Shown here: positions 1-64,000 of the stretch, piece after piece | Numbering within the stretch: position 1 is the stretch's first letter | How the letters are laid out: each line of letters starts with the position of its first letter | NCBI GenBank assembly: GCA_937877675.1 | Contig: CALEIS010000135.1 | Coordinates: forward strand, 173,557 to 237,556 | Reading direction: 5' to 3' | Source: an uncultured Clostridia bacterium | GTDB lineage: Bacteria; Bacillota; Clostridia; Oscillospirales; Acutalibacteraceae | Length of the DNA: 64,000 nucleotides | Notes under the pieces: generated by a model | The model's input: the letters and a program-made list of their open reading frames with translations, nothing else | The model's database searches: none | What the model was told of the DNA's origin: nothing | Position numbers and translations under genes: made by a program

Positions 1-1
1 G

Positions 2-1639
2 GGTGAATTCGTAACAGTTGTTTCTAAGGGTGAAGATGAACTTGACCTTTGGATTCAGAAGTCCACAATGTATCCTGAAATCAATCAGGCATTGGTAGGT
101 GCTCCTACTTCAACTGATTCTGCAAAACTTTTCTCTTGCACGGATGCAAATCAGACTCATAACATTCCTGTAACTTCTGGTAATACATATTCACAGATTA
201 CTGTTAATAAGTTGAATTCAAACTCTTGGTCTAATAATGTAATGTATCTCAAGGCTAAGACAGGTCACACAACATTCTCAGTTGATAAGACTCTTGCACT
301 CTTTGTTCGTACAGACTATAATGGGGGTACAGGTACAGTAATCAAAGTTCCTTTCAATGTTGCTGCTGGTAAATTTAGTATCGCTCAGAAGTATGAAGAT
401 GGTGTAACTGCTGCTACAACATCTCCTTTCTCTGGGTCTATGAGCAGTAAGACTGATAGCAAGGGTACAAAGGTTGAATATTTCTGTGCTCCTTTCGGTG
501 ATGCTGAAGCAGAGTTCGGTCGTATCCCTGGTCAGGCAGAAGTTGAAATCAAGATTACTCAAACTCTTAGTGATATTCTTACTTTGGGTGGTGGTAGTGT
601 TGTATTCAACTGGGCAATTGACAAAGCTACTCTCGATGCTCCTAGTGTTGCTTGGACTTCTGTAAACATGTTCTATACACAGCACAAGAAACCAACTGTA
701 ACATTTGCTTCTGTCGATTACAAGAGCAAGACTCCATCTGCTGCTGTTTCAGGTCTTATCTATAACACAGCAGGTTCAACCGCTACTGTTACGGTTTCTG
801 CTCTTAATAATTCTCAGTGGAAGTCTTCTAACACAAGCGATAAGCGTTTGACTGTATCTGCTGCTGCTAAGACTGATGGTAATGTTTTCAATGCATCTAG
901 CCTCACGAAGACTGGTGCAGATTCTGCTGCTGTTTATTCTGGTTCTGTTGATGTAACACTTGGTAGCACTGGTAATGGTAGTGCTGAAATCAAAGTTAAA
1001 CCTCATGGATTGATTGATGGTGATTACACTACTGCTAAGTATTTGGGTCAGTTCTGGGGTTCTATTCCTACATCATCAACAACGAAAGAAAACTTCGGTG
1101 TTGAAACCTATCGTATGAAGAACTATGATACTCCTACTGATTCCGACCTTAAAGTTGGTCAAACAACGGCTACTGCTGCAAACAAATACCCAAGTGCAAC
1201 ATCAGTTCTTGATGGTTCTGTCGAAACAGGTATTCCTGTAAGTGGTTATGAAGATTGTGTACAGGCTGTATGTCAATACGGTCAGTTGATGCACCCAAAT
1301 GCTGCTGCTGCTGACGCTAATGGTACTTCTTATGGTACATCTACAACCAAGCCAGCAATTTTCATCCGTAAGTTCCAATACACATCTGACCAGAAACTTA
1401 GTTTCTCAGGTACAAATCTCGGTAAGGCTACCGCTGTATATTGGTATGACGGAGCATCATGGAATCAAATCTTGCAAAATTCTGCTGACGGTTTTACTTA
1501 TAAAAAGACTGATAATTCAATTACAGTACAATGGAACAAAGACCTTCACGCACAGATTAATTCAACTAATATTCCTCTTATTGCTATTGTGTTTGCTTCA
1601 AACAATTCAACTAAGATTAGTGCTGTAACTCTTGCGTAA
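2..1639 (+). CDS. virion/tail-associated protein, 5' end outside window
   Basis: The frame of ORF 68..1639 stays open back to nt 2. Composition is Thr/Ser/Ala/Gly-rich. It directly precedes the giant fibre gene and ends in TAA. Confidence 0.6.
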   Translation, partial: GEFVTVVSKGEDELDLWIQKSTMYPEINQALVGAPTSTDSAKLFSCTDANQTHNIPVTSGNTYSQITVNKLNSNSWSNNVMYLKAKTGHTTFSVDKTLALFVRTDYNGGTGTVIKVPFNVAAGKFSIAQKYEDGVTAATTSPFSGSMSSKTDSKGTKVEYFCAPFGDAEAEFGRIPGQAEVEIKITQTLSDILTLGGGSVVFNWAIDKATLDAPSVAWTSVNMFYTQHKKPTVTFASVDYKSKTPSAAVSGLIYNTAGSTATVTVSALNNSQWKSSNTSDKRLTVSAAAKTDGNVFNASSLTKTGADSAAVYSGSVDVTLGSTGNGSAEIKVKPHGLIDGDYTTAKYLGQFWGSIPTSSTTKENFGVETYRMKNYDTPTDSDLKVGQTTATAANKYPSATSVLDGSVETGIPVSGYEDCVQAVCQYGQLMHPNAAAADANGTSYGTSTTKPAIFIRKFQYTSDQKLSFSGTNLGKATAVYWYDGASWNQILQNSADGFTYKKTDNSITVQWNKDLHAQINSTNIPLIAIVFASNNSTKISAVTLA

Positions 1640-1671
1640 TAACTTTTAAACAAATAGAAAAATAATAAATT

Positions 1672-4600
1672 ATGTCTTGGATTAGTACAAATACTACTAC
1701 TGATAATAAAGTTTATCCTAAACAAATTTCACAGGATGTTCTCTCATTCTATCACGGATTCAGTAAGACTCCTGTAGAACCTGAAATCAAAAATGGTGCT
1801 GCAACTGGTTATGCTGCAACAACACTTGCGAATGCCACAACAAAGAGTGGTCACACCGTTCTTGGCTCGGAAGTTTGGGCATCTGAACTTCCTTGGTTCG
1901 GTTTCGCTCCTAACAAAGATGTTGCTTCAACTCGTGTTTCTGGGATAACAAATAAAAACGACCTTATCCGTATAAATGATGTCGGTAAAGATTACATTTA
2001 TATCGGTAAAGGTGGAGAAACATTCACCAAAGCTACTTGGGATACCGTTTGGAAAGAAATCACTCTTACAAATGGTATGGAATTGGCTAACCAATATGGT
2101 GATAAAGTTCTTCGTTATTATGAGAAACAGAGGATGCAAGCTCTTGAGAGTGATAACAATGCTGGTATTGACTCTAAGGGTTATGCAACTCGTCTCTTCG
2201 TTGACGAATCAACTCATACCGCTGTAACTACAGTAGGTCAAGGTTCTGTTATTCCCCAGTTTGCTGCTGCTACCGATAGTATCAAAAACGGTCTTACTTC
2301 CAGTATTTTGAATCCTGTCGTTTACATTGATGGAACACAGAAAGTACCAGGTACACACTTTTATGACTACAATGTTTCAGGAACAATCCTCTGGGACTCA
2401 AACGTAAAGAGTAAAAATGTTACCATCACCTGCTTCCGTTATATTGGTAAATCAGTAACTGCAAAAACTGCTGAAATTGAATCTACAATTGAAGACCTTA
2501 AAATTACAGCAGGTGCAGGTATTACCGTAACTGATGGAACGAAGCAGAAAAAAGGTATTACTACACTTACTCTTGGTGGTTCTAATGGTGTTACTGTAGC
2601 AGTAAATGAATCAACTGGTGCTGTAACATTTGGTGTCGATACTGCTACAATCGCTACAACTGCTTCTGTAACAGCTATTAGCGATAGAATTTCTGCTGCT
2701 GCTTCCGATATTACTGCAACTAGTGAGAAACTTGTAACAGGTAAGGCTGTTTATGATTATGTTTCTGGTGCTACTCTTAATAGCGGTACACAGGGTGATA
2801 ATCAGATTCAGAACGCTTCTGGTGATACTGCTAACAAGCTCGTAACGGCTGCTCAAGTCAAGGAGTATGTAACTGAGAATGCTCAGGTTACTGTAACAGT
2901 TGGTGAAACTGATGTAACTTCTACAGGATTTGAATTCGCAGGTTCTACTGGTAGTGATGTTTCCTTGTCTGCTGCAATGGATGCAAATGGTAAGGTAACT
3001 TACTCTGCTACTCTTACTAAGGCTACTGTTGGTACTGACGGTAAGATTCTTACAGGTGATGAAAACAAGGCTGTAAGCGCAACCGATGCTAAGACTATCG
3101 TTGATACGTCTATCGCCGCTCTTTCTGCTACTGGTGGTGCAATTGCTACTCTTACAGAACGTGTTGGTCAAGCCGAATCTAATGCTGCTGCTTCTGCTAG
3201 TGCTGCTTCTGCTTCTCAGACTGCTGCTGAAGGAGCAAAGTCCGAAGCTGCTGCTGCTAAGACCGCTGCTCAGAATGCCCAAACCGCTGCTGAGGGTGCT
3301 CAGTCCGCTGCTCAGGCTGCTCAGGCTGCTTCTGAAGCTGCTAAGGGTGAAGCTTCTGCATCTGCTACTGCTGCATCTCAATCTGCTACTGCTGCTCAAG
3401 GTTCTGCTACATCTGCATCTCAATCTGCTTCCGCTGCATCTGCATCTCAGACCGCTGCTGAAGCTGCTCAGAGTGCTGCTGAGAGTGCTGCTGCTGAAGC
3501 AAAGGCTGCTAAGGAGTTTGTTGAAGCTACCGCAGAATGGCAAGCTGGTTCTGATGAAGAACTTGGTAACTTTACTGATGCTTCTGCAAGTGGTGTTGTA
3601 ACAGGTACAACTGTTAAGACCGTTGCTGATGAGGTATTGGCTCTCGCTAAGTCTTACTCTAACGGTCTTCACACAACAAGCGTAACATATCATGTAACCG
3701 ATACACTCCCAACTGTTCCAGCAGGTGAGGAAGAGAAATATAAGGGTAGAATCTATCTTGTTCTCACAGGTCTTGATGGAGTAGTTGCCGCCGATGGCGA
3801 CCGCATTGAATACATGTACGTCCAAGAAAATGGCGTATGGGGTTGGGAACAAATTGGTACTACTACTGCTGACCTTTCTGGTTATGCTAAGTCTGTAAAG
3901 ATTAATAGTTCAACTTATGCTGCAAGTGCTGATAATTCAGGTGCTCTTGACCTTGGTACTGTTGTAACAGGTTTGTATAATACACTTCCTACTGGTGTTA
4001 CTAGTGTTACTGGTGTTAATCTTGTAAATGCCAATTCTGTATATGCAGGTATTAATAATGGCATAATGGAAATTGGTGTTGCTGACGCTTCTGCTGATGG
4101 TAAGGGTCTTGTACAACTCGCTGCTAATGTTGCAGATGGTTCTACAACAGACGTTACTACTGCTAAGGCTGTAAAGGATTATGCTCAAAAGGCTCTTACT
4201 GTCAAGGATGGTCGTGGTTACAATGTAACAGAAAATGACTTGTGGGGTACTACTGCAACATTGGATGAAAATGGTAATCTTACCGTTGCTCATAATTGGG
4301 TAACTAATCCTAATGCTTCTAATAGTGTTGCTTGGAATACCTCAATTACTAAAGTTGAAGATAATGGGGCTTATACTTCTTCTAGCTCAATTGTGAACAT
4401 TCAAACTGACATGATAAAAAATGGTCAGTATATGTTCAAAGACTGTTCTGAACTTACCTCATTCTCCTCTGACATGCCTAATTTGACGAATGGTGATAGT
4501 ATGTTCCAAGACTGTTCCCATCTCACCTCATTCTCCTCTGACGTATCAAGATTGACTACGGGTTATAGTATGTTCTATCATTGTAGTGCTCTCACCGCAT

Positions 4601-5523
4601 TCAATGCTGACTTGTCTAGTTTGACGCATGGTAGTAATATGTTCGATACTTGTAATTATCTCGCAATATTCAACAGTGACATGCCTAATTTGACGAATGG
4701 TTCTTACATGTTCAATTCAACTAAACTCTCATCATTCAACCGTGACTTGTCTAGTTTGACGGATGGTCATTGGATGTTCTATCGTTGTAGTTATCTCACC
4801 ACATTCAACAGTGACTTGTCTAGTTTGATGTATGGTGAGAATATGTTCTATCGTTGTATTGCTCTCAAATCATTCTGTGGTGACTTGTCTAGTTTGATGA
4901 ATGGTTATCAGATGTTCGTGGGTTGTACTGCTCTTACTTCATTTACATCTGATTTGTCTAATTTGGGGGATGGTAGAAGTATGTTCAATGATTGTGCTTA
5001 TCTCACTTCATTCTGTGGTGACTTGTCTAGTTTGACGGATGGTTCTTGGATGTTCCTAAATTGTAAACTTGATACTGAATCAGTTGAAATTATTGCTGAC
5101 ACTATCAATGATGTAACAGGGTTTGCAGAGGGAGCTGGAGTTTCCAAGAGAATTGACATTAAGATTGGCAATACTACACCAAACGATGAGGAAGATGCAG
5201 CATTCAAACAGATGCAAGTCAAGGGCTGGAAGGTTTATGTAAATGGTTCTAATACTGAGTATGTTCCAAGAACAGGTGAAGCTTCACTTGATGAAACAGG
5301 TGAAACAACAGTTGCTCCTAAACCATACTGGGCTAAGCCTATTGAAGTAACTGAGGAAGAAGCCGAATTCGTGGGTGAAGATGGTAAGTTCTATCAGGTT
5401 GTAGGTGGTCAATTCATCTATGTAACTGACCCTGATACTTACGGAATGTTCGTAAGCCTTGAAGACGCTGTTGCTAACATGCGTTTGACAAAGTATGTAA
5501 AACCTGTTGAAGAAGAAATCTAA
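1672..5523 (+). CDS. giant tail-fibre / receptor-binding-like protein (1283 aa)
   Basis: Uninterrupted 3.85-kb ORF. It has a central Ala/Ser/Gln tract and a C-terminal array of ~26-aa Leu-rich repeats. A hairpin terminator follows. The antisense ORFs inside it are low-complexity artefacts. Confidence 0.75.
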   Translation: MSWISTNTTTDNKVYPKQISQDVLSFYHGFSKTPVEPEIKNGAATGYAATTLANATTKSGHTVLGSEVWASELPWFGFAPNKDVASTRVSGITNKNDLIRINDVGKDYIYIGKGGETFTKATWDTVWKEITLTNGMELANQYGDKVLRYYEKQRMQALESDNNAGIDSKGYATRLFVDESTHTAVTTVGQGSVIPQFAAATDSIKNGLTSSILNPVVYIDGTQKVPGTHFYDYNVSGTILWDSNVKSKNVTITCFRYIGKSVTAKTAEIESTIEDLKITAGAGITVTDGTKQKKGITTLTLGGSNGVTVAVNESTGAVTFGVDTATIATTASVTAISDRISAAASDITATSEKLVTGKAVYDYVSGATLNSGTQGDNQIQNASGDTANKLVTAAQVKEYVTENAQVTVTVGETDVTSTGFEFAGSTGSDVSLSAAMDANGKVTYSATLTKATVGTDGKILTGDENKAVSATDAKTIVDTSIAALSATGGAIATLTERVGQAESNAAASASAASASQTAAEGAKSEAAAAKTAAQNAQTAAEGAQSAAQAAQAASEAAKGEASASATAASQSATAAQGSATSASQSASAASASQTAAEAAQSAAESAAAEAKAAKEFVEATAEWQAGSDEELGNFTDASASGVVTGTTVKTVADEVLALAKSYSNGLHTTSVTYHVTDTLPTVPAGEEEKYKGRIYLVLTGLDGVVAADGDRIEYMYVQENGVWGWEQIGTTTADLSGYAKSVKINSSTYAASADNSGALDLGTVVTGLYNTLPTGVTSVTGVNLVNANSVYAGINNGIMEIGVADASADGKGLVQLAANVADGSTTDVTTAKAVKDYAQKALTVKDGRGYNVTENDLWGTTATLDENGNLTVAHNWVTNPNASNSVAWNTSITKVEDNGAYTSSSSIVNIQTDMIKNGQYMFKDCSELTSFSSDMPNLTNGDSMFQDCSHLTSFSSDVSRLTTGYSMFYHCSALTAFNADLSSLTHGSNMFDTCNYLAIFNSDMPNLTNGSYMFNSTKLSSFNRDLSSLTDGHWMFYRCSYLTTFNSDLSSLMYGENMFYRCIALKSFCGDLSSLMNGYQMFVGCTALTSFTSDLSNLGDGRSMFNDCAYLTSFCGDLSSLTDGSWMFLNCKLDTESVEIIADTINDVTGFAEGAGVSKRIDIKIGNTTPNDEEDAAFKQMQVKGWKVYVNGSNTEYVPRTGEASLDETGETTVAPKPYWAKPIEVTEEEAEFVGEDGKFYQVVGGQFIYVTDPDTYGMFVSLEDAVANMRLTKYVKPVEEEI
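3172..3532 (+). repeat. Ala/Ser/Gln low-complexity (coiled-coil-like) tract inside the fibre gene
   Basis: Translated run AAASASAASASQTAAEGAKSEAAAAKTAAQNAQTAAEGAQSAAQAAQAASEAAKGEASASATAASQSATAAQG... built from GCT/TCT/CAG-rich DNA. Confidence 0.8.
4393..5062 (+). repeat. tandem ~26-aa DUF285/BspA-like Leu-rich repeats (~9 full units)
   Basis: Repeating ..MF.dCs.LTsFnsDlSsLTnG.. units are visible in the translation (KDCSELTSFSSDMPNLTNGDSMF, QDCSHLTSFSSDVSRLTTGYSMF, and so on). Confidence 0.7.
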
Positions 5524-5550
5524 TAATCTTCTCAATAAGTAAAAATCAAG

Positions 5551-5584
5551 AAACCCTCTCAATTACGAGAGGGTTTCTTTTTTT
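5551..5584. terminator. hairpin + T-run between convergent genes
   Basis: aaaccctctc-aattac-gagagggttt followed by ctttttttt. It lies after the fibre gene and faces the 3' end of the minus-strand glycosyltransferase gene. Confidence 0.75.
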
Positions 5585-5616
5585 AGTATCAAATATTTGA
5601 ATTTGTATTAGGAGTT

Positions 5617-6402
5617 TTATACATAACTATCAACGTATTTCTCCATTACTTTCAAACTATCCTCTCTTGTCCATTTTGCATTACTAATGAACAAATTAGG
5701 TTTGAATGCAACAGAAGTATACTCTTTATAATTGATATTCTAAGGCATCATGAACGCATTACAATTACCTTTTATATTAGGTAACAAATCGACATTGATT
5801 TTCACCAAAGGAGACATTTCAATAAGAACACTAATAACCTTGTCTTCATTGTAACCCATAGTTACACGTTTCTTTAGAATCTGTGCATCTTTAGTTTTAC
5901 CTTCGTTCATCATGTTGAATAAATTATTGATTGCAACGACACCCATCTTACCAAAAGTCTGACAGCATCCCACAATACAAATCTGTGCAAAGTATGTTCC
6001 CATCTCACCAATTTGAGCTTTAGGAATTTTCAACTTATTCATTTCATTCTCAGCAGCAGTGATATAATCAAAGGAGTTCATGACACAATCTGAATCTAGT
6101 TTGATTATGTAATCACAATCAAACTTATCCATAATCTTTTTATATTCTTTGAACATTCCTTCGATACAATCATAACCATTGAGATTACCTTTTCTATCAA
6201 ATGAAGTTTTGATAAGAGTAGGGCTTCCAAAGAGTTCCTTTTTCTTTAGATGTTTCTAACATCTTCCATCATCGAAGACATAAACTCTAACCTCATGCTT
6301 ATCCTTGAACTTATCAATAGTTTTATAGAGAACTTTTAGAGAATTATTAAGGAAGTCTATATCTTTCCAATAACTAAAATAACAAACTGCAATCTTAGAC
6401 AT
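5617..6402 (-). CDS. glycosyltransferase (GT-A-like, DSD motif) read through two TAG codons
   Basis: The ATG at 6400-6402 follows the TAA of the upstream gene by one nt. In-frame TAGs lie at 6256-6258 and 5740-5742. The frame has no TAA/TGA until TAA at 5617-5619. The track shows only the 5740..6156 fragment. Motif KLDSDC. Confidence 0.6.
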
Positions 6403-6404
6403 AA

Positions 6405-7121
6405 TTATAAAATATAATGTTTTTTGATTAAACCGTAAATGCTTTCATCTTTGCAAGATTCCTTTTTTATAGAGTTTCTGTAAATCTCTCCATAAAGATG
6501 AATACACTTTGCACCAAAGACATGATTCATATTGAGCATCCCATTATAGATACCACTTGCATAAAGAGGAGGAATAGGATATAATTCTTTAGAAGGAATT
6601 ACATTGAAGTCATAAGAAGAATAAATGAGATTTACCAAATCATTACCAAGGAAACCCCAAGGAGCTTGAATACGTTGTTCTTCCACAGACAACTTTGCCA
6701 ATTCTTTTTTAGTTGAAATTCTACCATCAGTATCATAATCACAAATGATGGAAGGATTTTCATAAGCGTCAACCACAGCTTTAGCAAGAGGATGACCTTT
6801 TTCGAGAGAAATCATACCAATAGAAATTGTATTTTCTACTTGACCACAAACTGAATTAATAGGGAATTCAAATGGCTGCATACAAACGACATCCAAATCA
6901 GTCCAACGCCCACCCTTATCATAAAGAAGTTTGAATCTAAACCAATCAGAGAAAGGAGCATATGAATTATTCTTTGAATGTTTGAAAACACATTCTTTAG
7001 GAAGAATCTCAGAAGCATCTTTGAGAATACATCCTTTAGGTACTTTAAGAGATTTATTATAACTCCATAAGTTGAATTGGAAACCTAATTTGATAAAAGA
7101 TGTTATGCAAATGTTTTCCAT
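6405..7121 (-). CDS. glycosyltransferase with DXD sugar-binding motif
   Basis: The sequence ...SDWFRFKLLYDKGGRWTDLDVVC... is typical of the Gly_transf_sug-type DXD region. TAA stop. Confidence 0.6.
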   Translation of the reverse strand: MENICITSFIKLGFQFNLWSYNKSLKVPKGCILKDASEILPKECVFKHSKNNSYAPFSDWFRFKLLYDKGGRWTDLDVVCMQPFEFPINSVCGQVENTISIGMISLEKGHPLAKAVVDAYENPSIICDYDTDGRISTKKELAKLSVEEQRIQAPWGFLGNDLVNLIYSSYDFNVIPSKELYPIPPLYASGIYNGMLNMNHVFGAKCIHLYGEIYRNSIKKESCKDESIYGLIKKHYIL

Positions 7122-7130
7122 ATCAGAAAG

Positions 7131-7520
7131 CTAACCACCATGCCAAAAAGAATTAATTTCTTGTTTTTTACTTTTCAATTCAATACTTTTGACATCTTTT
7201 TCTGCCAACACGAAAGTATCAGTACGAACATCATTAGAAGGCATTAGTTCAATAAGTTTCTCAAGGAAAGTATTGAGACTAAAGTTTACAGCAGAAGTCC
7301 AACCACTGAGATTATCGAAACATCTAATCTCAAGGGAAGCTCCTTGTAATCCATAAGGTTCATCTGATTGATAACATGCCCCTTTTTCACCTGTAGGATA
7401 ACCAGGGTCAATTGTAATTTTTACACCACATTGTGCATACGTATCTTTAGGAGCTTTGTGCAACTCTAAGTGCCACAATCCTCTTGCTGCGTCATAAGTA
7501 AAAGGTTTATTAAAATCCAT
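7131..7520 (-). CDS. hypothetical protein; ends at TAG, in frame with 6405..7121
   Basis: 129-aa ORF. Its stop (7131-7133) is TAG. The same frame continues (..HGG*LSDMENIC..) into the glycosyltransferase ORF, so a 371-aa readthrough fusion is possible. Confidence 0.55.
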   Translation of the reverse strand: MDFNKPFTYDAARGLWHLELHKAPKDTYAQCGVKITIDPGYPTGEKGACYQSDEPYGLQGASLEIRCFDNLSGWTSAVNFSLNTFLEKLIELMPSNDVRTDTFVLAEKDVKSIELKSKKQEINSFWHGG

Positions 7521-7525
7521 AATTT

Positions 7526-7792
7526 TTATAATCTTGTAAAGTCTTTGTAATACATCTTATCATCTTCTGTCATATCCCAATCGTCCATGAAAGTCCAATG
7601 GGTACTTCTGACCATTCCTCCTGCGAATTCAACGGTCATTACACCCTTGTCAATACGAATGTCAATATCTTCATCGTCATCATAATCATCAGCATAAATT
7701 CTTCGATTATTGATAACAATCATCGTAGCTCTAAACGTATCAACAGGCTTAGAACTTTCAAAGCTATGGTCTGTAATTGTAAAGTAATCCAT
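7526..7792 (-). CDS. hypothetical acidic protein
   Basis: C-terminal part of track ORF 7526..8131, starting at MDYFTITDH. The upstream part overlaps the plus-strand gene and looks spurious. A TATAAT box lies 9 nt upstream of the ATG. Confidence 0.5.
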   Translation of the reverse strand: MDYFTITDHSFESSKPVDTFRATMIVINNRRIYADDYDDDEDIDIRIDKGVMTVEFAGGMVRSTHWTFMDDWDMTEDDKMYYKDFTRL

Positions 7793-7855
7793 ACATCTAT
7801 AATTATACATCAGTTCTATATAAGGGAATGAAAATAAGATAAATAATACTTGAAA

Positions 7856-8521
7856 ATGTCTAAGTATACAACAGAAACAGCAACACTTAAAGCACTTGTC
7901 ATCGACACGAATGTTCTTAGGGTAAATGGGTATGAAGTAAATTTCAATGATGCAGGGTTGAGTATTACCCCACCTAAAGTGTAGACTATTCCTGACGAAT
8001 AGCCTGAAAATCCTGGTGAGGGTGGAGATACACCATAGCCTACTCCTACTCCAATTCCACCAATAAATCCTGACATCATAATTGGTGGAGGTGCAACTGA
8101 AATCATTAAAGAAACTGTTATTGAAAAACATAATTCAGTAAAAACAGTAACACTAAATCTTGGTAATATTATTGTTGGTGTTTCTAATAAAAATTATACT
8201 TGTAATATTGACGAAGAAGAGGGTAATATAAGTTTCTCATTCAAAGGAGAAAATGTAGATTCCACAGAAAAATGGATTCCAAGTAAAGTTTTGGTAAACG
8301 GACAAGTTGTTCTAGTTCCAATTCATCGAGGATAGGCTAATGAATGGATTATTTCATTATATTCTCATGGTGATTCATTATCAGATATATATGGAGGTCT
8401 TACAGATGAAAGTATTATAAAGATTTATTTCTATCTTTCTGAATAGGTTGCCATTGAAGAGGATGACTTAGAAGGGGATGAAGAAGAATCACCTGAAAAT
8501 CCTGAAGAACCTACAGAATAA
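7856..8521 (+). CDS. hypothetical protein with five in-frame TAG codons
   Basis: ATG at 7856, TAA at 8519-8521. TAGs include 7982, 8000 and 8036, plus two more near the 3' end. Pro-rich contexts (DE*PENP, TP*PTPTP) read smoothly. The gene is invisible in the standard-code track. Confidence 0.6.
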
Positions 8522-8581
8522 TTCTTGACAATCCCACAGAATAATGCTATACTTCCCATGTAAATAAATTTAGCACATACT

Positions 8582-8893
8582 ATGGGCAAGACATGGAAGA
8601 AGCGTGACGGACATGGTAAGCATGTTGGTAATTGGCGTGGAAAAGGTGAAGAGTATGGTCACAATTGGCGACCTAATTCATACCGTGGAGCTTACAGAGA
8701 GTTCTGCGAAACTGATAAAGATTATCCTAAAATGAGAAAAGGGGCAGTTCCCCCTGAGCCTTGGGATGACCAGCAAAGTGAGGGCAGAGTTCGCCCTGAT
8801 AGTTCACGGTTTAATCACCGCTCAATGAAAAAGGCTAAAGATGCTCGCCGTGAGTTTGAAGATAACTTCCCTGACCTTAACATTGAATTCTAA
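8582..8893 (+). CDS. hypothetical basic protein
   Basis: 103-aa ORF with a TAA stop, followed by a shared hairpin. Confidence 0.5.
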   Translation: MGKTWKKRDGHGKHVGNWRGKGEEYGHNWRPNSYRGAYREFCETDKDYPKMRKGAVPPEPWDDQQSEGRVRPDSSRFNHRSMKKAKDARREFEDNFPDLNIEF

Positions 8894-8899
8894 AAACTT

Positions 8900-8925
8900 A
8901 GCCCTTATCGCTTTAGATAAGGGCT
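8900..8925. terminator. hairpin between convergent genes
   Basis: agcccttatc-gcttta-gataagggct. It overlaps the 3' end of 8913..9509. Confidence 0.5.
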
Positions 8926-9509
8926 TCATCATTTAACATCATAAAAGGACTAGGCGTATCTTCATAATAGAAATACAAACAGTAGTCATCTTTGGTATAA
9001 TCTACAAATACCTTGAACTTCTCCTTTGCTTCAAATCTCCGACAGAAGCGTAACTTACCCTCCTTGGTAACTGTATCACTCTTACATAAGATTAGACTAT
9101 TACTTGCTGTGAGTATCTTACTGTTATATTCAATGCAGTCCCATACCTTATCACCTACCTTGAAGTAATGTATGCCTAACTTGTCATCCTTGCCATGATT
9201 TTTCTTTGAGAGTTTTTTAATAGATGTTTTCATCTTCTTTAGTAACTTCTCATCAAACAACTCTTCCACATCACCTAACACATACTTACCCTCTTCAAAT
9301 TCATAAAAGTCCTTTACTTTGAGAATAGGTTTCTTGGGCTTCTTAGGCTTAGGAGGTTCAACCTTTTTAGGCTCTTCCTTTAGAGGAGGTGGTGGAGTAG
9401 ATGCTAGTTTAGGTTCTTCCTCTTTCTTTTTCCTAGTCCTCTTCTTAGGAGGTTCATTGACAATTACAATAGGCTTTACCTCTTCAACTACTTTCTTCTT
9501 CCTTGCCAT
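8913..9509 (-). CDS. hypothetical protein with Lys/Pro-rich N-terminus
   Basis: 198-aa ORF with N-terminal KKKVVEEVKP...PPKPKKPKKP. TAA stop. Confidence 0.55.
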   Translation of the reverse strand: MARKKKVVEEVKPIVIVNEPPKKRTRKKKEEEPKLASTPPPPLKEEPKKVEPPKPKKPKKPILKVKDFYEFEEGKYVLGDVEELFDEKLLKKMKTSIKKLSKKNHGKDDKLGIHYFKVGDKVWDCIEYNSKILTASNSLILCKSDTVTKEGKLRFCRRFEAKEKFKVFVDYTKDDYCLYFYYEDTPSPFMMLNDEALI

Positions 9510-10212
9510 AAGTTCTTTCCTTGGCTATTTTATAGTAGTTCTCGTCTAATTCAATACCAATGAAATTTCTATTCAATTCCTTTGCAGCAAGAGCAGTTGT
9601 TCCACTTCCCATGAATGGGTCAATAACTAAATCACCATCATTAGAAAGTGTTTTGATAAAGAATTTGATAAGGTCAAGTGGTTTCTGTGTAGGGTGAGTT
9701 CCACATTCCTTTTCTCTCTTAGGAGTAACAGACGTTTCAATGAAATCATGAAGTGCTTTACCATCGTTGTTGAAAGTCCCTGTTTTCTTCTTATAGACGA
9801 AGTATAACCAAGGCTCTGTGCTATTGATAAAGTGTAAGTTCATGTTCCTAGGCATAGGATTAGTCTTATGCCATACACCTACAGTCTTATAATAAAATCC
9901 ATGCTCTTGTGCCATTTCAATAATTGTTTCCAATTTCATAATAGACATGAACATGAGTAATGAACCACCTACTTTACTAACTCTTGCAGCTTCCTTGAAA
10001 AAAGAATTCATAAGTTCTTTCCATTCATCGTAGCCTACATTATCCCAACCTGCTGCAACAAAGAAATTGTCACGCATGTTTTGAAGATTGGCTGCTCTGC
10101 TCTTTGCAAATTCTCCCAAGTTATAAGGAGGGTCAGTTACTATCAAATCAACAGTATCATCACCTATCGTCCCTAATACTTTCAAACAGTCATCATTGTA
10201 TAATTCAAACAT
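9484..10212 (-). CDS. DNA N6-adenine/N4-cytosine methyltransferase (beta class), paralogue 1 of 3
   Basis: The DPPY motif lies N-terminal of the FMGSGTT AdoMet motif. The C-terminal tail NRNFIGIELDENYYKIAKER is shared with the two neighbouring genes. Confidence 0.85.
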   Translation of the reverse strand: MFELYNDDCLKVLGTIGDDTVDLIVTDPPYNLGEFAKSRAANLQNMRDNFFVAAGWDNVGYDEWKELMNSFFKEAARVSKVGGSLLMFMSIMKLETIIEMAQEHGFYYKTVGVWHKTNPMPRNMNLHFINSTEPWLYFVYKKKTGTFNNDGKALHDFIETSVTPKREKECGTHPTQKPLDLIKFFIKTLSNDGDLVIDPFMGSGTTALAAKELNRNFIGIELDENYYKIAKERTYGKEEESS

Positions 10213-10951
10213 TTTCTATTCTTTCTTTTGCAATGTTAAAATAGTTCTCGTCTAGTTCAATACCAATGAAATTTCTATTCAAATTCTTACAAGCAACTCC
10301 ACATGAGCCACTACCCATACAGAAGTCCAAAACAGTATCTCCCTCATTGGTAAATGTCTTAATAAGATTTTCCAACAATGCTACAGGCTTTTGAGTAGGG
10401 TGTAATGACGATGTTTGTTTTTCGCTCTTATAAGTCAATAACTGTGTAGGGTATCTATCATATGTAGGCACATACACACTATCTTTCAAAATATCACCAT
10501 ACACTTTGGTTTTAGTTGCCACATCATTTCGTTTTACATTAGCATGAGACAACTTTTCAGCCTTCCACATCTGAGGATTATATGTAGGCTGTTTTCTATA
10601 AAACACAGCAATCTCCTCAATGTTTCTCAAAGGTTGTTTCTTTGCATTCAAAAATCCTACTGATTGTGTTTTCTGCCAATAATACTTGTACTTGAAGTTC
10701 TTTATGTTGGCACTAATCACTTGACTGCTATAAGGCTCTTGACAGAATAAGATTGTAGGAACATTGACCATCGTATTGTCATTTATTAATCCCCACATCT
10801 CTTCTACATCAATTATGTTATCCCATGTTGCCTTTTTGTTCAAACATCCATAAGGAGGGTCTGCCAAAATCAAGTTAGCCCTCTCTAACAACGATGGGTT
10901 GTCTCGTAAAATTTCTAAACAATCTCCTTGGTATAATTCTATGTTAGGCAT
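10205..10951 (-). CDS. DNA methyltransferase (beta class), paralogue 2 of 3
   Basis: ADPPYG, then CMGSGSCG and NRNFIGIELDENYFNIAKER. It overlaps both neighbours by 8 nt. Confidence 0.85.
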   Translation of the reverse strand: MPNIELYQGDCLEILRDNPSLLERANLILADPPYGCLNKKATWDNIIDVEEMWGLINDNTMVNVPTILFCQEPYSSQVISANIKNFKYKYYWQKTQSVGFLNAKKQPLRNIEEIAVFYRKQPTYNPQMWKAEKLSHANVKRNDVATKTKVYGDILKDSVYVPTYDRYPTQLLTYKSEKQTSSLHPTQKPVALLENLIKTFTNEGDTVLDFCMGSGSCGVACKNLNRNFIGIELDENYFNIAKERIENV

Positions 10952-11717
10952 TTTCTATTCTTTCCTTGGCTATTTTATAGTAGTTCTCGTCAAGTTCAAT
11001 GCCAATGAAATTTCTATTCAAAATCTTACATGCAACACCTGTAGTTCCACTCCCCATAGTAAAGTCTAGGACAGTATCACCTTCGTTGGTATAAGTTTTC
11101 ACCAAGTATTCTAATAATGATAATGGCTTTTGTGTAGGGTGAACATATTTACTTTCACAATCAAAGAACAATACATTGGCAGGGTAATTCGTAAATTTCT
11201 GCACATATTCCTTTCCATCTTGCATGAGTAAGTTATCCTTATTGAGATTAGTATTGGAATAAGAAATCAATCCTTGTCGTTTAGAAGTATTCTTCTTTGT
11301 TTTGTTAATAGGCGTAAGACCTTGTGGAAAATAAGTCATGGGAAATGATTTTCCACCAGCAGAAGCATTACCATTACTGAATACAATAATGTCCTCATAC
11401 TTATTCATAGGTCTATAATTAGCATTTGCAAAACCTGTCTGATGATTTTTCACCCATTTCCAATCATATCTGTATTCTTTCAAATTACTTGTTCTAAGCA
11501 ATGAACTAAATGGCTCGTTACCAAAAAGAACAATAGGTGCTTTATCTTTACGGAGTTGTTTCAATAATTCCCACATCCTTTCAGCAGGAATTATTTTATC
11601 CCATTTACTTCTAGTGGATGAATAAGGAGGGTCAGTAATAATAGCATCAACTTTGACACCCATCTTCACCAACTCATCCATTACCTCTAAACAATCTCCT
11701 TGGTATAATTCAATCAT
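10944..11717 (-). CDS. DNA methyltransferase (beta class), paralogue 3 of 3
   Basis: TDPPYS, then TMGSGTTG and NRNFIGIELDENYYKIAKER. The start was chosen at MIELYQGDC, which forms an ATGA overlap with the upstream gene. Confidence 0.8.
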   Translation of the reverse strand: MIELYQGDCLEVMDELVKMGVKVDAIITDPPYSSTRSKWDKIIPAERMWELLKQLRKDKAPIVLFGNEPFSSLLRTSNLKEYRYDWKWVKNHQTGFANANYRPMNKYEDIIVFSNGNASAGGKSFPMTYFPQGLTPINKTKKNTSKRQGLISYSNTNLNKDNLLMQDGKEYVQKFTNYPANVLFFDCESKYVHPTQKPLSLLEYLVKTYTNEGDTVLDFTMGSGTTGVACKILNRNFIGIELDENYYKIAKERIENA

Positions 11718-12052
11718 CATCCTCCACAAGTCTTGAATAGAACGATTTGAGTATGTACATTAGTCTTGGTCTCCTCAATCGCTGTCTTTATTATTTCAAG
11801 CGCAACAGTCCTTGTAATGTAAAACTTTTCTACAAGTACATCTGCTGCTTCATCATAAAAATCTATCGTCTCAAATTGCTTCAAATCTTCATCAATCCAC
11901 ATTCTACTGCAATTCTCTCCACAGTATAGTGATAATGTATGCTTATCGAAACAACCACTTCTTATCAAATCATTGGCGTATTCTTCACCTATTTCTTGGG
12001 TTTCTTCTGCTGTCTGATTCAACAAGAAGTACAAAATGTTATCGAACTCCAT
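11717..12052 (-). CDS. hypothetical protein
   Basis: 111-aa ORF, tightly packed within the modification island. TGA stop. Confidence 0.5.
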   Translation of the reverse strand: MEFDNILYFLLNQTAEETQEIGEEYANDLIRSGCFDKHTLSLYCGENCSRMWIDEDLKQFETIDFYDEAADVLVEKFYITRTVALEIIKTAIEETKTNVHTQIVLFKTCGG

Positions 12053-12058
12053 GCTCTA

Positions 12059-12652
12059 TTATTTACTCTTTCTCCTCTTCTCCAAGTCATATAGGTAGAT
12101 TTCCTTACCTAATGTCTGCTCATAATGGGCTTCACCATTCTCAAGGGCTTCTCTCAATTTCTTGGCAAAAGGTTTCAATTCACCCTTATACTTTGCTCTG
12201 ATAGCCTTGTCATGGTGTCTCTTACCTTCATGAACAATAACCCTACCCTTGGATGTCTGACCTAAATGCTCAAAGTTGGATGCTTGGTAAATCACTCCCT
12301 TGTGACCATAAGTGTTATCAGCATAGGAGATTACCTTCTTCACATTGGTATTCTTGATTAGCCATTTGAGCGTTCTTCCTATAAAGTAACTCTCAGTATT
12401 CTTAGGCGTATCATCAATGCAACACAAGCGTCTAAGTTCAATGATGTCATCTATGGAGTCAGCATATTTCTTCCAACAGTTAGCCATACCTAATCCTCCA
12501 TAAATCATTGCTCCTACCATTGTGTCACCATCCATGAGTTTGAAGCAATAAATGGATGAGAGACCATTGATATTGTGACTGTAGTGCCACTTCTCAATGA
12601 AGTCTCTCACCTCTATTCTCTCACAAGGCTCTACTGTGTATGTAATTGCCAT
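12059..12652 (-). CDS. Mom-like DNA modification protein (putative adenine carbamoylmethylation family)
   Basis: The motifs KWHYSH ... ELRRL ... SYADNTYGHKGVIYQASNF resemble the phage Mu Mom family as I recall it. A TATAAT box lies 6 nt upstream of the ATG. Confidence 0.45.
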   Translation of the reverse strand: MAITYTVEPCERIEVRDFIEKWHYSHNINGLSSIYCFKLMDGDTMVGAMIYGGLGMANCWKKYADSIDDIIELRRLCCIDDTPKNTESYFIGRTLKWLIKNTNVKKVISYADNTYGHKGVIYQASNFEHLGQTSKGRVIVHEGKRHHDKAIRAKYKGELKPFAKKLREALENGEAHYEQTLGKEIYLYDLEKRRKSK

Positions 12653-12679
12653 GAGAGTATTATACAGTAGTTCTACTGT

Positions 12680-14044
12680 TTACATATCCCAAATGACTCT
12701 GTAATCGTTCTGTAAGTAGTTTCTTACTGCTTCTGACTTGAATGCTTTAGTTCCCTTTGAAGTTTCAAAATAAAGAAGATAGGGCTTATGATGTTCAATG
12801 AAATCTTTTATCTTTGTATATTCCTTTTCAGAAATTGTATCATTGAAAAGTCTACAGTTTTTCTTCTTTACTTGCTTTCTAAAGATGAACTTACCATTTT
12901 CTGCCTTTTCAACATAAAGCTCAATGCTCTTATACTGTTCGTTCATTTTCTTTAGATGGTACGCTTCATCCTTAACGCCCATGACTTCTGCCCAAGAATT
13001 ATCAGACTTGAAATAACAAGTAATGGAATCAACATTCTTATATTTCATAGCATTAAGAACATACGTAATAATGTCATCATATGTGAGATAATACTTCTTT
13101 TCTTCTGCATAGTAAGTCTCATAATACCTAACATCAGTAGCCAAGGTATGTTCCACAGCCTTTTTCACTTCCTCATTCTTCTCCTCAAAACAATCTTCTA
13201 TGAACTTATCTTTAGGATTTGAGAATGAATGAAGATAAGCAGTGTAATAAGTTCCATCATCATTAAGAATTGCGAAAAGATACTGTTTACTCTTTTTCTT
13301 ACAAATTCTCCATCGACCTTCGCTGTCTTTGATGTAACCCTCTTTCTTCTTCGTTTCTTCTTCGCCATTCCATGAGTATCTATTTTTCACCCAAGAGCTT
13401 CTTGAATAGACATCATGGCGACCTACGAACATCATCTTCTCTCCTTGCTTACTCTTATAGACATGCCACATCTGCAAGTTCTTAGGAGTAATGTAACCTT
13501 GAGAATTAAGAATGTTAGAATATGCAATGTTATCCTTGAAAGTCTCAGAAGAACAAGGAATCAGAACTCTGTCTTTTCCATCCCAACCATAAACAAACTC
13601 ACCCTCAATGTCACCCTTGATTATAGAACAGTTGTCAATAATCCATGCAAGATTATTTTGTGTAATCTCAAATACCCAACCTCTAGGGTCTTGAATTTCA
13701 AAAGAGACATTACGATAAGAAGCAAATCTGTTATAAGTGAAACGGTTTGCTTGCCTAAAGATTTTGAATCCCTTGGTAGGAACATTATCATGTTCCTCTG
13801 TAGGAACTTTCTCAGAAATCCAATTATTGAAAGAAGTTTCGTGACGGAATTTGCCTTTCTCATCATAATAAGAGACAAACCCAATCTTGTAAGTAGGCTC
13901 TGTTGTTTCTTCAACTTTTACATACTCACCATCAATACGAACGTATCTCTTTACATAACTATCATCCTTTACATATTTGAGGTTGAACCCACACTTGAGC
14001 TTTTTAGGGATGAAAATGTTTTCTTTGATTTCTGCGTTCTTCAT
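12680..14044 (-). CDS. hypothetical protein (454 aa)
   Basis: Long ORF with a TAA stop. No motif recognised. Confidence 0.6.
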   Translation of the reverse strand: MKNAEIKENIFIPKKLKCGFNLKYVKDDSYVKRYVRIDGEYVKVEETTEPTYKIGFVSYYDEKGKFRHETSFNNWISEKVPTEEHDNVPTKGFKIFRQANRFTYNRFASYRNVSFEIQDPRGWVFEITQNNLAWIIDNCSIIKGDIEGEFVYGWDGKDRVLIPCSSETFKDNIAYSNILNSQGYITPKNLQMWHVYKSKQGEKMMFVGRHDVYSRSSWVKNRYSWNGEEETKKKEGYIKDSEGRWRICKKKSKQYLFAILNDDGTYYTAYLHSFSNPKDKFIEDCFEEKNEEVKKAVEHTLATDVRYYETYYAEEKKYYLTYDDIITYVLNAMKYKNVDSITCYFKSDNSWAEVMGVKDEAYHLKKMNEQYKSIELYVEKAENGKFIFRKQVKKKNCRLFNDTISEKEYTKIKDFIEHHKPYLLYFETSKGTKAFKSEAVRNYLQNDYRVIWDM

Positions 14045-14047
14045 TTT

Positions 14048-14473
14048 TTAGTAAATGTCTTTATTCTTTACGAATTCAACACCTTCGAGAATCGTCTTAT
14101 GAGCATACTTCTTATTATCCGTACCTCTCACAGTATTAGTGAAACCCTCAGACCAAGCATCTTTCAAACGCTGTTCCTCAAGAGCAAAACCATCAATAAG
14201 GAAGTTACGAAGGGCAATATCAAAGAGTTTGAGTTCATAATTAACCTTTGAGAAATGGACAAACTTGACAATCATACAACCATCATACCAAGTCCATTTC
14301 CACAGTTTGAACTTGTTACAATCCTCAAGATGGAGAGTAACGGAAGTCTCATCATCAAAATAAAGTTTAGCGCAGCGATAATGATAATAATCATCATCAA
14401 ACTCCACCTTTACGAGATTGCGCTTATCAATGTAAGCCTTTACGTCATCACTGTTTGCGAATTCTGTTTTCAT
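14048..14473 (-). CDS. hypothetical protein
   Basis: 141-aa ORF, 3 nt from its neighbour. Confidence 0.55.
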   Translation of the reverse strand: MKTEFANSDDVKAYIDKRNLVKVEFDDDYYHYRCAKLYFDDETSVTLHLEDCNKFKLWKWTWYDGCMIVKFVHFSKVNYELKLFDIALRNFLIDGFALEEQRLKDAWSEGFTNTVRGTDNKKYAHKTILEGVEFVKNKDIY

Positions 14474-14482
14474 AAAAATTTA

Positions 14483-14770
14483 TTAGTTAAACCACCAATC
14501 TTCAATGTAGCCACCTTCCATGAGCCAAGTGCAACACCAATTGTCACCTTTCTTGACATCACCTTCTGCCATTGCAAAGTCCAATTCTGATTCAGCCTTT
14601 TCAATGAACCAATTAGGATTGTTTACCCTACCCTTGAAGTTCTCAATGATTTCACGAACTTCACCCTCATCATCCTCTACGAATGAGCCACAGTTAGATT
14701 CCCAATGATAAGCATAGTGTCCCCATGCTGCATTGTATGTTAGACGAAGGATTCCTGTTTGAGTATTCAT
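14483..14770 (-). CDS. hypothetical protein
   Basis: The start was moved to MNTQTGILRL, just after the TAA of the upstream gene. Confidence 0.5.
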   Translation of the reverse strand: MNTQTGILRLTYNAAWGHYAYHWESNCGSFVEDDEGEVREIIENFKGRVNNPNWFIEKAESELDFAMAEGDVKKGDNWCCTWLMEGGYIEDWWFN

Positions 14771-14777
14771 AATAGTA

Positions 14778-15191
14778 TTAGGCAAAACGAGGATAACGAG
14801 TTTCAACACCTGTAACTTCACGGAAAATACGAAGCACACAATCACCAGGGATGTTTTCAAGACTGTAAAATTCTTTCACCTTCTTTACGCCCTTATAATT
14901 GGATTCTTTTTCCAACGTCATGTCAATATAATCCCAACCATTGACGGAAAGAGTGAGAAGATTCCATTTAGAACCCACAGAACTCTTAGGGAACTTAAGC
15001 GTCATTGAGAACTTTTTAGTATCAACTTCACGGATTACACAACCTGTGCAATTTTGAAGCATTCCATAAGATTTGGAAAGAAGCTGAGCGAGTGATTCCT
15101 TAACGAAGTCTTTGTCGTACATGTTCGTGTTGTTTGTTGTTCTGAGAGGATTATACATGATTTCACGAATAATGTCAAGTTCTTTTTGCAA
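14778..15191 (-). CDS. hypothetical protein
   Basis: 137-aa ORF with a TAA stop. Confidence 0.55.
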   Translation of the reverse strand: MQKELDIIREIMYNPLRTTNNTNMYDKDFVKESLAQLLSKSYGMLQNCTGCVIREVDTKKFSMTLKFPKSSVGSKWNLLTLSVNGWDYIDMTLEKESNYKGVKKVKEFYSLENIPGDCVLRIFREVTGVETRYPRFA

Positions 15192-15218
15192 AAATTTTGA
15201 TAAATAATTGAAGAAATT

Positions 15219-16724
15219 ATGAAAATTGTTAGTCCTACAAAAGCTACATAGATTTTACAACAACTCATTGATACAGGTAAAAGTGGAGAAGTGACTATTG
15301 GTCTTAAACCTGATTATAGAGTAGATGCAACAGGTCTTGCTTCTCTTATTTCACTTTTAGGGTTGACAGATAAAACAGACCTTGAAGGTGGTGGTTATCA
15401 TGTTGCTAATCCTTTGATTTATGTAAACATTAGAAAAGTTGATTGGGATGGTGAAGTTGTAAATTGGGATTTCCCTGATATGGGACAAGTCACAGCAACA
15501 GAAGATTTTCGTAATTAGTCAAGTTTAGCAATGACAGTGAATGTAGAAGCAGGTACTACTGTTAATTTGAGAACTAATTTCATAACACCTGATAATGAAA
15601 TCATTTACGTTTCTTGGGGTGATGACGATAGTATTTCAACGTATAATACAGGAACAGAAGAAAACGTAACAGAACTTACTCATGTTTATAATACAGCAGG
15701 AACTTATACAATTTTCGTAAAAGGAAAACTTGTAAAAACAACAGTACCAGGCCCTAGCAAAACAACAGATACTGTAACAACCGCTCTTCATTTTATCAAA
15801 CCTACGGTAATTGTAGATGGTTCTATGGGTATTTTAGGTGTATATGAAAAACTTACTGATGTTATTGGAACTATTATTTTAGAGGGTACAGGAACAGTGA
15901 TTAGTAATTTGTTTGTTCTCAATAAAAATATCACTAATGTAAAAGGACTCAAATTAGTATTCCCAGATACATGTATTGACGGTTTAAATATAACTTCAAT
16001 CAATGCAATGTTTGGTATGGGTTGTCAAGAAAATCCCGAACTAAAAGCCAATTTGATAGATGATGTACAACTTATCAATTATAATAGACATTCTATAACA
16101 AAAATTAATACGGCATTCTTTACTTCTGCTATTACAGAATTTCCTTATAGATGGTTTGGAAAAAATGTACAAACTGCTTCACAAGCTTTCAAAAATTGTG
16201 GAAATCTCCAATTTGTACCATCAGGGTTCTTTGAAAAAATAACTTAGGGATATGAAATGTTTTATTGTAATCCTGATGTTGCATCCCCTCTTACAATTTC
16301 ACATAATTTGAAATTCCCAAATTTGACAAATGGAGCAGGTATGTTTGGCAATAGAACATTGTCATTCAATGACATCAAAACGATTTTTGAATCTCTCCCT
16401 AAAAATCCCAATCCTTTGAAAGGTAGAACAGGTAATACTAGGGTCGATGACGTTTCTCCATCCAGTTATTCGATTACTTTTAGTTTTGACCCTGATGAGC
16501 CAAATATCAAACAGAAACTTGTGAAGTATTTCAATCTCAATACAAAGGCTATGGAAAATTGGCATAAAGACAATGATGTGTATTATGGGCAGGAAATAGA
16601 CATGAAAAAACTTTGGGATGGTGGTTGGTATCCTATGTATTTCACTCACTATGGTGATTCATGGGATTATAATAATTATAAAGGTTGGTTCGTGAATTTC
16701 AGAAATCCATATAATTTCACATAA
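15219..16724 (+). CDS. DUF285/BspA-repeat virion protein read through three TAG codons
   Basis: ATG at 15219. In-frame TAGs at 15249, 15516 and 16245. Track ORFs 15291.., 15531.. and 16257.. all share this frame. The repeat motif continues across the last TAG (..GFFEKIT*GYEMFYCNP..). TAA stop. It could alternatively be two genes split at 15531. Confidence 0.55.
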
Positions 16725-16746
16725 ACAAAATAAATAATTACATAAT

Positions 16747-17430
16747 ATGGCTTATACTATAAAACTTAAAGACCGTGGAAATTCTGTTATCAGATGTATT
16801 GACCTCTTCGATGAGTGTCAATACGGAGCAGATAAATTATTCTTCCGTGGCAATTTTGAAACACCACAAGACGTTGCAAAACAGGTAATTGTTGCATTAG
16901 GTGGTGAAGGACTTGATAGGGATAAACTTCAAGAAATCTATGGTGTTGAAATTACTGATGAGTTCATTGCTACCAAACTTGGTATTGGTAATCCTCTCAC
17001 ACCTGAAGATGAAAATGGTATTCAAACCATTCCTACCATCGCTCTCAATCGTTTCAACATTCCTAATAAGAAGTTTTGGAATGATACTCCTCCTAGTGAT
17101 ATTGCTAATCCTTATAAGGCTTCTGCTGCTGTTACTTTCTCATTGAGATTGTATTTCAGAGATGATTATGCTTATATCACATTTGGTTGCCCTTGGAGTG
17201 AGATTATGGACGAATCAAAGTATGAAGATATTACAGTCGAAGAAGGAACTGACCTTATTCGTCATTTCAAACTTCTTCAATGTCATTTTATTTCTAAGGA
17301 AGATGCCATTATAGTTCTCAAAGAATTAGGCTTGAATGTTCCAATGTGGGATAAGAATATCCAAACTCCTGAAGCAACACAACACTTGTTAGAATTAGTT
17401 GACGAAGATGGTTCTGTTATCTCTCTCTAA
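16747..17430 (+). CDS. hypothetical protein
   Basis: 227-aa ORF with a TAA stop. Confidence 0.6.
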   Translation: MAYTIKLKDRGNSVIRCIDLFDECQYGADKLFFRGNFETPQDVAKQVIVALGGEGLDRDKLQEIYGVEITDEFIATKLGIGNPLTPEDENGIQTIPTIALNRFNIPNKKFWNDTPPSDIANPYKASAAVTFSLRLYFRDDYAYITFGCPWSEIMDESKYEDITVEEGTDLIRHFKLLQCHFISKEDAIIVLKELGLNVPMWDKNIQTPEATQHLLELVDEDGSVISL

Positions 17431-17456
17431 TTTTTGTGAGATAAATAAATTTAGCT

Positions 17457-17726
17457 ATGGCAAAGAAAACTAAAACAACTGAAGTAGAAGAGACAAAAGA
17501 ACAATTGCCTTCTTCTAATCCTACTGTAAACGAAGTGACAGATAAGTTGGAAGACGCTGCCACTGCTGTTATCGAAAAAGCTAAGGACGATAAGCACCCT
17601 TGGTATACAAAGGTTGGACTCTACATCGCTGCTACTATTCTTGGCGGTCTTGCATTCCTCTTTGCAAACTTCGGTGATACCATCCTTGTCATTATTGAGA
17701 AGTGGCTTAACGGTCTTGCTCAGTAA
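17457..17726 (+). CDS. small membrane protein
   Basis: 89 aa with one clear hydrophobic helix (VGLYIAATILGGLAFLFANF). A terminator follows. Confidence 0.55.
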   Translation: MAKKTKTTEVEETKEQLPSSNPTVNEVTDKLEDAATAVIEKAKDDKHPWYTKVGLYIAATILGGLAFLFANFGDTILVIIEKWLNGLAQ

Positions 17727-17757
17727 TTTTTATCAACATCTATAAACTAATTTTTAA

Positions 17758-17790
17758 GGAGACAACTTATTCAGTTGTCTCCCTTTTTAT
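17758..17790 (+). terminator. rho-independent terminator
   Basis: ggagacaac-ttattca-gttgtctcc followed by a T-run. Confidence 0.7.
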
Positions 17791-17956
17791 TCTCATAGTA
17801 AATGTGTTCTTTCTCAACTCTCACAACTTCTTTCTTTTCATCGTCCCATTCAAATTCGCTGTGAGTGATGATTACAGGTTTGTCCAATGGAAAATCAGCA
17901 ATCTCAAAAAGAAAATCAGGTTCTTTCATGAGATTATTTATTCTAATGCAGGACAA
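17771..17956 (-). CDS. hypothetical small protein
   Basis: 61-aa ORF with a TGA stop. Confidence 0.4.
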   Translation of the reverse strand: MSCIRINNLMKEPDFLFEIADFPLDKPVIITHSEFEWDDEKKEVVRVEKEHIYYENKKGDN

Positions 17957-18459
17957 CTCAAGAATCCATACGAAATCTCTTCTTCTTTCTTCTCACCTTC
18001 TATCATCTCCATCTCATCCTCAAGTTCAAATTCAGAACTCAAACATACCCATCTCGCATTCTCCTCACTCCTCACATGCTTACTGTTTCCTACAATAATA
18101 GGATTGTCATAACAATAGACATAATGATTCATTACTACCTCTACCTTACATACATTGTCCCAATTCACAAATACATTGCCACTTATACTGAAAATGTTTT
18201 TGTAATTCTCCCTCATCTCTGCCACTACTTCTGACATAAAAATTTGAACAACTTCTTTCTCCGTCTTAAACTTGCTCAAATACTTTACTTCAGGGATAAT
18301 GCTATAATCAACCATTGTCATAAATCGTGTAGGAATATAGGACAACGATTTGCTGCCAAAATAATCTAACTCAATTCTCTCACCATTATTAAGATGAAGA
18401 ACTATCATAGGAAAAGCCTCATACAACTTTCCCTCTTTACTCATAAAAGGAAATTCCAT
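17938..18459 (-). CDS. hypothetical protein
   Basis: 173-aa ORF. Confidence 0.55.
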   Translation of the reverse strand: MEFPFMSKEGKLYEAFPMIVLHLNNGERIELDYFGSKSLSYIPTRFMTMVDYSIIPEVKYLSKFKTEKEVVQIFMSEVVAEMRENYKNIFSISGNVFVNWDNVCKVEVVMNHYVYCYDNPIIVGNSKHVRSEENARWVCLSSEFELEDEMEMIEGEKKEEEISYGFLSCPALE

Positions 18460-18461
18460 AA

Positions 18462-18665
18462 TTAATCTCTACCGTTATATCTTTTCTTGTTACGCTGTTT
18501 CTGAATCTTTTTCAATTCATTCTTCCAACTATGCACCATCATTCGTCTCTCATTGATAGCCTTGAGTTCCTTGTCATAGGCTTCATTCAGATTGATAGTA
18601 GGTTTCAGTTTGTCCAATGCTGCAAAAGGATTAGTGGTCATGCACTTATTATAGCACATGACCAC
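18462..18665 (-). CDS. hypothetical small basic protein
   Basis: 67-aa ORF with a GTG start. Confidence 0.45.
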   Translation of the reverse strand: MVMCYNKCMTTNPFAALDKLKPTINLNEAYDKELKAINERRMMVHSWKNELKKIQKQRNKKRYNGRD

Positions 18666-18695
18666 ATACGATGCAACACTTATTTGTAAAAAAAA

Positions 18696-18965
18696 TTAGT
18701 AATTACCTCTGCGACAACGAACATCGTTGCGAACTTTACCCAAGGTGTCTACGAACTGATTTCTTGCGTAATCTACACCCATTCTTGAAGCCATAGGCAT
18801 TACATAGTTGTGCTGTACATAAGGGTCATCCCATACACTCTTCATTAACTTCTCTTCAGAAGCTTCTACTAACTGAGGGTTCTTATTGAGATGAGAGTAG
18901 AAATGTAAATTCATACCCTTTTGTAATCCTTGTAATGATTTTTCACTTGAACTTTTTCTAAACAT
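18696..18965 (-). CDS. hypothetical protein
   Basis: 89-aa ORF with a TAA stop. Confidence 0.5.
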   Translation of the reverse strand: MFRKSSSEKSLQGLQKGMNLHFYSHLNKNPQLVEASEEKLMKSVWDDPYVQHNYVMPMASRMGVDYARNQFVDTLGKVRNDVRCRRGNY

Positions 18966-19001
18966 ATATCTTATTTACCAATTCATACCATGAATGGTAT
19001 T

Positions 19002-19307
19002 TCATTTACTAATGTCTGTGAGTCTAAAATTAGTAAAGTAATAAAACGTCCCATCCTTCTCAAATGAAATGCGTCCGTCTTTCAATTCAAACTCTCCCTC
19101 ATTCAAGTAGATGCTATTCAAACCATTGACATCTAAACGATAGTTATACGATGCCTCATTGCTAATCTTTTCATAACATAAATGAATGGCAAATGAGAAA
19201 AGAAAAAGAAAAGCAAATACAATTATACATACCATGATAGTGGAAAAGTTTCTATCATACCAACTTTCAAATTTTGATTCTCTAAATTTAAGTGTACGCC
19301 AAGCCAT
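19002..19307 (-). CDS. membrane protein
   Basis: 101 aa with an N-terminal TM helix (IMVCIIVFAFLFLFSFAIHL). Confidence 0.5.
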   Translation of the reverse strand: MAWRTLKFRESKFESWYDRNFSTIMVCIIVFAFLFLFSFAIHLCYEKISNEASYNYRLDVNGLNSIYLNEGEFELKDGRISFEKDGTFYYFTNFRLTDISK

Positions 19308-19705
19308 TACTTTATGTGTCTGTTATCTTCAAGTGTATAATTAGTGAGGACATAAGTAGTTTCACCTCGTTTGATAATCAATGTAGAGCCATCCCTTGTG
19401 ATGTCCTCTTCATTACATCTCAAATGATATTTCTGCCCCCAATGAATTTCGTAATCATAGGTTCTGTCTTCTTCTGCTTCAACATATATACCAAACATGG
19501 CAATTGAAATACCAAGGATAGTGAAACCTACTACAAATAAAAACCATTCATGATTCCAATACCACCATGAACGAATGTCTTCACATCTATCATGAAACCA
19601 TTCCTTTACCTTTTCTTTGTCAATCTTCATAAAAAGAACATCAATGCTATAAATCCAATACCTAACAATACACTGAAAGTAATCATCAAAGTGAGACCAA
19701 TCCAA
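19307..19705 (-). CDS. membrane protein
   Basis: 132 aa with a central TM helix. It resembles the preceding gene in layout. Confidence 0.5.
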   Translation of the reverse strand: MDWSHFDDYFQCIVRYWIYSIDVLFMKIDKEKVKEWFHDRCEDIRSWWYWNHEWFLFVVGFTILGISIAMFGIYVEAEEDRTYDYEIHWGQKYHLRCNEEDITRDGSTLIIKRGETTYVLTNYTLEDNRHIK

Positions 19706-19802
19706 CCAATAAGGTCAGAACTTTTCTTCATCTTCTCAAAATCTTCACTTGCTGCCATCTTCTCGATGAACAACAGTTTCTCTAATTCTTCTTTTCTCAT
19801 AA

Positions 19803-20387
19803 TCAATTACAAATCAAAGAACTAATAAGAATTGCCAAGGAACATGACATTACACATGCAAAGCCAATGTACCAATAGATTTTCTCAAACTTGGTATTGT
19901 TCTCATAGATAACTCTCTTCAATTCACCTCTGCTGATAACTTCCATGTCAGATTCCAAATCCTTATGAACCATTGCATCAGCATGGATTTCAACAGTAAC
20001 TTTATCTGCATTACATTCAGCAGCAGTTTTAGTATAGCAACTACTAGCAGTCTTATTGTAACAACTATCATCAAGCGGTGCTGTTTTCTTACCATTGATA
20101 GTGACATTGCCATCCTTATCAATGACAATCTTTTTACCATTCTTCTTGATAAGAGTTTTGCCATTCACCGTAACAACAGAATTGCCATAAACGATGTCAC
20201 CTACTACATGATTGCCTTGAATAATAGGTTCATCAATGTTACCAATGTTATTAAAAACTGTATTACCTCCCATATCTGCCATCTTCTCCCCAAGTTTAGA
20301 CATCTTTTCACCAAACTTGGTCATTCTCTTTGAGAAGTCTTCTGCCCATGAGAAATCAAAATCATCATCTTCGATTGTATTTTTCAT
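19803..20387 (-). CDS. hypothetical protein with C-terminal TM anchor
   Basis: 194 aa. A consensus promoter sits immediately upstream, with TATAAT 6 nt from the ATG. Confidence 0.6.
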   Translation of the reverse strand: MKNTIEDDDFDFSWAEDFSKRMTKFGEKMSKLGEKMADMGGNTVFNNIGNIDEPIIQGNHVVGDIVYGNSVVTVNGKTLIKKNGKKIVIDKDGNVTINGKKTAPLDDSCYNKTASSCYTKTAAECNADKVTVEIHADAMVHKDLESDMEVISRGELKRVIYENNTKFEKIYWYIGFACVMSCSLAILISSLICN

Positions 20388-20393
20388 GCGATT

Positions 20394-20422
20394 ATTATAC
20401 CTCAGTTCTAATCATTTGTCAA
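20394..20422 (-). promoter_or_regulatory. TTGACA-N17-TATAAT promoter cassette
   Basis: Plus strand shows attata (20394-99) and tgtcaa (20417-22). Leaderless spacing to ATG 20387. Confidence 0.7.
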
Positions 20423-20458
20423 GTGAAATTTATAAAACAAAAAACCACCAAGAAATCA

Positions 20459-20614
20459 TTATACTTCAAGGTGGGGTGTTATTTCAAAATCGTCTTGGCT
20501 AACCAATTCCCAAGTCGGAGGTAAAGAGTTCTGTATTTCAAACTCTGGAGTAGGAGGTAAGGAATTACCGAGTGCTACCGTTGCCGTAATTAGTGTAATT
20601 AGTATCGTTTTCAT
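20459..20614 (-). CDS. small secreted peptide with internal NSLPPT repeat
   Basis: MKTILITLITATVALG signal-like N-terminus, then two copies of NSLPPT.E. Confidence 0.35.
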   Translation of the reverse strand: MKTILITLITATVALGNSLPPTPEFEIQNSLPPTWELVSQDDFEITPHLEV

Positions 20615-20804
20615 AAATGTGTTTTGTTTAAGTTGCTTAAGAATAACCCTCATGAGCGTAGTTCCCATGAGGGGGGTTAGGGTACTTCCCTAACGGATTA
20701 CTAATAACTCCGCAATTTCACTTACGAAGTAGTGAAACTCCGCATTCATTGTTACTGTTCATGACCAGTAGAATGTTGAAGCCCAAGTATAACCTAGTTT
20801 TGTC

Positions 20805-20878
20805 AGTTATGGTGAGAATTGAACTCACGACTTTCCTACGCATCACCGTATTCAGTTCTACCACTGAACTACATAACT
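20805..20878 (-). tRNA. tRNA-like gene with non-canonical anticodon arm
   Basis: Good acceptor (agttatg/cataact), D arm (gttc/gaac) and T arm (gtgag-ttcaatt-ctcac). The anticodon region folds only as tacg-gtgatg-cgta, a 6- or 8-nt loop. Confidence 0.35.
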
Positions 20879-20891
20879 AACTGATTATAAG

Positions 20892-20975
20892 AGCCTTGGG
20901 TCAGATTTGAACTGACGTGCCCATTACGGGTCTCGATTACAAGTCGAGTGCAATCGACCACTATGCGACCAAGGC
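20892..20975 (-). tRNA. tRNA-Thr(UGU)-like with long (type II-like) variable arm
   Basis: Acceptor gccttgg/ccaaggc. Anticodon arm ctcga-cttgtaa-tcgag. About 15-nt variable arm acccgtaatgggcac. T arm gtcag-ttcaaat-ctgac. Confidence 0.55.
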
Positions 20976-20983
20976 TTTAAGGA

Positions 20984-21056
20984 TTGCAGAGGCAGGACTC
21001 GAACCTGCGGTCTTCTGGTTATGAGCCAGATGAGATAACCTCTTCTCTACCCTGCG
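20984..21056 (-). tRNA. initiator-type tRNA-fMet(CAU)
   Basis: cgcaggg...ctctgca gives the C1xA72 mismatch typical of bacterial initiators. Anticodon loop ctcataa. Confidence 0.75.
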
Positions 21057-21065
21057 ATTTATAAA

Positions 21066-21860
21066 TTATTCTATAAAAGTTTTAGCCTTCTTGATTGCTT
21101 CTTTTGGATTGTTATACACATCCTTCCAAATCAATCTCAATACTTCCCATCCATTTTCTTTAAGAAGAGCATCCTTACGCATGTCACGTTCTTTGTAATC
21201 TTGAAATCTTTGGTGTTGCTCACCATCAATCTCAATACATTTCTTCTTAGCAACCCATGCAAAGTCAAGCGAAAATCTTCCAAACGAATATTCTCTAATA
21301 TAGTCTTTGTCATCAAACTCATTCTCAATAACTGACATAAACCATTTTTCAGGGTAAGATGGTTCATTATTCCATCTACTCATGCCAATGTTATGTGCTC
21401 TGTTTTCAGAATGTGCTTTCTTCATTGACTCAGAGATTTTGTTTTTGGTATTATCTGTTAAAGTCTTACCATTACACCAAACTTCAATTTCTCCGTTAGC
21501 ATATCTTCGTTTTAGTTCTTCACTACCTTTACGAACACTTTCATCTGTCTCTTTAGTTAATCCTTTATTCCATGATGTTTTGCCACCATTTTTAGTAAAC
21601 TCAGGATGGATATTTGCTACATGTTCGTAAAGTTTTGCTCTACTGCCGAAGCATTCTCCACAATGAACACACTTCCATTTTGCTGCTCGTATGTTTGCTT
21701 CGTGAATACTGTTACGATTCACAATAGAGGGTAAATTACTCACACGATTCTTAACCTTATTGAGATTGGCTTTTGACCTACAAGACGCAGAACAAAATCT
21801 ACCAGACCCATAAGAGCCATCATGTTCTTTACCACATACTTCACATTGTTTCATGTTCAT
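21066..21860 (-). CDS. homing-endonuclease-like protein (Zn fingers + NUMOD3-like motifs + DUF559/Vsr-like nuclease)
   Basis: N-terminal CxxC...CxxxC and CxxC...H motifs. WNKGLTKET and WCNGKTLTD motifs. C-terminal FSLDFAW...IEIDGEQH...D...L...GWEVLR. Confidence 0.6.
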   Translation of the reverse strand: MNMKQCEVCGKEHDGSYGSGRFCSASCRSKANLNKVKNRVSNLPSIVNRNSIHEANIRAAKWKCVHCGECFGSRAKLYEHVANIHPEFTKNGGKTSWNKGLTKETDESVRKGSEELKRRYANGEIEVWCNGKTLTDNTKNKISESMKKAHSENRAHNIGMSRWNNEPSYPEKWFMSVIENEFDDKDYIREYSFGRFSLDFAWVAKKKCIEIDGEQHQRFQDYKERDMRKDALLKENGWEVLRLIWKDVYNNPKEAIKKAKTFIE

Positions 21861-21915
21861 ACTATTATTTAGTTGAATGGAAAATGCAGGGGACTAAAAC
21901 TTTTACTTTTTTAAG

Positions 21916-22245
21916 CTCGGGTGGTAGGGGTCGAACCTACGACCTAGTGATTACCCAAAAGAATGATAAATGTTTTATCTTTCTTCCGTGGACTTTCTCT
22001 TCATCATGCCATCAATGATGGTTTAGATGCACCGTGTAAAGTCTCTGCACATAAAAGAACGATTGCTCGTTCAATCTTGCTCAGGATTGGGATAAGATTT
22101 ATAGGCACTTATCCGTTCCCTGACTTAGCGATGTTTTCACCTCAAAGTTTCCAATGAAGGCTGCCTGTGCCTCGATTATTGCATAACACGCTTATAATCA
22201 ACATGTTCTGACAGTCACCCGCTCGTTCCACTGAGCTACACCCGA
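21916..22245 (-). tRNA. tRNA-Asn(GUU) (alternatively Thr-GGU) interrupted by a group I intron
   Basis: 5' exon tcgggtgtagctcagtggaacgagcgggtgactgt (22211-22245). 3' exon taatcactaggtcgtaggttcgacccctaccacccgag (21916-21953). Joined, they give a perfect cloverleaf with loop ctgttaa. Confidence 0.7.
21954..22210 (-). ncRNA. group I intron in tRNA anticodon loop (~257 nt, no ORF)
   Basis: The 5' exon ends in U and the intron ends in G. The internal ..gcagagacuuuacacggugc.. resembles the P7/J8-7 core of tRNA-resident IC3 introns, as recalled from memory. Confidence 0.6.
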
Positions 22246-22452
22246 ATTAGTTATTTCACTATCTTTTAATTTACTTTCATCTGCTGTCAAGAACTATTAT
22301 ACATCAGTTCTATTCATTAGATGGAATCTGTGTCAGATTCATTGTCGAGAGCCGTTTGTCCCTCTTTTATTATTTATACTTTTGAGGTCAGAAAGATTGA
22401 AGATTTTGTAAGTTTTTTATCTTTTTTCTTTCTTGTTGCTCGCAACACCATT

Positions 22453-22480
22453 ATTATATCATAGTTCTGTTCGTTGTCAA
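22453..22480 (-). promoter_or_regulatory. TTGACA-N16-TATAAT promoter cassette
   Basis: attata at 22453-58 and tgtcaa at 22475-80, with A/T tracts upstream. Confidence 0.65.
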
Positions 22481-22521
22481 GCATTTTTTCATAATTTTTT
22501 GAAAAAAGTTTGAAAAAGTTT

Positions 22522-22719
22522 TCAAGCTAGAAGTTTCAAGAAAAATGCTAAACCGTAACAGATGTAGATTTTATAATGAAGTGATTTCATTGACTCTTCT
22601 ATTTCATCAGGGGAAACACCAAACTCTTCAATAAGTCTGTCAGTGCTTTTCCACGTTCTCCATAGAAGGAATGTGAGCAATAGACCTATACCGATTAGTA
22701 TGTATGCTATTGTTATCAT
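22522..22719 (-). CDS. small membrane protein
   Basis: 65 aa with an N-terminal TM helix. It overlaps the stop of the HNH gene. Confidence 0.45.
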   Translation of the reverse strand: MITIAYILIGIGLLLTFLLWRTWKSTDRLIEEFGVSPDEIEESMKSLHYKIYICYGLAFFLKLLA

Positions 22720-23477
22720 TTTATGTTATATTTTTCTTTCCACTTTCTAACTGCATTATCAGATACTTTGAAATGTCTGCCCAATGCCAACATAGATTTG
22801 TGAATTTTCATCGCTTCTCGTAATTCTTCCTCACTTGGTATGTTTCTTGCGTTCCAATTATCATAACATTTTCTACAACAAAATCTTTTCTGTTTAGTAG
22901 AAGATAACTGTTTGTTACATACTTCACAAAAACGTGGTTCTGCTTCAACTGTTACTTTTTTCTCCCTTGGTTTTCTCACAGGTTTTTCAATAGTTGGTGT
23001 AATCTTCTTTACAACTTTTGCTTTTTCCTTATGAGAAATTGTATTTGCACCTCTGTAATGTTCTGTTAATGCGTGACAATTAGGACAAACAATCTGTAAG
23101 TTCTCAAATGAGTTATCCAAACGATTGCCGTTCTTATGATGTAGTTCAAGTGGTATCTCTACACCTTGCCACTCTTTCAAGCCACATACTTCACATACTT
23201 TTTCTTTAAGATTGAATTGGAAAATTCGTCTTTTGAGATGATAACTTGATAACATTTTTTCACCTCTAAAAACTTTTTCCAAATCTTCCCTAGTAAAAGA
23301 TTGACTTGAAACTTTTTTACATCCCCTTCCCCCTTGATTTGGTTGAAAACACCCATACTTTTTAGCAAGGCGTGCAAATGCGTTATACGAAATTCCTAAC
23401 GAACCTGCTGCACCTGTTATAGTTTTTCTTTCTTCAAGTGCTTCTCGTATTATGTTTTCTTCTATATCGTATGCCAT
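22716..23477 (-). CDS. HNH homing endonuclease with N-terminal HTH
   Basis: ELHHKNGNRLDNSFENLQIVCPNCHALT, plus a second C-terminal CxxC/HTH region. Confidence 0.8.
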   Translation of the reverse strand: MAYDIEENIIREALEERKTITGAAGSLGISYNAFARLAKKYGCFQPNQGGRGCKKVSSQSFTREDLEKVFRGEKMLSSYHLKRRIFQFNLKEKVCEVCGLKEWQGVEIPLELHHKNGNRLDNSFENLQIVCPNCHALTEHYRGANTISHKEKAKVVKKITPTIEKPVRKPREKKVTVEAEPRFCEVCNKQLSSTKQKRFCCRKCYDNWNARNIPSEEELREAMKIHKSMLALGRHFKVSDNAVRKWKEKYNIK

Positions 23478-23543
23478 ACACTTATTTAGTGCTAAACATT
23501 CCGCAAGGGTTCAGATTTATGTAAATTATTGATTTTTATTGAG

Positions 23544-23627
23544 TATCACGGATGGGACTTGAACCCATACGCTCCGAAGAGCAACGGTTTTTAAGACCGT
23601 TTTGGCTACCGATTACAACACCGTGAC
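23544..23627 (-). tRNA. tRNA-Leu(UAA)
   Basis: Type II. Anticodon arm acggt-cttaaaa-accgt. Variable arm tgctcttcggagcg. T arm atggg-ttcaagt-cccat. Confidence 0.8.
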
Positions 23628-23635
23628 ATTAGTTA

Positions 23636-23719
23636 TAGGGCAAGTGGGACTCGAACCCACACGAGATTTCTCTCATCGCATTTTGAGTGCGACATGACTA
23701 CCAATTCCATCATCACCCC
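23636..23719 (-). tRNA. tRNA-Leu(CAA)
   Basis: Type II. Anticodon arm tcgca-ctcaaaa-tgcga. D loop ggaattggtag. T arm gtggg-ttcgagt-cccac. Confidence 0.8.
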
Positions 23720-23738
23720 ATTTCGTGTTGACGAGACT

Positions 23739-23766
23739 ATTATATCATAGTTCTGTTCGTTGTCAA
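23739..23766 (-). promoter_or_regulatory. TTGACA-N16-TATAAT promoter cassette driving the two tRNA-Leu genes
   Basis: attata at 23739-44 and tgtcaa at 23761-66. Confidence 0.7.
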
Positions 23767-23783
23767 CACTTTTTTTGAAATAA

Positions 23784-23803
23784 GGGGTAGTTTTTTCTAC
23801 CCC
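23784..23803 (-). terminator. hairpin terminator after the small lipoprotein gene
   Basis: ggggtag-tttttt-ctacccc. T-rich 3' flank on the minus strand. Confidence 0.6.
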
Positions 23804-23832
23804 TTGTAATCGCACGCAACAGGTCTTTTTAT

Positions 23833-23955
23833 TTACTTCTTCACAGGAAGAATCTTGACAGGAGCATCCTTCTCCGTCTGAATCTTCTGCTGTTGCTGCT
23901 GCTGACAAGCCACAAGGGCAAGTCCCATCATCGTCATTACCATTACTGTCTTCAT
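23833..23955 (-). CDS. small lipoprotein (40 aa)
   Basis: MKTVMVMTMMGLALVAC-QQQQQK... has a signal peptide with lipobox LVAC. TATAAT lies 6 nt upstream of the ATG and a terminator lies downstream. It is below the track's length cut-off. Confidence 0.5.
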   Translation of the reverse strand: MKTVMVMTMMGLALVACQQQQQQKIQTEKDAPVKILPVKK

Positions 23956-23984
23956 AAGATTATTATACATCAGTTCTTTTTTCT

Positions 23985-24464
23985 TCACCACCAATTTGTG
24001 AAAATCAATTTATCTGTATTTTCCCAATAGATGTTTCCCAACTTTCTGACAATTTCTTTGACTTCGCTATAATCATGTTCATCAAATCGTTTCTTACCAC
24101 ATCTCCATCCATTCATAGGAAACAACTTTAATAATTGCTTCTGCACATCTTCGTCAACTTTCTCAAGAATAGTAGTGAGGTCATTATATATGCTAACTGG
24201 TTCGTTCCTTATTGCATCATCTACTAGGTCAATGGCAAGTTGGCAATCCTTGAGTAGTGCATCAATGTCTTCCTTGTCAACCAAGTAATACTCACAGTTA
24301 TCGACACTGATACCCCAATGTTTATCAAACCACTCCATCAGACAATAGTTCTTTCGGAAATAAGCACACTCACTGTCCGTAGAAGTAGTGAAGAGTGTTT
24401 CCTTTGTCTTAGGATTGTGAACTTTCTTCTGAGTTACGTAATAAAAATTTGTATCAAGCCCCAT
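23985..24464 (-). CDS. hypothetical protein
   Basis: The start was chosen at MGLDTNFYY. Paralogous N-terminus to 25092..25577 (MGLDMYMY..). Confidence 0.5.
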   Translation of the reverse strand: MGLDTNFYYVTQKKVHNPKTKETLFTTSTDSECAYFRKNYCLMEWFDKHWGISVDNCEYYLVDKEDIDALLKDCQLAIDLVDDAIRNEPVSIYNDLTTILEKVDEDVQKQLLKLFPMNGWRCGKKRFDEHDYSEVKEIVRKLGNIYWENTDKLIFTNWW

Positions 24465-24726
24465 AACTATCTTTCTTCTTAGAGTCAATGTAAGTATAAG
24501 CGAAATCAATACCAATACATGCACCAAGGATAGCACAAATAATTAAATCAAACATTGTAATTAGTTCCTTATCATGGACGATGTAGATAACTATTGACAT
24601 AGTAGTGAGCAACTTGATAACAAACCACTTCCAAGGATTATTCTCACGCCAATACTCACAGAACATAATCATACCTAATTCCACGGTCAGTAGAATTCCA
24701 ATAATAATTAGCAGAATAGTATTCAT
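24454..24726 (-). CDS. membrane protein (3 TM)
   Basis: Hydrophobic 90-aa ORF starting at MNTILLIIIG. Confidence 0.5.
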   Translation of the reverse strand: MNTILLIIIGILLTVELGMIMFCEYWRENNPWKWFVIKLLTTMSIVIYIVHDKELITMFDLIICAILGACIGIDFAYTYIDSKKKDSYGA

Positions 24727-25076
24727 TTCTCTTCCTCCTTCTTCCAATTCTCAATCACCTCATCAAAGTGCTTGGAAAACGCTTTCTTTATATATGAGTG
24801 AAGCGTCCACTTGCCAATAAGGGTATTGAAGCAGACAACGAACTTATTATTCTTATATATAGAAATTTTGCCACAGAGAGAGCATTCGTGAAGAGCAATA
24901 CCCAAGGTCTGACCATCTTCCGTCATAAACTCATAGAGTTCGTAATGATGAAGGGTTTTACCATAACCAAAGGTCTGATAATTCACTGCCTTGAACTTAG
25001 TCTCTTCAAGGAACTTTTTGATTGTATTAATGTTCATACGAGATAAAAACGGTGAGTAACCAAATGAATAAAACAA
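24723..25076 (-). CDS. hypothetical protein
   Basis: 117-aa ORF. The start is uncertain. Confidence 0.5.
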   Translation of the reverse strand: MFYSFGYSPFLSRMNINTIKKFLEETKFKAVNYQTFGYGKTLHHYELYEFMTEDGQTLGIALHECSLCGKISIYKNNKFVVCFNTLIGKWTLHSYIKKAFSKHFDEVIENWKKEEEK

Positions 25077-25091
25077 ATAGGATACATAAAA

Positions 25092-25577
25092 TTAGTAAGA
25101 AGCAAGGTAAGTAATTAGTTCATCATCCTTCATTTTCTTGAGGAGATTCATGATACCATTGATAAGGTCTGCCATCATTGTTCCATCTTCGTCACCAAAG
25201 ATGTTCACAGCATTGTGACAATTTCCATAACGAAGTTCCTTATCAAAAACCTTGAGGAATACACGTCCTGCTACATAATACTCACGATGAAGCACATCAT
25301 TAGGAAGCTCTTTCTCCTCTGCATTCGTCATGTCATCATAAGCCACCATTGCAGCCTTATGAATGTTCATGACACTTTCCAAGAGATATGCAACCATATA
25401 AATTACATCATTCTTGGTGAAAATGTACTTACCCTCAACCTCAGTTCTCTTACCAAACCTGACAAAGAGGTCATGAAGGTCACGCTGACCACGCCAATAC
25501 AAGCACCGATTGTCATCACCTTCAAAGTTGATGTCATTATGATGCTTACTGTTATACATGTACATGTCTAATCCCAT
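25092..25577 (-). CDS. hypothetical protein
   Basis: 161-aa ORF. Confidence 0.55.
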   Translation of the reverse strand: MGLDMYMYNSKHHNDINFEGDDNRCLYWRGQRDLHDLFVRFGKRTEVEGKYIFTKNDVIYMVAYLLESVMNIHKAAMVAYDDMTNAEEKELPNDVLHREYYVAGRVFLKVFDKELRYGNCHNAVNIFGDEDGTMMADLINGIMNLLKKMKDDELITYLASY

Positions 25578-25582
25578 AATCT

Positions 25583-25780
25583 TTAAGCGTAATAAGTTGT
25601 ATTATCAATGGCTGCATGCTCAAAGCATTCATTCACATACTTTGTAGCGTCATCAATAAGAGTTTCATCTTCTTCAACGGCAAGGATAATCTTGGCAACC
25701 ACATCGAGAGCATCAAACTCATTCTTGGTCTTACCAATCATATCCACGAACTTCTGTAACTTTTCGTATCCTTCGCACAT
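25583..25780 (-). CDS. hypothetical small protein
   Basis: The start was moved to the first ATG downstream of the promoter (MCEGYEKLQKF). Confidence 0.45.
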   Translation of the reverse strand: MCEGYEKLQKFVDMIGKTKNEFDALDVVAKIILAVEEDETLIDDATKYVNECFEHAAIDNTTYYA

Positions 25781-25801
25781 AAGCTTTATCTTTCCACGAG
25801 A

Positions 25802-25830
25802 ATTATACACGAAATTCTAATTTAGGTCAA
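25802..25830 (-). promoter_or_regulatory. TTGACC-N17-TATAAT promoter cassette
   Basis: attata at 25802-07 and ggtcaa at 25825-30. Confidence 0.6.
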
Positions 25831-25836
25831 GACTTT

Positions 25837-26349
25837 TTATACAATTCCGTGAAAATTCTTGTGATTATCGTAATAATTCTGCTTATAGAAATTGAAAAAA
25901 CCTACGCTTTCATGAGGAAAATAATCTCCTCCACTAAATTGAGATATACCCTCATCACATGTATCCACAAAATGTTCCATAGAAACGAGTGAAGTCAACA
26001 AAGGCATACACTCTTTAATAATTGCTTCGTGGTATTTTTTATCTTTTCTAGGACGTGGACGCTCAATCGCCATGTATAATACCAATTCTTCAGCATCATC
26101 CCAACTTTCAGCATCTTCACTAATTATACCAAGACCATCTTCATCATCAATCCATTTATGAAGAGTTGCAGCGATACGAATATTTACAGGAAGATTACCA
26201 TTATGATAATCAGCACACATTTTATCATTGATTGCATCACAAATCATGATTATCTGTTCAATTGTAAACTTATGATTGTCATCCACCTCAAATTCATCAA
26301 TGTACTCCTCAATCGTTTCAGCAATGTTATTTTCAATAAGGTCTATCAT
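25837..26349 (-). CDS. hypothetical acidic protein
   Basis: Start at MIDLIENN, 9 nt downstream of a -10-like box. Confidence 0.5.
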   Translation of the reverse strand: MIDLIENNIAETIEEYIDEFEVDDNHKFTIEQIIMICDAINDKMCADYHNGNLPVNIRIAATLHKWIDDEDGLGIISEDAESWDDAEELVLYMAIERPRPRKDKKYHEAIIKECMPLLTSLVSMEHFVDTCDEGISQFSGGDYFPHESVGFFNFYKQNYYDNHKNFHGIV

Positions 26350-26358
26350 AACACGGAC

Positions 26359-26387
26359 AAAATACACTAATCTGTAATTCAAGTCAA
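26359..26387 (-). promoter_or_regulatory. TTGACT-N17-TATTTT promoter cassette (degenerate copy)
   Basis: Same cassette context (caagtcaagactttttt) as the other copies. Confidence 0.45.
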
Positions 26388-27262
26388 GACTTTTTTACAA
26401 AATATTGAGAAAAATCTTTCACACAATTTACATCAACCATGTGACATTGACATTCGTAACCATCCATAGGAGTGATAGTGAATTCCAAGTTCTTATGATA
26501 ATGTCCCATGAACCAATGTTTAGGAGTAAGATAGCAAGCCATGTCTGTCAATTCCTCTTGTTCCCTGGCCAGGTCATTCTTCAATTCCTTATCCATCACT
26601 AGGAACTTATCACAGTTACTATTGAATACAATACCGTTGGGAATAGGGCCTGTGTGTCCAATAATGAAATCAAACTGATAAGAATTCTTATAATTATCCC
26701 AAGGGTCAATGTAATCAAAACTTGCCCAATAGTTCTGACCTTCCTTCATCAACATTCTGTTCAAGGAAATTGCACCACCAAATACAAAACCTCTATAACC
26801 TCTGTATTCAATAATTCCCTTGTTCATAGGGAAGATGGTAGTGAAATGTAAGGCATAGTATTCTTGTGTATGATAATAAGCACAATCATGATTACCTCTG
26901 ATAAAGTATGCTATGCAGTTTCGCTCCCTAAAAAGATTATCAAGTTTACGGTATTGTCTCCATGAATCATCATAGAGCATTACTTGGTCTCCAAGCATAA
27001 TGAAAACACAATCACGATAATCATTTTCGAGAAGTTCCTCTTTGAAGCGTTTGTAGTTACCATGCAAGTCTCCAACTAAGAAGATTTGCTTATCGTCAGG
27101 GATTGTGTATGTCAAGATATAATTATTTACATTATAAGCATCATTTATACCTACAATGTCAAACTCATCAACACTAATACAAGGTTTGGGTAACTCCTCT
27201 AAAGGAATTACCTTACCCAAGTGTTGCAAATCTCTCTTATAACTGTTCCAATCTATTAACAT
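26384..27262 (-). CDS. calcineurin-like metallophosphoesterase
   Basis: Motifs GDLHGN, GDQ, GNHD and GHYH. Confidence 0.75.
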   Translation of the reverse strand: MLIDWNSYKRDLQHLGKVIPLEELPKPCISVDEFDIVGINDAYNVNNYILTYTIPDDKQIFLVGDLHGNYKRFKEELLENDYRDCVFIMLGDQVMLYDDSWRQYRKLDNLFRERNCIAYFIRGNHDCAYYHTQEYYALHFTTIFPMNKGIIEYRGYRGFVFGGAISLNRMLMKEGQNYWASFDYIDPWDNYKNSYQFDFIIGHTGPIPNGIVFNSNCDKFLVMDKELKNDLAREQEELTDMACYLTPKHWFMGHYHKNLEFTITPMDGYECQCHMVDVNCVKDFSQYFVKKS

Positions 27263-27549
27263 TTTATCATCTTTACTGAGTTCATAGGAACACGTACTTT
27301 AGTTCCATCCTGAAGTTTTACGAGAACATGAGAAGCAGACCATTGCCAACTATCTACAAGTTCCACATTCTTTGCCACATTATCAGTCTCAATAATAGCA
27401 TACACAGGATAACCTTTACTTAAAGCACTCTTAGCACGTGCAAACAGTTCCAATGTATCGTAATCTACTTGATAATTATGTTTGAGTCTCTGTAAAACAT
27501 CCTTGTTGTTATCCATGATGTTATCAATTTCTTGCATGTAATCAGGCAT
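27256..27549 (-). CDS. hypothetical protein
   Basis: The ORF start was chosen at MPDYMQEID. Confidence 0.45.
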   Translation of the reverse strand: MPDYMQEIDNIMDNNKDVLQRLKHNYQVDYDTLELFARAKSALSKGYPVYAIIETDNVAKNVELVDSWQWSASHVLVKLQDGTKVRVPMNSVKMIKC

Positions 27550-27754
27550 TGTTTTCTTCCTTTCTATACTCATGGCAAACCAAATTTCCATTGTCAAATG
27601 TCATGTGTGAAATTTCGTGGTCTTCTGACTCCTCCCGCAACCAATGATTATCCCAATATATTAACTCAAATTCAAAACTCATCTTTTCGAGTTCTTCCTC
27701 AGTCTTACTATTGAGAAAATTACGCAGTTCTACTAAGTTTTCAATCATTTCCAT
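27542..27754 (-). CDS. hypothetical acidic protein
   Basis: The start was chosen at MEMIENL. Confidence 0.4.
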   Translation of the reverse strand: MEMIENLVELRNFLNSKTEEELEKMSFEFELIYWDNHWLREESEDHEISHMTFDNGNLVCHEYRKEENNA

Positions 27755-27758
27755 AATC

Positions 27759-28016
27759 TTATCCAATGTAATAGTTAGCCAACTCACGAAGTTTGGTAGC
27801 AAGTCCTTGCTCAGAACTAACTACGAACTCTACTCCTACAGCCACATCATACACAATGTAACCTTCATCCCGCCGATAGGATACCATTACCTCACCCTTG
27901 TGGAAAGTAGAGGAAAGCATAGCCTCCAAGTCATCCGTCTGTTCATAGACATCAAAACCGTTACGATAAGCATCCCTATGTACAATACTGTCAAAGTTGA
28001 TTCGATTCATGTTCAT
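27759..28016 (-). CDS. hypothetical protein
   Basis: First ATG downstream of the promoter (MNMNRINFDS). Confidence 0.45.
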   Translation of the reverse strand: MNMNRINFDSIVHRDAYRNGFDVYEQTDDLEAMLSSTFHKGEVMVSYRRDEGYIVYDVAVGVEFVVSSEQGLATKLRELANYYIG

Positions 28017-28044
28017 GTTTGTGTTCCTTTCTTTGTCCACGGAC

Positions 28045-28073
28045 ATTATACACGAATTTATAATCCAAGTCAA
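28045..28073 (-). promoter_or_regulatory. TTGACT-N17-TATAAT promoter cassette
   Basis: attata at 28045-50 and agtcaa at 28068-73. Confidence 0.65.
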
Positions 28074-28176
28074 GACTTTTTTGATAAAAATTCAAATAAA
28101 AATCCCTCATAGACGAAGAATTATCTATGAGGGATACTGATAGACTGTCGCTGGCACAGGCATCTATTAGATGAAA

Positions 28177-28247
28177 TAGTCTCGCAAGGACTCGAACCTT
28201 GTCAGAGGGAATCAAAATCCCTAGTGCTACCATTACACCACGAGACT
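28177..28247 (-). tRNA. tRNA-Gln(UUG)
   Basis: Acceptor agtctcg/cgagact. D arm gtgt-aatggta-gcac. Anticodon arm aggga-ttttgat-tccct. Confidence 0.8.
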
Positions 28248-28258
28248 ATGTTTAGAAG

Positions 28259-28330
28259 GGCGAAGTAAGGGAATTGAACCCTTCTAATCCGAACCACAAT
28301 CGGAGGTTTTACCACTAAACTAACTTCACC
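28259..28330 (-). tRNA. tRNA-His(GUG)
   Basis: Encoded G-1 opposite C73. Anticodon arm tccga-ttgtggt-tcgga. Confidence 0.8.
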
Positions 28331-28331
28331 A

Positions 28332-28517
28332 TTACTTTGTGGTTTGTTCTACAGGAATTTCAATGATGTCCTCAATTACATATACACCACATTCAGGCAT
28401 ATCTCTCAATTCAGGAGCACCTTGTTCACATATGCTTGTACAACATGATGTCAAAGCACACATAATTCCTACAATTGCCATGAAAATTAATACTACTAAA
28501 ATACCTGTCTTATCCAT
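28332..28517 (-). CDS. small membrane/lipoprotein-like protein
   Basis: 61 aa with a hydrophobic N-terminus ending ..ALTSC. Confidence 0.45.
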   Translation of the reverse strand: MDKTGILVVLIFMAIVGIMCALTSCCTSICEQGAPELRDMPECGVYVIEDIIEIPVEQTTK

Positions 28518-28522
28518 GATTG

Positions 28523-28700
28523 TTATTTACTTTTATTGAATGGTGCAACTCTTGCAATTGTAATTCTACAACCAACTTCAACAAAGTCTTTCAACATATC
28601 GGCAGGAATAACCACACCCTGATTTTTTACATATGCTTCATGTAGAAACTGATGGAGTGCATCATCACTTCTCAAATCGTAACTTGTAATCTCTTTCATG
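28523..28700 (-). CDS. hypothetical small protein
   Basis: The start was moved to MKEITSYDL, because the upstream part of the track ORF overlaps tRNA-Gly. Confidence 0.45.
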
Positions 28701-28729
28701 TTTATATTATAACTATGTTCTACAAAAAG

Positions 28730-28801
28730 AGCGGACGATGGGATTTGAACCCACGACATTCACCTTGGCAAGGTGACGCTCTACCGCTGAGCTACGTCCG
28801 C
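28730..28801 (-). tRNA. tRNA-Gly(GCC)
   Basis: gcggacg/cgtccgc. Anticodon arm tcacc-ttgccaa-ggtga. Confidence 0.85.
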
Positions 28802-28938
28802 AAAAAATTAAGGGGCTGACATCCACTTCGGACCGCCCCATGACTAAAAAATGTGTTCATTTTGCTTTCAGAGGGGAACACTCCTATAAAACCTCCCTAC
28901 GAACCTTGACTTCATGCAAGCCGTAGCAGCTCACAGGG

Positions 28939-28967
28939 ATTATACACGAATTTTCCATAATTGTCAA
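28939..28967 (-). promoter_or_regulatory. TTGACA-N17-TATAAT promoter cassette
   Basis: attata at 28939-44 and tgtcaa at 28962-67. A ~135-nt structured leader precedes tRNA-Gly. Confidence 0.7.
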
Positions 28968-28999
28968 GCAAATATTGAAACTTTTTTGAACTTTTTTTA

Positions 29000-29084
29000 C
29001 GGGTGCAGAGGGACTCGAACCCCCAAGGGCATCCCTGCCCCAGCAATTTTCAAGATTGTGTCTTCATCCAGCCAGATTACACCC
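29000..29084 (-). tRNA. tRNA-Ser(UGA)
   Basis: Type II. Loop cttgaaa. Long variable arm ctggggcagggatgcccttg. Confidence 0.75.
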
Positions 29085-29203
29085 TTTTTTCCTACCAACT
29101 GTTGTCAATAGGGGAACATTTTCTCCGTCACGGCTAAAACAGTTCCATTAAAGTCCGCATGATAGTTATCATGATTATAAGAGAAATAATTTCTCAAACC
29201 TAG

Positions 29204-29293
29204 CGGGTGGTGGAGGATTTGAACCTCCGAACCGTATTAACTACGATTAAAGTCTTAGCAGGACTCCGCATTCAGCCACTCTGCCAACCACCC
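29204..29293 (-). tRNA. tRNA-Ser(GCU)
   Basis: Type II. gggtggt/accaccc. Anticodon arm gagtc-ctgctaa-gactt. Confidence 0.8.
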
Positions 29294-29299
29294 GAATTC

Positions 29300-29386
29300 A
29301 AGACACAAGCGGTGGATTTGAACCACCTTTAATTTATGTAGTTGCAGTACATTATATTATCCATTTAGATTTGCTGTAAGTGTCTT
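29300..29386 (-). ncRNA. ACAGCAAAU-box RNA 1 (tRNA-like: anticodon-type hairpin + T arm, closed by 7-bp helix)
   Basis: aagacac-tt-ACAGCAAATCTAA...atgta-ctgcaac-tacat...ggtgg-ttcaaat-ccacc-gctt-gtgtctt. It starts 5 nt after tRNA-Asp. Confidence 0.55.
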
Positions 29387-29391
29387 TTGAA

Positions 29392-29465
29392 CGAAGACGA
29401 AGGGGCTTGAACCCTCAACCTCAGCCGTGACAGGGCTGCGCTCTAACCAATTGAGCTACGCCTCC
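29392..29465 (-). tRNA. tRNA-Asp(GUC)
   Basis: Anticodon arm cagcc-ctgtcac-ggctg. Canonical D and T arms. Confidence 0.8.
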
Positions 29466-29471
29466 AATAAC

Positions 29472-29577
29472 AAGGCTCTTTCACTAATGAGATAACCAAC
29501 TTCTCTATATTTTCAACCGAAAACAATTGGACTTGAACCAATGAACTTTAGCTATGCTAATTTGCTGTATGAGCCTT
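29472..29577 (-). ncRNA. ACAGCAAAU-box RNA 2: circularly permuted tRNA mimic (YrlA/Y-RNA-like)
   Basis: Order is: aaggctc-at-ACAGCAAA; hairpin ttagc-ata-gctaa; agttc; T arm attgg-ttcaagt-ccaat; acceptor-like hairpin tgttttc-ggtt-gaaaata; ta; D arm gaga-agttggtta-tctc; ...gagcctt. Confidence 0.6.
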
Positions 29578-29582
29578 TAGAA

Positions 29583-29655
29583 TGGAGCTGACAGGAATCG
29601 AACCTGCTACCCTCTGCGTGCAAAGCAGATGCTCTACCAAATGAGCTACAACCCC
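29583..29655 (-). tRNA. tRNA-Ala(UGC)
   Basis: G3:U70 is present. Anticodon arm tctgc-tttgcac-gcaga. Confidence 0.85.
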
Positions 29656-29807
29656 AAAATTAGGAACAACCCCCATTATTTAGGGGGCTGCACCTTTTTA
29701 TAAACAAACAAAACACGAACCACAATCATCAACACAATGACTATGGTGTTCCCATCGTTTCACAACGAGAGGTAAGGAGAGGGGGACTACCCCCTCTCTA
29801 AGATTAT

Positions 29808-31340
29808 TTAGTCAACAAGCGTAATGTCAGCATAACGCTTACCATTAAGAACCTGTAACATGAAGTCAGCAGGAGTCTTACCTGAGAGAATTTGCTCAAA
29901 CATACCAGGCTTACAACCACCAACAAGAATTGCACCGTACTGATGCTGAGTTACAGGAAGATTACCGTAATCACGCTGAGCTGCATTCCAGAATACCAAC
30001 TTAGGTACTCGATACCCTGCACAAGAATACATAGTTCTGATACGGTCATATGCTGCTTCATTATTACCACCATATACACAAGCATCAAACTGCATATCAG
30101 AGATAATCACGATTGCTTCAGGCATCTCCTCAGCAGGAAGATTATGTCTCTTTGCTGCATTGAGTACCAACTCAAAGGTAGCAATTAGATTTGTAGAACC
30201 ACCCCAATCAGCAGAAGCAATGTGCTGTACCTTCTTCTTAAGTCCCCACTTGTCATCAAATTCAATGAGATGAGGATTAGACTCAAATGTAATGAACTTA
30301 TTCTTGAACACTCCCTTGTTATGCTCAGACACATACATACCAAGTGAGATTGCTACACCAATAGGCTTAGGATTATCACCCCAAGTCATTGAACCTGAAG
30401 TATCTACTACTGCAAGCCAATTCTTATGTGCTGCATCTCCAAAGTAATCAGGGAGAGAACGCCACATGTTGTCAAGCTGCTTTTCCTCAGTCTTACCTAC
30501 AGAATAGTCAAAGAACTTATTGACAATCTCATAAGGATAGAGAGTCTTGACATTCACCTTTGCCTCCTTGCAGTTTACATCTCCACGCTCAATAGCCTTG
30601 GAAACTGCATCAATGTGAGCACGATAACGCTCACCGTCCTTCTCATGGAAGCACTTACGATACTTCATGTTGGCGTTAGAAGGAACTTCGTTATAGTCAA
30701 AGGTGTAATCCTTGTTCGTAAGATAAGTCTCAAGAATGTTGATACGCTTACGAAGCATGGAAAGCGTCTTACGGTAATGCTTTTCTGTTACTCCCAACTC
30801 CTTGCACAACATCTTACCATAAAGGCGAGTGCGCTTAGAAGAAGCATTTACGGAAGGAAGCCACTTAGCCATAATTGAGATAGGCTTATCAGACTTATAG
30901 TTAGTAATGTCTGACTTCAACTGTTCAACTATGAACTGAATAATCTGCTTGTCAAGGTCATCATGAACTCCAAACAAACAGAACAAATCATCCCATCGAC
31001 CATAAGTGGGAATGTGAGAGATGATGTTAGAGTTAATAAATGTCTTAGGCTCAAGTGTGGCTACCTCATGGATACCCTTGCGGAATACCTCACGCTCACC
31101 CTGTCCACCGTTGCCACGAACATCACGAAGATAGAACAAACAACGAACTGTGGACAACTTGTCCTCTAACCATGCACTCCTTACCATAGTACGAATCCCA
31201 TTAGGATTCTTACGATAAGAAGCACCCTTAGCGAATAAATCGAGAACTGAATTCAACGTAGACTTCCAAGCAGCCATGCCGTTTGTAGTCTCAGTCAAAT
31301 TATCCGTCTCCTTGATTGCATCAAATAATGCGTTTCCCAT
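29808..31340 (-). CDS. Ro60-like protein: DUF2828-type helical domain + C-terminal vWA with MIDAS
   Basis: The N-terminus TETTNGMAAWKSTLNSVLDLF...LFYLRDVRGNGGQGERE matches my recollection of DUF2828. The C-terminus has VVDTSGSM (DxSxS MIDAS). This is the same two-domain layout as Ro60/Rsr. Confidence 0.6.
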   Translation of the reverse strand: MGNALFDAIKETDNLTETTNGMAAWKSTLNSVLDLFAKGASYRKNPNGIRTMVRSAWLEDKLSTVRCLFYLRDVRGNGGQGEREVFRKGIHEVATLEPKTFINSNIISHIPTYGRWDDLFCLFGVHDDLDKQIIQFIVEQLKSDITNYKSDKPISIMAKWLPSVNASSKRTRLYGKMLCKELGVTEKHYRKTLSMLRKRINILETYLTNKDYTFDYNEVPSNANMKYRKCFHEKDGERYRAHIDAVSKAIERGDVNCKEAKVNVKTLYPYEIVNKFFDYSVGKTEEKQLDNMWRSLPDYFGDAAHKNWLAVVDTSGSMTWGDNPKPIGVAISLGMYVSEHNKGVFKNKFITFESNPHLIEFDDKWGLKKKVQHIASADWGGSTNLIATFELVLNAAKRHNLPAEEMPEAIVIISDMQFDACVYGGNNEAAYDRIRTMYSCAGYRVPKLVFWNAAQRDYGNLPVTQHQYGAILVGGCKPGMFEQILSGKTPADFMLQVLNGKRYADITLVD

Positions 31341-31376
31341 AATTATTCTTTCTATGTTTATTATTGATAAAAATGG

Positions 31377-31521
31377 TCAATTCATTCGCCCTTGTCAGGA
31401 TAACTCTTCATATTTGAACAAGTCACTTTTTCTCCACGTTTTATAACCCAAATATAATGTGATTAGATTTGCTGTATGTGACTTTTATTAGGAATTACCC
31501 TAACAAGGATGAATGAATTAA
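31377..31521 (-). ncRNA. ACAGCAAAU-box RNA 3: long 27-bp stem enclosing a 7-bp helix, box and Pro-like anticodon hairpin
   Basis: Outer arms 31377-31403 and 31495-31521. Four of the five non-identical columns are G:U pairs only in the minus-strand RNA. Inner element 31420-31484: aagtcac-at-ACAGCAAATCTAA..ttata-tttgggt-tataa..gtgactt. It lies in the 5' leader of the Ro-like gene. Confidence 0.55.
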
Positions 31522-31522
31522 C

Positions 31523-31660
31523 AAGACCCCATTATTACATTTTTACTGCGCTCTACCAACTGAGCTACTCCCATCATTGCAACAGGAGGCAGGACTCGAA
31601 CCTGCGACATCAGGCTTACAAGGCATATGTTATAATTGATTGATTTGCTGTGTGGGTCTT
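31523..31660 (-). ncRNA. ACAGCAAAU-box RNA 4: circularly permuted tRNA mimic (YrlA/Y-RNA-like)
   Basis: Order is: aagaccc-ac-ACAGCAAATCAA..; hairpin tatgc-cttgtaa-gcctg; atgtc; T arm gcagg-ttcgagt-cctgc; acceptor-like hairpin ctcctgt-tgcaatg-atgggag; ta; D arm gctc-agttggta-gagc; ...gggtctt. Confidence 0.6.
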
Positions 31661-31666
31661 TAAGAA

Positions 31667-31749
31667 TGGGAGCGGTTGGACTCGAACCAACGAAGACCGA
31701 AGTCAGGAGATTTACAGTCTCCCCCCTTTGCCGCTCGGGACACACTCCC
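31667..31749 (-). tRNA. tRNA-Tyr(GUA)
   Basis: Type II. Anticodon arm ggaga-ctgtaaa-tctcc. Confidence 0.8.
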
Positions 31750-31993
31750 AAGTTTGTAACTATCCCTCACCACAGGGAGAACCGTTTCATAAGTTCTTTA
31801 TCCTAGTTACTGAAGATTTAGATTACATCGTACATAGAAGTTTGACGTGGATGTAATCATCCCAATGAGTATGTTCCTTACTTGCCCCCTCATCGGTTAC
31901 TGGGGCGACTGCTCTTTATACATTATCAGGGGAAAGCAGAAAATCCTTTACTGATAAGGGATGAGTTGGTGGTGTCCTACTCATCACAGGAGA

Positions 31994-32065
31994 CAAGGCA
32001 TAGGGGAATTGAACCCCTGTTTAGGGAATGAAAATCCCTTGTCCTAACCACTAGACGAATGCCTC
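31994..32065 (-). tRNA. tRNA-Glu(UUC)
   Basis: gaggcat-tc-gtct-agtggtta-ggac. Anticodon arm aggga-ttttcat-tccct. 4-nt variable loop. Confidence 0.8.
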
Positions 32066-32141
32066 ATGTGTTTTTAACATCGCTGTCAATCTTCATTAGA
32101 GGGTTTTTATTTCCTCTTCACCTTTGGCAGGTGACAAGAAC

Positions 32142-32170
32142 ATTATACATCAGTTCTTTTCTTTTGTCAA
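32142..32170 (-). promoter_or_regulatory. TTGACA-N17-TATAAT promoter cassette
   Basis: attata at 32142-47 and tgtcaa at 32165-70. Confidence 0.7.
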
Positions 32171-32209
32171 GCACTTTTTGAAAGTTTTTTGAACTTTTTT
32201 CTTGAAAAA

Positions 32210-32281
32210 CACTCCATGCGGGATTTGAACCCACCTTCACGATTTTAGAGACCGTTGTCCTAACCACTAGACGAATGGAGC
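32210..32281 (-). tRNA. amber suppressor tRNA (anticodon CUA)
   Basis: gctccat-tc-gtct-agtggtta-ggac-a-acggt-CTCTAAA-atcgt-gaag-gtggg-ttcaaat-cccgc-atggagt-g. Canonical 7-nt loop with U33 and CUA at positions 34-36 (plus-strand tag at 32246-48). Confidence 0.8.
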
Positions 32282-32288
32282 ATGAAAG

Positions 32289-32362
32289 TAGCGGGGATAG
32301 GACTCGAACCTATGACTCCACGAATATGAATCGTGTGTTCTAACCAACTGAACTACCCAGCC
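32289..32362 (-). tRNA. tRNA-Met or Ile2 (CAU)
   Basis: Anticodon arm cacga-ttcatat-tcgtg. One U:C mismatch in the acceptor stem. Confidence 0.7.
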
Positions 32363-32509
32363 ATTTTGATACCGATAACGTGTTTCTCATTACACCATAC
32401 CCACGACCGTTTAGTACGTACTCTAAGTCTTGACAGGCACAGGGAATCTCACCCCAAACATCACCGATACTAGCAGAAATTTTGCGCTAAGGATTTCTGC
32501 AAACCTTAA

Positions 32510-32581
32510 TCAGGGAGGCGAGACTCGAACTCGCAACCACTTGAACCCAAATCAAGCACTCTACCATTGAGCTACACCCTG
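32510..32581 (-). tRNA. tRNA-Pro(UGG)
   Basis: C1:G72. Anticodon arm cttga-tttgggt-tcaag. Confidence 0.75.
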
Positions 32582-33023
32582 AACTGAGGTTCTCACTACC
32601 ACTCGGAGAACACCTAAGTCTGTACACAACCTAGGTACATTATGCTTCATTACTCATAATGAAACGCTTTTGAGCATGTGTGACTCTTGCACAGGTAGCA
32701 CGTTGTCTACCTCGTTTTATAAGACGATGCACATCTTCGTCTCCGTAGATACACATTTATTATCTTCGCACCTGTATCTCATTATCTAAGCCTGATAATG
32801 CCAATCATGAACTTTTGATTGCTATCGTACACCCTATTCAGGTGAGGACTTGGTGCAGCATCTCATGTTTAACTTCCATGAGAAGAATGATAGTTTTACT
32901 ACTGCTATACTATCCAAACAGGGAAGCTCAGGTATTGCCTACCAAGGTTACTTCTTACTGCGAACCTCATAAACAGTCTACTTAGTATGATGAGTGCTTA
33001 TCTCTCATCTTTCATAAGTGGAG

Positions 33024-33095
33024 TAGCCCCTGACAGACTCGAACTGCCGACCAATTCGGTGTAAACGAACCGCTCTACCACTGAGCTAAAGGGCC
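33024..33095 (-). tRNA. tRNA-Val(UAC)
   Basis: Anticodon arm gttcg-tttacac-cgaat. Confidence 0.8.
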
Positions 33096-33128
33096 GTATG
33101 TTGTAGTATTTATCCTCGCAACAAGTAT

Positions 33129-33157
33129 ATTATATCATAGTTCTTTTTACTTGGCAA
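33129..33157 (-). promoter_or_regulatory. TTGCCA-N17-TATAAT promoter cassette
   Basis: attata at 33129-34 and tggcaa at 33152-57. Confidence 0.65.
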
Positions 33158-33189
33158 GATTTTTTTCGTATATTTGTTTAGTTTTTTAC

Positions 33190-33261
33190 AAGACACCTTC
33201 AATCTAACCCTAGAATGACAATACTTTAGTCGGTGTAAATTTGATTTGCTGTATGTGCCTT
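33190..33261 (-). ncRNA. ACAGCAAAU-box RNA 5 (72 nt, 7-bp closing helix)
   Basis: aaggcac-at-ACAGCAAATCAAA....gtgtctt. It starts 5 nt after tRNA-Ile. The interior fold is unresolved. Confidence 0.45.
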
Positions 33262-33266
33262 TAGAA

Positions 33267-33340
<74 letters not shown>

Positions 33341-33347
33341 TTTGAAA

Positions 33348-33421
33348 TGCCACACCTAGGACTTGAACCTAGAACCTCATCATTAAGAGTGATTTGCTCT
33401 AACCATTTGAGCTAGTGAGGC
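33348..33421 (-). tRNA. tRNA-Lys(CUU)
   Basis: Loop ctcttaa. One acceptor mismatch. Confidence 0.7.
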
Positions 33422-33422
33422 T

Positions 33423-33899
33423 TTATAATTTATTGACATCAAGTAATCCATAATGAGCTTCTCTATGACAGTTTGCACATAAAAGAACACATTTGGATAC
33501 TTCATCATTTATAGTATCCATTGAAAGTTGACCAAGTTTTGCTATATTCAATTCAAAACTTTTTTCATCAGGGTTTTTATGATGAAATTCCAATGCTTGA
33601 GGACAACGGTTGTAACCACATGCCATACATTTACCGCCAAACTTGGTATCAATTATTTGTTGTTTGCGTTCTCTTGCACGATTACGATTACTTACAGTTA
33701 TTCGCTTATTTCTTTTTTTACGAAGAAATTCTTTTTCTTCCTCCGTATAATCTTTTACATTGAAAGGTCTATATTTAGTTTTCAATCCATATTTTCCTAA
33801 CCAATGACGAACCGAACTAAAACTTTTATCAAGTTCTTTACAGATGTCACGGATAGAAAGATTCTTGTCAATTAGTTTTTGTAATTCTTCTCGTTCCAT
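33423..33899 (-). CDS. HNH homing endonuclease with N-terminal HTH
   Basis: LEFHHKNPDEKSFELN...LLCANCHREAHYG. Confidence 0.8.
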   Translation of the reverse strand: MEREELQKLIDKNLSIRDICKELDKSFSSVRHWLGKYGLKTKYRPFNVKDYTEEEKEFLRKKRNKRITVSNRNRARERKQQIIDTKFGGKCMACGYNRCPQALEFHHKNPDEKSFELNIAKLGQLSMDTINDEVSKCVLLCANCHREAHYGLLDVNKL

Positions 33900-33952
33900 A
33901 TCTTTATTTAGTTCACTTTACAAATAAAGGAGAGATTTTATTACTGATTTAG

Positions 33953-34026
33953 TGGTAAAGGGTGGAATCGAACCACCGACACCAACATTTTCAGTGTTGT
34001 GCTACTACCGACTGAGCTACTTTACC
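33953..34026 (-). tRNA. tRNA-Phe(GAA)
   Basis: Anticodon arm caaca-ctgaaaa-tgttg. Confidence 0.85.
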
Positions 34027-34031
34027 AATTA

Positions 34032-34105
34032 TAGGACCGCACAGACTTGAACTGTGAACCTAAGGATTATGAGTCCTCCGCTCTAACCGATTGAGCTACA
34101 ATCCC
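34032..34105 (-). tRNA. tRNA-Ile2 (CAU, lysidine-type) or Met
   Basis: Loop ctcataa. The 5' acceptor and D arm (gggattgtagctca) match tRNA-Ile(GAU). Confidence 0.7.
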
Positions 34106-34115
34106 ATATAAAGAA

Positions 34116-34188
34116 TAGGTGCTATGGGATTTGAACCCATGACCAACAGATTAAAAGTCTGCTGCTCTACCGACTGAGCTAAACACCC
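34116..34188 (-). tRNA. tRNA-Lys(UUU)
   Basis: Anticodon arm gcaga-cttttaa-tctgt. Confidence 0.8.
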
Positions 34189-34197
34189 TTTGTGAAA

Positions 34198-34269
34198 CGT
34201 CCTCGGCAGGATTTGAACCTGCGACCCCATGCTTAGAAGGCACGTGCTCTATCCGCTGAGCTACAAGGA
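34198..34269 (-). tRNA. tRNA-Arg(UCU)
   Basis: Anticodon arm cgtgc-cttctaa-gcatg. Confidence 0.8.
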
Positions 34270-34330
34270 CTTATGCGGTAATTGATAACCCACAATTACC
34301 AAAGGGTTGATGATAAATCAAGCAAGAAGA

Positions 34331-34401
34331 CAGGCTGACAAGGACTCGAACCCTGATAAACGGTTTTGGAGACCGTCATTCTACCATTGAATTATCAGCC
34401 T
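34331..34401 (-). tRNA. tRNA-Trp(CCA)
   Basis: Anticodon arm acggt-ctccaaa-accgt. Confidence 0.8.
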
Positions 34402-34634
34402 AGAATAATCATCATAACCTCGTCTCGTATGATGGTATCAATTAGCATCCCCCAAAGTAATAAAATAGATGCTAATTGATTTTTGAGCATGACGGTTTCT
34501 TTTCAAGTGCCACTACCGACAAACACTCCTGAGAGACCTTATTACTGATGGCAGTCATGGTAGGAAATAAAGAAAAACTACCATGAAAGCGGTTTACCAT
34601 CTAATGCAAAGACCTCTAATTGTCATGAAACAAA

Positions 34635-34704
34635 TACGGATAGTGAGAATCGAACTCACAACTAAAGATTGGAAATCTCCTATTTTACCACTAAACTATA
34701 TCCG
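34635..34704 (-). tRNA. tRNA-Gly(UCC)
   Basis: Anticodon arm ggaga-tttccaa-tcttt. Confidence 0.75.
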
Positions 34705-34712
34705 CATGAGAG

Positions 34713-34785
34713 TACACGAAGTAAGACTTGAACTCACAACCCCTTCGTCCGTAGCGAAGTGCTCTATCCATTGAGCTATTCGTGC
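34713..34785 (-). tRNA. tRNA-Arg(ACG)
   Basis: Anticodon arm cttcg-ctacgga-cgaag. Confidence 0.8.
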
Positions 34786-34896
34786 ATTTGTAGTGGTATT
34801 ACCCTGCCACTACTCAGGTTAGAAAGGAGGAGCATCACCTCAATGCCCCAATGAACAACAAATATCAGAACACCGTTTTACGTCTGGCAGACAAAG

Positions 34897-34980
34897 TACG
34901 GAGAACAGGACTCGAACCTGCACGAGATTTCTCTCATAACATCCTTAGTGTTACGTGACTACCAATTCCACCATCTCCGC
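34897..34980 (-). tRNA. tRNA-Leu(AAG)
   Basis: Type II. Anticodon arm taaca-ctaagga-tgtta. Confidence 0.7.
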
Positions 34981-35334
34981 ATTAAGGGGTGGTTTCCCAC
35001 CCCAATTATTGATAGAAAGCAAAAATATGAATAACATTCATGACATCAAAACGTAGGCGGCTTGCAATTCTGTCTATCGCTTGCCATTTTACTGTTTGGT
35101 CAAACTGTCATTCGGATACAACCCCTAGCCTCGTGTATCCCATAGGGTTTCACAACCTCCTATAGAGCAAGACAGTTTATAAAAAAACTGACAAAATTAT
35201 GACAAAATGAAAATACAATAGTAAATCCTGACTTATTATCTCCACCGTCAGAATAGCGCAGAACAACCTTTTAGCAGGAGGATGTAACCTATACTTTGAT
35301 TATGAATACCCACCACAACAACCGTATGATAGAA

Positions 35335-35405
35335 AATCCATGAACGGAATCGAACCGTTACCTCCCCCAAGCACTAAGGGGGCTTGCCCATTACACCACA
35401 TGGAT
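35335..35405 (-). tRNA. tRNA-like gene with 9-nt anticodon loop
   Basis: Perfect acceptor atccatg/catggat. T arm aacgg-ttcgatt-ccgtt. The anticodon arm is ccccc-ttagtgctt-ggggg. Confidence 0.35.
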
Positions 35406-35679
35406 ACCTTCGACCTGAGGTTAATTACTCCTCCAGCCTATTTTCATGAAAAATTGTCGGAAGGATTGTTACCTGCAACCCTTCGCTTAGGTAGTGATTC
35501 TCACCCGCAGAGCGTCCCCTGCGAATTACCAGTCAGAGAGAACCGTTGCCTACCTGATAGTTCCTTATTTTCCTAGGTTGGAAAGGAACTAACAACCTAA
35601 CCAAAAGCGAATTATCGTAGTCGCTAAACACACGGCTCTTATTTTTTACTTCCTCAAGTCGTTGGAAATTTTGAGAACA

Positions 35680-35759
35680 AAATGTAGGAAGGACTTGAAC
35701 CTTCACGGGATTTCAACCCCACCCTTTAACGGCGCGTCTACCATTCCACCACTCACATT
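35680..35759 (-). tRNA. degenerate type II tRNA-Leu(UAA)-like gene
   Basis: T arm gaagg-ttcaagt-ccttc. D loop ggaatggtag. 4-bp anticodon stem with loop gttaaag. Imperfect acceptor. Confidence 0.35.
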
Positions 35760-36007
35760 CATTCTCTTATAAAATCAGATGAATAATTTTGTTATAGTTT
35801 ATAATTACACATCCGATTAGAATTGTTCAATTATTATAACGCTGATACATTCAGGAGTCGAACCTGACCATTGGATAGATTGCAGTCTATCGCCCTCCGA
35901 TACGTCCCTCCCAAAGTGGGTACTTTCTTATCGGCATTACCTCATTATGAAGGGGTTTGCGACCCAAGGTATCGGCTACATACATAATGAGTTTGTTATT
36001 GAACGAA

Positions 36008-36079
36008 AGGTTCGGGTCGGATTTGAACCAACGCATGAGAGATTTGCAGTCACTTGCCTTACCACTTGGCTACCGAACC
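36008..36079 (-). tRNA. tRNA-Cys(GCA)
   Basis: ggttcgg/ccgaacc. Loop ctgcaaa, with one stem mismatch. Confidence 0.7.
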
Positions 36080-36087
36080 ATTATTTC

Positions 36088-36263
36088 ATTATCTCACATG
36101 AGAATACATTGTTCTCTCATTAGGGATTGAACCTACACATGATAACGACATATCTTAATCCTACACCATATCCAGTAGTATAATGTGAATCGAACAACAT
36201 GACTAAGATTATGAACATCTCATCCTGTCCCAACAGTTTGAGTGTACCCTCATGTGAGATAAT
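36088..36263. repeat. 15-bp perfect inverted repeat enclosing two degenerate tRNA-like fragments
   Basis: attatctcacatgag (36088-36102) pairs with ctcatgtgagataat (36249-36263). The interior holds T-arm-like ggttcaatcc and gttcgattc pieces. Confidence 0.5.
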
Positions 36264-36274
36264 TTACAGTTTTG

Positions 36275-36365
36275 GTTCTCATGAGTATGAAGAGTTCCTG
36301 TTATCACAATCCGTAGCTGTTGCTAATCCCTGTGTTCCTGTTACTCTCTTCACACTCATGAGAAC
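36275..36365 (-). ncRNA. long hairpin (20-bp stem)
   Basis: gttctcatgagtatgaagag pairs with ctcttcacactcatgagaac. The single non-complementary column is a U:G pair only in the minus-strand RNA. Confidence 0.4.
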
Positions 36366-36626
36366 TGTTTTATAGTCAGATAATGGTTATCATTGGATAC
36401 GGTAGGCTCGTCCTACACTAACGGTCTATATCACATGGTTAGATATGTTTTACACATCATCCGTTTTCGCATGAAGTTCTAATTGAACTACGCTCCAACC
36501 CACTCCAACTATAAAAAGTTTGGAAAATTTACTGATTCTGTCAATCTCTTTCCTACTGCCTACTGATGATTGGCATTCTCATCAGATTTAGTAGTGGGAT
36601 GTGGCATCCCTTGTTTGTGTGACCAC

Positions 36627-36655
36627 ATTATATCAGAGTTCTGAAACTTTGTCAA
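36627..36655 (-). promoter_or_regulatory. TTGACA-N17-TATAAT promoter cassette
   Basis: attata at 36627-32 and tgtcaa at 36650-55. Confidence 0.7.
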
Positions 36656-36779
36656 GCACTTTTTGAAACTTTTTTGAACTTTTTTTCGCTGTCCTTGATT
36701 TTCTTTTACTGATTCGGACGCTCAGTTCTGTTTCTCGCTTGTCTTTGTTTCGTTCCTCCTGTTTGGTGGCGACAGGCAC

Positions 36780-36808
36780 ATTATACACATGTTCTCCCTC
36801 ACTGTCAA
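36780..36808 (-). promoter_or_regulatory. TTGACA-N17-TATAAT promoter cassette
   Basis: attata at 36780-85 and tgtcaa at 36803-08. It is in tandem with the previous copy. Confidence 0.7.
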
Positions 36809-37076
36809 GCAAATTTTTGAAAAAAGTTGAAAAAAGTTTTCAGAAAAATTCTTGTTCATTGATTTAGAAAGAAAAAGAGCAGAACTTTTTTTAGTCCTGC
36901 CCTTTCACCATTTATGAGATTACATGCAAAGCTTATAGATGTCAAGGGCAGAGTACACACCATTTACCACAGAGCATGTAAAATGGTCTGAGTGAAATGT
37001 GCTTTTCTATGCGAATACTTGTCATCGTCTTTTTCTTATTTATACACTTGAAATTAAAATTGTAGAAATTTTTACA

Positions 37077-37757
37077 TTATTTTCCAAATTTTTTCTATAA
37101 AATTGGCAACATCATCTTTCTTGCTCTAATTACATCACTCTCAGTAACGTCATCATGTAAGCCAAATCTTTCTCTTACCCACTCTTTATTCTCTTCAATC
37201 CACTGTTCTATAACATTCCAAACTTCTTTACCACTCAATGCAAACTGATTCTCTAAATCTGCTTCTAATTCCCATGCGAGTTCAAGACAGAATTCTTCAA
37301 GAGTTTTTCTATCGTCATAATGAGCACTTATAGCACCACTGAAATCATACTCATCACCACCATCTACTCTACCACTTGAATATGCTTCACCTAATGTAGC
37401 CTTATCTTTCGTTTGAGAAGCAGCAGCGATAACACCCTTAGCAAAATCTTCTTGGTCTTGTGGAGTAGTAGAACCACTCATTTGCTTCTGACGAATTTGG
37501 TCAGCACGGTTGAATAATGCTTGTCTAGTACCATCGTCAATGTCTTGTGGAGCATTGAAGTATACATAATTCATTACATCCTTATCTTCTAATCCATCTA
37601 CATCTTTCTCTTGAAGAGTTGGTGTAGCATTAGCAACAAGGTCTGTATCCTGAGCAATATCTTCCGTAGTTTCTTCCTGTGTATCTACATTACCAGGGAC
37701 AGTGGCAGGTTGCATAATTGCTTCCTCATTTATAAATCTTACTCTAAAGCGTTTCAT
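37077..37757 (-). CDS. acidic head-module protein (unknown role)
   Basis: 220-aa ORF ending at TAG (37095-97). TAA follows 5 codons later. It lies directly downstream of the capsid gene. Confidence 0.6.
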
Positions 37758-37780
37758 TACTGTTTTATTTAATAGAAAAA

Positions 37781-37802
37781 GGAGACTTCCGAAGAAGTCT
37801 CC
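37781..37802 (-). terminator. rho-independent terminator after the capsid gene
   Basis: ggagacttc-cgaa-gaagtctcc, with a T-run on the minus strand. Confidence 0.7.
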
Positions 37803-37833
37803 CTTGAAGTTAGATTTGTTTTATCCTATTAGA

Positions 37834-39981
37834 TTAGGCGTTATGATTCCAAACAGAACCTTCAGCAGGAGTTACTGTTACAGCAGTAGGAGCAGTAACC
37901 TGTACAGCAGGGCTGATTGGGAATGCATAGGAAGGAGCAGTACCAGTGGTTTCTGCATGAGCAGCATAACCGTTAGGATACATCTTATTGTCGTTCTGAA
38001 CACCAGGGTTGGAGAAGTCGTCAATAAGGATTACATGGTAGTAGAGGTGAGAACCGAAGATATTGTCCATTACACCGTAACGAGTCATAAGACCTACGTG
38101 TGGTGAGAAGGAGTTAGTATCGGTTGCAGTCTGAACCATGATAGGAATGTATGGGCAGTAAATGATACCTGCATCATACGTATCAGCACCCTTATAACCA
38201 AGCATACAATAGTTAGGAAGTTTAACTTCCTGCTCAGTTGTGTCGAACATATCGCCATAACCCATACCGTAGTCATCAGTGCTGTAAACGGCAGTTCTCT
38301 CATCAATGTAAACATTGAACTTGTTACCACCAAGAGTACCAGCAGCAGCGGTCTGAGCATTGTTAAGCTCGATGGTGTTGTTTACCTGCATAGGAACATA
38401 GTCCTCAAGCATCTGAAGAAGAGCAGCAACGTCAGGAGTACATACGATGAAGTTAGCAGCACCACGGTGGTTGCGAACACGCATTCTCATAGCCATCTTG
38501 ATAATGAACTGATAGAATGCACGAGCACGCTCACCCATCCAACGAGCGTCAGCGAGCTTACCAGACCATACAGACCATTCATTGTGCTTGAGAGCTGTGA
38601 AGAGCATACGAACAGTCATTTCACGGTCGATTTCAGCCTGAAGCTCATAGCTCATCTGCTGAGTAGCTTCGGTGTCGATGTCAATACCGTTGGTGTTCTT
38701 GAGGTCTTCCTGAGTTTCAAGTGTCCAAGAGGTTGAAAGTCTACGAGTACCAGCTTCAACAGCCTGCTTCTCGAAACCGAAGGAGGTACGAGCGATAGCA
38801 CCAGTAGCTTCAAAAGCATGAACGCGAGCAGCGATACCAGTATCCTCAAGACGGAACTGCCAACGACCACCTGCAAGAGGCTGGAGGAGTTGCTTGTCCT
38901 GAGCACCTGTGAAGCGGGTATCAAGACGCTGATAACCCATTTCAGAGTTACCCAAGTCCCACTTACCAGTTACTTCATTGAACTTGATGTCAGAAATCTG
39001 AACGTCACCCTTAGCAGGGTCAGAGATACCAACAATCTTAGTACCATCTGTAGCATCCTCTACACGCTTTTCAGCAGCAGTCTAAATTTTGTCAAGAAGT
39101 TCTGTCTCGGATGAATCAACACCACGCTGAGCAGCAACAACAACAGCTTCCTTAATCTTGGCTTCTGTGATGGTTGTAAGTGTAGCATAATCAACTTCAC
39201 CAATAATCTGTGTAAGAACAGGGTGAACGATGTACTTCTTATTCTTTTCAGAAGCAGCCTTTGTACTTACGAAAGCAGGGTTTGCAACGATTGCAGGGAA
39301 ACTCTGTGGGAAACCATTACCAACAACAGTTACAAGAGTAGCACTACCTTCGGCTGTTGAAGTAGCGTCAGTAATAGTAAGCTTAGCCTTGGTCTCTACA
39401 CCACGGATACCCTGAGCGGTATACTCAGTAGCAGCAGAACCATTGTATACAGTATCACGCTGAGCATATTCAGTTGTTTCACCAGAAACACGAGGACTGT
39501 GAACGTGCTCTGTGGAGCTGTCACCAAGAGCGTTAGCACCCTTGAGGTAACGATAACGGATAGCGAATGCAAGAGCTACAGGGCCAGGCATAGGCTGAAC
39601 ACCAACCGTTTCATTGCTCATAAGAGCAGGATAGATACGGCGAACCATAGGAAGAATAGTCGTTGGGTTACGCATGTCACCAGGAGCATAGAAGTCACTG
39701 TTGCCAAGCTCACCACCGTGAAGACCATTCTGAGGACCGAACATAGCGGTTGTCATTGCAGGACTGTTCTCATTGAGCCAACGCATCTGGTTCTCAAGAA
39801 GCATAGCGGTGTTGTTACGAACAGCCTTGGAGCGAATAGGAGCGAAACCAGCAGTACACTCAAGAAGCTCAGACCAGTTCTTTACTGCCTTGCGAGTACG
39901 CTGACCATTTTTCTGCGTCTGGGTAAGGCGAGCCTTAGGAGCAGCCTGTGCAGTACGCTTTGTTTTAGTAATAATAGCCAT
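37834..39981 (-). CDS. major capsid protein, T4 gp23-like, with one in-frame TAG
   Basis: Track ORFs 39082..39981 and 37834..38955 share a frame. They are joined through TAG 39082-84 with no other stop (..ELLDKI*TAAEKRVED..). The N-terminal part has gp23-type motifs LLENQ..WL, PMVRRIYPALMSNETVGVQPMPGPVALAFAIRY. Confidence 0.75.
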
Positions 39982-40024
39982 AATTGTATAAAAAGTATTT
40001 AGTTATTTGTATTTATTTTAGGGT

Positions 40025-41080
40025 TTATCCCTCAAAATTATCTTCCCAATTCTTTACGAGCTTAGTAAGCCATGAGTTATTGGATTCATTGAGGGGCTTC
40101 TTAGAAGATTTTTCAATAGCAGGTTTTTTACCTTCTGTCATAATTCTGCTCAATTCCTTACGAGAATGTGCAGCGATTTGCTGACTCTTTGAATTAGCAC
40201 GTGTTCTCTCAGCTAATACAGCATTCTCCTTGAGATTGTTTGTGCGATACTGCTTTACAGTATATTCAAAGTTATCCTTGATGAACTGCAAGGAAGCCTT
40301 CTCCAATACACGCTCTACAAACATTCTCTGGTCTTTTGAGGGAATCTCAGCCAATCTCTTAGCAAGATATGCCTTGCGTTCAGCTTCAGCAATAACTGCC
40401 TTAGCCTCTGCAAGTTCTGCCTTGAGTGACTCATTTTCCTCATTGAGAGAACTGATTTCCTTCTTACCATTCTCGATACGATTATATGCTTCGAGAATAG
40501 GACGCTTGAGTGCTTCACTGTTGTAAACTTCCTCAAAATTAAGGAGTTGCTTGAAGGATTCAAGGAGTTCAATAGCCTTGGTGTTCTTTACAGCAGACTG
40601 AATCTGCTCATAAGGAATGCACTTATCAACATTCTCTACGATAAACTTACCAAGTTCCTTAGTAATGCTCTCACGGAATGACTCTGCTTCCTGAGCAGCT
40701 TTCACTTCGTAAGACTCCTTGAGAGTAGCAATAGCCTTGTTGGCATTCTCTCTCATCTCATTGATACGCTTTACAGCCTTAGCCTTTACAGCAGACATCT
40801 CTGCCTGATGATTTTCATTGAGCTTGTTTACAACCTTTACGAGATTGATTTTAGCATTCTCATCAAGTTTAGTAACAAGTTTCTGCATTCTCTCTGTAAG
40901 AGCGGCATCCAATGATACCTCAGCGGATTTAACAGCGGTAGCAATCTGCTCACTTACCTTGCTTTCAACCAACTTATCGAAAGCTTCCTGAAGAGTAGCG
41001 AGACCAGTCTCACTAACTGCTTCAAGTAACTCCTTGGGAAGCAAGTCCTTTACATTTACAGATGTGTCGTTATTATCCAT
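40025..41080 (-). CDS. prohead scaffolding protein (coiled coil)
   Basis: 351-aa Ala/Glu/Lys-rich helical protein between the protease and capsid genes, the same position as gp22 in T4. Confidence 0.65.
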   Translation of the reverse strand: MDNNDTSVNVKDLLPKELLEAVSETGLATLQEAFDKLVESKVSEQIATAVKSAEVSLDAALTERMQKLVTKLDENAKINLVKVVNKLNENHQAEMSAVKAKAVKRINEMRENANKAIATLKESYEVKAAQEAESFRESITKELGKFIVENVDKCIPYEQIQSAVKNTKAIELLESFKQLLNFEEVYNSEALKRPILEAYNRIENGKKEISSLNEENESLKAELAEAKAVIAEAERKAYLAKRLAEIPSKDQRMFVERVLEKASLQFIKDNFEYTVKQYRTNNLKENAVLAERTRANSKSQQIAAHSRKELSRIMTEGKKPAIEKSSKKPLNESNNSWLTKLVKNWEDNFEG

Positions 41081-41093
41081 TGTTATAAAAATT

Positions 41094-41252
41094 TTAGATT
41101 AGTGTTTCTTTACCTACCTTGTGAATCTGCTGACCAATACGTGCAGCCACAAGTTTGTTTAATTCTTCTCTTGCAGCTTCCTTATTGCCCATGAGAACAT
41201 TCTCAATAAGCTTGAGTGTTACTGCTTCTTGTTGTTTAGAATTATCAGACAT
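41094..41252 (-). CDS. small prohead-core-like protein (52 aa)
   Basis: MSDNSKQQEAVTLKLIENVLMGNKEAAREELNKLVAARIGQQIHKVGKETLI. It fills the gap between protease and scaffold and is below the track's cut-off. Confidence 0.45.
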   Translation of the reverse strand: MSDNSKQQEAVTLKLIENVLMGNKEAAREELNKLVAARIGQQIHKVGKETLI

Positions 41253-41310
41253 AAGTTTCAATTAGTATTTAGTGATTTTATCACGAAAAGATGTTTAGGG
41301 GAGGATTTTC

Positions 41311-41982
41311 TTACATTTTCTTCATGAAATCCATAACAGCACCTAAAAGATACTTCTCTACATCCTTCTTAGGAAGTTTAGCCAACTTCTTATCAAAGCT
41401 CTCATACTGCTCTACGTACTTCTCATTGTAGTTACAAATCCAATCTTTACTTTCAAGAATACCATTTACGAATGCTTTCTGACAAGAAGGGTCATGAACA
41501 ATGTCAAATGTGCAAAGTTGGAAATCTGTTACAATACCTGTGCTCTCATCCAAACATCCAAGTGAACGAGAAGAAACACCTAATTGTACACCGTCTCTCA
41601 AAAGGCTTTCTACAATCTTACCTGTAGGTGTGCTCAAAATCTTGGACTTACCATAGAATACATTACCATCCTGCTTGAGAGAAGTAATAAGGTGACATGC
41701 CTTTTCAGCATTCAAGTTAGGATACTCAGGATGTTCCAATTCACCTGTTGCTCTGTGTTGAAGAACGAACTTCTCATTGAACTCATTAATCTGCTGTACC
41801 ATCTCATCAAGAGGATAGATACGATTATTACGGTTACGACTGTTAGCCTCTGTGAATGGGCCTTCAATATAATATCTCTTTTCTTTTGAACCGTCAGGCA
41901 TTTCTACACTCTCATTGAGGAATGAGAATTCATGTCTGTCTTTAGGTTCTTCTACGATAAGTTTCAAACTTTTAGTAATCAT
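41311..41982 (-). CDS. prohead core protease (T4 gp21-like)
   Basis: NRNNRIYP...ATGELEHPE matches gp21-family signature regions. Synteny with scaffold and capsid genes. Confidence 0.7.
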   Translation of the reverse strand: MITKSLKLIVEEPKDRHEFSFLNESVEMPDGSKEKRYYIEGPFTEANSRNRNNRIYPLDEMVQQINEFNEKFVLQHRATGELEHPEYPNLNAEKACHLITSLKQDGNVFYGKSKILSTPTGKIVESLLRDGVQLGVSSRSLGCLDESTGIVTDFQLCTFDIVHDPSCQKAFVNGILESKDWICNYNEKYVEQYESFDKKLAKLPKKDVEKYLLGAVMDFMKKM

Positions 41983-42052
41983 GTTATAATTTATTTATGA
42001 AATTTTGAAAAATATAGTTGACAAATGAACTCTAATGTGCTAGTCTTTATTC

Positions 42053-42760
42053 ATGCAAAACAACAAACATATTATTATGATGGGTGACAATAAGTCACTA
42101 TCTGCAATTTCTGAGAATATTCTTCTTCAATATATTCCTCAAGAAGTTCTTAGAGAAAATATCATTGATACCAACTTTCCAAATTATGAACTGTATACTC
42201 TTCTTGTAGGGAAAACATACGGACATGTAATTGAGAAGAAGATTATCAATGAGCGTTTTAGTGATACACTTCCAAGTGATAATTCTATTACCGATTACGA
42301 TGCAACTTGTAACAATTTGCGTATTGAAATAAAGTCTTCACGTGTTCTTCGTAATAATTCTACAAAACGTGAAGAACTTGGTTTATCATTTTGGGAAGAT
42401 GCTGCATCAATCAATGATAAGAAATATGAATGGTCTTCTCCTTGGCAACAGGTAAAGCCAACATATTGCGATTATTTTATTTTTCACGCATTATACAAGG
42501 ACGGTTCACGGTATTTTGTAGTACCTTCGAGATGCATTGCAAGCAATATCTATGAAGAATCATCTGATGTCATACGTCTTGGAAAACAACATCCATCACC
42601 TGATGAGGGGGTTGTAAACAATAACACTATTGCTAAAAAGAATGCTCACATTTTTGAAATCACAGATGACATTCTAAATCTTCAAGATGCAATCAATTTA
42701 GTGTAGGAACGTTTAAAGACTAATAGTCTAGTTCTACCAAAACCTAGAAAGAAGAAATAA
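42053..42760 (+). CDS. putative PD-(D/E)xK restriction endonuclease
   Basis: D...EIK motif (ITDYDATCNNLRIEIKSS). Convergent with a gamma-class methyltransferase. The ORF ends at TAG 42704 and TAA follows 17 codons later. Confidence 0.4.
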
Positions 42761-42775
42761 TTTTTAAAAAAAGAG

Positions 42776-42800
42776 GGTGGCTCATTTGAGCCACCTTTTT
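42776..42800. terminator. bidirectional hairpin between convergent genes
   Basis: ggtggctc-attt-gagccacc, flanked by an A-run and a T-run. Confidence 0.6.
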
Positions 42801-44185
42801 GGTATACTGAAATAGAACCTCTTATTATTCTTCTTTTTTTCTTTGTACCAATCACTCTTAGAGACTTTGATTATGTAATCAAATACTTTCTCATAAGGTT
42901 CATCAGTATTTTCTTTCCACCATTCCTTAAACTCATCTGTGAGATTATCTTCCAAATTATCAACAGGAACACATCTTGCAGCACCAGGTGATATATTACG
43001 GTTCACATCATAATCACAGAAACCAAAATAATCACCTGAGTTACTAGACGGATTACCTGAGAAGTAAAACGATTTACAAGGATTAGGATTTATCTGATAT
43101 ACGAATTCCTTTACATTCTTCAAACTATCATCTCTATAATACCAATCTACTTTATCTCCACGATTAGTTATAGGCTTATAGTAACTTTCGTCCTTAAGTC
43201 TGTCTAGTATATTTCTACCTTGGATTACCTTTACATAAGAAAGAATAATCTCCAACTTCTTCTGTACTGCTTCACTTTCAAATGGCTTGGAGAATACTTT
43301 CAAGTGAAACTTACCATTGTAACTAAGTCTATCATAAAGTGTCTCGATAGTAATATCATTGTCTGATATAATACTTACAAGTCTATTCTTGAAATGTTCT
43401 AAAGGCTCACCATGTACAGACATCAAAAGACTTTCACAAGGAACAGAACCAAGATATGTACTTTTGAATATTTCATTATAGACAAATTCATCCTTATTTT
43501 CCATGCAGAAATAATCTCTGAGATTAGTAATAGTACCATTTACCAAAGTTTCTGTTGTAGGCGTTTCATATGTATTGAAATGAATATACATCAAATCTTG
43601 AGCAACGCCATCGAATTCATCACCATTAATTTCCTCAATCTTTACAATTTTACACTTAGAAAGCATAAACTCTTTGAACTTGTTATAGAACTTAGAGTTA
43701 TTTTTGATAATAGAGTTAGGAAGAATATAGTGAATATCACCTTGAACTTTATTTGTATAAATGATGTCAAGTGTCTTGAGGATAAAGAATACACATTCTT
43801 CTCTAATACCACTAATGCCATACTTCTTCCTAAGAGCATGAACATATTCTTTATGTGTAGTGAGGGAATATGCAGGGGTTCGATAAGGAGGATTACCAAT
43901 AAAGATTATCTTCTTGTCAGTCTCCAATTCAAAATCATAGAAGTTTTTACAGATTGTATTAGGTGTGTTATACTTTTCAAATAACTCTTCATCCAATTCA
44001 ATACCTAAAACATCATCATACTTTTGTTCCATTAGTTTTAGAAAACTACCCTCACCATAAGAAGGTTCAATATAAATGGCATCTTCATTCTCAATACCAT
44101 CAATTATACTTTTAGATAATTCGTCAGGCGTAAAGAATTGACCAAATAAATTCTTCTTTCCTTGTACATTCTTCGCATCAATCAT
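42782..44185 (-). CDS. N6-adenine DNA methyltransferase (gamma class, TaqI/Eco57I-like)
   Basis: GQFFTP...EPSYGEGSF...FIGNPPY, with a large C-terminal recognition region. Confidence 0.75.
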   Translation of the reverse strand: MIDAKNVQGKKNLFGQFFTPDELSKSIIDGIENEDAIYIEPSYGEGSFLKLMEQKYDDVLGIELDEELFEKYNTPNTICKNFYDFELETDKKIIFIGNPPYRTPAYSLTTHKEYVHALRKKYGISGIREECVFFILKTLDIIYTNKVQGDIHYILPNSIIKNNSKFYNKFKEFMLSKCKIVKIEEINGDEFDGVAQDLMYIHFNTYETPTTETLVNGTITNLRDYFCMENKDEFVYNEIFKSTYLGSVPCESLLMSVHGEPLEHFKNRLVSIISDNDITIETLYDRLSYNGKFHLKVFSKPFESEAVQKKLEIILSYVKVIQGRNILDRLKDESYYKPITNRGDKVDWYYRDDSLKNVKEFVYQINPNPCKSFYFSGNPSSNSGDYFGFCDYDVNRNISPGAARCVPVDNLEDNLTDEFKEWWKENTDEPYEKVFDYIIKVSKSDWYKEKKKNNKRFYFSIPKRWLK

Positions 44186-44269
44186 GTATATATTTTACCA
44201 TAGTTCTATAAAACACAAAAGGCTTCCCAATAACTTAGGAAGCCAATGAATAAATTGTTTTCAGATAAA

Positions 44270-44740
44270 TTAGTCAACGATGCTAATAAAGTTATTACGC
44301 TTTTTAACAAGCCACTGTTTTTCTTTCATGTCGTATACAGCACATGACTTAGAATTAAGTGTGTTTCCTGAGTATGCCCATACCCAAATTCTTCTACCAC
44401 CTGTTGCAGCACTTGAAATTTCAAGTCTATATCTTCTGCCATCTGGAGTATTTCTGTATTCACCGTAACTATATTCACGACCGTTAGACTTACACAATGA
44501 TAAGAGGTCATTTATTGAAAATTGTTCTCTTTGAAGTGGAGCTTTACGAACAGGCTTACTTGTTACTTCTGCATCTCTCATCTACAAACCATAATTCTCA
44601 AGCAAATACTTGGCAGCTTCTTTCAATACATTTCTCATTGATAACTCAGACTTGGACTTTACTACCAAGTTCTTCTGAGGAAGTACACTCTCATTGAGTC
44701 TTCCACTTACTTTCTTAATCTTTACATTATACTCAAACAT
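44270..44740 (-). CDS. MFEYNV-family protein (paralogue 1) with TAG at the N-domain/C-domain junction
   Basis: MFEYNVKIKKVSGRLNESVLPQKNLVVKSK...ENYGL*MRDAEV... TAG at 44582-84. Both track ORFs are in the same frame. Confidence 0.6.
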
Positions 44741-44770
44741 ACGTATTCTTTTATTTATAAATAATTTCAC

Positions 44771-45235
44771 ATGGGTTCTCTCAATCTCAATAGAAATACA
44801 AATTATAAGCAAGGATTCTTTTATCCAAGAAATTTAGACAAGTTCGTTGGTAAAGAAAACAAAGCAATATATCGTAGTGGCTTAGAATTAGAATACTTTA
44901 GAATCCTTGACAAAAACCCTAATGTTTTGAAATGGGGTAGTGAAGAAGTGGTTGTACCTTACTTCTTTGAAAACAAATGGCACAAGTATTACGTAGACCT
45001 TTTTGTTGTATTCAAGTTTGGTGAATCAGTGAAGAAATACTTTATTGAACTTAAACCTTACTCACAGACGGTAGAACCAAAGGTGTCTAAAAGAAAGAAG
45101 CAAATGAGTATGTTGTATGAGGCTAAGCAGTGGGCAAAGAACCAAGCCAAGTGGAAAGCAGCCACAGATTACGCTAAAAAGAATGGATGGGAGTTTCACA
45201 TTCTTACTGAAAAAGACCTAGAGAATAGGAAATGA
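44771..45235 (+). CDS. TnsA-N/PD-(D/E)xK-like nuclease-fold protein
   Basis: YRSGLELEYFRILD...YYVDLFV...IELKP pattern. Confidence 0.45.
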   Translation: MGSLNLNRNTNYKQGFFYPRNLDKFVGKENKAIYRSGLELEYFRILDKNPNVLKWGSEEVVVPYFFENKWHKYYVDLFVVFKFGESVKKYFIELKPYSQTVEPKVSKRKKQMSMLYEAKQWAKNQAKWKAATDYAKKNGWEFHILTEKDLENRK

Positions 45236-45250
45236 TTGTAAATAATCCTA

Positions 45251-46036
45251 ATGAAAGAATTGACGATTATTTTACAGAAGATGTTGGGAGTGGATGCTGA
45301 TGGTGTAATAGGTTCACAGACATTAGCAGCCATTGCCACAGCATTAGGAGCAACGGTTTCTTCCTATAAGGCTACAACAATAAAGAATATTCAGAAGGCA
45401 GTAGGAGCTACTGCTGATGGTGTTATTGGTAGTAAGACATTGAATGCAATTATTAGTAAGTTGGGTAATGGTGTTATTAAGAAGCAAGAGGTAGACCCTC
45501 TTGTACAAAAGTACATTGACAAGCCTATCAAGTATACTGATGTGAATTATAAGTCATCCCTTGTAAAGCAGAGTGTATTGAGAAGTGGTAACAGTGTATT
45601 TGGTAAGGCAGGGTGTGAGAATATGTTAGTAAATGTTCCTGTTCCTGCTAATTATCCTCTCAAGTACGATGGTAAGCCTGTCAAGTCTATTAGAATTCAT
45701 AAACTTGTTGCAGATAGATTGGCAGCAGCTCTTCAAGATATTATCAATCACTATGGAGAAGATATTGAAAAGGTTGCTCCTGGTGCTTGTGTGTATGACG
45801 GTTCTTATAACTTCCGTCAGTCACGAAGTTCTTCATCTCAATCTGTTCACTCATGGGGCGTTGCTATTGACTTCGATGCAGGTAATAATACAATGAAGAT
45901 GACAGCTCCTAAAGCACGTCTTTCACAAGACATTTATAAACCTTTCTTTGACATCCTTGAATACCACGGTTTCAACTCTCTTGGTAGAAGAGGAGATTAC
46001 GATTGGATGCACGTTCAAGCAACCCATTGGGGCTAA
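45251..46036 (+). CDS. endolysin: two PG_binding_1 repeats + M15-type peptidase
   Basis: Two copies of DADGVIGSQTLAAI / ADGVIGSKTLNAI. C-terminal SVHSWGVAIDFD...DWMHVQ metallopeptidase motifs. Confidence 0.75.
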   Translation: MKELTIILQKMLGVDADGVIGSQTLAAIATALGATVSSYKATTIKNIQKAVGATADGVIGSKTLNAIISKLGNGVIKKQEVDPLVQKYIDKPIKYTDVNYKSSLVKQSVLRSGNSVFGKAGCENMLVNVPVPANYPLKYDGKPVKSIRIHKLVADRLAAALQDIINHYGEDIEKVAPGACVYDGSYNFRQSRSSSSQSVHSWGVAIDFDAGNNTMKMTAPKARLSQDIYKPFFDILEYHGFNSLGRRGDYDWMHVQATHWG

Positions 46037-46050
46037 TAAAATTTTAGACA

Positions 46051-46085
46051 AAAAAACCCACTACTAATAATGTAGTGGGTTTTTT
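46051..46085. terminator. bidirectional terminator
   Basis: acccactac-taataat-gtagtgggt, flanked by A and T runs. Confidence 0.7.
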
Positions 46086-46089
46086 GTGA

Positions 46090-46479
46090 TTATCTAATGA
46101 ACTTTTCGTAATTATCACCTATTGTTTTGCCATCTTGTCCATATGGAATTCGCTTCAAAGACAAGATTGCAGTTTGCATTTCGTGAAGTAGTGCATTTAT
46201 TGTGCTTCCATCATATTCTCCTGTCTCGATGGACTTTGACATTTTATTGATTATTGATAATGATTTGAAGTATTGATTCTTAAAAGAATCGTCAACCATT
46301 TCCACATCAGCACTTTCAATTACGAGACCATACTTTTCCTTATAGAACTTGGAAGCCTCAGCAAATACTTCTTTATCAGACTTTTCCGTCTTGGACTTTA
46401 CAACCAAACTCTTGGAAGGCATTGCACTCTCATTGAGAGAACCACTCACTTTTTGAACTTTTACATTGTACTTGAACAT
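46090..46479 (-). CDS. MFEYNV-family protein (paralogue 2)
   Basis: MFKYNVKVQKVSGSLNESAMPSKSLVVKSK...KEKYGLVIE, plus a unique C-terminus. Confidence 0.6.
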   Translation of the reverse strand: MFKYNVKVQKVSGSLNESAMPSKSLVVKSKTEKSDKEVFAEASKFYKEKYGLVIESADVEMVDDSFKNQYFKSLSIINKMSKSIETGEYDGSTINALLHEMQTAILSLKRIPYGQDGKTIGDNYEKFIR

Positions 46480-46493
46480 AATCTTTCAATTAT

Positions 46494-46682
46494 TTATCCC
46501 TCAATGTACATCACAAAATCAAACATGTCCTTAACTTTATTCTCATGTAGAGCACTCATGAAGTTTCTACGAACATAAGCCTCTGCATTATTGAAATCAC
46601 GAAGCAGTCTTCCGTAAAAACCCTGAGACTGAGCAAGTGAAACCAACCAACTACGAACTTCTTTCTGAGTGAGCTTCTTCAT
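46494..46682 (-). CDS. hypothetical small protein
   Basis: Start at MKKLTQKEV, 9 nt from TATAAT. Confidence 0.45.
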   Translation of the reverse strand: MKKLTQKEVRSWLVSLAQSQGFYGRLLRDFNNAEAYVRRNFMSALHENKVKDMFDFVMYIEG

Positions 46683-46691
46683 GACACGGAC

Positions 46692-46720
46692 ATTATACAA
46701 AAATTCTAATCTTTTGTCAA
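46692..46720 (-). promoter_or_regulatory. TTGACA-N17-TATAAT promoter cassette
   Basis: attata at 46692-97 and tgtcaa at 46715-20. Confidence 0.7.
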
Positions 46721-46958
46721 GTTAATTTTGAAACTTTTTTCAATTATTTTTCATCATTTTCGTAACGAAAGCCATAAGTGATTTATTTTCAAGTAGTTCG
46801 ACCAAATGGGATTTTTGAGGTTTTATTTGTAAATAGAAGTAGAGAACTAGGAAAACTGGTCGCTCTAAACAAAACAAACATAACAAAACAAACACGAAAC
46901 ACACATGGTAGTAAGTCTACCAAACACAAACATAACACAATAGAAAGACACAATAACT

Positions 46959-47729
46959 ATGGAATTCAGTAATCCAATGATGACGATGCCTGTCACTACG
47001 GCAGGAGATGCTTACGGTAACGGTAACAACGTATGGAACAACCCATTTATGTATTTGATATGGCTTGCCATTTTCAGACAGGGTGGGTTCTTCGGAAACG
47101 GCACAGACCCTAATGTTGCAGGTCAAACATTAAACTCTGCACAGGTTGATGCCATCCGTGATACAGTTGCTCAGATTCATTCCGATGTAAACTGCGGTAA
47201 TGCAAATGGTATGAGAATACTCGACCAGATTGCTAATGATGCTAGAGCACTTGGCGTTGCTATAACTGATGTAAGCGGAAACATTTGTGATGCTAAAACT
47301 GCTATCCTCGGAGCACTCACTAACATCGCATTCCAATCCTCACAGGAAACAGCAAGTATTGTTGCTGCTGTAAAAGATTGTTGCTGCGCTACACAGAATA
47401 AGTTAGACATGCTCGGATGCAGTATTGAGAAGGGTATTCTCAATCAGACCATCGCAATGAACAACGGCTTCACTACATTAGGTAATGGTATCAGTAACTT
47501 GGGCTTCCAACTCGCTCAGCAAGACTGTGGTATCAAACAGTTGATTGCTAGTGAAGGTTGCGCCACAAGACAGTTGATGCGTGACCTCCATACAGAAGAT
47601 ATTATCACCCAGAAGAATACGCAAATCGCTGACTTGCAGGGTCAAATCTTCAAGTATTCACAGGCTGCTCAGACCGCTGAGATTATCAACGCTCTCAAGA
47701 CAACTACTACCACAACTACTACACCCTAA
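46959..47729 (+). CDS. hypothetical protein (Cys-containing, poly-Thr tail)
   Basis: 256-aa ORF with a TAA stop. Confidence 0.55.
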   Translation: MEFSNPMMTMPVTTAGDAYGNGNNVWNNPFMYLIWLAIFRQGGFFGNGTDPNVAGQTLNSAQVDAIRDTVAQIHSDVNCGNANGMRILDQIANDARALGVAITDVSGNICDAKTAILGALTNIAFQSSQETASIVAAVKDCCCATQNKLDMLGCSIEKGILNQTIAMNNGFTTLGNGISNLGFQLAQQDCGIKQLIASEGCATRQLMRDLHTEDIITQKNTQIADLQGQIFKYSQAAQTAEIINALKTTTTTTTTP

Positions 47730-47809
47730 CCTATAACTGAGGGAGTGTGAGAATGTTAGAGTTCTCCACTCCCTCTTTTGCATAACCAATAGAAAGGAAA
47801 TAAGGAAAT

Positions 47810-48283
47810 ATGATACCTACTCAACCTTATTCACCACATCCATTATTGCCTATACCTCCTATGCCTGATGATGTTGTAAAAACAATCAGAAAACATGTAG
47901 ATGATAGACTTGATGAAGTAATGGCAGGTAAAGACGAGAAGTTATACCACGAATTTGAGAAATATATTTGTCACATCCTTGAAAAGCATAAGAAAACTTG
48001 CTACAAGCATGATGACGATGAAAGTCTTACTTATAAAAAATCACCAATGGAAGCACTTTACTGCACTCTTCACAAACATCAGAAATGTATTCATGAAGGT
48101 AAGTCTATGATGGAAGTAGAACACGAAATTTGGAAAGAGCATGATTTATGCCCTGAAGAAAAACGAGTTCTCGCTTCTCTTCTCAGAGCAGACGGCCCTT
48201 ACACTTTAGCAGGAATGATTGGTATGCCTTATGAAACTTATATTGAGTTCATGGGCAAACTAGGTGAACGCTTTGTAGATTAA
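47810..48283 (+). CDS. hypothetical protein
   Basis: 157-aa ORF. A terminator follows. Confidence 0.55.
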   Translation: MIPTQPYSPHPLLPIPPMPDDVVKTIRKHVDDRLDEVMAGKDEKLYHEFEKYICHILEKHKKTCYKHDDDESLTYKKSPMEALYCTLHKHQKCIHEGKSMMEVEHEIWKEHDLCPEEKRVLASLLRADGPYTLAGMIGMPYETYIEFMGKLGERFVD

Positions 48284-48305
48284 TAACTTAACCATAAATG
48301 TATTG

Positions 48306-48336
48306 GGGCTGACCAATAAAGGTCAGCCCTTTTTTA
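48306..48336 (+). terminator. rho-independent terminator
   Basis: gggctgacc-aataaa-ggtcagccc followed by tttttt. Confidence 0.7.
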
Positions 48337-49062
48337 TTACATTCTTTTATCGTTATTCTTCAAGTTTCTAAACTCTACCTTGAATGTTGTTTCAATCAAA
48401 TCCTCTGTTCTAAATCTTCTAGGACTTTGATTTACATTTCCTAATGTCTCAGGGCATTCGTTGAAGAATTGGAAATAATGAGTTCCTTTATAACCCCACT
48501 TCTCTAATTCTTTTAGAATTTTATTAGCCTTTTCCTCATTGGTAATCTCAGGGTGAATTGTAGTTCTTGTCTCAAACGGAACATTATTACTAATCATGTA
48601 TTCAAGTAACTGTTCCATATGCCATCTAAGCATACTGTTACCGTGGAACTTCAAGTATTCATTAGGAAGGTCAGGGTATTTGTAGTCCAAGGCTACATAA
48701 TCTATCAATCCGTCCTCAATCATCTCAATAACCAAGTTAGGATTAGAACCATTAGTATCTACCTTTACCTTGAACCCTTGCTCTTTACACCACTTCGCAC
48801 TGTCAATTAGATAGTCTCTGTGGAGGGTACATTCACCACCACTGAATACTACATAATCAATGAGATTCTTACGAGAGAGAAGATAATCCTTTATCTCTTG
48901 TGGGTTTAACTCAGGAAGTTGCCCTTTCCATAATTGAACATTATAACAATAGCCACATCGGAAATTACATCTGCTGCTAAACAGAACACAAGATGTATAA
49001 CCTCTCATGTCAATCATGGAAAGTTTCTCCACACCACATACTTTACTAAACACATTACTCAT
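48337..49062 (-). CDS. nrdG: anaerobic ribonucleotide reductase activating protein (radical SAM)
   Basis: CNFRCGYCYN (CxxxCxxC) near the N-terminus. Size and context fit NrdG. Confidence 0.75.
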   Translation of the reverse strand: MSNVFSKVCGVEKLSMIDMRGYTSCVLFSSRCNFRCGYCYNVQLWKGQLPELNPQEIKDYLLSRKNLIDYVVFSGGECTLHRDYLIDSAKWCKEQGFKVKVDTNGSNPNLVIEMIEDGLIDYVALDYKYPDLPNEYLKFHGNSMLRWHMEQLLEYMISNNVPFETRTTIHPEITNEEKANKILKELEKWGYKGTHYFQFFNECPETLGNVNQSPRRFRTEDLIETTFKVEFRNLKNNDKRM

Positions 49063-50024
49063 ACTTTTCTCTTTATTAGAATTCTTGTATAAAGTGCTTT
49101 TCTATCGAGAACAGGGCCTCTTGTTCTCAAAACTTTGCCACTTTTTTCTTCGTATTCTGCATTTTCACCACAGATAAATCCGTTCACATAATCACTTTGA
49201 GAAAACCTATTGAAAATTCCTACAATTTCAAATAAATCCTCTCTCTGCCTATCAATGTAAGTAACAGGAACTCCCATCAGACCATCATAATCAACAGGGA
49301 TGTCTTTACTGTTTTTCACATGAATAGCATCCAAGTTATCATACTTAGGATAATCTTTTTCATTATAATGACATACAGGTTCAATTCCTTTATTATCTTG
49401 TGAGATGTCAAAGTTAGTATACCACCTTACACCATCCACTCTGATGTATTTTACACCTTTTTCATCTATTCTACTTGCCTTTTCACTTAAAGGATAATCA
49501 TCAGGAACTCTAAACTCCCTGTCACCACTATGTATTGAGACACCAAGTCTCACCTCATTTCTCTTGAAATATGGAAACACTTCCTTTGTCACCACTCCTT
49601 TATTCGTTCCAAGAGTAATGAACTTCTTACCGTGTTCCATAATCAACTTCAAATGTTGTCTGAATAAAGAGAATGGAGGATTAGTAACAACTATATCACA
49701 TTGCTTCAAAAACTCAATACATTCTTCACTTCTGAAATCTCCATTACCTTTCATTACAGTTAGTTGCATTTCATCTTTATTGATGTCCTCTAATGTACCA
49801 TGAGGATAAGAAGTACAGATAAGACGCTTCAACCCTAACTTATCAAAATTATCAAAGAAGTATTTTCTAAAATTAGAATAGTGGTCGTCACAGTTGCAAT
49901 ATACAGTTTTATCCTTGAAGAAATGAGTATAATACTTCATTTCTTTTTCAATATCTTCATACGAAGTATAAAATTCATCTGCCTTTCTTCTTTTGGCATC
50001 ATTTAATGTATTTCTAGTTCCCAT
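49059..50024 (-). CDS. adenine-specific DNA methyltransferase (EcoRI-methylase-like)
   Basis: ADEFYTSYEDIEKE...VYCNCDD...VVTNPPFSLF. Confidence 0.7.
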   Translation of the reverse strand: MGTRNTLNDAKRRKADEFYTSYEDIEKEMKYYTHFFKDKTVYCNCDDHYSNFRKYFFDNFDKLGLKRLICTSYPHGTLEDINKDEMQLTVMKGNGDFRSEECIEFLKQCDIVVTNPPFSLFRQHLKLIMEHGKKFITLGTNKGVVTKEVFPYFKRNEVRLGVSIHSGDREFRVPDDYPLSEKASRIDEKGVKYIRVDGVRWYTNFDISQDNKGIEPVCHYNEKDYPKYDNLDAIHVKNSKDIPVDYDGLMGVPVTYIDRQREDLFEIVGIFNRFSQSDYVNGFICGENAEYEEKSGKVLRTRGPVLDRKALYTRILIKRKV

Positions 50025-50881
50025 TATTCGTATCTATCTAACTCCAAGAATTTACTAATACTCAATGCAAACACTTCACAACCATTACGCTCAAAGTGTG
50101 CATCTTCGTGATAGTGACCGTTGAACCAATACTTAGGATTGAACTTGGCAATGATTTTATCAATGTTCTCACGTTCTTCCTCAATAGTTTCTTTCAAACC
50201 CTTGGGGAATTTCTTGTTAGGTTGCCAGAAGTCACCCTCTTTCTCACGGATTGCCCAGTTCTCTACAAAGTGTGACTTCATACATTCAGGAGGTGTCGGC
50301 CCACTATGAGCAAATACTCCGTAAAATTCAGATGCTTCCATCTTATCATACAAATCATACTTCATGTATTCGTCATCCCAATAAGTGAAGCCTAATACAC
50401 GATGTCTACCACTTCTGTCAATGGAGATAGAACCAGGAACTACGAGATAACGCTTACCATTATGACTAATAACAGTATCGCCATCTCTTAAACAATGGAT
50501 ATTATCAAACCAATCCCACAACTTACTATCTTCTGCGTACTTGGAAGGGTCATCATGATTACCTCTGAATACCCATACATCATTGTTGTTACCCTTTGCC
50601 CACTTATCCAATTCCTTCAACCACTTTACATCACCATAAGGCTTATAATCACTATCTTTGTAATCATACCGATAAAATCCTACACCAATGTCTCCAAGGA
50701 TGATGATGTCTGTATTCTCGAAACCACCACACTTATCAACACTATCAAAAAATCCTTTGTGCTCCTCTTCATCTCTAAGGCAACCATGAATATCACCACA
50801 GAGTAAGCACATGTCATGTTTAAGTTCGTATTCCATAATAAAAGAAAAAGGCGTAAAGTTTCCCTTACGCCCATTATACAT
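50024..50881 (-). CDS. calcineurin-like metallophosphoesterase
   Basis: CGDIHGC, LGDIGVG, RGNHDDP and GHYH. Confidence 0.7.
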   Translation of the reverse strand: MYNGRKGNFTPFSFIMEYELKHDMCLLCGDIHGCLRDEEEHKGFFDSVDKCGGFENTDIIILGDIGVGFYRYDYKDSDYKPYGDVKWLKELDKWAKGNNNDVWVFRGNHDDPSKYAEDSKLWDWFDNIHCLRDGDTVISHNGKRYLVVPGSISIDRSGRHRVLGFTYWDDEYMKYDLYDKMEASEFYGVFAHSGPTPPECMKSHFVENWAIREKEGDFWQPNKKFPKGLKETIEEERENIDKIIAKFNPKYWFNGHYHEDAHFERNGCEVFALSISKFLELDRYE

Positions 50882-50897
50882 TAGTTCTTATAAATTG

Positions 50898-51494
50898 TCA
50901 ACCGTAAGTGTAATAAATGTTACCATTTTTTGCTTGAGTGAAATAAATCTGTACATCGTTAGCATTCATCTCACCGTTTGATTCTTGGACAGTATCAATT
51001 ACGAAATTCTTCCATTCATCTTTACCTCTCCAATTATCATTAGCCATCTCAAGCACTTGTTCAAAATCGTAGTCAGTTACATCTTCACCACAAACTTCTG
51101 CCCAACCATCGAATACCTCTTTTTCGAGTGTCTCCAATTGAACATACTTATTAGCAAAGTCAATGTCTGCTTCTTCGATATAGCCACCTCTCTTAATCCA
51201 AGAAGGGCCGTGAGCATCAGCAATCTCTCTTTCCTTACCATAAATGTCAGAAGGATTGTTATGACCATTGATTACGATTTGTTCGCCATCTACCATCTCA
51301 TAGACAATAGGACTGTCAATTGCAGCTTGCTCTAATACGAGATTGTACTTTTCCTTGAGGTATTCACTCACCTTATCGAATGCCTCTTGCTCAGAAAGAA
51401 CTTTTTTAGATTTTACTACAAATGATTCTTTAGGAGTTGCACTTTCCGTCAATACTCCACTAACCTTTAGAATTGTAATATTATACTCAAACAT
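50898..51494 (-). CDS. MFEYNV-family protein (paralogue 3)
   Basis: MFEYNITILKVSGVLTESATPKESFVVKSK...KEKYNLVLE, plus a unique C-terminus. Confidence 0.6.
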   Translation of the reverse strand: MFEYNITILKVSGVLTESATPKESFVVKSKKVLSEQEAFDKVSEYLKEKYNLVLEQAAIDSPIVYEMVDGEQIVINGHNNPSDIYGKEREIADAHGPSWIKRGGYIEEADIDFANKYVQLETLEKEVFDGWAEVCGEDVTDYDFEQVLEMANDNWRGKDEWKNFVIDTVQESNGEMNANDVQIYFTQAKNGNIYYTYG

Positions 51495-51499
51495 AACCA

Positions 51500-52117
51500 T
51501 TAATAATAACTTGTTCCACTTTGAGGTTTACCATCCCACAATGTTGCATACATGTAAGATTTGATTTTGCAACCAGGTCTTCCACTCCAATCAGAAATCT
51601 TTCTTCTAAATGGCTGAGCACCTTCTACAGGTTCAGGAGTAGGAACACATGTGTAATGTCCCCAATGCTTACCATCTTCCTTTCTCTGTGACTTTACCTT
51701 TATCAATGTAACAGAAGTATCTGTCATTTTCAACACTTTGAAGAAATCAATATTGGTCTGCTCATAACCCCAATCAGCTACAAAGTATTGTGGCTCAGCA
51801 GTTTGTGTGGGCTATTCCTTTACCTTATTCTTTGAACCAGCAGGTCTACCTCTTCTCTTAGCAGTAGGCTTATTGAAAGAAGCTCCACCTTGAGTATTCC
51901 CTGTTGTTACATTACTTGGCTCTTCATTGTCAAATCCACTTACTGAGAATTCTTCTACAACCAAACCATACTTCTGCTCATAGAAATTTGCCACCTTGTT
52001 ATACAAAGTGTTCTCATCAAGTTGTGACTTGCTCTTTACTACAAGATTTTTATTAGGGAGTACACTTTCCGTCAATACTCCACTAACTTTTCTAATTTCA
52101 ACTTTATACTCGAACAT
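51500..52117 (-). CDS. MFEYNV-family protein (paralogue 4) with TAG before the C-terminal domain
   Basis: MFEYKVEIRKVSGVLTESVLPNKNLVVKSK...SKNKVKE*PTQTAEPQYF... TAG at 51812-14. Track ORFs 51812.. and 51500.. share a frame with no other stop between them. Confidence 0.6.
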
Positions 52118-52128
52118 GTTGAAATTAT

Positions 52129-53160
52129 TTATTCAACTGTACTGAGTAATCTGTTGTGAAATCTTAGATAATCTCCTACTGTAATGCCATTATCAAAACA
52201 TAAAGTATTGAGCATGTTTGTGATTCTCTCTCCCTTGGTGTATCTCACCCCCTTTGGAATCTCTTTATCTGTCAAGAAATCCTCACACTTCTTCACCCAT
52301 CTGTTAATCTCATCGTAACCAATAGGCTGCTCACTCTTCTTATAGATACCATATAACTCCGCAAGTTCAGTATACTTCTCTAAGTATTTCTCTTTCAAAG
52401 CCTTCCATCTCTTGTTGATAATGGCATAAGGAATACCTGCAACATAGAATACATAACCCTCTACTTCACAACCCTTTACATCAATCTTTCCATTGATAAG
52501 AGACTTGGAACTCTCAGCCAATTTGTCAAGTAGATTAGGAATATCTGACAATTCACAATTCTTGGGAATGTCAACTACTGTATCAATGTCCTCAGTAGGA
52601 ATCATCTCATCAATGAGGTAACACTTAAAACCTTTGTCAGCAGTAATTGTAAAGTACGTCTGAAGTTCTTTCAAAACGAAGTCAACATCCTCATCTTCAA
52701 CATTACCCTTGAACTTACGAATAACAACAGCACCCTTTTTGCCCATACGAACCTTATGATACTTGGTAGCTACTATGGTAACAGTATTGTCAGCATCATA
52801 GTATTCTTGAGGAGCATAAATCAACTCACCCTCAAACTCAAAAGCACCATACTTACGCTTCATCTTCAAAAGTTCCATGAGCATGTGCGTCTGTAAGTGT
52901 TCTACAAGAGCTTGGTGACTAGGTTCTCTGCTAATGTTATCATACTCACCTCTTGCAGTTTTGATAAGGATTCTGTTATCATCTCCTACCTTGACTGCAA
53001 AACATTGACCATCAATCTTTTCAGTAACTCCACCTCCAATACCAAGGGTAAGAAGGTGAAGTTCCTTACGGTTATCAATAAGTCGTGGTTTGAATTGAGT
53101 TCTCAAACGCTTACGACTTACCTTATTCATCTTTATTGTAGAAATTTTATTCATTTGCAA
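52129..53160 (-). CDS. ATP-dependent RNA/DNA ligase-like nucleotidyltransferase
   Basis: Motif I KxDG (GVTEKIDGQCF). Confidence 0.5.
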   Translation of the reverse strand: MQMNKISTIKMNKVSRKRLRTQFKPRLIDNRKELHLLTLGIGGGVTEKIDGQCFAVKVGDDNRILIKTARGEYDNISREPSHQALVEHLQTHMLMELLKMKRKYGAFEFEGELIYAPQEYYDADNTVTIVATKYHKVRMGKKGAVVIRKFKGNVEDEDVDFVLKELQTYFTITADKGFKCYLIDEMIPTEDIDTVVDIPKNCELSDIPNLLDKLAESSKSLINGKIDVKGCEVEGYVFYVAGIPYAIINKRWKALKEKYLEKYTELAELYGIYKKSEQPIGYDEINRWVKKCEDFLTDKEIPKGVRYTKGERITNMLNTLCFDNGITVGDYLRFHNRLLSTVE

Positions 53161-54008
53161 TCATCTTCTAATTGTTCATTCCACCACTCTTTGATTTCAG
53201 AAGGATAATCAAAACCTTCACGTTCCATTTCATCAATGTATTCCTTAACAATGAAGTCAATCCTATCGAAGAGGGGATGCTCAGGGTCACTAATCAAAGA
53301 CCATACATCCATTACATTTCTGAAACTGTGTCTTACATCAATTACATCAAGAAGAATGTACAAGATTTCTTCAGGGTCATTTGTAACGAGTTTCTTTTCA
53401 ATAGTCTTGACAGTCTTATTGATACGTCCATTCTTACCCTCATAAGAACGAGTCATTCGGAACAACCCATGTCTCTGGTCAAAGTACAGACGGTCAAAGT
53501 AAAGAACTGTGCCATCCTCATTTGTATGAACAACAGTATCCTTGTACTTGGAGATAGCACGAATAAGACCATTACGTGTAGCAGATTTCCACGGAGTATC
53601 ACCATCTGTCATCATTCCCCATTCTGCCATACCTACATTTTCCACAGGCATCAAATCAACCTGTACATAACGGTCAGTACGCTTGCCATCCTTATCAAAG
53701 ATAGGGAAAGGTATGCTGTGAATGTCTAAACCTTTAGAATAATTGTATTCAGGAAGTGTTACATACAAATCGTTCAAACGCTTGGTAATCCCTTCCTTAT
53801 CCAATCCTAAACGTCTCATCGCTACATTTACATCAAATGCAATGTCAATGTCTCCACAACTTTCACGAACTAAGAATGAACCACAAGGTACATACTCTCC
53901 AATTACCAAACCAAGGGCTTGATAGATATGTTCTCTCAGAACTTCATAAGTAGTTTCCATTTCCTCCTTATGAATTCGTCCTACTGTCTTTAGTGCTTTG
54001 CCTCCCAT
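53151..54008 (-). CDS. Pol-beta-superfamily nucleotidyltransferase
   Basis: GSF...CGDIDIAFD signature. Confidence 0.5.
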   Translation of the reverse strand: MGGKALKTVGRIHKEEMETTYEVLREHIYQALGLVIGEYVPCGSFLVRESCGDIDIAFDVNVAMRRLGLDKEGITKRLNDLYVTLPEYNYSKGLDIHSIPFPIFDKDGKRTDRYVQVDLMPVENVGMAEWGMMTDGDTPWKSATRNGLIRAISKYKDTVVHTNEDGTVLYFDRLYFDQRHGLFRMTRSYEGKNGRINKTVKTIEKKLVTNDPEEILYILLDVIDVRHSFRNVMDVWSLISDPEHPLFDRIDFIVKEYIDEMEREGFDYPSEIKEWWNEQLEDDCK

Positions 54009-54298
54009 AAAATTGTATCGTAATCTGATTCGTTAATTTCGTTAGTCTCCATGTGTCGCCATAATCCTACCACAGTGAGTCTGTGTTCGTCAAGCTCAAA
54101 CTTACGAGGATGTCCTGCAAATTCTCCCAAAGTCTGTACTATCTTTTTGAATTTCTGTTTACCAAATATCTTATACATCTGTCCTTGTGTCCAATCGACA
54201 GTTTCAGTCTTGTAAAGCTCTTGGTAACGGAAGTAATCTCCTTCCAACACAATTACCCATTCGTTAGGTATTCCGTATAATACTCCTGTAAATTTCAT
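53990..54298 (-). CDS. hypothetical protein
   Basis: 102-aa ORF. TATAAT lies 9 nt upstream of the ATG. Confidence 0.5.
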   Translation of the reverse strand: MKFTGVLYGIPNEWVIVLEGDYFRYQELYKTETVDWTQGQMYKIFGKQKFKKIVQTLGEFAGHPRKFELDEHRLTVVGLWRHMETNEINESDYDTILWEAKH

Positions 54299-54307
54299 GG
54301 CACAGTT

Positions 54308-54336
54308 ATTATACTACAACTCCTAATCTCTGTCAA
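54308..54336 (-). promoter_or_regulatory. TTGACA-N17-TATAAT promoter cassette
   Basis: attata at 54308-13 and tgtcaa at 54331-36. Confidence 0.7.
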
Positions 54337-54350
54337 TACTTTTTTGAAGA

Positions 54351-54377
54351 AAAATAAAACCCTCCATCTCAGGAGGG
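54351..54377 (-). terminator. rho-independent terminator after the nrdD tail ORF
   Basis: ccctcc-atctca-ggaggg, with a T-run on the minus strand. Confidence 0.65.
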
Positions 54378-54411
54378 TCTATTATTACATTCTGTTATCG
54401 AGGTTTAGTAA

Positions 54412-54588
54412 TCAGCAACCACAAGAGCATTGACAACCCTTGACCTTAAAGAACTCACGCTCAGCGAATTCTGACTTCTTACCAACATTGAATGAATTAA
54501 CATTACGATAGTAACCCATTACACGAGAGAATACCTCACAACGCTGTCTCTCACCCTCATACTTACTTAAAAATTCTTTCTTGCCCAT
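54412..54588 (-). CDS. stand-alone glycyl-radical domain of NrdD (58 aa)
   Basis: MGKKEFLSKYEGERQRCEVFSRVMGYYRNVNSFNVGKKSEFAEREFFKVKGCQCSCGC contains the class III RNR C-terminal RV.GY..(N).N.GK..E motif. It is below the track's cut-off. Confidence 0.6.
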   Translation of the reverse strand: MGKKEFLSKYEGERQRCEVFSRVMGYYRNVNSFNVGKKSEFAEREFFKVKGCQCSCGC

Positions 54589-54686
54589 AATTGTATAACT
54601 ATTTACATGCTACTTTTTGCTATTTCTCTTTTATTATTTCTGAATTTCTGTTGAATTTCCTTATTCATTGTCGTAGCATCAATGAC

Positions 54687-55466
54687 TTATGAAAAATCAA
54701 CAATTTCTAATCTTTTTTTGGCATACTCAGTTTGAGCTTCTGATAGTTCAATGCCTATGTAACTCATACCCAAGTTCTTACATGCCATTCCTGTTGTCCC
54801 TGTTCCACTAAAAGGGTCAAGTACAACCATTCCCTCTTTACCGTATAATGACAATAACTTCTCACACAACTCTGTGGAATATGTGCATTTGTTCAAGTCA
54901 TTAGTTCCATCGTTATTCTTTGCTTCAATGAAGTTGTAATAACACTCATAAAACTTCTGTCCATGATGACTAACACTCTTCACAGCCTTGTTTGTAGTGA
55001 ATGTTTTTATCTCATCCTTTCTACAGAGAACAAACACATGCTCCCAAATTCTTGTCAACTGAGTGGCTGATACATTATTAGGAATAGCACTTCTTTTCTT
55101 CCAACAAATGTCATCTGCCATTGTGAAGCATGTATTCCTAAAGATGTCTGCTAATGTCAAATACATACATTCTGTGTTCATTCCACCATAGTTCATGTTC
55201 CATAAGATTACTCCATTAGGTTTCAATACACGCTCAAACTCTTTGAAGTATTGAAGCATCCACTCAGAGTATTCTTCATTCGTCATTGTATCAAGTCTGA
55301 TGTCATAACGAACAGTAGGATGTCCCTTTGTGTTCTGCTTTCCTAATGTTGCTCCACCTTTTTTATTCGTATTATAAGGAGGAGAGGAAAGAATGATGTC
55401 GATAGAATGGGAGGGGTGGTTTTTCAACCACCCCAATGAATCACAGTTATGAAGTTGAAGATTCAT
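54687..55466 (-). CDS. DNA methyltransferase (beta class, SPPY motif; N4-cytosine or N6-adenine)
   Basis: LSSPPYN...DPFSGTGTTG. It sits between the two parts of nrdD. Confidence 0.8.
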   Translation of the reverse strand: MNLQLHNCDSLGWLKNHPSHSIDIILSSPPYNTNKKGGATLGKQNTKGHPTVRYDIRLDTMTNEEYSEWMLQYFKEFERVLKPNGVILWNMNYGGMNTECMYLTLADIFRNTCFTMADDICWKKRSAIPNNVSATQLTRIWEHVFVLCRKDEIKTFTTNKAVKSVSHHGQKFYECYYNFIEAKNNDGTNDLNKCTYSTELCEKLLSLYGKEGMVVLDPFSGTGTTGMACKNLGMSYIGIELSEAQTEYAKKRLEIVDFS

Positions 55467-57406
55467 TATGCCTTATTGGGGTCAATTTCATCAGCATGTT
55501 TTGCCATCAACTCCTTGTCACACAACGGACAGAACTCATGGATACCAGGGATTCTGCCATGCTTAGGACATGTGGAGAATGTTGCTGTGAAAGAAACATA
55601 AGGAAGTCTATAGTTGGTGAGAACTTTACGAAGAAGAACTTTACATTCCTCTGCTGTTACATCCTCATCATTATAAATGTGGAGAACCGTACCACCTGTA
55701 TATGCCTTCTGTAAGTCATCCTGTAAATCCAATACTGCAAATACATCATCGGAGAAATCTACAGGAAGTTGTGAAGAGTTGGTGTAATAAGGAGCATCAG
55801 GGAAACCTGCCTGAATAATGTCAGGATAACGCTTAATGTCTTCACGAGCAAATCGTGTAGTAGTACCCTCAGCAGGGGTTGCTTCCAAATTCCACAATGC
55901 CTTACCTGTTTCCTGATAACCTACCATTCGCTCATTCATCCACTTGAGAATATCCAATGCCATCTTCTGTCCACGTGGGTCAGTAATGTTATACTCATCA
56001 TTGGTGAAATTACGTACCATCTCATTCATACCATTTACACCAATCGTAGAGAAGAATGTATCCAAGGTACGAACATATCTGCGAGTGTAAGGATAAAGAC
56101 CACGAAGATTCATCTCCTCTACAAATGCACGCTTCTTATCAAGAGTAGAACGTGCCATGTCCATCAACTGTCCAAGACGCTTATAGAGAGCCTTCAAATC
56201 TCCCTTGTAAAGATAACCAAGACGAGCCATGTTAATAGTTACTACACCAATAGAACCTGTCTGTGCATCAGAACCAAAGAGACCACCACCACGCTTTCTA
56301 AGTGCCTTACGGTCAAGCTGCAAGCGACAGCACATACTTCTTACGTCATCAGTAGAGTAAGCACTTTCATCACGGATAGTGAGCTTACCGTTTTCATCAC
56401 GGAGATACTGAGAGCCAATGAAGTTCTGGAAATAGGTAGAACCATAGAGAGCAGCATTCTCAAAGAGGAATTCATACTCAGGATTATCCCATTCAAAGTC
56501 CTCAGTAATGTTTACGGTAGGAATAGGGAATGTGAAAGGCTGTCCTACGCAATCACCCTCAGAAAGAACCTCATAGTACATCTTAGAGATAATCATCATC
56601 TCTTTCTTGAAGTGTTCATAAGTGAGGGAATAGAGAATAGTTTCCTCATCACTTTCAAAGTCATTGAGACGCTTACGTGCTTCTGCGAACAATCTATTCC
56701 AACCCTCATTATTAGTATCAGTTTCGCTCTCACAGAACTCACGATAATTACGAACAAAATAAGGTTCTTCACCACGCTGAGGAGCAAGATACTTCATATG
56801 ATTAGGAACAGTCATGTCAATAGTAACATTGCTGAAAGGAGACTGACCCCATCTGCTAGGAACATTGAGATTATAGACAAATGAAAGTAGAGCTTTCTTT
56901 ACATCACGTTCATCAATACCCTCTACTGTCATATCAAAAAACACATAAGGTGCAAGGAGAGTATCGAATGAGGAGAAAGCCTGAGCACCTGCCCACTCAC
57001 TCTGTAGAATACCTACGAAATTAGCCATCTGACCTAGTGCTTCACGGAAATGCTTGGGTGGCTTAGAAGATACACGGCTTACAACACCATTGAAACCTTC
57101 CTGAAGCAAACGCTGCAAATCATGTCCACAACAATAAGCTCCAAGAATGTCAAGGTCATGAATGTGATAATCGCCATTACGGTGAGCATCGCCTTCCTTC
57201 TTAGTGTAAACCTTATCAAGCCAATAGTTAGCAATAGCTTTACCTGCGAGATTATTCACAAGCCCTGCTGCACTATAACCTGTATTAGCATTAGCATTGA
57301 TACGCCAATCACTCTTGTTAATATACTCTTCAACTGATGCTACGCAATCCATCTTCGTAGCACGAGCAGAGTCCGCTTTAATTACATCTTGTAGTCCTTC
57401 AATCAT
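55466..57406 (-). CDS. nrdD: anaerobic ribonucleoside-triphosphate reductase, large fragment lacking the glycyl-radical tail
   Basis: 646 aa with class III RNR hallmarks. It ends just after the Zn-ribbon cysteines (CPKHG...CPLCD) and has no RV.GY motif. Confidence 0.75.
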   Translation of the reverse strand: MIEGLQDVIKADSARATKMDCVASVEEYINKSDWRINANANTGYSAAGLVNNLAGKAIANYWLDKVYTKKEGDAHRNGDYHIHDLDILGAYCCGHDLQRLLQEGFNGVVSRVSSKPPKHFREALGQMANFVGILQSEWAGAQAFSSFDTLLAPYVFFDMTVEGIDERDVKKALLSFVYNLNVPSRWGQSPFSNVTIDMTVPNHMKYLAPQRGEEPYFVRNYREFCESETDTNNEGWNRLFAEARKRLNDFESDEETILYSLTYEHFKKEMMIISKMYYEVLSEGDCVGQPFTFPIPTVNITEDFEWDNPEYEFLFENAALYGSTYFQNFIGSQYLRDENGKLTIRDESAYSTDDVRSMCCRLQLDRKALRKRGGGLFGSDAQTGSIGVVTINMARLGYLYKGDLKALYKRLGQLMDMARSTLDKKRAFVEEMNLRGLYPYTRRYVRTLDTFFSTIGVNGMNEMVRNFTNDEYNITDPRGQKMALDILKWMNERMVGYQETGKALWNLEATPAEGTTTRFAREDIKRYPDIIQAGFPDAPYYTNSSQLPVDFSDDVFAVLDLQDDLQKAYTGGTVLHIYNDEDVTAEECKVLLRKVLTNYRLPYVSFTATFSTCPKHGRIPGIHEFCPLCDKELMAKHADEIDPNKA

Positions 57407-57533
57407 AACTGTGTAATGTGTAATCTTTACTTACTGCCTTTCATTATACGGCAGTTCTATTCATTTGCATGATTTTCAGATAAATTTCACTCATAATCTT
57501 TTGAGTGTTTGAGGATGATAAATAATACACAGA

Positions 57534-57980
57534 ATGTTTAAGTGTTTTAAATTTATTGATGACATGATGAAGCAGCTCAATGAAGCTGATGAAATGCCTA
57601 TGGATGATGATACTGAAATGGGTGGTGATGATGCTGCTATGGAAGACCCTGCTGCTGAGGGAGATATGGATATAGAAGGCGGTGAAGCCCCTGTTGAAGG
57701 TGCGGAAAGTAACCCTGCTTCAAATCCTGAATAGATTGCAGAAGTAGATAACGGTACGTTTATTTCTGACCTTGGTAATGCAGAAGTAGCAAAAACACTT
57801 CTCAAAGCAGTAACAAAAGCATTGCCAAATGAAATTATACCTCCTCAATTTGAAACTGTCACAACTGATAACGCTAATGCAGTAATTCAATACGCAAAAA
57901 ATCTTCTTCAACTTGATGGTACTGATGAAAGTAATCCATATGAAAATATGACTTACGATGATGCTCTCAAAAATGCTTGA
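57534..57980 (+). CDS. acidic protein read through one TAG
   Basis: ORF 57534..57734 ends at TAG 57732-34. The frame continues for 81 sense codons (IAEVDNGTFISDLGNAEVAKTLLKAV...) to TGA 57978-80. The antisense track ORFs here look spurious. Confidence 0.55.
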
Positions 57981-58023
57981 GAAAAAGCTTGACAATTTTA
58001 GATTCATGAGATAGAATTGGGCT

Positions 58024-58485
58024 ATGAGAAATCATAGCCCTTTTTATTGTCTAATACCTGGCTCATTTCGTCCTCCTCATCAAGGACATTATGAGATGAT
58101 AAGTCATTACCAATCTCTTGCTAGTGAGGCAGGAGGTAAGGTGATTGTAATGGTGTCTAAACCATCTAAGAAGAATGAGAGATTGACAGGGAGTGGACAG
58201 GTAATTACTCCACAGTTTGCTAAGGAGAAGTTACATGAAATGTTTGGAGATAGTATTGAAGTAAGAATCTCTGAGCAAAGCCCTGTACGTGATTGTTATG
58301 AATTTGGTTCTGAGATTACGGAGGGAACTGTAATGTTTTGCTGTGCGAATAAGGATAAGGATATTGAGAGATTTGATATGATAAAGGATTACTATAAAAA
58401 GAAAAACCCCCACATTAAAGTGGAGGTTAGTCCTTTTGAGATTAAGACACAGATAAGTTCTAGTGAGATTAGAAGTAATATGTAA
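58024..58485 (+). CDS. cytidylyltransferase-superfamily (HxGH) nucleotidyltransferase
   Basis: GSFRPPHQGHYEMI near the N-terminus. 153 aa. Confidence 0.5.
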   Translation: MRNHSPFYCLIPGSFRPPHQGHYEMISHYQSLASEAGGKVIVMVSKPSKKNERLTGSGQVITPQFAKEKLHEMFGDSIEVRISEQSPVRDCYEFGSEITEGTVMFCCANKDKDIERFDMIKDYYKKKNPHIKVEVSPFEIKTQISSSEIRSNM

Positions 58486-61400
58486 TATTATCAGCAGTAT
58501 GTCGCCCTTCTGCACCCTACCATTCGATAAGGTCATATGATTTATTTTTATCAGTGAAAGTAAACCAATACATGATATAATCACCTGCACTAAAAGCCTA
58601 ATTCAACTACAATTGACCTGTACTCATAGGTATTGAACATTTCTTAGCATCCTGTGGTATGTATTTTACTACTTGTGTCTAATTACCTTTTTCATCCTAT
58701 TCAGTTACAATGGTCATTTTTACTAAAATGTAATTGATAGCCAAATTTGTCATATCTTTATAATGAATGTTACATTTTACACTGAAATATTTGTAAGGTG
58801 CTACATTCTTTACTTGGTATGAATAATCCATAGCTTGATTCGACTTCAATTTTACGTCTAATTGTGGAATGATTTGGTCACATGATGTATCATTTACATC
58901 CCAACCACATTTATATATTGAACTTGAAACATTATCAGTATTAGCCGAATGATAATCAATAGTCATCGTATATTTGCCAGGTTTTCTATATGGTATACTG
59001 ACACTAAAGTTTGAACGAATGTTGGATTGATATACTTCTTTACCTTGCTAATCATACAATTTACAAATTGCATCATTAGTATCTAAAATTTCAGATGGTG
59101 ATAAGATACCTTTCACGTCTATTCTCATATAGTCATAAGCACTCTAATAATTGGAGGAAACTTCTATATTTTTTTCTTTTAAGAAAGATTTAACATCTGT
59201 CAATTTTGTTGCAGTCCAAGTATCATCAAGGGTCTAAACACATGGCTAATAACGGAAGATTTTAGCATTTGTGTCAATGTCAGTATAACGACAACCTTTG
59301 AAAAGAATCTTTAGTTCATTATCATCTACTGAATAATAATTGGCATCCTTACCATAACTATAATATACATCATTAGTGTTATTTGGAGAAGTCCATTTAT
59401 ATGCTTTCTTTATATTATAAACACTTGTGTTTATCAATTCATAACCGTTTCTTTGAATATTATCTTTATCGAGATACACTTTAGACGATGAAATGTTTTC
59501 ATTTGTGGTGTCAATATTCAAAAAGTCTTCATATAAAGTAAGAGGTGTTCTAGTGATACAATATCTTCTAGGATATTGTTCTTTTCTTTTATATATTGAA
59601 TCTTTAGAATCGTATCCTACTGCACTAATATCAGAAGATTTCAAATCAATTATTCCATTCTAATCTGCTTCATATGCATAGTTTGTTTCTAATCCAAACT
59701 AACTAATAGGTAAATCAAATGAACCATCAATGTTTGGCGTAAATGATTTAGTTCCACATAAAATTTCCAAACCTCTTTCTGAGTTATCTTCGGAAAGATT
59801 TATTAGCCCTTTCATATATGGATAAAATCTATTACCTATCTTTTTCAAATATGATACAAAATTACTAATGGTAAGTCTAGGTACAGGATAATTGTATGTA
59901 TAATAATTGTTCTAAACTCCATCAATAACTTCTTTATACATTCTAATATCTTGTCTCTGACCAACATACTTATTCATTGGAATTATATGTCCAATCTCAA
60001 CCTTATAAATTCCATTAGGAATGCTTTCACAAGAAATTTTCTAACTAAAGTATCCATCGGTCGTTGGTTTATAATCATCAAAAGGTATCTTTTTATCGAC
60101 AATATAACTTATAACCTTTTCAGGATTTTTAGTAGACATTTGTGAAACACGATATAATACATCACCTCGCTCAGGTTCATTTGTTATCCTCCAAGAAGTT
60201 TCCATCTTTTTATTGTTTATTGAAACCATTGGCTAACTCACATTACCTACACTTGTGTATAATAATGTGACAGAAGGAATTTCTGCAATTTCAGAACCCT
60301 AATACACGTTGCTCTAATACATATCATCAGAACTTTTACATATTTCCTTTACTTCAACACTAAATGTATATTCTCCATTTGGTATTTCCCTAAATGGAAT
60401 TTTAGTCTAATAATATGTTTCTGAAATTTTATCTTCTTTGCCATTCTAATCAGTTATAATAACCTCTTCCGTTTTAGGATTTTCAAAGTTAAGGTCATAT
60501 GTTATCAATAATGGCTATAATTCTCTGAAATCATCAGCATGTTTTATATCAATACCACTGTTTGAATCATCATATTTGCTTGTTGTCAAATGCAATTTTG
60601 CATATTGCAAATGGTTAGGACAAGTGTCTTGTGGCAAGCAATATCTGAATATAATAACTTTGTCATCATTTTTACACTATGTTATTGGTGAAGATTGTGG
60701 CACTTCTAATTTATCAGGTTGAATACTTTCACTTGTCTTTTTATATACATACTGAGATACTCCTGATACACCATTGATACCTGTAACCTACATGTATATT
60801 TTGTAAATACCTGTCTCCAAGTTTTCCTTTATACCATTTACTACATTGTAAATCTTAAAACTTCTTTGATTCTAATTTCTCTAAATGTTTGAAACCTCAA
60901 CATCATCAGGACTACAAACTTTGTAACATTTTGGTATCCAATTACTTTCAATGTTTACATTTTTCTAATCAAATGAACAACTAAAACATGTATATTTTCT
61001 ATTAGGTTCATTCTCCTTTTCTTCAACCTATTCAACAATATCCACATTCAAAGCAATAATAGGTACATCTGACCAATTCCATATTATACTTTCTTCATTT
61101 ACAAACTCATCAGCATAATCCTAAGAAATATAATCGTCACTTATATAGACAATCTAATCCTATCCATAAATCTTTTTCCAATTCTTTACAGCGACTACAA
61201 TCAAACTATCATCTCTTTTATCATTGAGAACAAAACTACTTCTATTCTAATTTGAAACATTTGCACTCTTCAAATTGTACTAAATGCCTAAATCGTAAAA
61301 TGATTTATAAACGAGTTTATAAGGGATATATATTGTGACTCTATCATCGAAAGAACTATAAAAAGTGATTGCAATTTTTGGTAAAACTCTAACATCATCT

Positions 61401-61723
61401 GTCAAATAAACATTGAGTTTATCCACATTAAATGTATGTTTTACAATTTTCCAATTCTACTAATTGAAAATACCTAAAGAAGATGATGCTGAGTACAATT
61501 TTTTGATATACGTATCAGAAGTATTATCACCCCAATCAATTTTTACTTTGATAATTTCGACACCTTTAATCGAAGTATCGTTATTTTGAAAAACAACACC
61601 ATCAAAATCGAGAATGAACTCATCGTTATTGAAAATCTCAATAACACCTTTCATTATATTTTGTGTTTGACCATTTAGATAATCGGTCAATTGGTATTTT
61701 TTGACAATCTGTGCAGCACTCAT
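58469..61723 (-). CDS. large virion/fibre-like protein (1084 codons) with 32 in-frame TAG
   Basis: ATG at 61721-23. Every triplet was checked by hand: 32 cta (TAG) and no tta/tca until TAA 58469-71. The four track ORFs here all share this frame. Confidence 0.7.
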
Positions 61724-61736
61724 ATTTTTCTTTTAC

Positions 61737-62870
61737 TTATTTTACAACAAATCCCTTTGGTTTTTTATATCCAAAAATAGCATATGGTGTATACATACTA
61801 GAATCTGTATAATTGGAGTCCTACCAAAATCTTTGTAATTTACTCTTTGAACTTGATTCATTTGTTACTTTTGTTCTTATACTTGACGCATTCTATTCAG
61901 ACCAAGAATATGTTTTATTTTTATGGAAAGTAATCAAATACACAACGCCTTCCTCATACTAGTAATTATATAACTTAGGGAAGAACCATTCATATTTCTA
62001 ATTATTGCCATAATTACCTGTATTACGAGACACACATAACGGTGTTGAATTTTCAAGATAATAACTAATATCTGTTGGTATTACGTTACCTGCTGTTGTC
62101 TATCCCTCAATCACATTCTGACATTTTCTTATTACACAATATACATCACTAAAAGCCTAATTTGGGTCTTTCTTTATACTCAAATAATTTAACCCATCCA
62201 TTTTAGTATCTGTTGAGTTTGGTACATATGTAAACGCAGATATATTTTTATCTACTCCACTAAAAGTTGAACTAGCCATTGCATCATGTTCTTTCTAACA
62301 TTCCTAATTATATTCTATTGATAAAACATCTAACAACTAACGCAACTAGCATAATTCCTATTCAAAAAGAGAGTTACCACCTCCACCACCGATAATCGAA
62401 CTTATTTTTAGTAACTAAGATTCAACATAATCCTTAGATGCTATTGTATTTGTATTAACAGATATCTTTGGATTTTTATCTGAGTTAGATGTATCTACAA
62501 TTATACCTGTTCCTTGAACAATAGATTGAATACCATCACCTCCAGTATCATCATCACCCGAACCAGAAGCTTCATTAGTTATGGAAGTTGGTACATAAAT
62601 GTTATAATCAAGAGTTTGACCTTTCCATGTACCTGTCTAATGTTTTATTCTGGCAGTTCCTAAATGAATGTTTAGTGTATATGGGTCAATATATAACTGT
62701 GTTTTTATATTATTTGCTATACCTGGTGAGTTTATATATACATAGTTCAAATCATTTGAATTAGAAATCTAATTCTATACAGAATTTATAGAACCGTAAC
62801 TTTTACCTCCAAGATATAAGTCTGAAGGATAAACATCTGAACTTTTTATATTGACATCTTTTTCACTCAT
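61737..62870 (-). CDS. fibre-like protein (377 codons) with 15 in-frame TAG
   Basis: ATG at 62868-70, directly after the TAA of the upstream gene. 15 in-frame TAG, no TAA/TGA, TAA at 61737-39. No track ORF exists in this frame. Confidence 0.7.
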
Positions 62871-62872
62871 AA

Positions 62873-64000
62873 TTATACCTTGGTTATCTTAACAATAATA
62901 TCAGCAGAAAGCGAATGGAATACTTCTATTACGCATCTTTCATTTTCTACAACCGCAACTTCATATTTCACATCATCTTCACTTATTTCAGGATTCATTC
63001 TCTTACCATAACAAATTGACACATCACCATTATAATTTTCATCAAAATTGTTGATAACAATATATGTACTAGAGCCTATTTCAGGATTACTAAACCAGAA
63101 TGTATATTCAGGTGCTCCCTTTGGTACAAATTCAATGAAACCTTTCTGTTGTTCCATATCAATATCAAACTCAGTTTCTTCTGAAAGTGGAGTTGCATCT
63201 ATTGGTGTATTAGTATCAGTATCGTCATTTACAATATCAGGCTAGTAAACAGCATCTCCTGTTATAACTTCACCTTTAGCGTCATATGCTACTGAACACG
63301 ATGAATGAACAACAATATCTAATAATGAATCCTTGGTGTGTAAGAATTGAACGATACCTCTATAATTTGGTGGTACTATTAGTACAGGTTGGCAATAATT
63401 TCCATCTTCTGTGTACCATCCATAATACAATACGAAGTCTTGAGACGCTCTTGCAAATCTACGCCCCTAATTAGTAAACTACTTACCATTTTCATAAACA
63501 TATGGAAGACCTGTATTATCAACAACCACGTTAGTTATTGTGCCAGGTACAGGATTTTCAAAATAAATGTATTCTTCTGTATATCCACCACCTGAGTTGA
63601 TTTCAAGAAATCCTTGTTTATTTTTCAAATCAATAATTGTAGTTTCAGCGTTATTTACAGTATCAACAACTCGGTCTTTACCAACTATTAACTAACCTGA
63701 TTCATCAAAACATGCAGCTAATGCATAAGGTGCTATTTCATTTACAACAACTTCTTCAAATCCATCAGGAGGATTGACTGGAACATCAGGTGTTCCACCT
63801 CCACCCTGTCCCCACTAAGGGTCTTGTTTAATGGCAACAATAATGTCATCTCGAATGAGTTCATAGTTCATTCGTATGTTCATTGTTTTTTCAACACCAT
63901 TTTCGTCCTTATATTTCTTATATCCAACAAATACCATTTCGTCAGGTTTTGTGTTTCTTTCAAATTCAGAAAACTTTTTACGTGATATTGCTATTGGAAC
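62873..64000 (-). CDS. virion protein, 5' end outside window, with at least 5 in-frame TAG
   Basis: The frame is open from 64000 to TAA 62873-75, apart from TAGs at 63242, 63467, 63479, 63692 and 63815. Confidence 0.65.

Follow-up and report, generated by a model that had tools for sequence, protein, structure and literature searches.

The window analysed here, a 64,000-nucleotide stretch of a contig assembled from an uncultured Clostridia bacterium, comes from the genome of a jumbo phage; relatives of the phage are represented by contigs of up to 363 kb. The head module is of the T4-like (Straboviridae-type) kind, with a gp23-type capsid gene, a gp21-type prohead protease gene (Peptidase_S77 match, 1e-24) and a scaffold gene in one cluster, and the capsid protein matches phrog_138 (3.5e-70) with about 30% identity to T4-like cyanophage capsids. 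Allowing only TAA and TGA to terminate, a caller based on codon usage and trained on TAG-free ORFs identified 74 genes, which together take up 86.4% of the window. The features relevant to the use of TAG are as follows.

5617..6402, minus strand: gene, 261 aa, sense TAGs at 6256-6258 and 5740-5742
6405..7520, minus strand: glycosyltransferase-like gene (Gly_transf_sug), two domains, 371 aa, sense TAG at 7131-7133
7856..8521, plus strand: gene, 221 aa, five sense TAGs (7982, 8000, 8036, 8333, 8444)
15219..16724, plus strand: gene, 501 aa, weak PKD-domain match, sense TAGs at 15249, 15516 and 16245
20804..36079, minus strand: tRNA array of about 30 genes (29 tRNAs from ARAGORN plus Rfam additions)
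20804..20878: aberrant tRNA-like gene, added by Rfam
28176..28248, minus strand: tRNA-Gln(UUG), canonical, with U1-A72
29001..29084: tRNA-Ser(UGA), added by Rfam
31994..32065, minus strand: tRNA-Glu(UUC), apparent parent or paralogue of the CUA tRNA
32142..32170, minus strand: sigma-70 promoter, perfect consensus TTGACA-17-TATAAT
32210..32281, minus strand: tRNA with anticodon CUA, reading UAG
37077..37757, minus strand: gene downstream of the capsid gene, TAG at 37095-37097, five codons before TAA
37834..39981, minus strand: major capsid protein, T4 gp23 type, with an insertion domain of ~180 aa carrying one sense TAG (39082-39084)
42053..42760, plus strand: gene, 235 aa, sense TAG at 42704-42706, bidirectional terminator after the TAA
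44270..44740, minus strand: member of a four-gene paralogue family, sense TAG at 44582-44584
51500..52117, minus strand: paralogue-family member, sense TAG at 51812-51814
57534..57980, plus strand: acidic gene, 148 aa, sense TAG at 57732-57734
58469..61723, minus strand: gene, 1084 aa, 32 sense TAGs
61737..62870, minus strand: gene, 377 aa, 15 sense TAGs
62873..63937, minus strand: gene, 354 aa, five sense TAGs

The 74 genes end in TAA (56) or TGA (18) and never in TAG, an outcome with a probability of 4e-4 if TAG normally makes up 10% of stops. Under the standard code the window instead yields 89 shorter ORFs with 79.0% coverage, and TAG is the end of 21 of them; all 21 are nested in frame within longer TAG-sense genes, which bears out the claim of a first-pass annotation, made from the sequence alone, that ORF fragments stopping at TAG continue in frame. 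Coverage is gained only when TAG is read through, and treating TGA or TAA as sense reduces it to 76.4% and 71.8%, respectively, both below the standard code. The same annotation held that TAG is never a final stop, and this stands except that one site, 37095-37097, could still be a terminator. The 73 in-frame TAGs are spread over 16 of the 74 genes, and 84% of them are flanked on each side by 40 or more open codons, versus 1.8% of the 1630 other TAG triplets (Mann-Whitney p = 7e-44). As also proposed, TAG-containing genes are found on both strands and among structural and non-structural genes, and TAG density is far higher in the 58.5-64 kb block, where three genes hold 52 of the 73 sites (28.7 per 1000 codons in 58469..63937 versus 1.33 per 1000 elsewhere; Fisher p = 5e-37). 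With in-frame TAGs in conserved genes whose frames continue past them, and with a phage-encoded suppressor tRNA bearing a CUA anticodon, TAG is a sense codon in this phage genome, an instance of the known phenomenon of stop-codon recoding in phages.

Nine of the ten genes listed earlier as containing TAG are supported individually. In 5617..6402 (all three segments), 7856..8521 and 15219..16724, each segment has positive coding potential in the gene's own frame and negative values in the remaining five; for 7856..8521 the evidence is this coding potential, and a search for family matches returned none. Homologues of 6405..7520 (P0136-P0138, 365-375 aa) contain both halves within a single protein, with Glu in P0136 where the window gene has TAG. 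The capsid protein matches the T4 gp23-type profile on both sides of its TAG, and in P0147, 75% identical to 42053..42760, the homologous sequence runs through the TAG site (AINIV-E-ERLKT...), at which four of seven homologues have Glu. Relative L010 has GAG at the TAG codon of 44270..44740. The match of 51500..52117 to phrog_37844 (protein 100-204 to profile 97-201 of 202) starts two residues before the TAG (aa 102), with protein and profile positions in correspondence, and full-length orthologues of 57534..57980 have sense codons at its TAG site, with the L021 orthologue carrying 17 TAGs. For the tenth gene, 37077..37757, orthologues diverge at the TAG and both sense and stop readings are compatible with the data; this TAG could end the gene, the TAA five codons later then serving as a backup. 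We note that ORFs 9484..10233, 53990..54367 and 57973..58485 also have TAGs near their 5' ends, at least two of which are probably upstream of the true start.

The three TAG-rich genes at 58.5-64 kb probably encode virion-surface proteins. The largest has full-length homologues, and its copies in seven of seven relatives fail to translate under the standard code; it is predicted to fold into successive FN3/Ig-like beta-sandwich domains, and on this basis it is probably a virion-surface or tail protein. TAG load turns over rapidly, as illustrated by the orthologues of 62873..63937, which carry from 0 to 33 TAGs among the relatives. The suggestion that TAG-rich genes correspond to late transcripts holds only insofar as they are probably virion-surface genes; the endolysin, prohead protease, scaffold and large LRR tail-fibre-like genes have no TAG, and the major capsid gene has one.

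The tRNA with the CUA anticodon, found by ARAGORN and scoring 55.6 bits with the Rfam tRNA model, folds as a cloverleaf and is of the Glu type, with G1.U72, G73, U11-A24, U13.G22, A46 and a 4-nt variable loop. It is 69% identical to the window's tRNA-Glu(UUC), with positions 6-27 identical and the D arm, G1.U72, G73 and the 4-nt variable loop common to both, whereas it is 49% identical to tRNA-Gln(UUG), which it does not resemble. More broadly, its identity is 62-76% to Glu-type tRNAs versus 39-51% to Gln-type tRNAs, and its best full-length match among GenBank phages is a tRNA-Glu(CUC). The perfect, host-type sigma-70 promoter sits shortly after the CUA tRNA gene and ahead of tRNA-Glu, and is conserved in the close relative L026, in which the syntenic site has no CUA tRNA; further perfect copies are present at 36780..36808 and 36627..36655. 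Homing-endonuclease genes, all TAG-free, are interspersed in the array. Among the annotated genes of the window there is no release factor or synthetase gene.

The prevailing view is that code changes in phages are limited to TAG-to-Gln and TGA-to-Trp, and glutamine is built into table 15, prodigal-gv and Pharokka-gv. A comparison of tables 11 and 15 had been proposed for this genome, and while it upholds TAG as sense, table 15 is rejected, as the comparative data favour Glu. We assembled 329 TAG columns from 17 orthologous genes of the window and ten recoded relatives. In the 1210 pairings of TAG with a sense codon, the partner is E in 28.4%, D in 12.0% and Q in 5.6%, and E has a higher mean log-likelihood (-2.62) than Q (-3.10). 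E ranks first in 5000 of 5000 column bootstraps, exceeding Q by 95 nats (2.5th percentile, 66), and in every genome taken singly; the sites are not phylogenetically independent, a concern that the column bootstrap and per-genome breakdown lessen. The window's own 54 columns favor E over Q by 18 nats, and control runs of the procedure recovered true E, Q, D and K each. Columns with unanimous partners number 18 for E, three each for P and D, two for M and one each for Q and G, and the majority columns (E 36, D 17, Q 5) agree with the true-E control and not with the true-Q control.

Codon usage gives the same indication. Opposite TAG, GAA is enriched 3.3x and GAG 2.1x, with CAG, the one-step synonymous neighbour of TAG expected under Gln, at 0.9x. 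As TAG use rises, Glu codons become fewer and Gln codons do not (slope of amino-acid fraction on TAG fraction, E -0.55, p = 1e-5; Q +0.18). In gene A, L021 has 33 TAG, 14 Glu and 6 Gln codons, and L022 has 0 TAG, 37 Glu and 9 Gln; reading the 33 TAGs as Gln would cost ~23 negative charges relative to the orthologues. TAG also occurs at invariant Glu residues: at the bracketed site of NrdD LDKVYTKK[E]GDAHRNGD, which is E in five genomes and TAG in L023; at that of NrdD ...MMV[E]GIDERD, which L021 writes as TAG and where Thermotoga NrdD 4coi has E; and at that of scaffold protein LKENAVLA[E]RTRAN, which is TAG in L010. Close strains show one-step TAG<->GAG differences at four independent sites, and the TAG sites of the genes at 6405 and 42053 are E in the closest sense-codon homologues. 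These comparisons indicate that TAG specifies Glu rather than Gln, and that table 15 mistranslates this lineage.

It is nonetheless conceivable, although unlikely, that the phage uses code 15, with the CUA tRNA inserting glutamine and the pairing with Glu reflecting tolerated E-to-Q replacements that arose by GAG-to-TAG mutation. No reassignment of TAG other than to Gln has been reported for phages (10.1101/2021.08.26.457843), and Gln is confirmed by proteomics in crAss-like phages (PMC9523058). A minority of TAG sites do pair with Gln, including the window's own site in 57534..57980, where three relatives have Q, half of the six TAGs in the L010 copy of gene 37077, and one site that differs as TAG<->CAA, a two-step change, between 97.6%-identical strains. 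Moreover, the CUA tRNA of a Lak-type huge phage (26% GC), a group for which the literature infers Gln at TAG (PMC8346664), has an anticodon arm in common with that of the window and 65% identity to it, and the window tRNA retains U35, G73 and G10, all used by GlnRS. Against this reading stand the ranking of E over Q in every bootstrap, the trade-off against Glu codons and the invariant Glu residues, together with the tRNA itself, which has G1.U72, C2-G71, U3-A70 and A38 in place of the U1-A72, G2-C71, G3-C70 and U38 of a Gln-type suppressor. [quoted passage not shown] The CUA tRNA has U11-A24, U13.G22:A46, no residue 47, U35 and A37, with G1.U72 for G1-C72, and C36 and U34 are necessarily absent; anticodon positions 34 and 36 are strong GluRS determinants in E. 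coli, and having C34/A36 rather than U34/C36 counts against Glu, as does the fact that E. coli amber suppressors built from tRNA-Glu are charged largely with Gln. Mixed decoding, in which partial amidation or charging by both GluRS and GlnRS gives a Glu/Gln mixture tolerated where both are acceptable, appears more doubtful still. Opposite TAG, Q occurs at about double its rate opposite true Glu (5.6% versus 3.0%), fitting a simple mixture puts roughly 86% of sites in an E-like class and 14% in a Q-like class, conservation is lower at TAG sites than at true Glu sites, and G1.U72 is neither Glu-type G1-C72 nor Gln-type U1-A72. However, the phage's own tRNA-Glu also has G1.U72, the control places the Q excess within the E/Q exchange range at variable surface sites, and a mixed product would be costly at the strictly conserved NrdD Glu positions.

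That the TAGs are real stops, whether in fragmented pseudogenes, at sites of rare programmed read-through or as pyrrolysine codons, has a negligible probability. The ARAGORN label for the CUA tRNA is 'Pyl', given from the anticodon alone, and the TAG at 37095-37097 is compatible with a stop. Pseudogenes and real stops are refuted for practical purposes by coding potential that persists in frame across the TAGs, by the full-length homologues of the conserved 1084-aa protein with 32 TAGs, by the retention of frame while TAG positions turn over among relatives, and by the open-codon flanks; sequencing artefact is excluded because independent assemblies have 50-52 TAG positions in common. Pyrrolysine was rejected from the tRNA, whose cloverleaf is canonical: the D loop has 8 nt, G18G19 are present, the anticodon stem is 5 bp long and the T loop reads TTCAAAT. 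tRNA-Pyl has a 3-nt variable loop, a 6-bp anticodon stem and a small D loop without G18G19, and accompanies pylS/pylBCD genes; none of these genes is among the annotated proteins of the window, which is part of the genome only.

We consider it quite probable that this jumbo phage reads UAG as Glu through a CUA tRNA derived from tRNA-Glu, and TAG load may serve as a translational gate. In such a scheme the tRNA array would be transcribed early by host RNA polymerase, and the CUA tRNA, a presumed duplicate of the phage tRNA-Glu that keeps the D-arm and variable-loop determinants seen by glutamyl-tRNA synthetase, would be charged with glutamate by the host GluRS and would escape amidation to Gln because it lacks U1-A72. 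It would then decode UAG as Glu in competition with release factor 1, with termination unaffected because all genes end in TAA or TGA. TAG-rich genes would not be completed until the suppressor accumulates, and TAG load would therefore form a gene-specific translational gate; if certain virion genes in some relatives write most of their Glu as TAG (33 TAG versus 14 GAA/GAG), selection for a gate rather than drift would be indicated. The TAG-free late genes for endolysin, prohead protease and scaffold count against a gate on timing.

Stop-codon recoding in phages is already established, and what is new here is the amino acid. A jumbo phage lineage with UAG as glutamate, through a duplicated tRNA-Glu and the host GluRS, is reasonably likely and would be a code undescribed in viruses or prokaryotes; we found no report of TAG-to-Glu in phages in the literature. 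If true, phage code change extends beyond the two synthetases thought to be intrinsically susceptible, raising the question as to how GluRS tolerates a CUA anticodon and how GlnRS and the amidotransferase are kept away from it. Database proteins of the lineage have Gln at TAG positions because gene callers read TAG as Gln, and these translations would carry an erroneous residue at each TAG, a neutral Gln replacing a negative charge at 3-8% of positions, so that structure prediction, homology searches and proteomic searches would be affected by the wrong residues. The phage would also offer a natural Glu-inserting amber suppressor and a test system for translational gating, with orthologues carrying 0 to 33 TAGs in close relatives.

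The nearest known systems are the TAG-recoded code 15 phages (Ivanova 2014, Devoto 2019, Borges 2021/2022, Peters 2022), which include crAss-like phages, Lak megaphages and the clades Garnet, Amethyst, Jade, Sapphire and Agate. The window phage resembles them in its in-frame TAGs, presumably standard-code host, phage tRNA(CUA) and exclusive use of TAA/TGA terminators, as well as in uneven TAG use with enrichment in some virion genes, a large genome, many tRNAs and fast change in TAG load. It differs in having Glu opposite TAG, a suppressor that is a tRNA-Glu paralogue, and no RF2 or synthetase gene in the window. Borges et al. stress enrichment in lysis genes, whereas here recoding spares the endolysin gene and most of the head genes. 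In Lak phages, 75-85% of the residues opposite TAG are Gln (PMC8346664), and Gln is found at TAG by mass spectrometry in crAss-like phages (PMC9523058).

Outside phages, UAG specifies Glu in ciliate nuclear codes. In the peritrich code (table 30) both UAA and UAG are Glu, and in Oligohymenophorea sp. PL0344 UAG is Glu and UAA is Lys. The likeness lies in the reassignment of UAG to glutamate through a suppressor derived from tRNA-Glu; however, the ciliate codes are eukaryotic nuclear, whole-cell changes with altered eRF1 specificity, whereas the window phage is a virus that imposes its code on a standard-code host and affects only a subset of genes. A further parallel is with the E. coli amber suppressors supE (tRNA-Gln CUA) and engineered tRNA-Glu(CUA), in which one CUA tRNA competes with RF1 and host synthetases set its identity. 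In E. coli the CUA anticodon tends to attract GlnRS (Borges et al., 10.1101/2021.08.26.457843). Unlike those suppressors, the phage tRNA keeps a complete Glu-type D arm and variable loop and is devoid of the GlnRS acceptor-stem determinants.

The window derives from a large tailed phage whose head module is of the T4 type. It encodes a gp23-type major capsid protein (phrog_138, 3.5e-70) with ~30% identity to the capsids of T4-like cyanophages, and a scaffold gene adjoins a prohead protease of the gp21 type (Peptidase_S77). Other genes encode an endolysin, a tail-fibre-like protein of 1283 aa containing leucine-rich repeats (LRR) of the BspA type, an anaerobic ribonucleotide reductase (NrdD) together with a radical-SAM activase, and at least six DNA methyltransferases plus a Mom-like protein; the G+C content of the 64-kb window is 36.9%. 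The DNA-modification genes (9484..12652, 42782..44185, 49059..50024, and 54687..55466) are unusually dense and comprise four N6/N4 methylases, an Eco57I-type methylase, an EcoRI-methylase-like gene, and the Mom-like protein, which suggests a heavy anti-restriction investment. Megablast of 25 kb of the window found no match among GenBank phages, and neither GenBank phages nor IMG/VR contains close relatives; the lineage is absent from IMG/VR, where capsid relatives are only ~33% identical, and an exact-protein look-up of NrdD found no identical protein on record. The metagenomic contigs of relatives reached through a large protein collection are as long as 363 kb and have gene order in common, and we therefore regard this as a jumbo-phage lineage.

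TAG is read as a sense codon in the window, a phenomenon already known in phages. Genes were called under four stop-codon sets with a codon-usage model whose training set was 25 long TAG-free ORFs. The standard code yields 89 ORFs with 79.0% coverage, 21 of them ending at TAG; with TAG as sense there are 74 genes with 86.4% coverage and a total score above that of the standard code, and coverage with TGA or TAA as sense (76.4% and 71.8%, respectively) is in each case below it. The 74 genes end in TAA (56) or TGA (18), counting the TAG at 37095-37097 as read through, so the first-pass annotation was right that TAG is never the final stop; if TAG made up 10% of stops, the probability of seeing none in 74 genes would be 4e-4. 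Its claim that every ORF stopping at TAG continues in frame also holds, all 21 TAG-terminated fragments being nested in frame within longer TAG-sense genes. Every TAG triplet of the window served as an empirical null (73 in the called frame and 1630 not), and at least 40 open codons lie on either side of 84% of the former versus 1.8% of the latter (p = 7e-44).

TAG-bearing genes number 16 of the 74, at least two of which probably have the TAG 5' of the true start. Ten genes had been singled out previously as containing TAG, and nine are supported by coding potential, homologues, or profiles; the site at 37095-37097 in 37077..37757, five codons ahead of a TAA, may be either sense or stop, and the orthologues diverge at that point. 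For 5617..6402, 7856..8521, and 15219..16724 the support is coding potential, every segment being positive in frame and the other five frames negative. Gene 6405..7520 encodes a two-domain protein, both halves of which are spanned by database homologues P0136-P0138 (365-375 aa), and the capsid TAG lies within an insertion domain whose flanking stretches both match gp23. In 42053..42760 the TAG is 17 codons 5' of the TAA, and translation runs on through it, because a 75% identical homologue (P0147) aligns on across the site (AINIV-E-ERLKTQKMILD, versus AINLV-TAG-ERLKTNSLVLP... in the window). The relative L010 has GAG at the TAG codon of 44270..44740, and full-length orthologues have sense codons at the TAG site of 57534..57980. 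The product of 51500..52117 matches phrog_37844 (202 positions) from two residues ahead of its TAG (aa 102), with protein residues 100-204 corresponding to profile positions 97-201.

Two of these genes belong to a family of four paralogues, all on the minus strand (44270..44740, 46090..46479, 50898..51500, and 51500..52117), which have a common N-terminus (MFEY.V.I.KVSG.L.ES..P.K.LVVKSK) and different C-terminal domains, one being phrog_37844. Two of the four members have one TAG apiece, and the family is uninformative on the amino acid because Val stands opposite the TAG of 44270. Between this family and the head module sits a variable island (42002..44571), where ~2.6 kb, namely 42053..42760 and the methylase 42782..44185, is swapped for an unrelated ~0.8-kb segment in L010 (663..1439). 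The capsid gene (37834..39981, minus strand) has 46.7% G+C versus 29-38% in neighbouring genes, and a CAG:CAA ratio of 30:1 versus ~1:1 window-wide; its insertion of ~180 aa relative to T4 gp23 houses its sole TAG and is largely missing from L010 and a second relative, L011.

Three adjacent genes on the minus strand, 58469..61723 (32 TAG), 61737..62870 (15), and 62873..63937 (5), contain 52 of the 73 TAGs. Their density of 28.7 per 1000 codons, versus 1.33 elsewhere (p = 5e-37), bears out the earlier impression of a far higher density at 58.5-64 kb. None of the three matches a PHROGs, Pfam, or PDB sequence profile. The model of the largest product is a chain of FN3/Ig-like beta-sandwich domains (mean pLDDT 75) and resembles multi-FN3 phage virion/tail proteins at the domain level only; because profile searches were empty and Foldseek gave domain-level FN3/Ig matches only (TM-scores <=0.16), what we infer of the function of these genes is tentative. 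TAG is absent from the genes for the endolysin, prohead protease, scaffold, and LRR fibre and occurs once in the capsid gene, so it is no simple early/late marker here. Among the TAG-bearing genes compared across relatives, the count per orthologue ranges from 0 to 33 (gene A) and from 18 to 79 (gene C), and if TAG is Glu it is the majority Glu codon in some relatives' genes. Such a variable load could act as a tunable translational gate, as already proposed for recoded phages (10.1101/2021.08.26.457843).

TAG probably encodes Glu in this phage lineage; comparative data carry this claim, and a CUA tRNA supports it. Since stored proteins have been translated with TAG as Gln (the relatives' loci under the standard code do not give them), we used the relatives' DNA and counted sense codons alone. 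Alignments of 17 orthologous genes, drawn from the window plus ten recoded relatives, provide 350 TAG columns, 329 with sense partners. E accounts for 28.4% of the residues opposite TAG across 1210 pairings, ahead of D (12.0%), T (8.9%), K (8.6%), S (7.5%), and N (7.4%), with Q at 5.6%. Within these alignments, true Glu is matched mostly by E and next by D, N, and K; the partners of true Gln are Q, followed by K and E. Per observation, E has a log-likelihood of -2.62 and Q one of -3.10, and with columns equally weighted E is first in 5000/5000 bootstraps, 95 nats ahead of Q (2.5th percentile, 66). E leads Q by 18 nats in the window's own 54 columns and ranks first in every genome analysed singly; as a control, the column procedure correctly identifies true E, Q, D, and K when each is treated as unknown. 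Columns with at least three agreeing sense residues give E 18 times, P and D three times each, M twice, and Q and G once each, and in remote homologues that span the full 32-TAG protein E is commoner than Q at TAG positions.

The codons most enriched opposite TAG are GAA (3.3x) and GAG (2.1x). Glu codons are traded off against TAG and Gln codons are not: gene A has 33 TAG, 14 Glu, and 6 Gln codons in one relative (L021) and 0, 37, and 9 in another (L022), and, regressed on TAG, E has a slope of -0.55 (p = 1e-5) and Q one of +0.18. Within the TAG-rich block, Glu plus TAG makes up 8.3% of codons and Glu alone 5.4%; elsewhere in the window Glu is 7.6%. Single relatives have TAG at strictly conserved Glu residues. 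In NrdD, five genomes have E at the bracketed residue of LDKVYTKK[E]GDAHRNGD where relative L023 has TAG, and that of MMV[E]GIDERD is TAG in L021 and Glu in Thermotoga NrdD; in the scaffold protein, L010 has TAG at the Glu of LKENAVLA[E]RTRAN. At four independent sites, close strains are separated by a one-step change between TAG and GAG. We considered GAG depletion in the TAG-rich block as a sign of GAG-to-TAG replacement, but CAG is depleted equally, which reflects general AT-richness. T follows 30% of TAGs versus 21% of GAA/GAG codons (chi-square p = 6e-4; genes A-D, window and relatives), a small excess and, if anything, toward stronger RF1 termination contexts; no read-through-type +4 context was found at the TAGs.

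ARAGORN predicts 29 tRNAs at 20.9-36.1 kb, all on the minus strand; an aberrant tRNA-like gene and a tRNA-Ser(UGA) are detected by Rfam in addition. The array includes the CUA tRNA and three perfect TTGACA-17-TATAAT promoters (12/12 sigma-70 consensus):

32209..32282 (ARAGORN) or 32210..32281 (Rfam), minus strand, CUA tRNA (Rfam tRNA model, 55.6 bits)
36780..36808, minus strand, perfect promoter in the tRNA array
36627..36655, minus strand, perfect promoter in the tRNA array
32142..32170, minus strand, perfect promoter in the tRNA array

A further array promoter matches 11/12 of the consensus; promoter-like sites in total are not above shuffles and perfect matches are. Early transcription by host RNA polymerase fits with the three perfect same-strand promoters. 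The annotated window proteins include no release factor or aminoacyl-tRNA synthetase, and no theta or HDV-like ribozyme or other recoding-linked Rfam family lies near the tRNAs. The tRNA-like gene (20804..20878, minus strand; Rfam 47.9 bits, untyped by ARAGORN) has normal acceptor, D, and T arms and an aberrant anticodon arm (3-bp stem, 6-nt loop); the huge phage LR756504 has a comparably unusual Glu-like tRNA, whose anticodon loop is enlarged and which shares 76% identity with the CUA tRNA. Also within the array, a YrlA (Y-RNA-like) element (31515..31633, minus strand; Rfam 43.9 bits, E = 5e-7, under the gathering score of 69) lies directly 5' of 29808..31340 (minus strand), whose DUF2828/DUF7788 product is Ro/TROVE-like (phrog_850, 'RNA-binding protein'), and together they look like a phage-borne Ro-Y RNA module. 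DUF2828/DUF7788 homologues number thousands, and one of them, encoded on the chromosome of an Akkermansia MAG (L028, 56% identity), adjoins Cas12, Cas1-Cas4, and Cas2.

The CUA tRNA is 69% identical to the window tRNA-Glu, with no such likeness to its tRNA-Gln. Positions 6-27, including the complete D arm, are identical to the phage tRNA-Glu(UUC), and G1.U72, G73, and a four-nucleotide variable loop are common to both. It has U11-A24, U13.G22, and A46 and lacks residue 47, the major determinants of E. coli GluRS outside the anticodon, and is without U1-A72, G2-C71, G3-C70, and U38, which are GlnRS and amidotransferase determinants (PMC9976931). Among GenBank phages its best match over the full length is a tRNA-Glu(CUC), and IMG/VR has no match to a pattern combining the Glu-type D arm with the CTA loop. 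Relatives' suppressor tRNAs were sought via the neighbouring DUF2828 gene. In L026, the closest relative whose tRNA region was available (DUF2828 protein 87% identical), the order Pro-Met-[ ]-Glu-Tyr is as in the window and the same perfect promoter is present, but the CUA tRNA is precisely missing (6802..6830, versus window ~32190..32285), so it is a lineage-specific insertion. The tRNA-Glu of L026 is very different from that of the window, so the window suppressor and tRNA-Glu look like a recent pair. No CUA tRNA occurs within the 20 kb examined in relatives L027 and L029, and L028, reached by the same route, is the Akkermansia chromosome mentioned above. The regions examined around the relatives' structural genes have no tRNAs.

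Plain code 15, with TAG as Gln, would account for the minority of TAG sites that have Gln opposite (among them the window's 57534..57980 TAG, and three of six in one L010 gene) and for one TAG<->CAA difference between close strains. In the tRNA, the anticodon itself is a strong GluRS determinant and has A36 in place of C36, and the anticodon arm is shared with the CUA tRNA of a Lak-like phage, a type in which Gln has been inferred in published work. For these reasons we rank the CUA tRNA as supporting evidence only. Nonetheless, CAG, the one-step synonymous neighbour if TAG were Gln, is not enriched opposite TAG (0.9x), and both the partner frequencies and the bootstraps favour E, so that plain code 15 is improbable; mixed decoding of TAG is rather less probable still. 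Glu remains the likely assignment.

The novelty here would be this amino-acid assignment, deduced from sequence comparison. UAG encodes Glu in some ciliate nuclear codes. A non-exhaustive full-text literature search found no report of phage TAG-to-Glu reassignment. The assignment has practical consequences for translating these genomes: annotation tools assume table 15 (PMC11210395; PMC13037316), and public collections have Q at TAG because gene callers read it as Gln, as in database proteins P0001-P0009 and P0135, which carry Q at every TAG. Some public entries would then be wrong at up to 7-8% of their residues if TAG is Glu. In Lak phages the aligned residue is Gln in 75-85% of cases, with E only occasional (PMC8346664), whereas in this lineage E exceeds Q among the partners by 28.4% to 5.6%; in crAss-like phages Gln at TAG is confirmed by mass spectrometry (PMC9523058), whereas sequence comparison points to Glu in the lineage described here.

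What the first reader, a model, noticed from the sequence alone, without database searches (positions are those of the whole stretch)
20394..54336. Thirteen near-identical TTGACA-N16/17-TATAAT cassettes, several only 6-9 nt from the ATG (leaderless mRNAs)
All copies are on the minus strand. They share more than the two hexamers: an upstream CAAAAAAG/AAAGTT A-tract region and a conserved spacer ending GAAC(T/A)(G/A)TG(A/T) before TATAAT. Typical plus-strand reading is ATTATA(C/T)ATCAGTTCT...TTGTCAAGCACTTTTTTG. They head tRNA operons as well as protein genes.

The distance from TATAAT to the ATG is 6 nt for three genes (ATG at 12652, 20387, 23955). It is 9 nt for four (7792, 26349, 46682, 54298). 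Transcripts would therefore start at or next to the start codon. This fits the near absence of Shine-Dalgarno sequences throughout the window.

Copies with only the -10 half also occur, at 7802, 12659, 22296, 23962 and 57443.
Basis: partly seen in the sequence, partly recalled or inferred. Interest (0 to 1): 0.6.

Follow-up and report, generated by a model that had tools for sequence, protein, structure and literature searches.

The report
Leaderless promoter cassettes, SD-free jumbo phage
The repeats are host-type promoters of a 254-kb gut jumbo phage; many sit so close to the ATG that the mRNA should have no leader, and the phage has almost no ribosome-binding sites although the bacterium binned with it uses them heavily.

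Summary
Observation confirmed. The window holds 11 perfect TTGACA-N16/17-TATAAT sites, all on the minus strand (chance 0.13), plus three one-mismatch copies and one degenerate copy. The whole 254-kb circular T4-like, TAG-recoded phage contig holds 43.

They carry phased A-tracts, C-36 and G-13. The seventh base after the -10 box is a purine in 97%, which marks the likely start site.

TATAAT-to-ATG spacing peaks at 6 nt (20 genes, p about 1e-9) and 9 nt (12 genes). A 375-kb relative shows the same pattern, with 48 genes at 6 nt. The co-binned Clostridia contigs do not. Only ATG is used at these spacings.

Shine-Dalgarno pairing occurs at 8% of phage starts, against 67% of bacterial starts.

Two further promoter classes emerged:
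It heads replication genes, and the DNA polymerase keeps N6-ATG in six of six relatives with 71-96% identity.
- TAAATAA lies 4-10 nt before ATG at about 63 TAG-rich late genes, and the phage encodes a gp55-like late sigma.

The host is uncertain.

The scan has noted SD-free leaderless phages before on other DNA. This is a new variant of known kinds: PeSL-type early cassettes and Thermus-phage leaderless transcripts.

The parts
15150..15178 (-). Full early cassette (TTGACA-N17-TATAAT). A 27-nt A/C-rich, SD-free leader runs to the ATG of a 114-aa ORF.
20394..20422 (-). Full cassette that also carries GAAC in the spacer. The ATG at 20387 is 6 nt after the -10 box (194-aa ORF), so this is a predicted leaderless mRNA. 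The arrangement is conserved in the 375-kb relative.
22453..22480 (-). Full cassette (N16, canonical TGa before the -10 box). There is no ORF downstream, so it heads RNA genes. It is 92% identical over 38 nt to the copy at 23738-23775.
   Evidence: D11
23739..23766 (-). Full cassette (N16). tRNA-Leu(caa) begins about 12 nt after the predicted start site. A terminator-like hairpin lies just upstream.
25802..25830 (-). One-mismatch cassette (TTGACC) with a 21-nt leader to a 65-aa ORF.
   Evidence: D9
26359..26387 (-). Degenerate cassette (TTGACT-N17-TATTTT). The ATG at 26349 is 9 nt after the -10 box (170-aa ORF).
   Evidence: D9
28045..28073 (-). One-mismatch cassette (TTGACT). A terminator at 28102-28135 lies just upstream. 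A 28-nt leader with a weak AAAGGAA runs to an 85-aa ORF.
28939..28967 (-). Full cassette heading tRNA-Gly (28729-28801).
32142..32170 (-). Full cassette with GAAC, heading tRNA-Glu and tRNA-Tyr. It is the reference copy of repeat family D1.
33129..33157 (-). One-mismatch cassette (TTGCCA, GAAC, TGa-TATAAT). It heads the operon tRNA-Val, Pro, Met and the amber suppressor tRNA(CTA) at 32209-32282.
36627..36655 (-). Full cassette with GAAC at the upstream end of the large tRNA array. Its leader starts gtggtcacac, a leader module that recurs at five promoters on the contig.
36780..36808 (-). Full cassette with GAAC. A terminator at 36873-36906 lies just upstream. It is the tandem partner of the 36655 cassette.
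46692..46720 (-). Full cassette. The ATG at 46682 is 9 nt after the -10 box (62-aa ORF). The orthologue in relative L093 keeps the 9-nt spacing with a base change.
50873..50901 (-). Full cassette with GAAC. A 36-nt leader that folds into a hairpin plus T-run runs to a 270-aa ORF. The hairpin is kept with different sequence in L093.
54308..54336 (-). Full cassette directly after a terminator hairpin. The ATG at 54298 is 9 nt after the -10 box (102-aa ORF). The arrangement is conserved in the 375-kb relative.
57989..58017 (+). Plus-strand cassette (TTGACA-N17-TAGAAT). The ATG at 58024 is 6 nt after the -10 box (153-aa ORF).
7802..7816 (-). GAAC-N5-TATAAT promoter with no -35 box. The ATG at 7792 is 9 nt downstream (88-aa ORF).
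12659..12673 (-). GAAC-N5-TATAAT promoter with no -35 box. The ATG at 12652 is 6 nt downstream (197-aa ORF). The spacing is conserved in the relative, whose upstream sequence has diverged.
22296..22310 (-). GAAC-N5-TATAAT promoter with no -35 box and no ORF. It lies just upstream of the split tRNA noted by another reader at 21916-22245.
23962..23976 (-). GAAC-N5-TATAAT promoter. The ATG at 23955 is 6 nt downstream (40-aa ORF).
28706..28720 (-). GAAC-N5-TATAAT promoter. The ATG at 28699 is 6 nt downstream (58-aa ORF). The arrangement is conserved in the relative.
57443..57457 (-). GAAC-N5-TATAAT promoter whose -10 box lies inside a hairpin. A 36-nt SD-free leader runs to nrdD (ATG 57406).
39996..40001 (-). 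Late-type TAAATA box 14 nt before the ATG (39981) of the gp23-like major capsid gene. There is no SD.
37766..37771 (-). Late-type TAAATA(A) box 8 nt before the ATG at 37757. A terminator at 37778-37805 lies just upstream.
21866..21871 (-). Late-type TAAATA(A) box 5 nt before the ATG at 21860 (264-aa ORF). No gene lies directly upstream.
23483..23488 (-). Late-type TAAATA(A) box 5 nt before the ATG at 23477 (253-aa ORF). It lies downstream of tRNA genes.
33905..33910 (-). Late-type TAAATA(A) box 5 nt before the ATG at 33899 (158-aa ORF).
44752..44763 (.). Back-to-back TTATTTA/TAAATAA boxes serving divergent genes, with ATGs at 44740 (minus strand) and 44771 (plus strand). The whole divergent intergenic region is about 30 nt.
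41992..41997 (-). Late-type TAAATA(A) box 9 nt before the ATG at 41982 (223-aa ORF, prohead-protease neighbourhood).
52126..52131 (-). Late-type TAAATA(A) box 8 nt before the ATG at 52117.
32209..32282 (-). Amber suppressor tRNA (anticodon CTA), transcribed from the 33157 cassette operon.

Best explanation
**What the cassettes are**
The cassettes are the early promoters of a 254-kb circular, T4-like, TAG-recoded jumbo phage. They are read by the host's housekeeping sigma-A/sigma-70 RNA polymerase. Each carries:
- three A-tracts in helical phase (about -44, -55 and -65), acting as an UP element;
- C-36 followed by TTGACA;
- a 17-bp spacer;
- (T)G at -14/-13, then TATAAT;
- a pyrimidine-rich discriminator with the start at the purine seven bases after the -10 box.

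**A three-tier programme**
- Full cassettes head small early genes and tRNA operons, including the operon that holds the amber-suppressor tRNA.
- GAAC-N5-TATAAT promoters mostly lack a -35 box. They are phage-specific and head replication and nucleotide-metabolism genes.
- TAAATAA boxes head TAG-rich late and structural genes. They are presumably read with the phage's gp55-like sigma.

**Promoters set against the start codon**
In all three tiers many promoters abut the start codon:
- With 6-7 nt between the -10 box and the ATG, the A of AUG is the first transcribed base. This gives a true leaderless mRNA.
- With 9 nt, the mRNA starts GUC/GUU-AUG.
- Late boxes leave 0-6 nt of leader.

The remaining genes start within 15 nt of an upstream stop (coupling) or have short A/C- or A/U-rich leaders. 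The phage is therefore translated almost wholly without Shine-Dalgarno pairing.

**Shown:** the motifs, the spacing statistics, conservation in relatives, the absence of SD, and the gp55 homologue.

**Inferred:** the start sites, the temporal classes, the factor that reads GAAC, and the mode of ribosome recruitment.
For: **Cassettes as host-type promoters**
- The window holds 11 perfect sites against 0.13 expected.
- The phage contig holds 43, oriented with the genes. The other 1.82 Mb of the bin holds 65, against roughly 4 expected by chance.
- In the logo of 37 perfect N17 sites, the A-tracts are phased, C-36 is 84%, G-13 is 89%, -1 is 100% pyrimidine and position 7 is 97% purine.
- Terminators lie directly upstream of several cassettes.

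**Leaderless spacing**
- TATAAT-to-ATG spacing shows 20 genes at 6 nt (p = 8e-10) and 12 at 9 nt (p = 2e-4) on C135.
- The 375-kb relative shows 48 at 6 nt (p = 1e-32).
- The bacterial contigs show no peak, and GTG or TTG show no peak.
- PHROG alignments begin at residues 1-20 of DNA polymerase, SbcD, RNA ligase and NAMPT.
- Orthologue pairs keep the 6, 7 or 9-nt spacing.
- DNA polymerase keeps GAAC/GAAA-N5-TATA(A/G)T-N6-ATG in C135, in the 375-kb relative (96%) and in four further relatives of 71-83% identity. In L135 this follows a terminator directly.

**SD absence**
- Anti-SD duplexes of -6 kcal/mol or stronger occur at 8% of phage starts (control 14%). In the co-binned bacterium they occur at 67% (control 10%).

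**GAAC class**
- There are 43 sites on C135, 73 on the relative and 6 in the 1.82 Mb of bacterial contigs.

**Late class**
- 61 of 87 TAAATAA sites lie 4-10 nt before an ORF's ATG, against 9 of 757 in the bacterium.
- Back-to-back boxes occur in divergent intergenic regions of 30-35 nt.
- The contig encodes a gp55-like sigma (phrog_234, E = 8e-24).
- TAG density is 9.3 per 1000 codons in TAAATA genes and 2.0 in sigma-A-proximal genes. In the relative the values are 4.2 and 0.66, Fisher p = 1e-4.
- T4 late promoters are a lone TATA box at the -10 position (PMC2988020, PMC7892883).
Against: - All 5' ends are inferred from promoter geometry.
- The host is not established. The Clostridia link rests on binning and promoter type only. 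No CRISPR array or spacer match was found. A relative sits in a MAG labelled Paludibacteraceae.
- Bacillota are regarded as strongly SD-dependent (established knowledge). An SD-free phage in such a host therefore lacks a known translation mechanism for its leadered and internal genes.
- The TAAATAA spacing to the ATG is broad (4-12 nt). That looks as much like a ribosome-site distribution as a promoter distribution.
- No Pfam hit for the gp45 clamp C-domain or for MotA was found on the phage.
- My gene calls are heuristic: longest ORFs of at least 60 aa, with TAG read as sense. About 30% of the genes fall in no class.
Confidence: 0.72

Rival explanations
1. The phage's true host belongs to a lineage that does not use Shine-Dalgarno pairing, such as Bacteroidota (as in the relative's bin) or an SD-poor phylum that has canonical sigma-70 promoters. 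On this reading the SD-free, promoter-against-ATG layout simply mirrors the host. It is not a phage-specific strategy, and the Clostridia bin is a binning artefact.
For: - A 375-kb relative is binned in a MAG titled Paludibacteraceae.
- The phage has no SD signal at all.
- No CRISPR or other sequence link ties the phage to the Clostridia contigs, apart from one 26-nt terminator match.
- Earlier scan notes describe SD-free, leaderless genomes in other lineages and their phages.
Against: - That Paludibacteraceae MAG has only 4 consensus TTGACA-N16-18-TATAAT sites outside two phage-like contigs, in about 3 Mb. That is chance level. The Clostridia contigs have 65 in 1.82 Mb.
- The Bacteroidetes -7 motif TAnnTTTG is not enriched upstream of phage genes: 8 upstream against 11 inside genes.
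- Apart from the gp55-like one, no sigma-70-family gene was found on the phage that could replace a non-canonical host sigma.
- A few early leaders carry AGAAAGGA, which pairs with the 16S 3' tail.
Confidence: 0.2
2. TAAATAA is not a late promoter. It is an A/U-rich, non-SD ribosome-recruitment element, a translational enhancer placed 4-10 nt before the start codon. Late genes are then transcribed from promoters elsewhere.
For: - The spacing to the ATG is broad (4-12 nt), like an RBS distribution and unlike the sharp 6-nt peak of the sigma-A class.
- The motif lies before genes inside same-strand gene runs as well as at unit starts.
- AT-rich non-SD motifs before starts are known from SD-poor genomes (established knowledge: Prodigal and GeneMarkS-2 non-canonical RBS classes).
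Against: - The motif is class-specific. It occurs at 22% of genes, which are TAG-rich and include structural genes, and it is absent from early leaders.
- It matches the core of the T4 late box TATAAATA and, like that box, has no conserved upstream element and an AT-rich downstream segment (PMC2988020).
- The phage encodes a gp55-like late sigma.
- Divergent gene pairs separated by only 30-35 nt each have their own box. This leaves no room for other promoters between them.
Confidence: 0.2
3. The cassettes are chiefly mobile or recombinogenic regulatory modules, like the PeSLs of T4-type phages. Their repetition reflects modular shuffling of small genes, and the closeness to the ATG is a by-product of cassette insertion rather than a selected leaderless design.
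For: - Repeat families of about 40-70 nt show 61-92% identity.
- Identical spacer-plus-leader modules recur at distant loci, for example C135 42408 and 169065.
- An orthologous small gene carries a different leader module in relative L094.
- Most cassettes head small ORFs of unknown function, as PeSLs do (PMC2839356).
Against: - The sharp ATG-only peaks at 6 and 9 nt, their conservation in orthologues with diverged flanks, and their presence at essential replication genes argue for selection on spacing.
- The same abutting design appears in the unrelated late motif.
- This rival is compatible with the promoter function and does not exclude it.
Confidence: 0.3
4. The promoters are real, but the abutting ATGs are not the true starts. 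Translation begins at downstream start codons, so there are no leaderless mRNAs.
For: - Start codons were assigned by ORF logic only.
- Several 6-9-nt genes are short ORFs of unknown function.
Against: - Profile alignments reach residues 1-20 of the predicted proteins.
- The spacing peak exists only for ATG and only at 6, 7 and 9 nt.
- The ATG and its spacing are conserved in orthologues.
- No SD is available for downstream starts.
Confidence: 0.07

Closest known systems
PeSLs (promoter-early stem-loops), the repeated early-promoter cassettes of T4-type phages RB49 and phi1 (Arbiol et al. 2010, PMC2839356)
   Same: - The phage is T4-type.
- It carries about 50 repeated copies of a host sigma-70 consensus promoter with an AT-rich upstream region.
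- The copies are often tied to a terminator or stem-loop.
- Most lie before small genes of unknown function.
- Some lie at plastic loci such as the DNA polymerase gene and nrdD.
   Different: - PeSLs end in a Shine-Dalgarno sequence before the start codon. These cassettes have none, and many abut the ATG.
- The stem-loop here is usually a separate upstream terminator, not one embedded between or over the hexamers.
- The putative host is Gram-positive.
- Mini-circle formation and shuffling were not tested.
Leaderless transcription programmes of Thermus phages phiYS40 and Lalka27a (as stated in bioRxiv 10.64898/2026.04.20.719267)
   Same: - Most phage transcripts are predicted to begin with the initiator codon.
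- Distinct promoter classes exist for different times of infection, and all are placed against the start codon.
   Different: - Those hosts (Deinococcus-Thermus) themselves use many leaderless mRNAs. Here the co-binned bacterium is SD-rich.
- The promoter motifs differ: the Thermus late box is TAGGGT, whereas this phage has TAAATAA and GAAC-N5-TATAAT.
- The Thermus data are experimental, while these are inferred.
T4 late promoters (TATAAATA read by gp55 with gp33 and gp45; PMC2988020, PMC7892883)
   Same: - A lone A/T-rich box at the -10 position shares the TAAATA core.
- There is no -35 element, and the downstream segment is AT-rich.
- The box lies before structural genes.
- A gp55 homologue is encoded.
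   Different: - The box is TAAATAA, without the leading TA.
- It sits 4-12 nt from the ATG, so leaders would be 0-6 nt with no SD. T4 late mRNAs, in contrast, have SD-bearing leaders (own knowledge).
- The gp55 gene itself contains in-frame TAG codons.
Bacterial leaderless-gene architecture, with a -10 box 6-8 nt before the start codon (GeneMarkS-2 'group C' genomes such as Actinobacteria and Deinococcus-Thermus; own knowledge, and named in earlier scan notes)
   Same: - TATAAT lies 6-7 nt upstream of an AUG.
- Only AUG is used.
- There is no SD.
   Different: - This is a phage, not a cellular genome.
- Full -35 and UP elements are present at many sites.
- A second discrete spacing class exists at 9 nt.
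- The arrangement differs from the co-binned bacterium.
T4 middle promoters (MotA box at -30 plus a sigma-70 -10 box, with AsiA)
   Same: A second promoter class keeps the host-type -10 box but replaces the -35 box with a phage-specific upstream element. It heads replication genes.
   Different: - The element is GAAC at -21 to -18, not a MotA box at -30.
- No MotA homologue was found.
- It often co-occurs with a perfect -35 box.

Membership tests
Sigma-70/sigma-A housekeeping promoter | -35 TTGACA and -10 TATAAT hexamers separated by 16-18 bp | tested here: met
   The window holds 11 exact sites and the contig 43. Chance expectation is 0.13 per window.
Sigma-70/sigma-A housekeeping promoter | A/T-rich UP element upstream of the -35 box | tested here: met
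   A-tracts lie at -44..-40, -55..-51 and -66..-62 with an 11-bp phase.
Sigma-70/sigma-A housekeeping promoter | Start at a purine about 7 nt after the -10 box, preceded by a pyrimidine | tested here: met
   In 37 sites, -1 is 100% pyrimidine and position 7 is 97% purine. This is sequence preference only, not a mapped start.
Sigma-70/sigma-A housekeeping promoter | Canonical extended -10 (TGn directly before TATAAT) | tested here: not met
   The conserved TG is at -14/-13, with no spacer base. Only 4 of the 12 best sites in 20-40 kb have TGn. This feature is optional for the family.
Sigma-70/sigma-A housekeeping promoter | Transcription initiates there with host holoenzyme | not testable with these tools
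PeSL cassettes of T4-type phages | Many repeated sigma-70 consensus promoters with an AT-rich upstream region in a T4-type genome | tested here: met
   The phage has a gp23-like capsid protein and a gp55-like sigma. There are 43 perfect and 84 near-perfect sites and repeat families.
PeSL cassettes of T4-type phages | A stem-loop or terminator forms part of the cassette | tested here: inconclusive
   Terminators lie directly upstream of several cassettes (36808, 28073, 54336, 23766). Hairpins lie over or after the -10 box at 57457 and 50901. This is not true of every copy.
PeSL cassettes of T4-type phages | A Shine-Dalgarno sequence and start codon lie at the 3' end of the cassette | tested here: not met
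   There is no SD at the abutting genes, and only about 11-14 genes on the contig have one.
Leaderless mRNA genes | -10 box 6-8 nt upstream of the start codon, beyond chance | tested here: met
   Twenty genes at 6 nt (p = 8e-10), and 48 in the relative (p = 1e-32).
Leaderless mRNA genes | AUG start codon required | tested here: met
   No peak for GTG or TTG at 6, 7 or 9 nt.
Leaderless mRNA genes | No Shine-Dalgarno sequence | tested here: met
   An SD core occurs at 1 of 28 genes in the 5-8-nt class and 0 of 12 in the 9-11-nt class. Duplex energies are at background.
Leaderless mRNA genes | The 5' end of the mRNA coincides with the start codon | not testable with these tools
   No reads were available.
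T4-type late promoters | gp55-family late sigma encoded | tested here: met
   C135:86004-86525 matches phrog_234 'late sigma transcription factor' at E = 8e-24.
T4-type late promoters | Lone TATAAATA-like box with no -35 conservation and an AT-rich downstream segment | tested here: met
   The box is TAAATAA (A at the seventh position in 86-90%). The upstream region is flat, and the bases between the box and the ATG are 76% A+T. It is a variant of the T4 box, not identical to it.
T4-type late promoters | Located before late and structural genes | tested here: met
   The box precedes the major capsid gene and large virion-size ORFs. TAG density is 4.7-6.4 times higher than in sigma-A-proximal genes.
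T4-type late promoters | gp45 clamp and gp33 co-activator present | tested here: inconclusive
   There is no Pfam gp45-slide_C hit on the phage. gp33 was not searched, and divergence may hide both.
T4 middle (MotA/AsiA) promoters | MotA box near -30 and a MotA homologue | tested here: not met
   The element is GAAC at -21..-18. There is no MotCF hit. The GAAC class is analogous to this family, not a member.

The most novel reading that the evidence does not exclude
This whole clade of gut jumbo phages (more than 100 capsid relatives on contigs of 250-370 kb) has given up Shine-Dalgarno-dependent initiation, although it infects an SD-dependent Clostridia host. It starts its mRNAs at or next to the AUG from three promoter classes. 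That design would let the phage block SD-dependent host translation, for instance by acting on the 16S 3' end or on initiation factors, while its own messages stay translatable.

A second layer would be a code-gated cascade:
- host-type cassettes drive the suppressor tRNA;
- the suppressor tRNA permits translation of the TAG-containing gp55-like sigma;
- that sigma turns on the TAAATAA late genes.
Probability: 0.15. Interest if true: 0.85.

Novelty: new variant of a known kind. Interest (0 to 1): 0.58.

Why it matters
If the start sites are as predicted, a large and widespread clade of gut jumbo phages expresses essential genes from leaderless or near-leaderless mRNAs. These genes include DNA polymerase, the recombination nuclease, RNA ligase and the capsid protein. 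The phages would use essentially no ribosome-binding sites, in contrast to the SD-rich bacterium they are binned with.

This has practical uses:
- a rule for start-codon annotation in these phages (one gene caller mis-started the polymerase at a GTG);
- a set of compact, strong promoter parts;
- three motif classes that allow early, middle and late genes to be assigned from sequence alone.

It also raises a testable question: how is an SD-free genome translated in a Bacillota cell, and is SD-independence part of host takeover? Finally, it links the promoter programme to stop-codon recoding. The suppressor tRNA lies in a cassette-driven operon, and the late sigma gene needs TAG read-through.

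Tried and rejected

- Searching whole records behind metagenome loci L093-L096: these records are not held.

**Searches for relatives**
- Close relatives in the annotated phage collection: only tRNA-sized hits at the DNA level. The capsid protein is about 30% identical to those of cyanophages and pelagiphages.
- Capsid peptide patterns in IMG/VR: nothing.
- A promoter-pattern scan of IMG/VR found one true relative fragment (L083), plus unrelated Firmicutes-type phages whose similar promoter arrays do carry SDs.

**Host evidence**
- 16S rRNA in the MAG: absent.
- CRISPR arrays in the MAG and spacer-like matches to the phage: none. The single 26-nt exact match is a shared terminator hairpin.
- Bacteroidetes-type promoters (TAnnTTTG): not enriched. 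I rejected a Bacteroidota host on promoter grounds.

**Phage-encoded factors that might explain SD-free translation or the middle class**
- No hit on the phage contig for ribosomal protein S21, the S1 domain, IF3, MotA or the gp45 C-domain.
- No second sigma-70-family gene was found.

**Readings dropped**
- My first reading of the conserved TG as a canonical extended -10 was wrong, because the register is off by one.
- The idea that TAAATAA is merely the stop codon of the upstream gene is rejected. The motif occurs after tRNAs and back-to-back in divergent intergenic regions.
- A crude six-frame ORF-length test for recoding was uninformative, because removing any stop inflates ORFs.

Full report
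**What the window is**

The window is bases 173557-237556 of contig C135 of a 2.08-Mb, 179-contig MAG. C135 is 254,361 bp long, has 36% G+C, and its ends overlap by 55 bp, so the assembly closes into a circle.

The contig encodes a gp23-like major capsid protein, an anaerobic ribonucleotide reductase and several DNA methylases. It also carries 29 tRNA genes, among them one with anticodon CTA, an amber suppressor.

The capsid protein is only about 30% identical to those of cultured T4-like phages. It has more than 100 relatives of 71-95% identity on metagenomic contigs of about 250-370 kb.

The rest of the MAG is a Clostridia/Oscillospirales-like bacterium by rpoB. The finding therefore lies in a complete, uncultured, T4-like jumbo phage in which TAG is read as sense. 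Other notes of this scan on the same window say the same.

**The observation**

- One search finds 11 exact TTGACA-N15-18-TATAAT sites, all on the minus strand, against 0.13 expected.
- With one mismatch allowed, three more lie inside the stated range. A degenerate copy precedes the ATG at 26349.
- The repeat finder recovers the cassette on its own as its top families: D1 with 8 copies of 69 nt at 61-78% identity, plus D9 and D11, the latter with a 92% pair.
- Cassettes at 23766, 28967, 32170 and 33157 head tRNA genes.
- On the whole contig there are 43 perfect sites. Their strand follows gene direction: plus from about 36 to 163 kb, minus elsewhere.

**Anatomy of the cassette**

I aligned the 37 perfect N17 sites. 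The alignment shows:
- three A-tracts at about -44, -55 and -65, that is, in helical phase;
- C at -36 in 84%;
- A at -29 in 76%;
- T at -17 in 81%;
- G at -13 in 89%, preceded by T in 59%;
- a pyrimidine-rich discriminator, with -1 always a pyrimidine;
- a purine at the seventh base after TATAAT in 97%.

That last pair is the usual pyrimidine/purine signature of a start site. The conserved TG lies one base closer to the hexamer than the canonical extended -10 (TGn). Only four of the twelve best sites in 20-40 kb have the canonical register.

Terminator-like hairpins lie directly upstream of several cassettes.

**Promoter-to-ATG spacing**

I counted every TATAAT on C135 followed by an ATG that opens an ORF of at least 50 codons. 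The spacing histogram has 20 cases at 6 nt, 7 at 7 nt and 12 at 9 nt, over a background of 3.4 per position. The Poisson p-values are 8e-10 at 6 nt and 2e-4 at 9 nt.

The other 1.82 Mb of the MAG shows no peak. GTG and TTG show none.

With 6 nt of spacing, the conserved purine at position 7 is the A of the ATG, which gives a true leaderless mRNA. With 9 nt, the consensus is yyCyyTGTy-ATG, and the purine at position 7 is a G three bases before the ATG. That gives a 3-nt leader.

A third group has leaders of 19-37 nt that are rich in A and C. Some carry a weak AGAAAGGA and most carry nothing SD-like.

**A second promoter class**

The motif GAAC-N5-TATAAT occurs:
- 43 times on C135, 27 of them without any -35 box;
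- 73 times on a 375-kb relative;
- 6 times in the 1.82 Mb of bacterial contigs.

About half of the -35-less sites lie 6-7 nt before an ATG.

The genes they head include DNA polymerase, SbcC- and SbcD-like nucleases, two helicases, RNA ligase and NAMPT. The profile alignments begin at residues 1-20 of the predicted proteins, which supports the start codons.

This is the gene set that T4 expresses from early and middle promoters (own knowledge). The element is not a MotA box, however, and no MotA homologue was found.

**A third, late class**

TAAATAA occurs 87 times on C135. Of these, 61 lie 4-10 nt before an ATG that opens an ORF. In the bacterium the figure is 9 of 757.

The motif has no conserved upstream partner, and the bases between it and the ATG are 76% A+T.

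It stands before the capsid gene and many large ORFs. It also occurs after tRNA genes and back-to-back (TTATTTA...TAAATAA) in divergent intergenic regions of only 30-35 nt. It is therefore not just an upstream stop codon.

C135:86004-86525 encodes a gp55-like late sigma factor (phrog_234, E = 8e-24). T4 late promoters are a lone 8-bp TATA box at the -10 position, with no -35 element and an AT-rich downstream segment (PMC2988020, PMC7892883).

In-frame TAG density gives an independent check on timing:

| Gene set | C135 (TAG per 1000 codons) | 375-kb relative |
|---|---|---|
| TAAATA genes | 9.3 | 4.2 |
| Genes abutting a sigma-A-type -10 box | 2.0 | 0.66 |

The Fisher p-values are 0.04 for C135 and 1e-4 for the relative. 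This fits the published view that recoded stops concentrate in late genes (bioRxiv 10.1101/2021.08.26.457843).

If the start lies about 6 nt after the box, late leaders would be 0-6 nt long.

**Shine-Dalgarno usage**

| Measure | Bacterial starts | Bacterial control | Phage starts | Phage control |
|---|---|---|---|---|
| SD core (GGAG/GAGG/AGGA) at -18..-5 | 51% | 5.7% | 10.3% | 9.6% |
| Duplex with the 16S tail at -6 kcal/mol or stronger | 67% | 10% | 8% | 14% |

I made 285 heuristic gene calls of at least 60 aa, reading TAG as sense:
- 40 have a sigma-A-type -10 box 5-11 nt before an ATG;
- 63 have a late box 4-12 nt before an ATG;
- 80 start within 15 nt of an upstream stop;
- 14 have an SD-like core;
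- 87 fall in no class, and these include some spurious ORFs and the leadered early genes.

**Comparative evidence**

A relative is held in the genome collection as a 375,692-bp contig with a 141-bp end overlap. It shows the same three motifs and stronger peaks, with 48 genes at 6 nt, p = 1e-32.

Orthologue pairs keep their spacing of 6, 7 or 9 nt even where the upstream sequence has diverged. One pair switches from 9 to 6 nt, both of which are allowed classes.

The DNA polymerase gene keeps (GAAC or GAAA)-N5-TATA(A/G)T-N6-ATG in the 375-kb relative at 96% identity. It does so too in four further relatives of 71-83% identity. In one of these (L135) a terminator hairpin plus T-run directly precedes the promoter. 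The public gene call there had wrongly started at an upstream GTG inside that hairpin.

A more distant clade with 45-48% identity lacks the box but is also SD-free.

**Host**

Perfect consensus promoters number 65 in the 1.82 Mb of Clostridia contigs, roughly 17 times chance.

The relative's MAG is labelled Paludibacteraceae. It has 72 such sites on the phage contig, 11 on another contig, and only 4 in the remaining 3 Mb or so.

The Bacteroidetes -7 motif is not enriched before phage genes. The phage has no sigma-70-family gene other than the gp55-like one.

The promoters therefore point to a host with a canonical housekeeping sigma. That fits Bacillota and does not fit Bacteroidota. Beyond binning, I found no CRISPR or other link, so the host remains unproven.

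**Comparison with known systems**

- Repeated strong early-promoter cassettes are known in T4-type phages as PeSLs (PMC2839356). PeSLs end in an SD, and these do not.
- Phage programmes made mostly of leaderless transcripts are known from Thermus phages phiYS40 and Lalka27a (bioRxiv 10.64898/2026.04.20.719267). Their hosts are themselves rich in leaderless mRNAs.
- The paper on recoded gut phages does not treat promoters or ribosome sites.
- My literature searches found no description of this layout for gut jumbo phages.
- Earlier notes of this scan describe SD-free, leaderless small phages and CPR bacteria on other DNA, so the general style has been seen before in the scan.

**Limits**

- No start site was mapped.
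- Gene calls are heuristic.
- The temporal classes, the factor that reads GAAC, and the way leadered SD-free mRNAs recruit ribosomes are all inferences.

**Verdict**

This is a new variant of known kinds. It is of moderate to good interest because SD-free, promoter-against-ATG expression spans three promoter classes in a T4-like jumbo phage whose putative host is SD-dependent.

Noticed in passing
G000:C135:86004-86525 (outside the window); orthologue in the 375-kb relative G001:C113:361383-361901: The gp55-like late sigma gene has in-frame TAG at codons 31 and 38, and the relative keeps the TAG at codon 31. Synthesis of the late sigma would thus depend on the amber-suppressor tRNA, which lies in a cassette-driven tRNA operon (window 33157 down to 32209). 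This suggests a code-gated switch to late transcription.
   Followed up: partly
window 32209-32282 (-): ARAGORN labels this gene tRNA-Pyl. It has anticodon CTA and is the amber suppressor. It is the last gene of the operon Val-Pro-Met-Sup, which is headed by the 33129-33157 cassette.
   Followed up: partly
window 50837-50872 (-); L093 about 1315-1352: The 36-nt leader after the 50901 cassette folds into a GC hairpin followed by a T-run (gggcgtaagggaaactttacgcc-ttttt). The orthologous leader in L093 has a different sequence that forms the same kind of hairpin. This may be an attenuator between the promoter and the gene.
   Followed up: no
G000:C135:26021-26046 and G000:C99:5083-5108: There is a 26-nt exact match between the phage and a bacterial contig of the bin. 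It is an intrinsic terminator hairpin (AAAAAAGGAGGGTTTTAACCCTCC), not a CRISPR spacer. It is the only notable DNA match between the phage and the rest of the MAG, apart from one 68-nt stretch at 87% identity.
   Followed up: partly
G001 (MAG titled Paludibacteraceae): contigs C113 (375,692 bp) and C45: The relative phage is binned in a Bacteroidota-labelled MAG whose own contigs lack consensus sigma-70 promoters. A second contig (C45) carries 11 perfect sites within about 90 kb and may be another phage. Binning of these jumbo phages looks unreliable as evidence of host.
   Followed up: partly
L135 401-440 (ENA k141_2070277): The public gene call for the DNA polymerase starts at a GTG inside a terminator hairpin, 13 codons upstream of the conserved TATAAT-N6-ATG. 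This is an annotation error that the leaderless rule would correct.
   Followed up: yes
L086 (IMGVR_UViG_3300021387_000025): An unrelated 120-kb phage contig carries 12 perfect UP-TTGACA-N17-TATAAT promoters within 6.7 kb. Each is followed by a 20-30-nt leader with a clear AAAGGA/AAGGAG SD. It makes a useful contrast: similar promoter arrays, but with ribosome sites.
   Followed up: no
G000:C135 promoters at 42408, 76623, 82345, 169065; window 36627-36655; IMG/VR fragment L083: A conserved leader module, 'gtggtcacac(c/g)aa...aaggaaagga', recurs after five cassettes at distant loci and in a relative. In L094 it replaces the 9-nt arrangement at the orthologue of the 46720 gene. Leader modules seem to be exchanged along with the cassettes.
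   Followed up: partly
window 9504-11141: There are three tandem paralogous genes (repeat family D2, 193-nt copies at 68-78% identity). Each is preceded by GAAC-N5-TAAAAT and an 'aaggaaagaa' leader. These are the adjacent methyltransferase-like ORFs at 8913-10951.
   Followed up: no

Follow-up and report, generated by a model that had tools for sequence, protein, structure and literature searches.

A phage tRNA-Asn(GUU) gene very probably interrupted within its anticodon by a compact group I intron

A compact, ORF-less, IC3-like group I intron of 257 nt very probably splits a phage tRNA-Asn(GUU) gene within the anticodon, where it separates U35 from U36. The gene occupies positions 21916..22245, on the minus strand, of the 64,000-nt stretch of DNA analyzed here (the window). 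The phage origin proposed by the initial annotation is borne out by the gene content of the window, in which a gp23-like capsid gene and NrdD are found alongside about 31 tRNAs and homing endonucleases.

The gene consists of two tRNA halves that lie 257 nt apart, as the initial annotation had described. The 5' exon (35 nt, tRNA nucleotides 1–35; minus strand 22245..22211, TCGGGTGTAGCTCAGTGGAACGAGCGGGTGACTGT) comprises the acceptor strand UCGGGUG, the D arm, the 5' strand of the anticodon stem (GGUGA), and nucleotides C32, U33, G34 and U35. The 3' exon (38 nt, tRNA nucleotides 36–73; minus strand 21953..21916, TAATCACTAGGTCGTAGGTTCGACCCCTACCACCCGAG) contributes U36, A37 and A38, the 3' strand of the anticodon stem (UCACU), the variable loop AGGUC, the T arm, the acceptor strand CACCCGA and the discriminator G73; CCA is not encoded. 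Both exons were delimited from the sequence and with ARAGORN. When joined, the halves form a perfect 73-nt cloverleaf that ARAGORN calls as tRNA-Asn(gtt), and a displacement of the junction by 2 nt turns the call into tRNA-Thr(ggt), the ambiguity that had been pointed out at the outset. On the unspliced DNA, ARAGORN with introns allowed reports Thr(ggt) i(34,257), and the gene is detected neither by default ARAGORN nor by the Rfam tRNA model. The body of the tRNA is of the Asn type, with U1:A72 and G73, both of which are Asn identity features found in E. coli tRNA-Asn, and its anticodon arm GGGTGACTGTTAATCACT is identical in 14 uninterrupted viral tRNA-Asn genes. No other GUU anticodon is present among the ~31 tRNAs of the array, and Thr is covered by another array gene, tRNA-Thr(UGU) at 20891..20975, in agreement with the initial reading of the array.

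The intron spans 21954..22210 on the minus strand (intron nucleotide n corresponds to window position 22211-n), and was delineated with the Rfam model RF00028, a profile of its own family, and folding. There is no ORF of at least 40 aa on its sense strand and no intron-encoded endonuclease ORF within 21954..22210, the only ORFs there being antisense and unsupported. RF00028 matches it end to end, and all helices from P1 to P9 can be drawn. The 5' exon terminates in U and the insert in G, both of which are seen in the sequence. The 5' splice site is located directly 3' of U35, where P1 is formed by exon nucleotides C32, U33, G34 and U35 (22211..22214) and intron nucleotides G47, C48, A49 and G50 (CUGU/GCAG), with the wobble U35·G47 at the site. 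The internal guide, G46 through G50 (22161..22165), lies directly 5' of P2 in every family member, and its first nucleotide extends P1 by pairing with intron C1, a pair that covaries in the family (AU in 19, GC in 5, CG in 4 and UA in 3). An alternative P1, in which UGU pairs with G29, C30 and A31 alongside a hairpin formed by A4–U11 and A19–U26, was rejected, because the family guide GCAG sits directly before P2. A canonical P10 was also discarded, since the nucleotide 5' of the guide lacks conservation and A37 would face A45. The loop of P1 (L1) is 45 nt long, within a family range of 4 to more than 100 nt, and contains a hairpin (22172..22201; U10–U17/A32–A39, inner stem GCGU/AUGC) that was drawn by hand and from RNAfold alternatives.

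P2 (22140..22159; C52–G59/C64–G71) has two U·U mismatches, is closed by a GAAA tetraloop (L2), and covaries at 6/6 family pairs. The 5' strand of P3, C78–G82 (CAUCG; 22129..22133), pairs with C177–G181 (CGGUG; 22030..22034); the strands occupy homologous alignment columns, P3 covaries at 4/5 pairs in the family, and it is interleaved with P7 in a pseudoknot. P4 (UCAGGG/UCCUGA), J4/5 (AAC), P5 (GGAUAAG/CUUAUCC) and J5/4 (CAA) extend over 22081..22123, as defined by the RF00028 alignment and RNAfold; P5 is a simple hairpin, and P5abc is absent. They are followed by P6 (GC../..GU) and P6a (GAACGA-GCAA-UCGUUC) at 22049..22080, predicted by RNAfold and both covarying in the family. The RF00028 alignment places the 5' strand of P7 at 22040..22045 (G166, the bulged A167, G168, A169, C170 and U171) and its 3' strand, A217–C221 (AGUCC), at 21990..21994, preceded by J8/7 (AAGAGAA). 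This region, GAUGAAGAGAAAGUCC, fits the consensus, and G166, the bulged A167 and the pair G168–C220 of P7 constitute the predicted guanosine-binding site. The segment GCAGAGACUUUACACGGUGC, which the initial annotation had singled out, corresponds to the P7 5' strand, J7/3 and the P3 3' strand. P8 (22002..22029) is formed by CAUC/GAUG and a distal stem CCAUC/GAUGG, was obtained with RNAfold, and covaries in the family. P9 (21957..21987), also from RNAfold, is a long hairpin, G224–A237/U241–U254, and in the family both P9 and P9.0 covary. Its loop (L9) consists of the three nucleotides ACA, in place of the GAAA or GUAA of most relatives; the GCAA loop of P6a might compensate for this non-GNRA L9. 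The intron ends with the terminal guanosine (omega G257; 21954), a G that stands directly before UAA in every family member, and the 3' splice site precedes U36.

In a search of 601 nt around the site, RF00028, which is a broad model, aligned over model positions 1–253 with 27.7 bits (E 4.6e-5). This value is below the Rfam gathering score of 50 bits, and a search of the whole window returned no RF00028 match at the gathering score or at E <= 0.05. The significant covariance-model match anticipated by the initial annotation was, thus, obtained locally and not window-wide. The score is low because the peripheral helices have diverged, and not because the core is missing: the alignment keeps the conserved J3/4-P4, P7 and J8/7. 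With so low a score, standard pipelines would miss both the intron and the tRNA. An nhmmer profile built from 21 independent tRNA-Asn introns, with the window excluded, has a single match in the window, exactly at this position, with an E-value of 7.3e-11 that is inflated because the 27-nt search pattern behind the homologues derives from the present intron. The fold of the intron is more stable than those of shuffled sequences (z = -3.15). The match is not due to chance.

Homologues were retrieved with that 27-nt core pattern, TCAGGGAA..AATCCTGAGC..GCAGAGACT. Introns at the identical site between U35 and U36 account for about 34–54 of 120 metagenome matches and for 24 of 121 matches in GTDB genomes. 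In this family, exons ending in CUGU are followed by introns that end in G and by 3' exons that open with UAA, with the guide GCAG(C) immediately 5' of P2; all 34 aligned introns share the CUGU/GCAG pairing and its splice-site U·G. From these 34 sequences, RNAalifold recovers the anticodon stem, P1, P2, P3, P4, P5, P6, P6a, P8, P9.0 and P9, with compensatory changes at 35 of 52 pairs, and P2, P3, P5, P6, P6a, P8 and P9 covary across the family. Paired cells, P7 included, amount to 97.9% as compared to 78.4% in shuffles, none of 500 of which reaches the former value, and the covariation score is 0.523 versus 0.154 for shuffles and 0.03 to 0.09 when the partner strands are slid. The P7 5' strand, a conserved core element, is likewise invariant in 34/34, but P4, part of P6 and this strand are invariant because the search pattern was taken from this intron, and P4 and P7 are, therefore, uninformative on covariation. 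The Thr, Tyr, Gln and Arg labels that ARAGORN gives to intron-bearing tRNAs were rejected as artefacts of junction ambiguity.

By site, guide and profile match, the present intron fits the tRNA-Asn(GUU) 35/36 lineage, as we define it here. Its hosts include Elusimicrobia, Nitrospirae, Acidobacteria, Planctomycetes, Omnitrophota, Margulisbacteria, Clostridia and others, and the closest members (L277, L249 and L190) reside in bacterial chromosomes, beside dnaX-recR. The tRNA-Asn 35/36 introns apparently form a large, undescribed family. The intron was probably inherited or acquired with, or into, the tRNA-Asn gene from a bacterial lineage rich in this family.

One close viral relative was found, a 2.4-kb contig (L185, from sample Ga0233386) with an intron-bearing tRNA-Asn gene that is 97.3% identical and differs by nine substitutions. 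Five of the nine, at four base pairs, keep pairing, and three more are located in loops. The pairing-preserving changes are three switches between U·G and Watson-Crick pairs (G38A, U11·G38 to U-A in the L1 hairpin; U53C, U·G to C-G in P2; and C154U, G-C to G·U in P6/P6a) and one double compensatory change in P8, where C194–G198 becomes U-A; U248A breaks one pair of P9. This structure-preserving divergence, which includes the double change in P8, indicates that the fold is still under selection. Introns in tRNA-Asn are also present in at least two further viral contigs (L414 and L475). Further searches were empty: the exact 20-nt core string has no match in viral contigs; 50,697 phage records contain no blastn match to the 401-nt region; megablast of 15 kb around the site gave a single match of 49 nt, within the tRNA array, to Lak megaphages; and neither a contig search with two neighbouring ORFs nor a related-locus search with the metallophosphoesterase returned relatives. 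No close phage relative is, therefore, present in the searched sets except L185. A looser P7/J8-7 pattern has at least 120 viral matches, none of them similar to this intron and none in a tRNA, except for one dubious tRNA-SeC call (L109).

A decayed relic, in which splicing is lost or negligible and the tRNA-Asn gene is a pseudogene that leaves the phage dependent on the host tRNA-Asn, would account for the sub-gathering Rfam score, the lack of a GNRA loop in L9, the U·U mismatches in P2 and the unusually large L1 insertion. It would also find a precedent in the viral contig L130, whose tRNA-Asn carries at the same site an insert of only 50 nt that cannot be a ribozyme. However, the core is intact in the bulged A of P7, the J8/7 consensus, the J4/5 adenines, omega G and the U·G wobble, the differences to L185 preserve the structure, and both exons still form a perfect cloverleaf, so that decay appears improbable.

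Splicing 2 nt further upstream, with the exon ending at U33 and the same intron at G255, would yield tRNA-Thr(GGU). The rule that the exon ends in U and the intron in G holds in both registers, and the Thr register is the one that ARAGORN picks when introns are allowed. U33, however, forms a Watson-Crick pair with A49, and only U35 provides the wobble that group I introns need at the 5' splice site; since the guide GCAG pairs with CUGU in all 34 homologues, the wobble falls on U35 and not on U33. Most of the homologues end in G followed by UAA, without the GG ambiguity, and the Thr and Tyr calls made on them by ARAGORN are junction artefacts on Asn-type bodies. In addition, viral tRNA-Thr genes with the same 3' half have G1 and U73, as opposed to the Asn features U1:A72 and G73 of the present gene. 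The Thr register is accordingly very improbable, and comparison with the homologues settles the predicted identity as Asn, as the initial annotation had favoured. That the insert is an unrelated sequence (a mobile-element fragment or a protein-spliced BHB-type intron) with a chance likeness to group I introns is scarcely credible: apart from the sub-threshold Rfam score, its sole support, this reading is effectively refuted by the full-length RF00028 alignment with its complete set of helices and by family covariation far above shuffled and slid controls, and the same site and guide recur in dozens of independent genomes. We know of no BHB splicing endonuclease from bacteria or phages.

For the group I intron in tRNA-Asn, catalysis of splicing, its timing and its efficiency in vivo are matters that we infer from the sequence. 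Transcription of the minus-strand tRNA array would include the gene, and the intron would fold from P1 to P9. Pairing of exon C32–U35 with the guide G47–G50 would position the wobble U35·G47 where cleavage takes place, and a free guanosine or GTP, bound in P7 next to the bulged A167, would attack the bond after U35. The terminal G257 would subsequently enter the same pocket, allowing the 3'-OH of U35 to attack the bond after G257, and U35 would be joined to U36 to create the anticodon GUU; the predicted junction of the ligated exons reads ...GGGUGACUGU followed directly by UAAUCACU.... Without a P10, the exons would depend on the anticodon stem GGUGA/UCACU to keep them together, which is also the case for other tRNA introns. 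Maturation of the tRNA would end with RNase P, trimming of the 3' end and addition of CCA.

The IC3-like core proposed by the initial annotation is corroborated by the 27-nt pattern, with which not only this intron but also those of cyanobacterial tRNA-Leu(UAA) and of Azoarcus-type tRNA(CAU) are recovered; the 121 GTDB matches include 16 in tRNA-Leu(UAA) and about 43–44 in CAU-type tRNAs. The group I intron of Azoarcus tRNA-Ile(CAU) is also compact and ORF-less, and likewise sits in the anticodon loop of a bacterial-type tRNA. Its short P1 is made of anticodon-loop nucleotides, the anticodon stem stands in for P10, P2 is capped by a GAAA loop, P5abc is lacking, and the core is very similar. 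The Azoarcus intron differs in its host gene and site (Ile(CAU), 36/37, versus Asn(GUU), 35/36) and in its guide (GUG, pairing with CAU, versus GCAG, pairing with CUGU), and is bacterial and chromosomal, whereas the phage intron has a 45-nt, hairpin-bearing L1 and a non-GNRA L9. The cyanobacterial tRNA-Leu(UAA) intron, which likewise interrupts the anticodon itself, has what we take to be the same core motifs (UCAGGGAA, AAUCCUGAGC, GUGCAGAGACU and AGAGA.AGUCC), a likeness shown in part by the co-retrieval of the 16 Leu(UAA) introns. Unlike the present intron, it is inserted between U34 and A35, is confined to cyanobacteria and plastids, and has a longer P6 region. Its splicing needs exon pairing in the anticodon stem (Zaug et al. 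1993, as cited in PMC3984707). Phage group I introns (T4 td, nrdB and nrdD; Twort; SPO1; Bastillevirinae) belong to the same self-splicing class and occur in tailed phages, often with HNH or GIY-YIG homing endonucleases that are intron-encoded or free-standing. By contrast, all of them are located in protein-coding genes, and they are mostly of subgroup IA2 and often ORF-bearing.

Two genes for putative free-standing homing endonucleases, as judged from their sequences, flank the tRNA-Asn gene. The first, 55 nt downstream (21066..21860, minus strand), codes for a 264-aa zinc-finger and DUF559 (Vsr-like) endonuclease (Pfam DUF559, 3.1e-11; phrog_9084, 'homing endonuclease') and is conserved in L185; its link to the intron is conjectural. 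The second, 470 nt upstream (22716..23477, minus strand), codes for a 253-aa HNH endonuclease (phrog_10822, 1.4e-32) and is absent from L185. Homologues of the HNH protein flank tRNA-Asn genes in L130, L414, L475, L128/L152, L137 and L147, and the family has a second copy elsewhere in the same tRNA array. A specific tie to interrupted tRNA-Asn genes was rejected, since the genes flanked in L128/L152, L137 and L147 are intact viral tRNA-Asn genes (based on one HMM). This setting resembles that of T4 SegB, a free-standing homing endonuclease that is encoded amid the tRNA genes of a T4-like phage and preferentially cuts within the tRNA-Asn gene of a relative, phage T2L (PMC2330249); here, HNH and DUF559 genes flank the tRNA-Asn of a distant T4-like phage. 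SegB, in contrast, belongs to the GIY-YIG enzymes, and its case involves no intron.

It is conceivable, though rather unlikely, that the ORF-less intron and the free-standing HNH and DUF559 genes act as a joint homing and immunity unit. In such collaborative homing, an endonuclease would cut the intron-less tRNA-Asn genes of competing phages, as SegB does to T2L, and might cut the host tRNA-Asn gene too; in the phage's own gene the recognition site would be split by the intron, which repair would then copy into the rival. If true, this would explain why phages retain an intron in a tRNA gene, and how a single tRNA-Asn intron lineage came to occur in phages as well as in many bacterial phyla.

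Nothing about the mechanism is unusual; what is new is the gene that hosts the intron and its occurrence in a phage. A 2014 review stated that all phage introns observed to date reside in protein-coding genes, despite the many phage tRNA genes (PMC3984707), a generalization that is contradicted by the phage tRNA introns in this window, L185, L414 and L475. In the openly readable literature, we found neither tRNA-Asn nor any phage tRNA gene described as the host of a group I intron, and the hosts named in the openly readable reviews are only Leu(UAA), fMet, Ile(CAU) and Arg(CCU), without tRNA-Asn. Because default tRNA finders and the Rfam gathering score miss both intron and tRNA, genomes with such introns are wrongly reported to lack tRNA-Asn; the same detection problem is described for fMet and Ile2 with tRNAscan-SE 2.0 (PMC8450103). 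The tRNA-Asn introns would constitute small natural ribozymes with a variable P1 loop, and offer new material for ribozyme work.

The tRNA gene at 21916..22245 on the minus strand is split into two halves (22245..22211 and 21953..21916) separated by 257 nt. The joined exons form a 73-nt cloverleaf with the acceptor stem UCGGGUG/CACCCGA, the D arm GCUC-AGUGGAAC-GAGC, the anticodon stem GGUGA/UCACU and the T arm GUAGG-UUCGACC-CCUAC; the discriminator is G73, and CCA is not encoded. The half-tRNAs described in the initial annotation are thus borne out in every detail by the sequence and by ARAGORN. The program identifies the joined exons as tRNA-Asn(gtt), and as tRNA-Thr(ggt) if the junction is shifted by two nucleotides, and it calls the unspliced genomic sequence Thr(ggt) i(34,257) when introns are allowed. 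Neither default ARAGORN nor the Rfam tRNA model detects the split gene in the window.

The Rfam group I intron model (RF00028), proposed earlier as a check, aligns to 21983..22197 (minus strand) over model positions 1–253. The alignment includes the diagnostic blocks AAGUCAGGGAAC (J3/4, P4, J4/5), CAAUCCUGAGC (P4', P6), GUGCAGAGACUUUAC (J6/7, P7, J7/3) and GAUGAAGAGAAAGUCC (J8/7, P7'). This full-model match has an E-value of 4.6e-5 in a 601-nt search, with a score of 27.7 bits against a gathering score of 50. The same search over the whole window does not return the intron, either at the gathering score or at E ≤ 0.05, so that routine annotation would overlook it.

The helices were placed by hand in the 257-nt intron (21954..22210), where intron nucleotide n corresponds to window position 22211-n. 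P1 pairs exon nucleotides C32–U35 with G47–G50, plus C1–G46, and is followed by P2 (C52–G59 with C64–G71, GAAA loop), P3 (C78–G82 with C177–G181), P4 (U88–G93 with U125–A130), P5 (G97–G103 with C115–C121), and P6 and P6a, the latter with a GCAA loop. P7 is formed by G166, a bulged A167 and G168–U171 with A217–C221, P8 by C182–C185 with G206–G209 plus a distal stem, and P9 by G224–A237 with U241–U254; the intron ends in the tail G255 G256 and ωG257. The fold has an energy of -68.7 kcal/mol and is more stable than dinucleotide shuffles (z = -3.15). The sense strand of the intron contains no ORF of 40 or more amino acids, in agreement with its description as ORF-less. L1 (45 nt) contains a hairpin, U10–U17/A32–A39, in which U11–A16 (UGAUUA, 22195..22200) is perfectly complementary to the first six 3'-exon nucleotides, UAAUCA (21948..21953, minus strand). 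The other strand of the hairpin (22172..22179, minus), AUAAUCGA, resembles the 3' junction GUAAUCAC. The complementarity is kept in L185, a 2.4 kb metagenome contig (Ga0233386_1006521), and may represent an alternative P10-like pairing or the trace of a target-site duplication.

A search for homologues with a 27-nt core pattern taken from the window intron, TCAGGGAA..AATCCTGAGC..GCAGAGACT, gave at least 120 matches each in metagenome contigs, GTDB genomes and viral contigs. ARAGORN, with introns allowed, finds split tRNAs in 75 of the 120 metagenome matches listed, and 34 to 54 of these 120, after correction of junction ambiguities, are tRNA-Asn genes with the intron at ...CUGU | intron ...G | UAA.... 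The 121 GTDB matches listed include 24 tRNA-Asn introns of the same type, 44 Azoarcus-type tRNA(CAU) introns at 36/37 and 16 cyanobacterial tRNA-Leu(UAA) introns; the retrieval of these last two groups by a window-derived pattern is the basis for describing the core as IC3-like. Carriers of tRNA-Asn introns comprise Elusimicrobia, Nitrospira, Acidobacteriota, Planctomycetota, Omnitrophota, Margulisiibacteriota, Binatia, Oligoflexia, Clostridia, Aminicenantes and deltaproteobacterial MAGs. The tRNA-Asn introns form a large bacterial family. A profile HMM trained on 21 metagenomic introns, with the window excluded, gives a single match in the window, at 21987..22166 (minus), with an E-value of 7.3e-11 that is inflated by the gathering of the source introns with a pattern from the window intron. 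The closest relatives among the matches listed (contigs L277 and L249) lie in bacterial chromosomes, adjoining dnaX and recR, which assigns the phage intron to a bacterial lineage.

Thirty-four tRNA-Asn introns, those of the window and L185 together with 19 from metagenomes and 13 from GTDB, were aligned and analyzed with RNAalifold. The consensus recovers the anticodon stem, P1, P2, P3, P4, P5, P6, P6a, P8, P9.0 and P9, with compensatory changes at 35 of 52 consensus pairs. With P7 included as a pseudoknot, standard pairs occupy 97.9% of cells, compared with 78.4% in column shuffles (0 of 500 reach the observed value), and the covariation score is 0.523; shuffles give 0.154, and sliding the partners by one to three columns gives 0.03 to 0.09. 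P4, the base of P6 and the 5' strand of P7 are invariant because the search pattern demanded them, and it is the remaining helices that carry the covariation evidence. In the MAFFT alignment the P3' and P8 segment of the window intron is misplaced, and those cells were counted as gaps; placed by hand at the homologous columns, the window P3 (CAUCG/CGGUG) differs from that of L277 (GCGGG/CCCGC) at four of five pairs, all of which remain paired. The RF00028 alignment, the complete set of helices and the family covariation together support the claim of a group I intron.

The same split gene occurs in L185 with 97.3% identity and nine differences. G38A converts U11·G38 of the L1 hairpin to U-A, U53C converts a U·G pair of P2 to C-G, C154U converts G-C to G·U in P6a, and C194U with G198A form a double compensatory change from C-G to U-A in P8; three changes fall in loops, and U248A opens one pair of P9. 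These mostly pairing-preserving substitutions argue against a decaying relic and indicate selection on the intron fold.

The tRNA body was compared with intact viral genes through a scan of viral contigs with the tRNA 3' half. Fourteen uninterrupted tRNA-Asn(GTT) genes have an identical anticodon arm (GGGTGACTGTTAATCACT), U1 and G73, whereas viral tRNA-Thr(UGU) genes with the same 3' half differ in the 5' strand and carry G1 and U73; the tRNA body is therefore that of Asn. Every tRNA-Asn intron of the family has GCAG(C), pairing with (G)CUGU, directly 5' of P2, with P1 loops that vary from 4 to more than 100 nt. This guide fixes P1 of the window intron as CUGU/G47–G50, with the U·G wobble on U35 and not U33. 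The position of the guide directly before P2 rules out an alternative P1, and the wobble at U35 rules out the Thr(GGU) splice register. The initial annotation, which had left Thr open and favored Asn, was right on this choice and overall, in observation as in interpretation, including the IC3-like type of the core, which is reflected in the shared core pattern.

The best-supported reading of this structure and register is the standard two-step group I pathway, with catalysis predicted from them. A guanosine bound in P7 would attack after U35, at the U35·G47 wobble; ωG257 would then take its place, and U35 would attack after G257, joining the exons to give the anticodon G34-U35-U36. The window intron offers no pairing for a P10, and the nucleotide 5' of the guide varies within the family. 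Alignment of the exons would presumably fall to the anticodon stem, the arrangement seen in the Anabaena and Azoarcus pre-tRNAs.

The window is phage DNA. Its major capsid gene is of the gp23 type and shares about 30% identity with those of T4-like phages; the window also carries genes for NrdD, a Ro-like protein and several homing endonucleases, and approximately 31 tRNA genes, every one encoded on the minus strand. The capsid gene (37834..39981, minus) spans one reading frame that includes just one in-frame TAG, at 39082..39084. A suppressor tRNA (32209..32282, minus) with the anticodon CUA is labeled 'Pyl' by ARAGORN and has the Gln-like features U1:A72 and G73. TAG is probably read as an amino acid by the phage, so the table-11 ORF calls in the window are fragmented. 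Directly upstream of the Ro/TROVE-like gene (29808..31340, minus; DUF2828, DUF7788, VWA; phrog_850 'RNA-binding protein'), and on its strand, is a YrlA-like Y RNA (31515..31633, minus; 43.9 bits, gathering score 69, E 1.8e-6); the two together resemble a Ro60 and Y RNA module carried by the phage inside the tRNA array. The tRNA at 20804..20878 (minus), found by Rfam (47.9 bits) and not by ARAGORN, has normal acceptor, D and T arms, three extra nucleotides and an irregular anticodon arm (4-bp stem TACG/CGTA, 6-nt loop GTGATG); it may be degenerate or unconventional. A tRNA-Ser(UGA) at 29001..29084 (minus), with a long variable arm and the anticodon loop CTTGAAA, is missed by ARAGORN and gives only a weak tRNA-Sec match in Rfam (36.7 bits).

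Two endonuclease genes flank the split gene: one for a DUF559 (Vsr-like) enzyme lies 55 nt downstream, and one for an HNH enzyme (22716..23477, minus) lies 470 nt upstream. L185 retains the former and lacks the latter, which is therefore a separate mobile insertion. The HNH family (phrog_10822) comprises an HNH motif, a Cys-rich segment and a C-terminal HTH. Its homologues adjoin split tRNA-Asn genes in the viral contigs L130, L414 and L475, and a uniform HMM search also places them beside intact viral tRNA-Asn genes; unrelated viral contigs with the family beside tRNA-Asn, split or intact, include L128, L137, L147, L152, L414 and L475. A second copy lies in the tRNA array of the window (33426..33917, minus). 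The family is therefore tied to phage tRNA-Asn genes and tRNA arrays, and specificity for the intron is ruled out by the intact-gene neighbors and the second copy. T4 SegB, whose preferred cleavage site lies inside the tRNA-Asn gene of phage T2L (PMC2330249), is a precedent for endonucleases targeting this gene. A role of the intron in collaborative homing or immunity is possible but improbable.

According to Hausner, Hafez and Edgell (2014, PMC3984707), all phage introns observed by then were in protein-coding genes, despite the many phage-encoded tRNA genes. In the full texts searched, which include few of the subscription journals, no paper describes a group I intron in tRNA-Asn or in any tRNA gene of a phage; an earlier report elsewhere is possible. 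The mechanism is of a known kind, that of compact IC3-like tRNA introns; what is new relative to the literature within reach is the host gene, the 35/36 insertion site and the occurrence in a phage. The core pattern occurs in at least 120 IMG/VR contigs (L399–L518), and about 109 of the matches listed lie outside tRNA genes, which means that close relatives of this core occur widely in other phage genes. A few further viral contigs carry Leu(UAA), CAU-type or other split tRNAs. In the huge-phage contig L130 (IMGVR_UViG_3300048591_000147, 315 kb), tRNA-Asn(GTT) at 1816..1938 has an insert of only 50 nt at 35/36, a length that could not accommodate a group I ribozyme, and the insert includes a T-arm-like hairpin, GATCAGTTCGAATCTGATA; the HNH gene that follows (2122..3048) is homologous to that of the window (E 2e-17). 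Introns of 199 and 207 nt interrupt the tRNA-Asn genes of the IMG/VR contigs L414 (361 kb) and L475 (77 kb), respectively; in a separate alignment they form, with that of the lake metagenome contig L269, a tight sub-lineage of very short introns (198 to 207 nt) with a minimal P8, distinct from the window intron. The intron has thus been acquired or kept by phage tRNA-Asn genes on at least two occasions.
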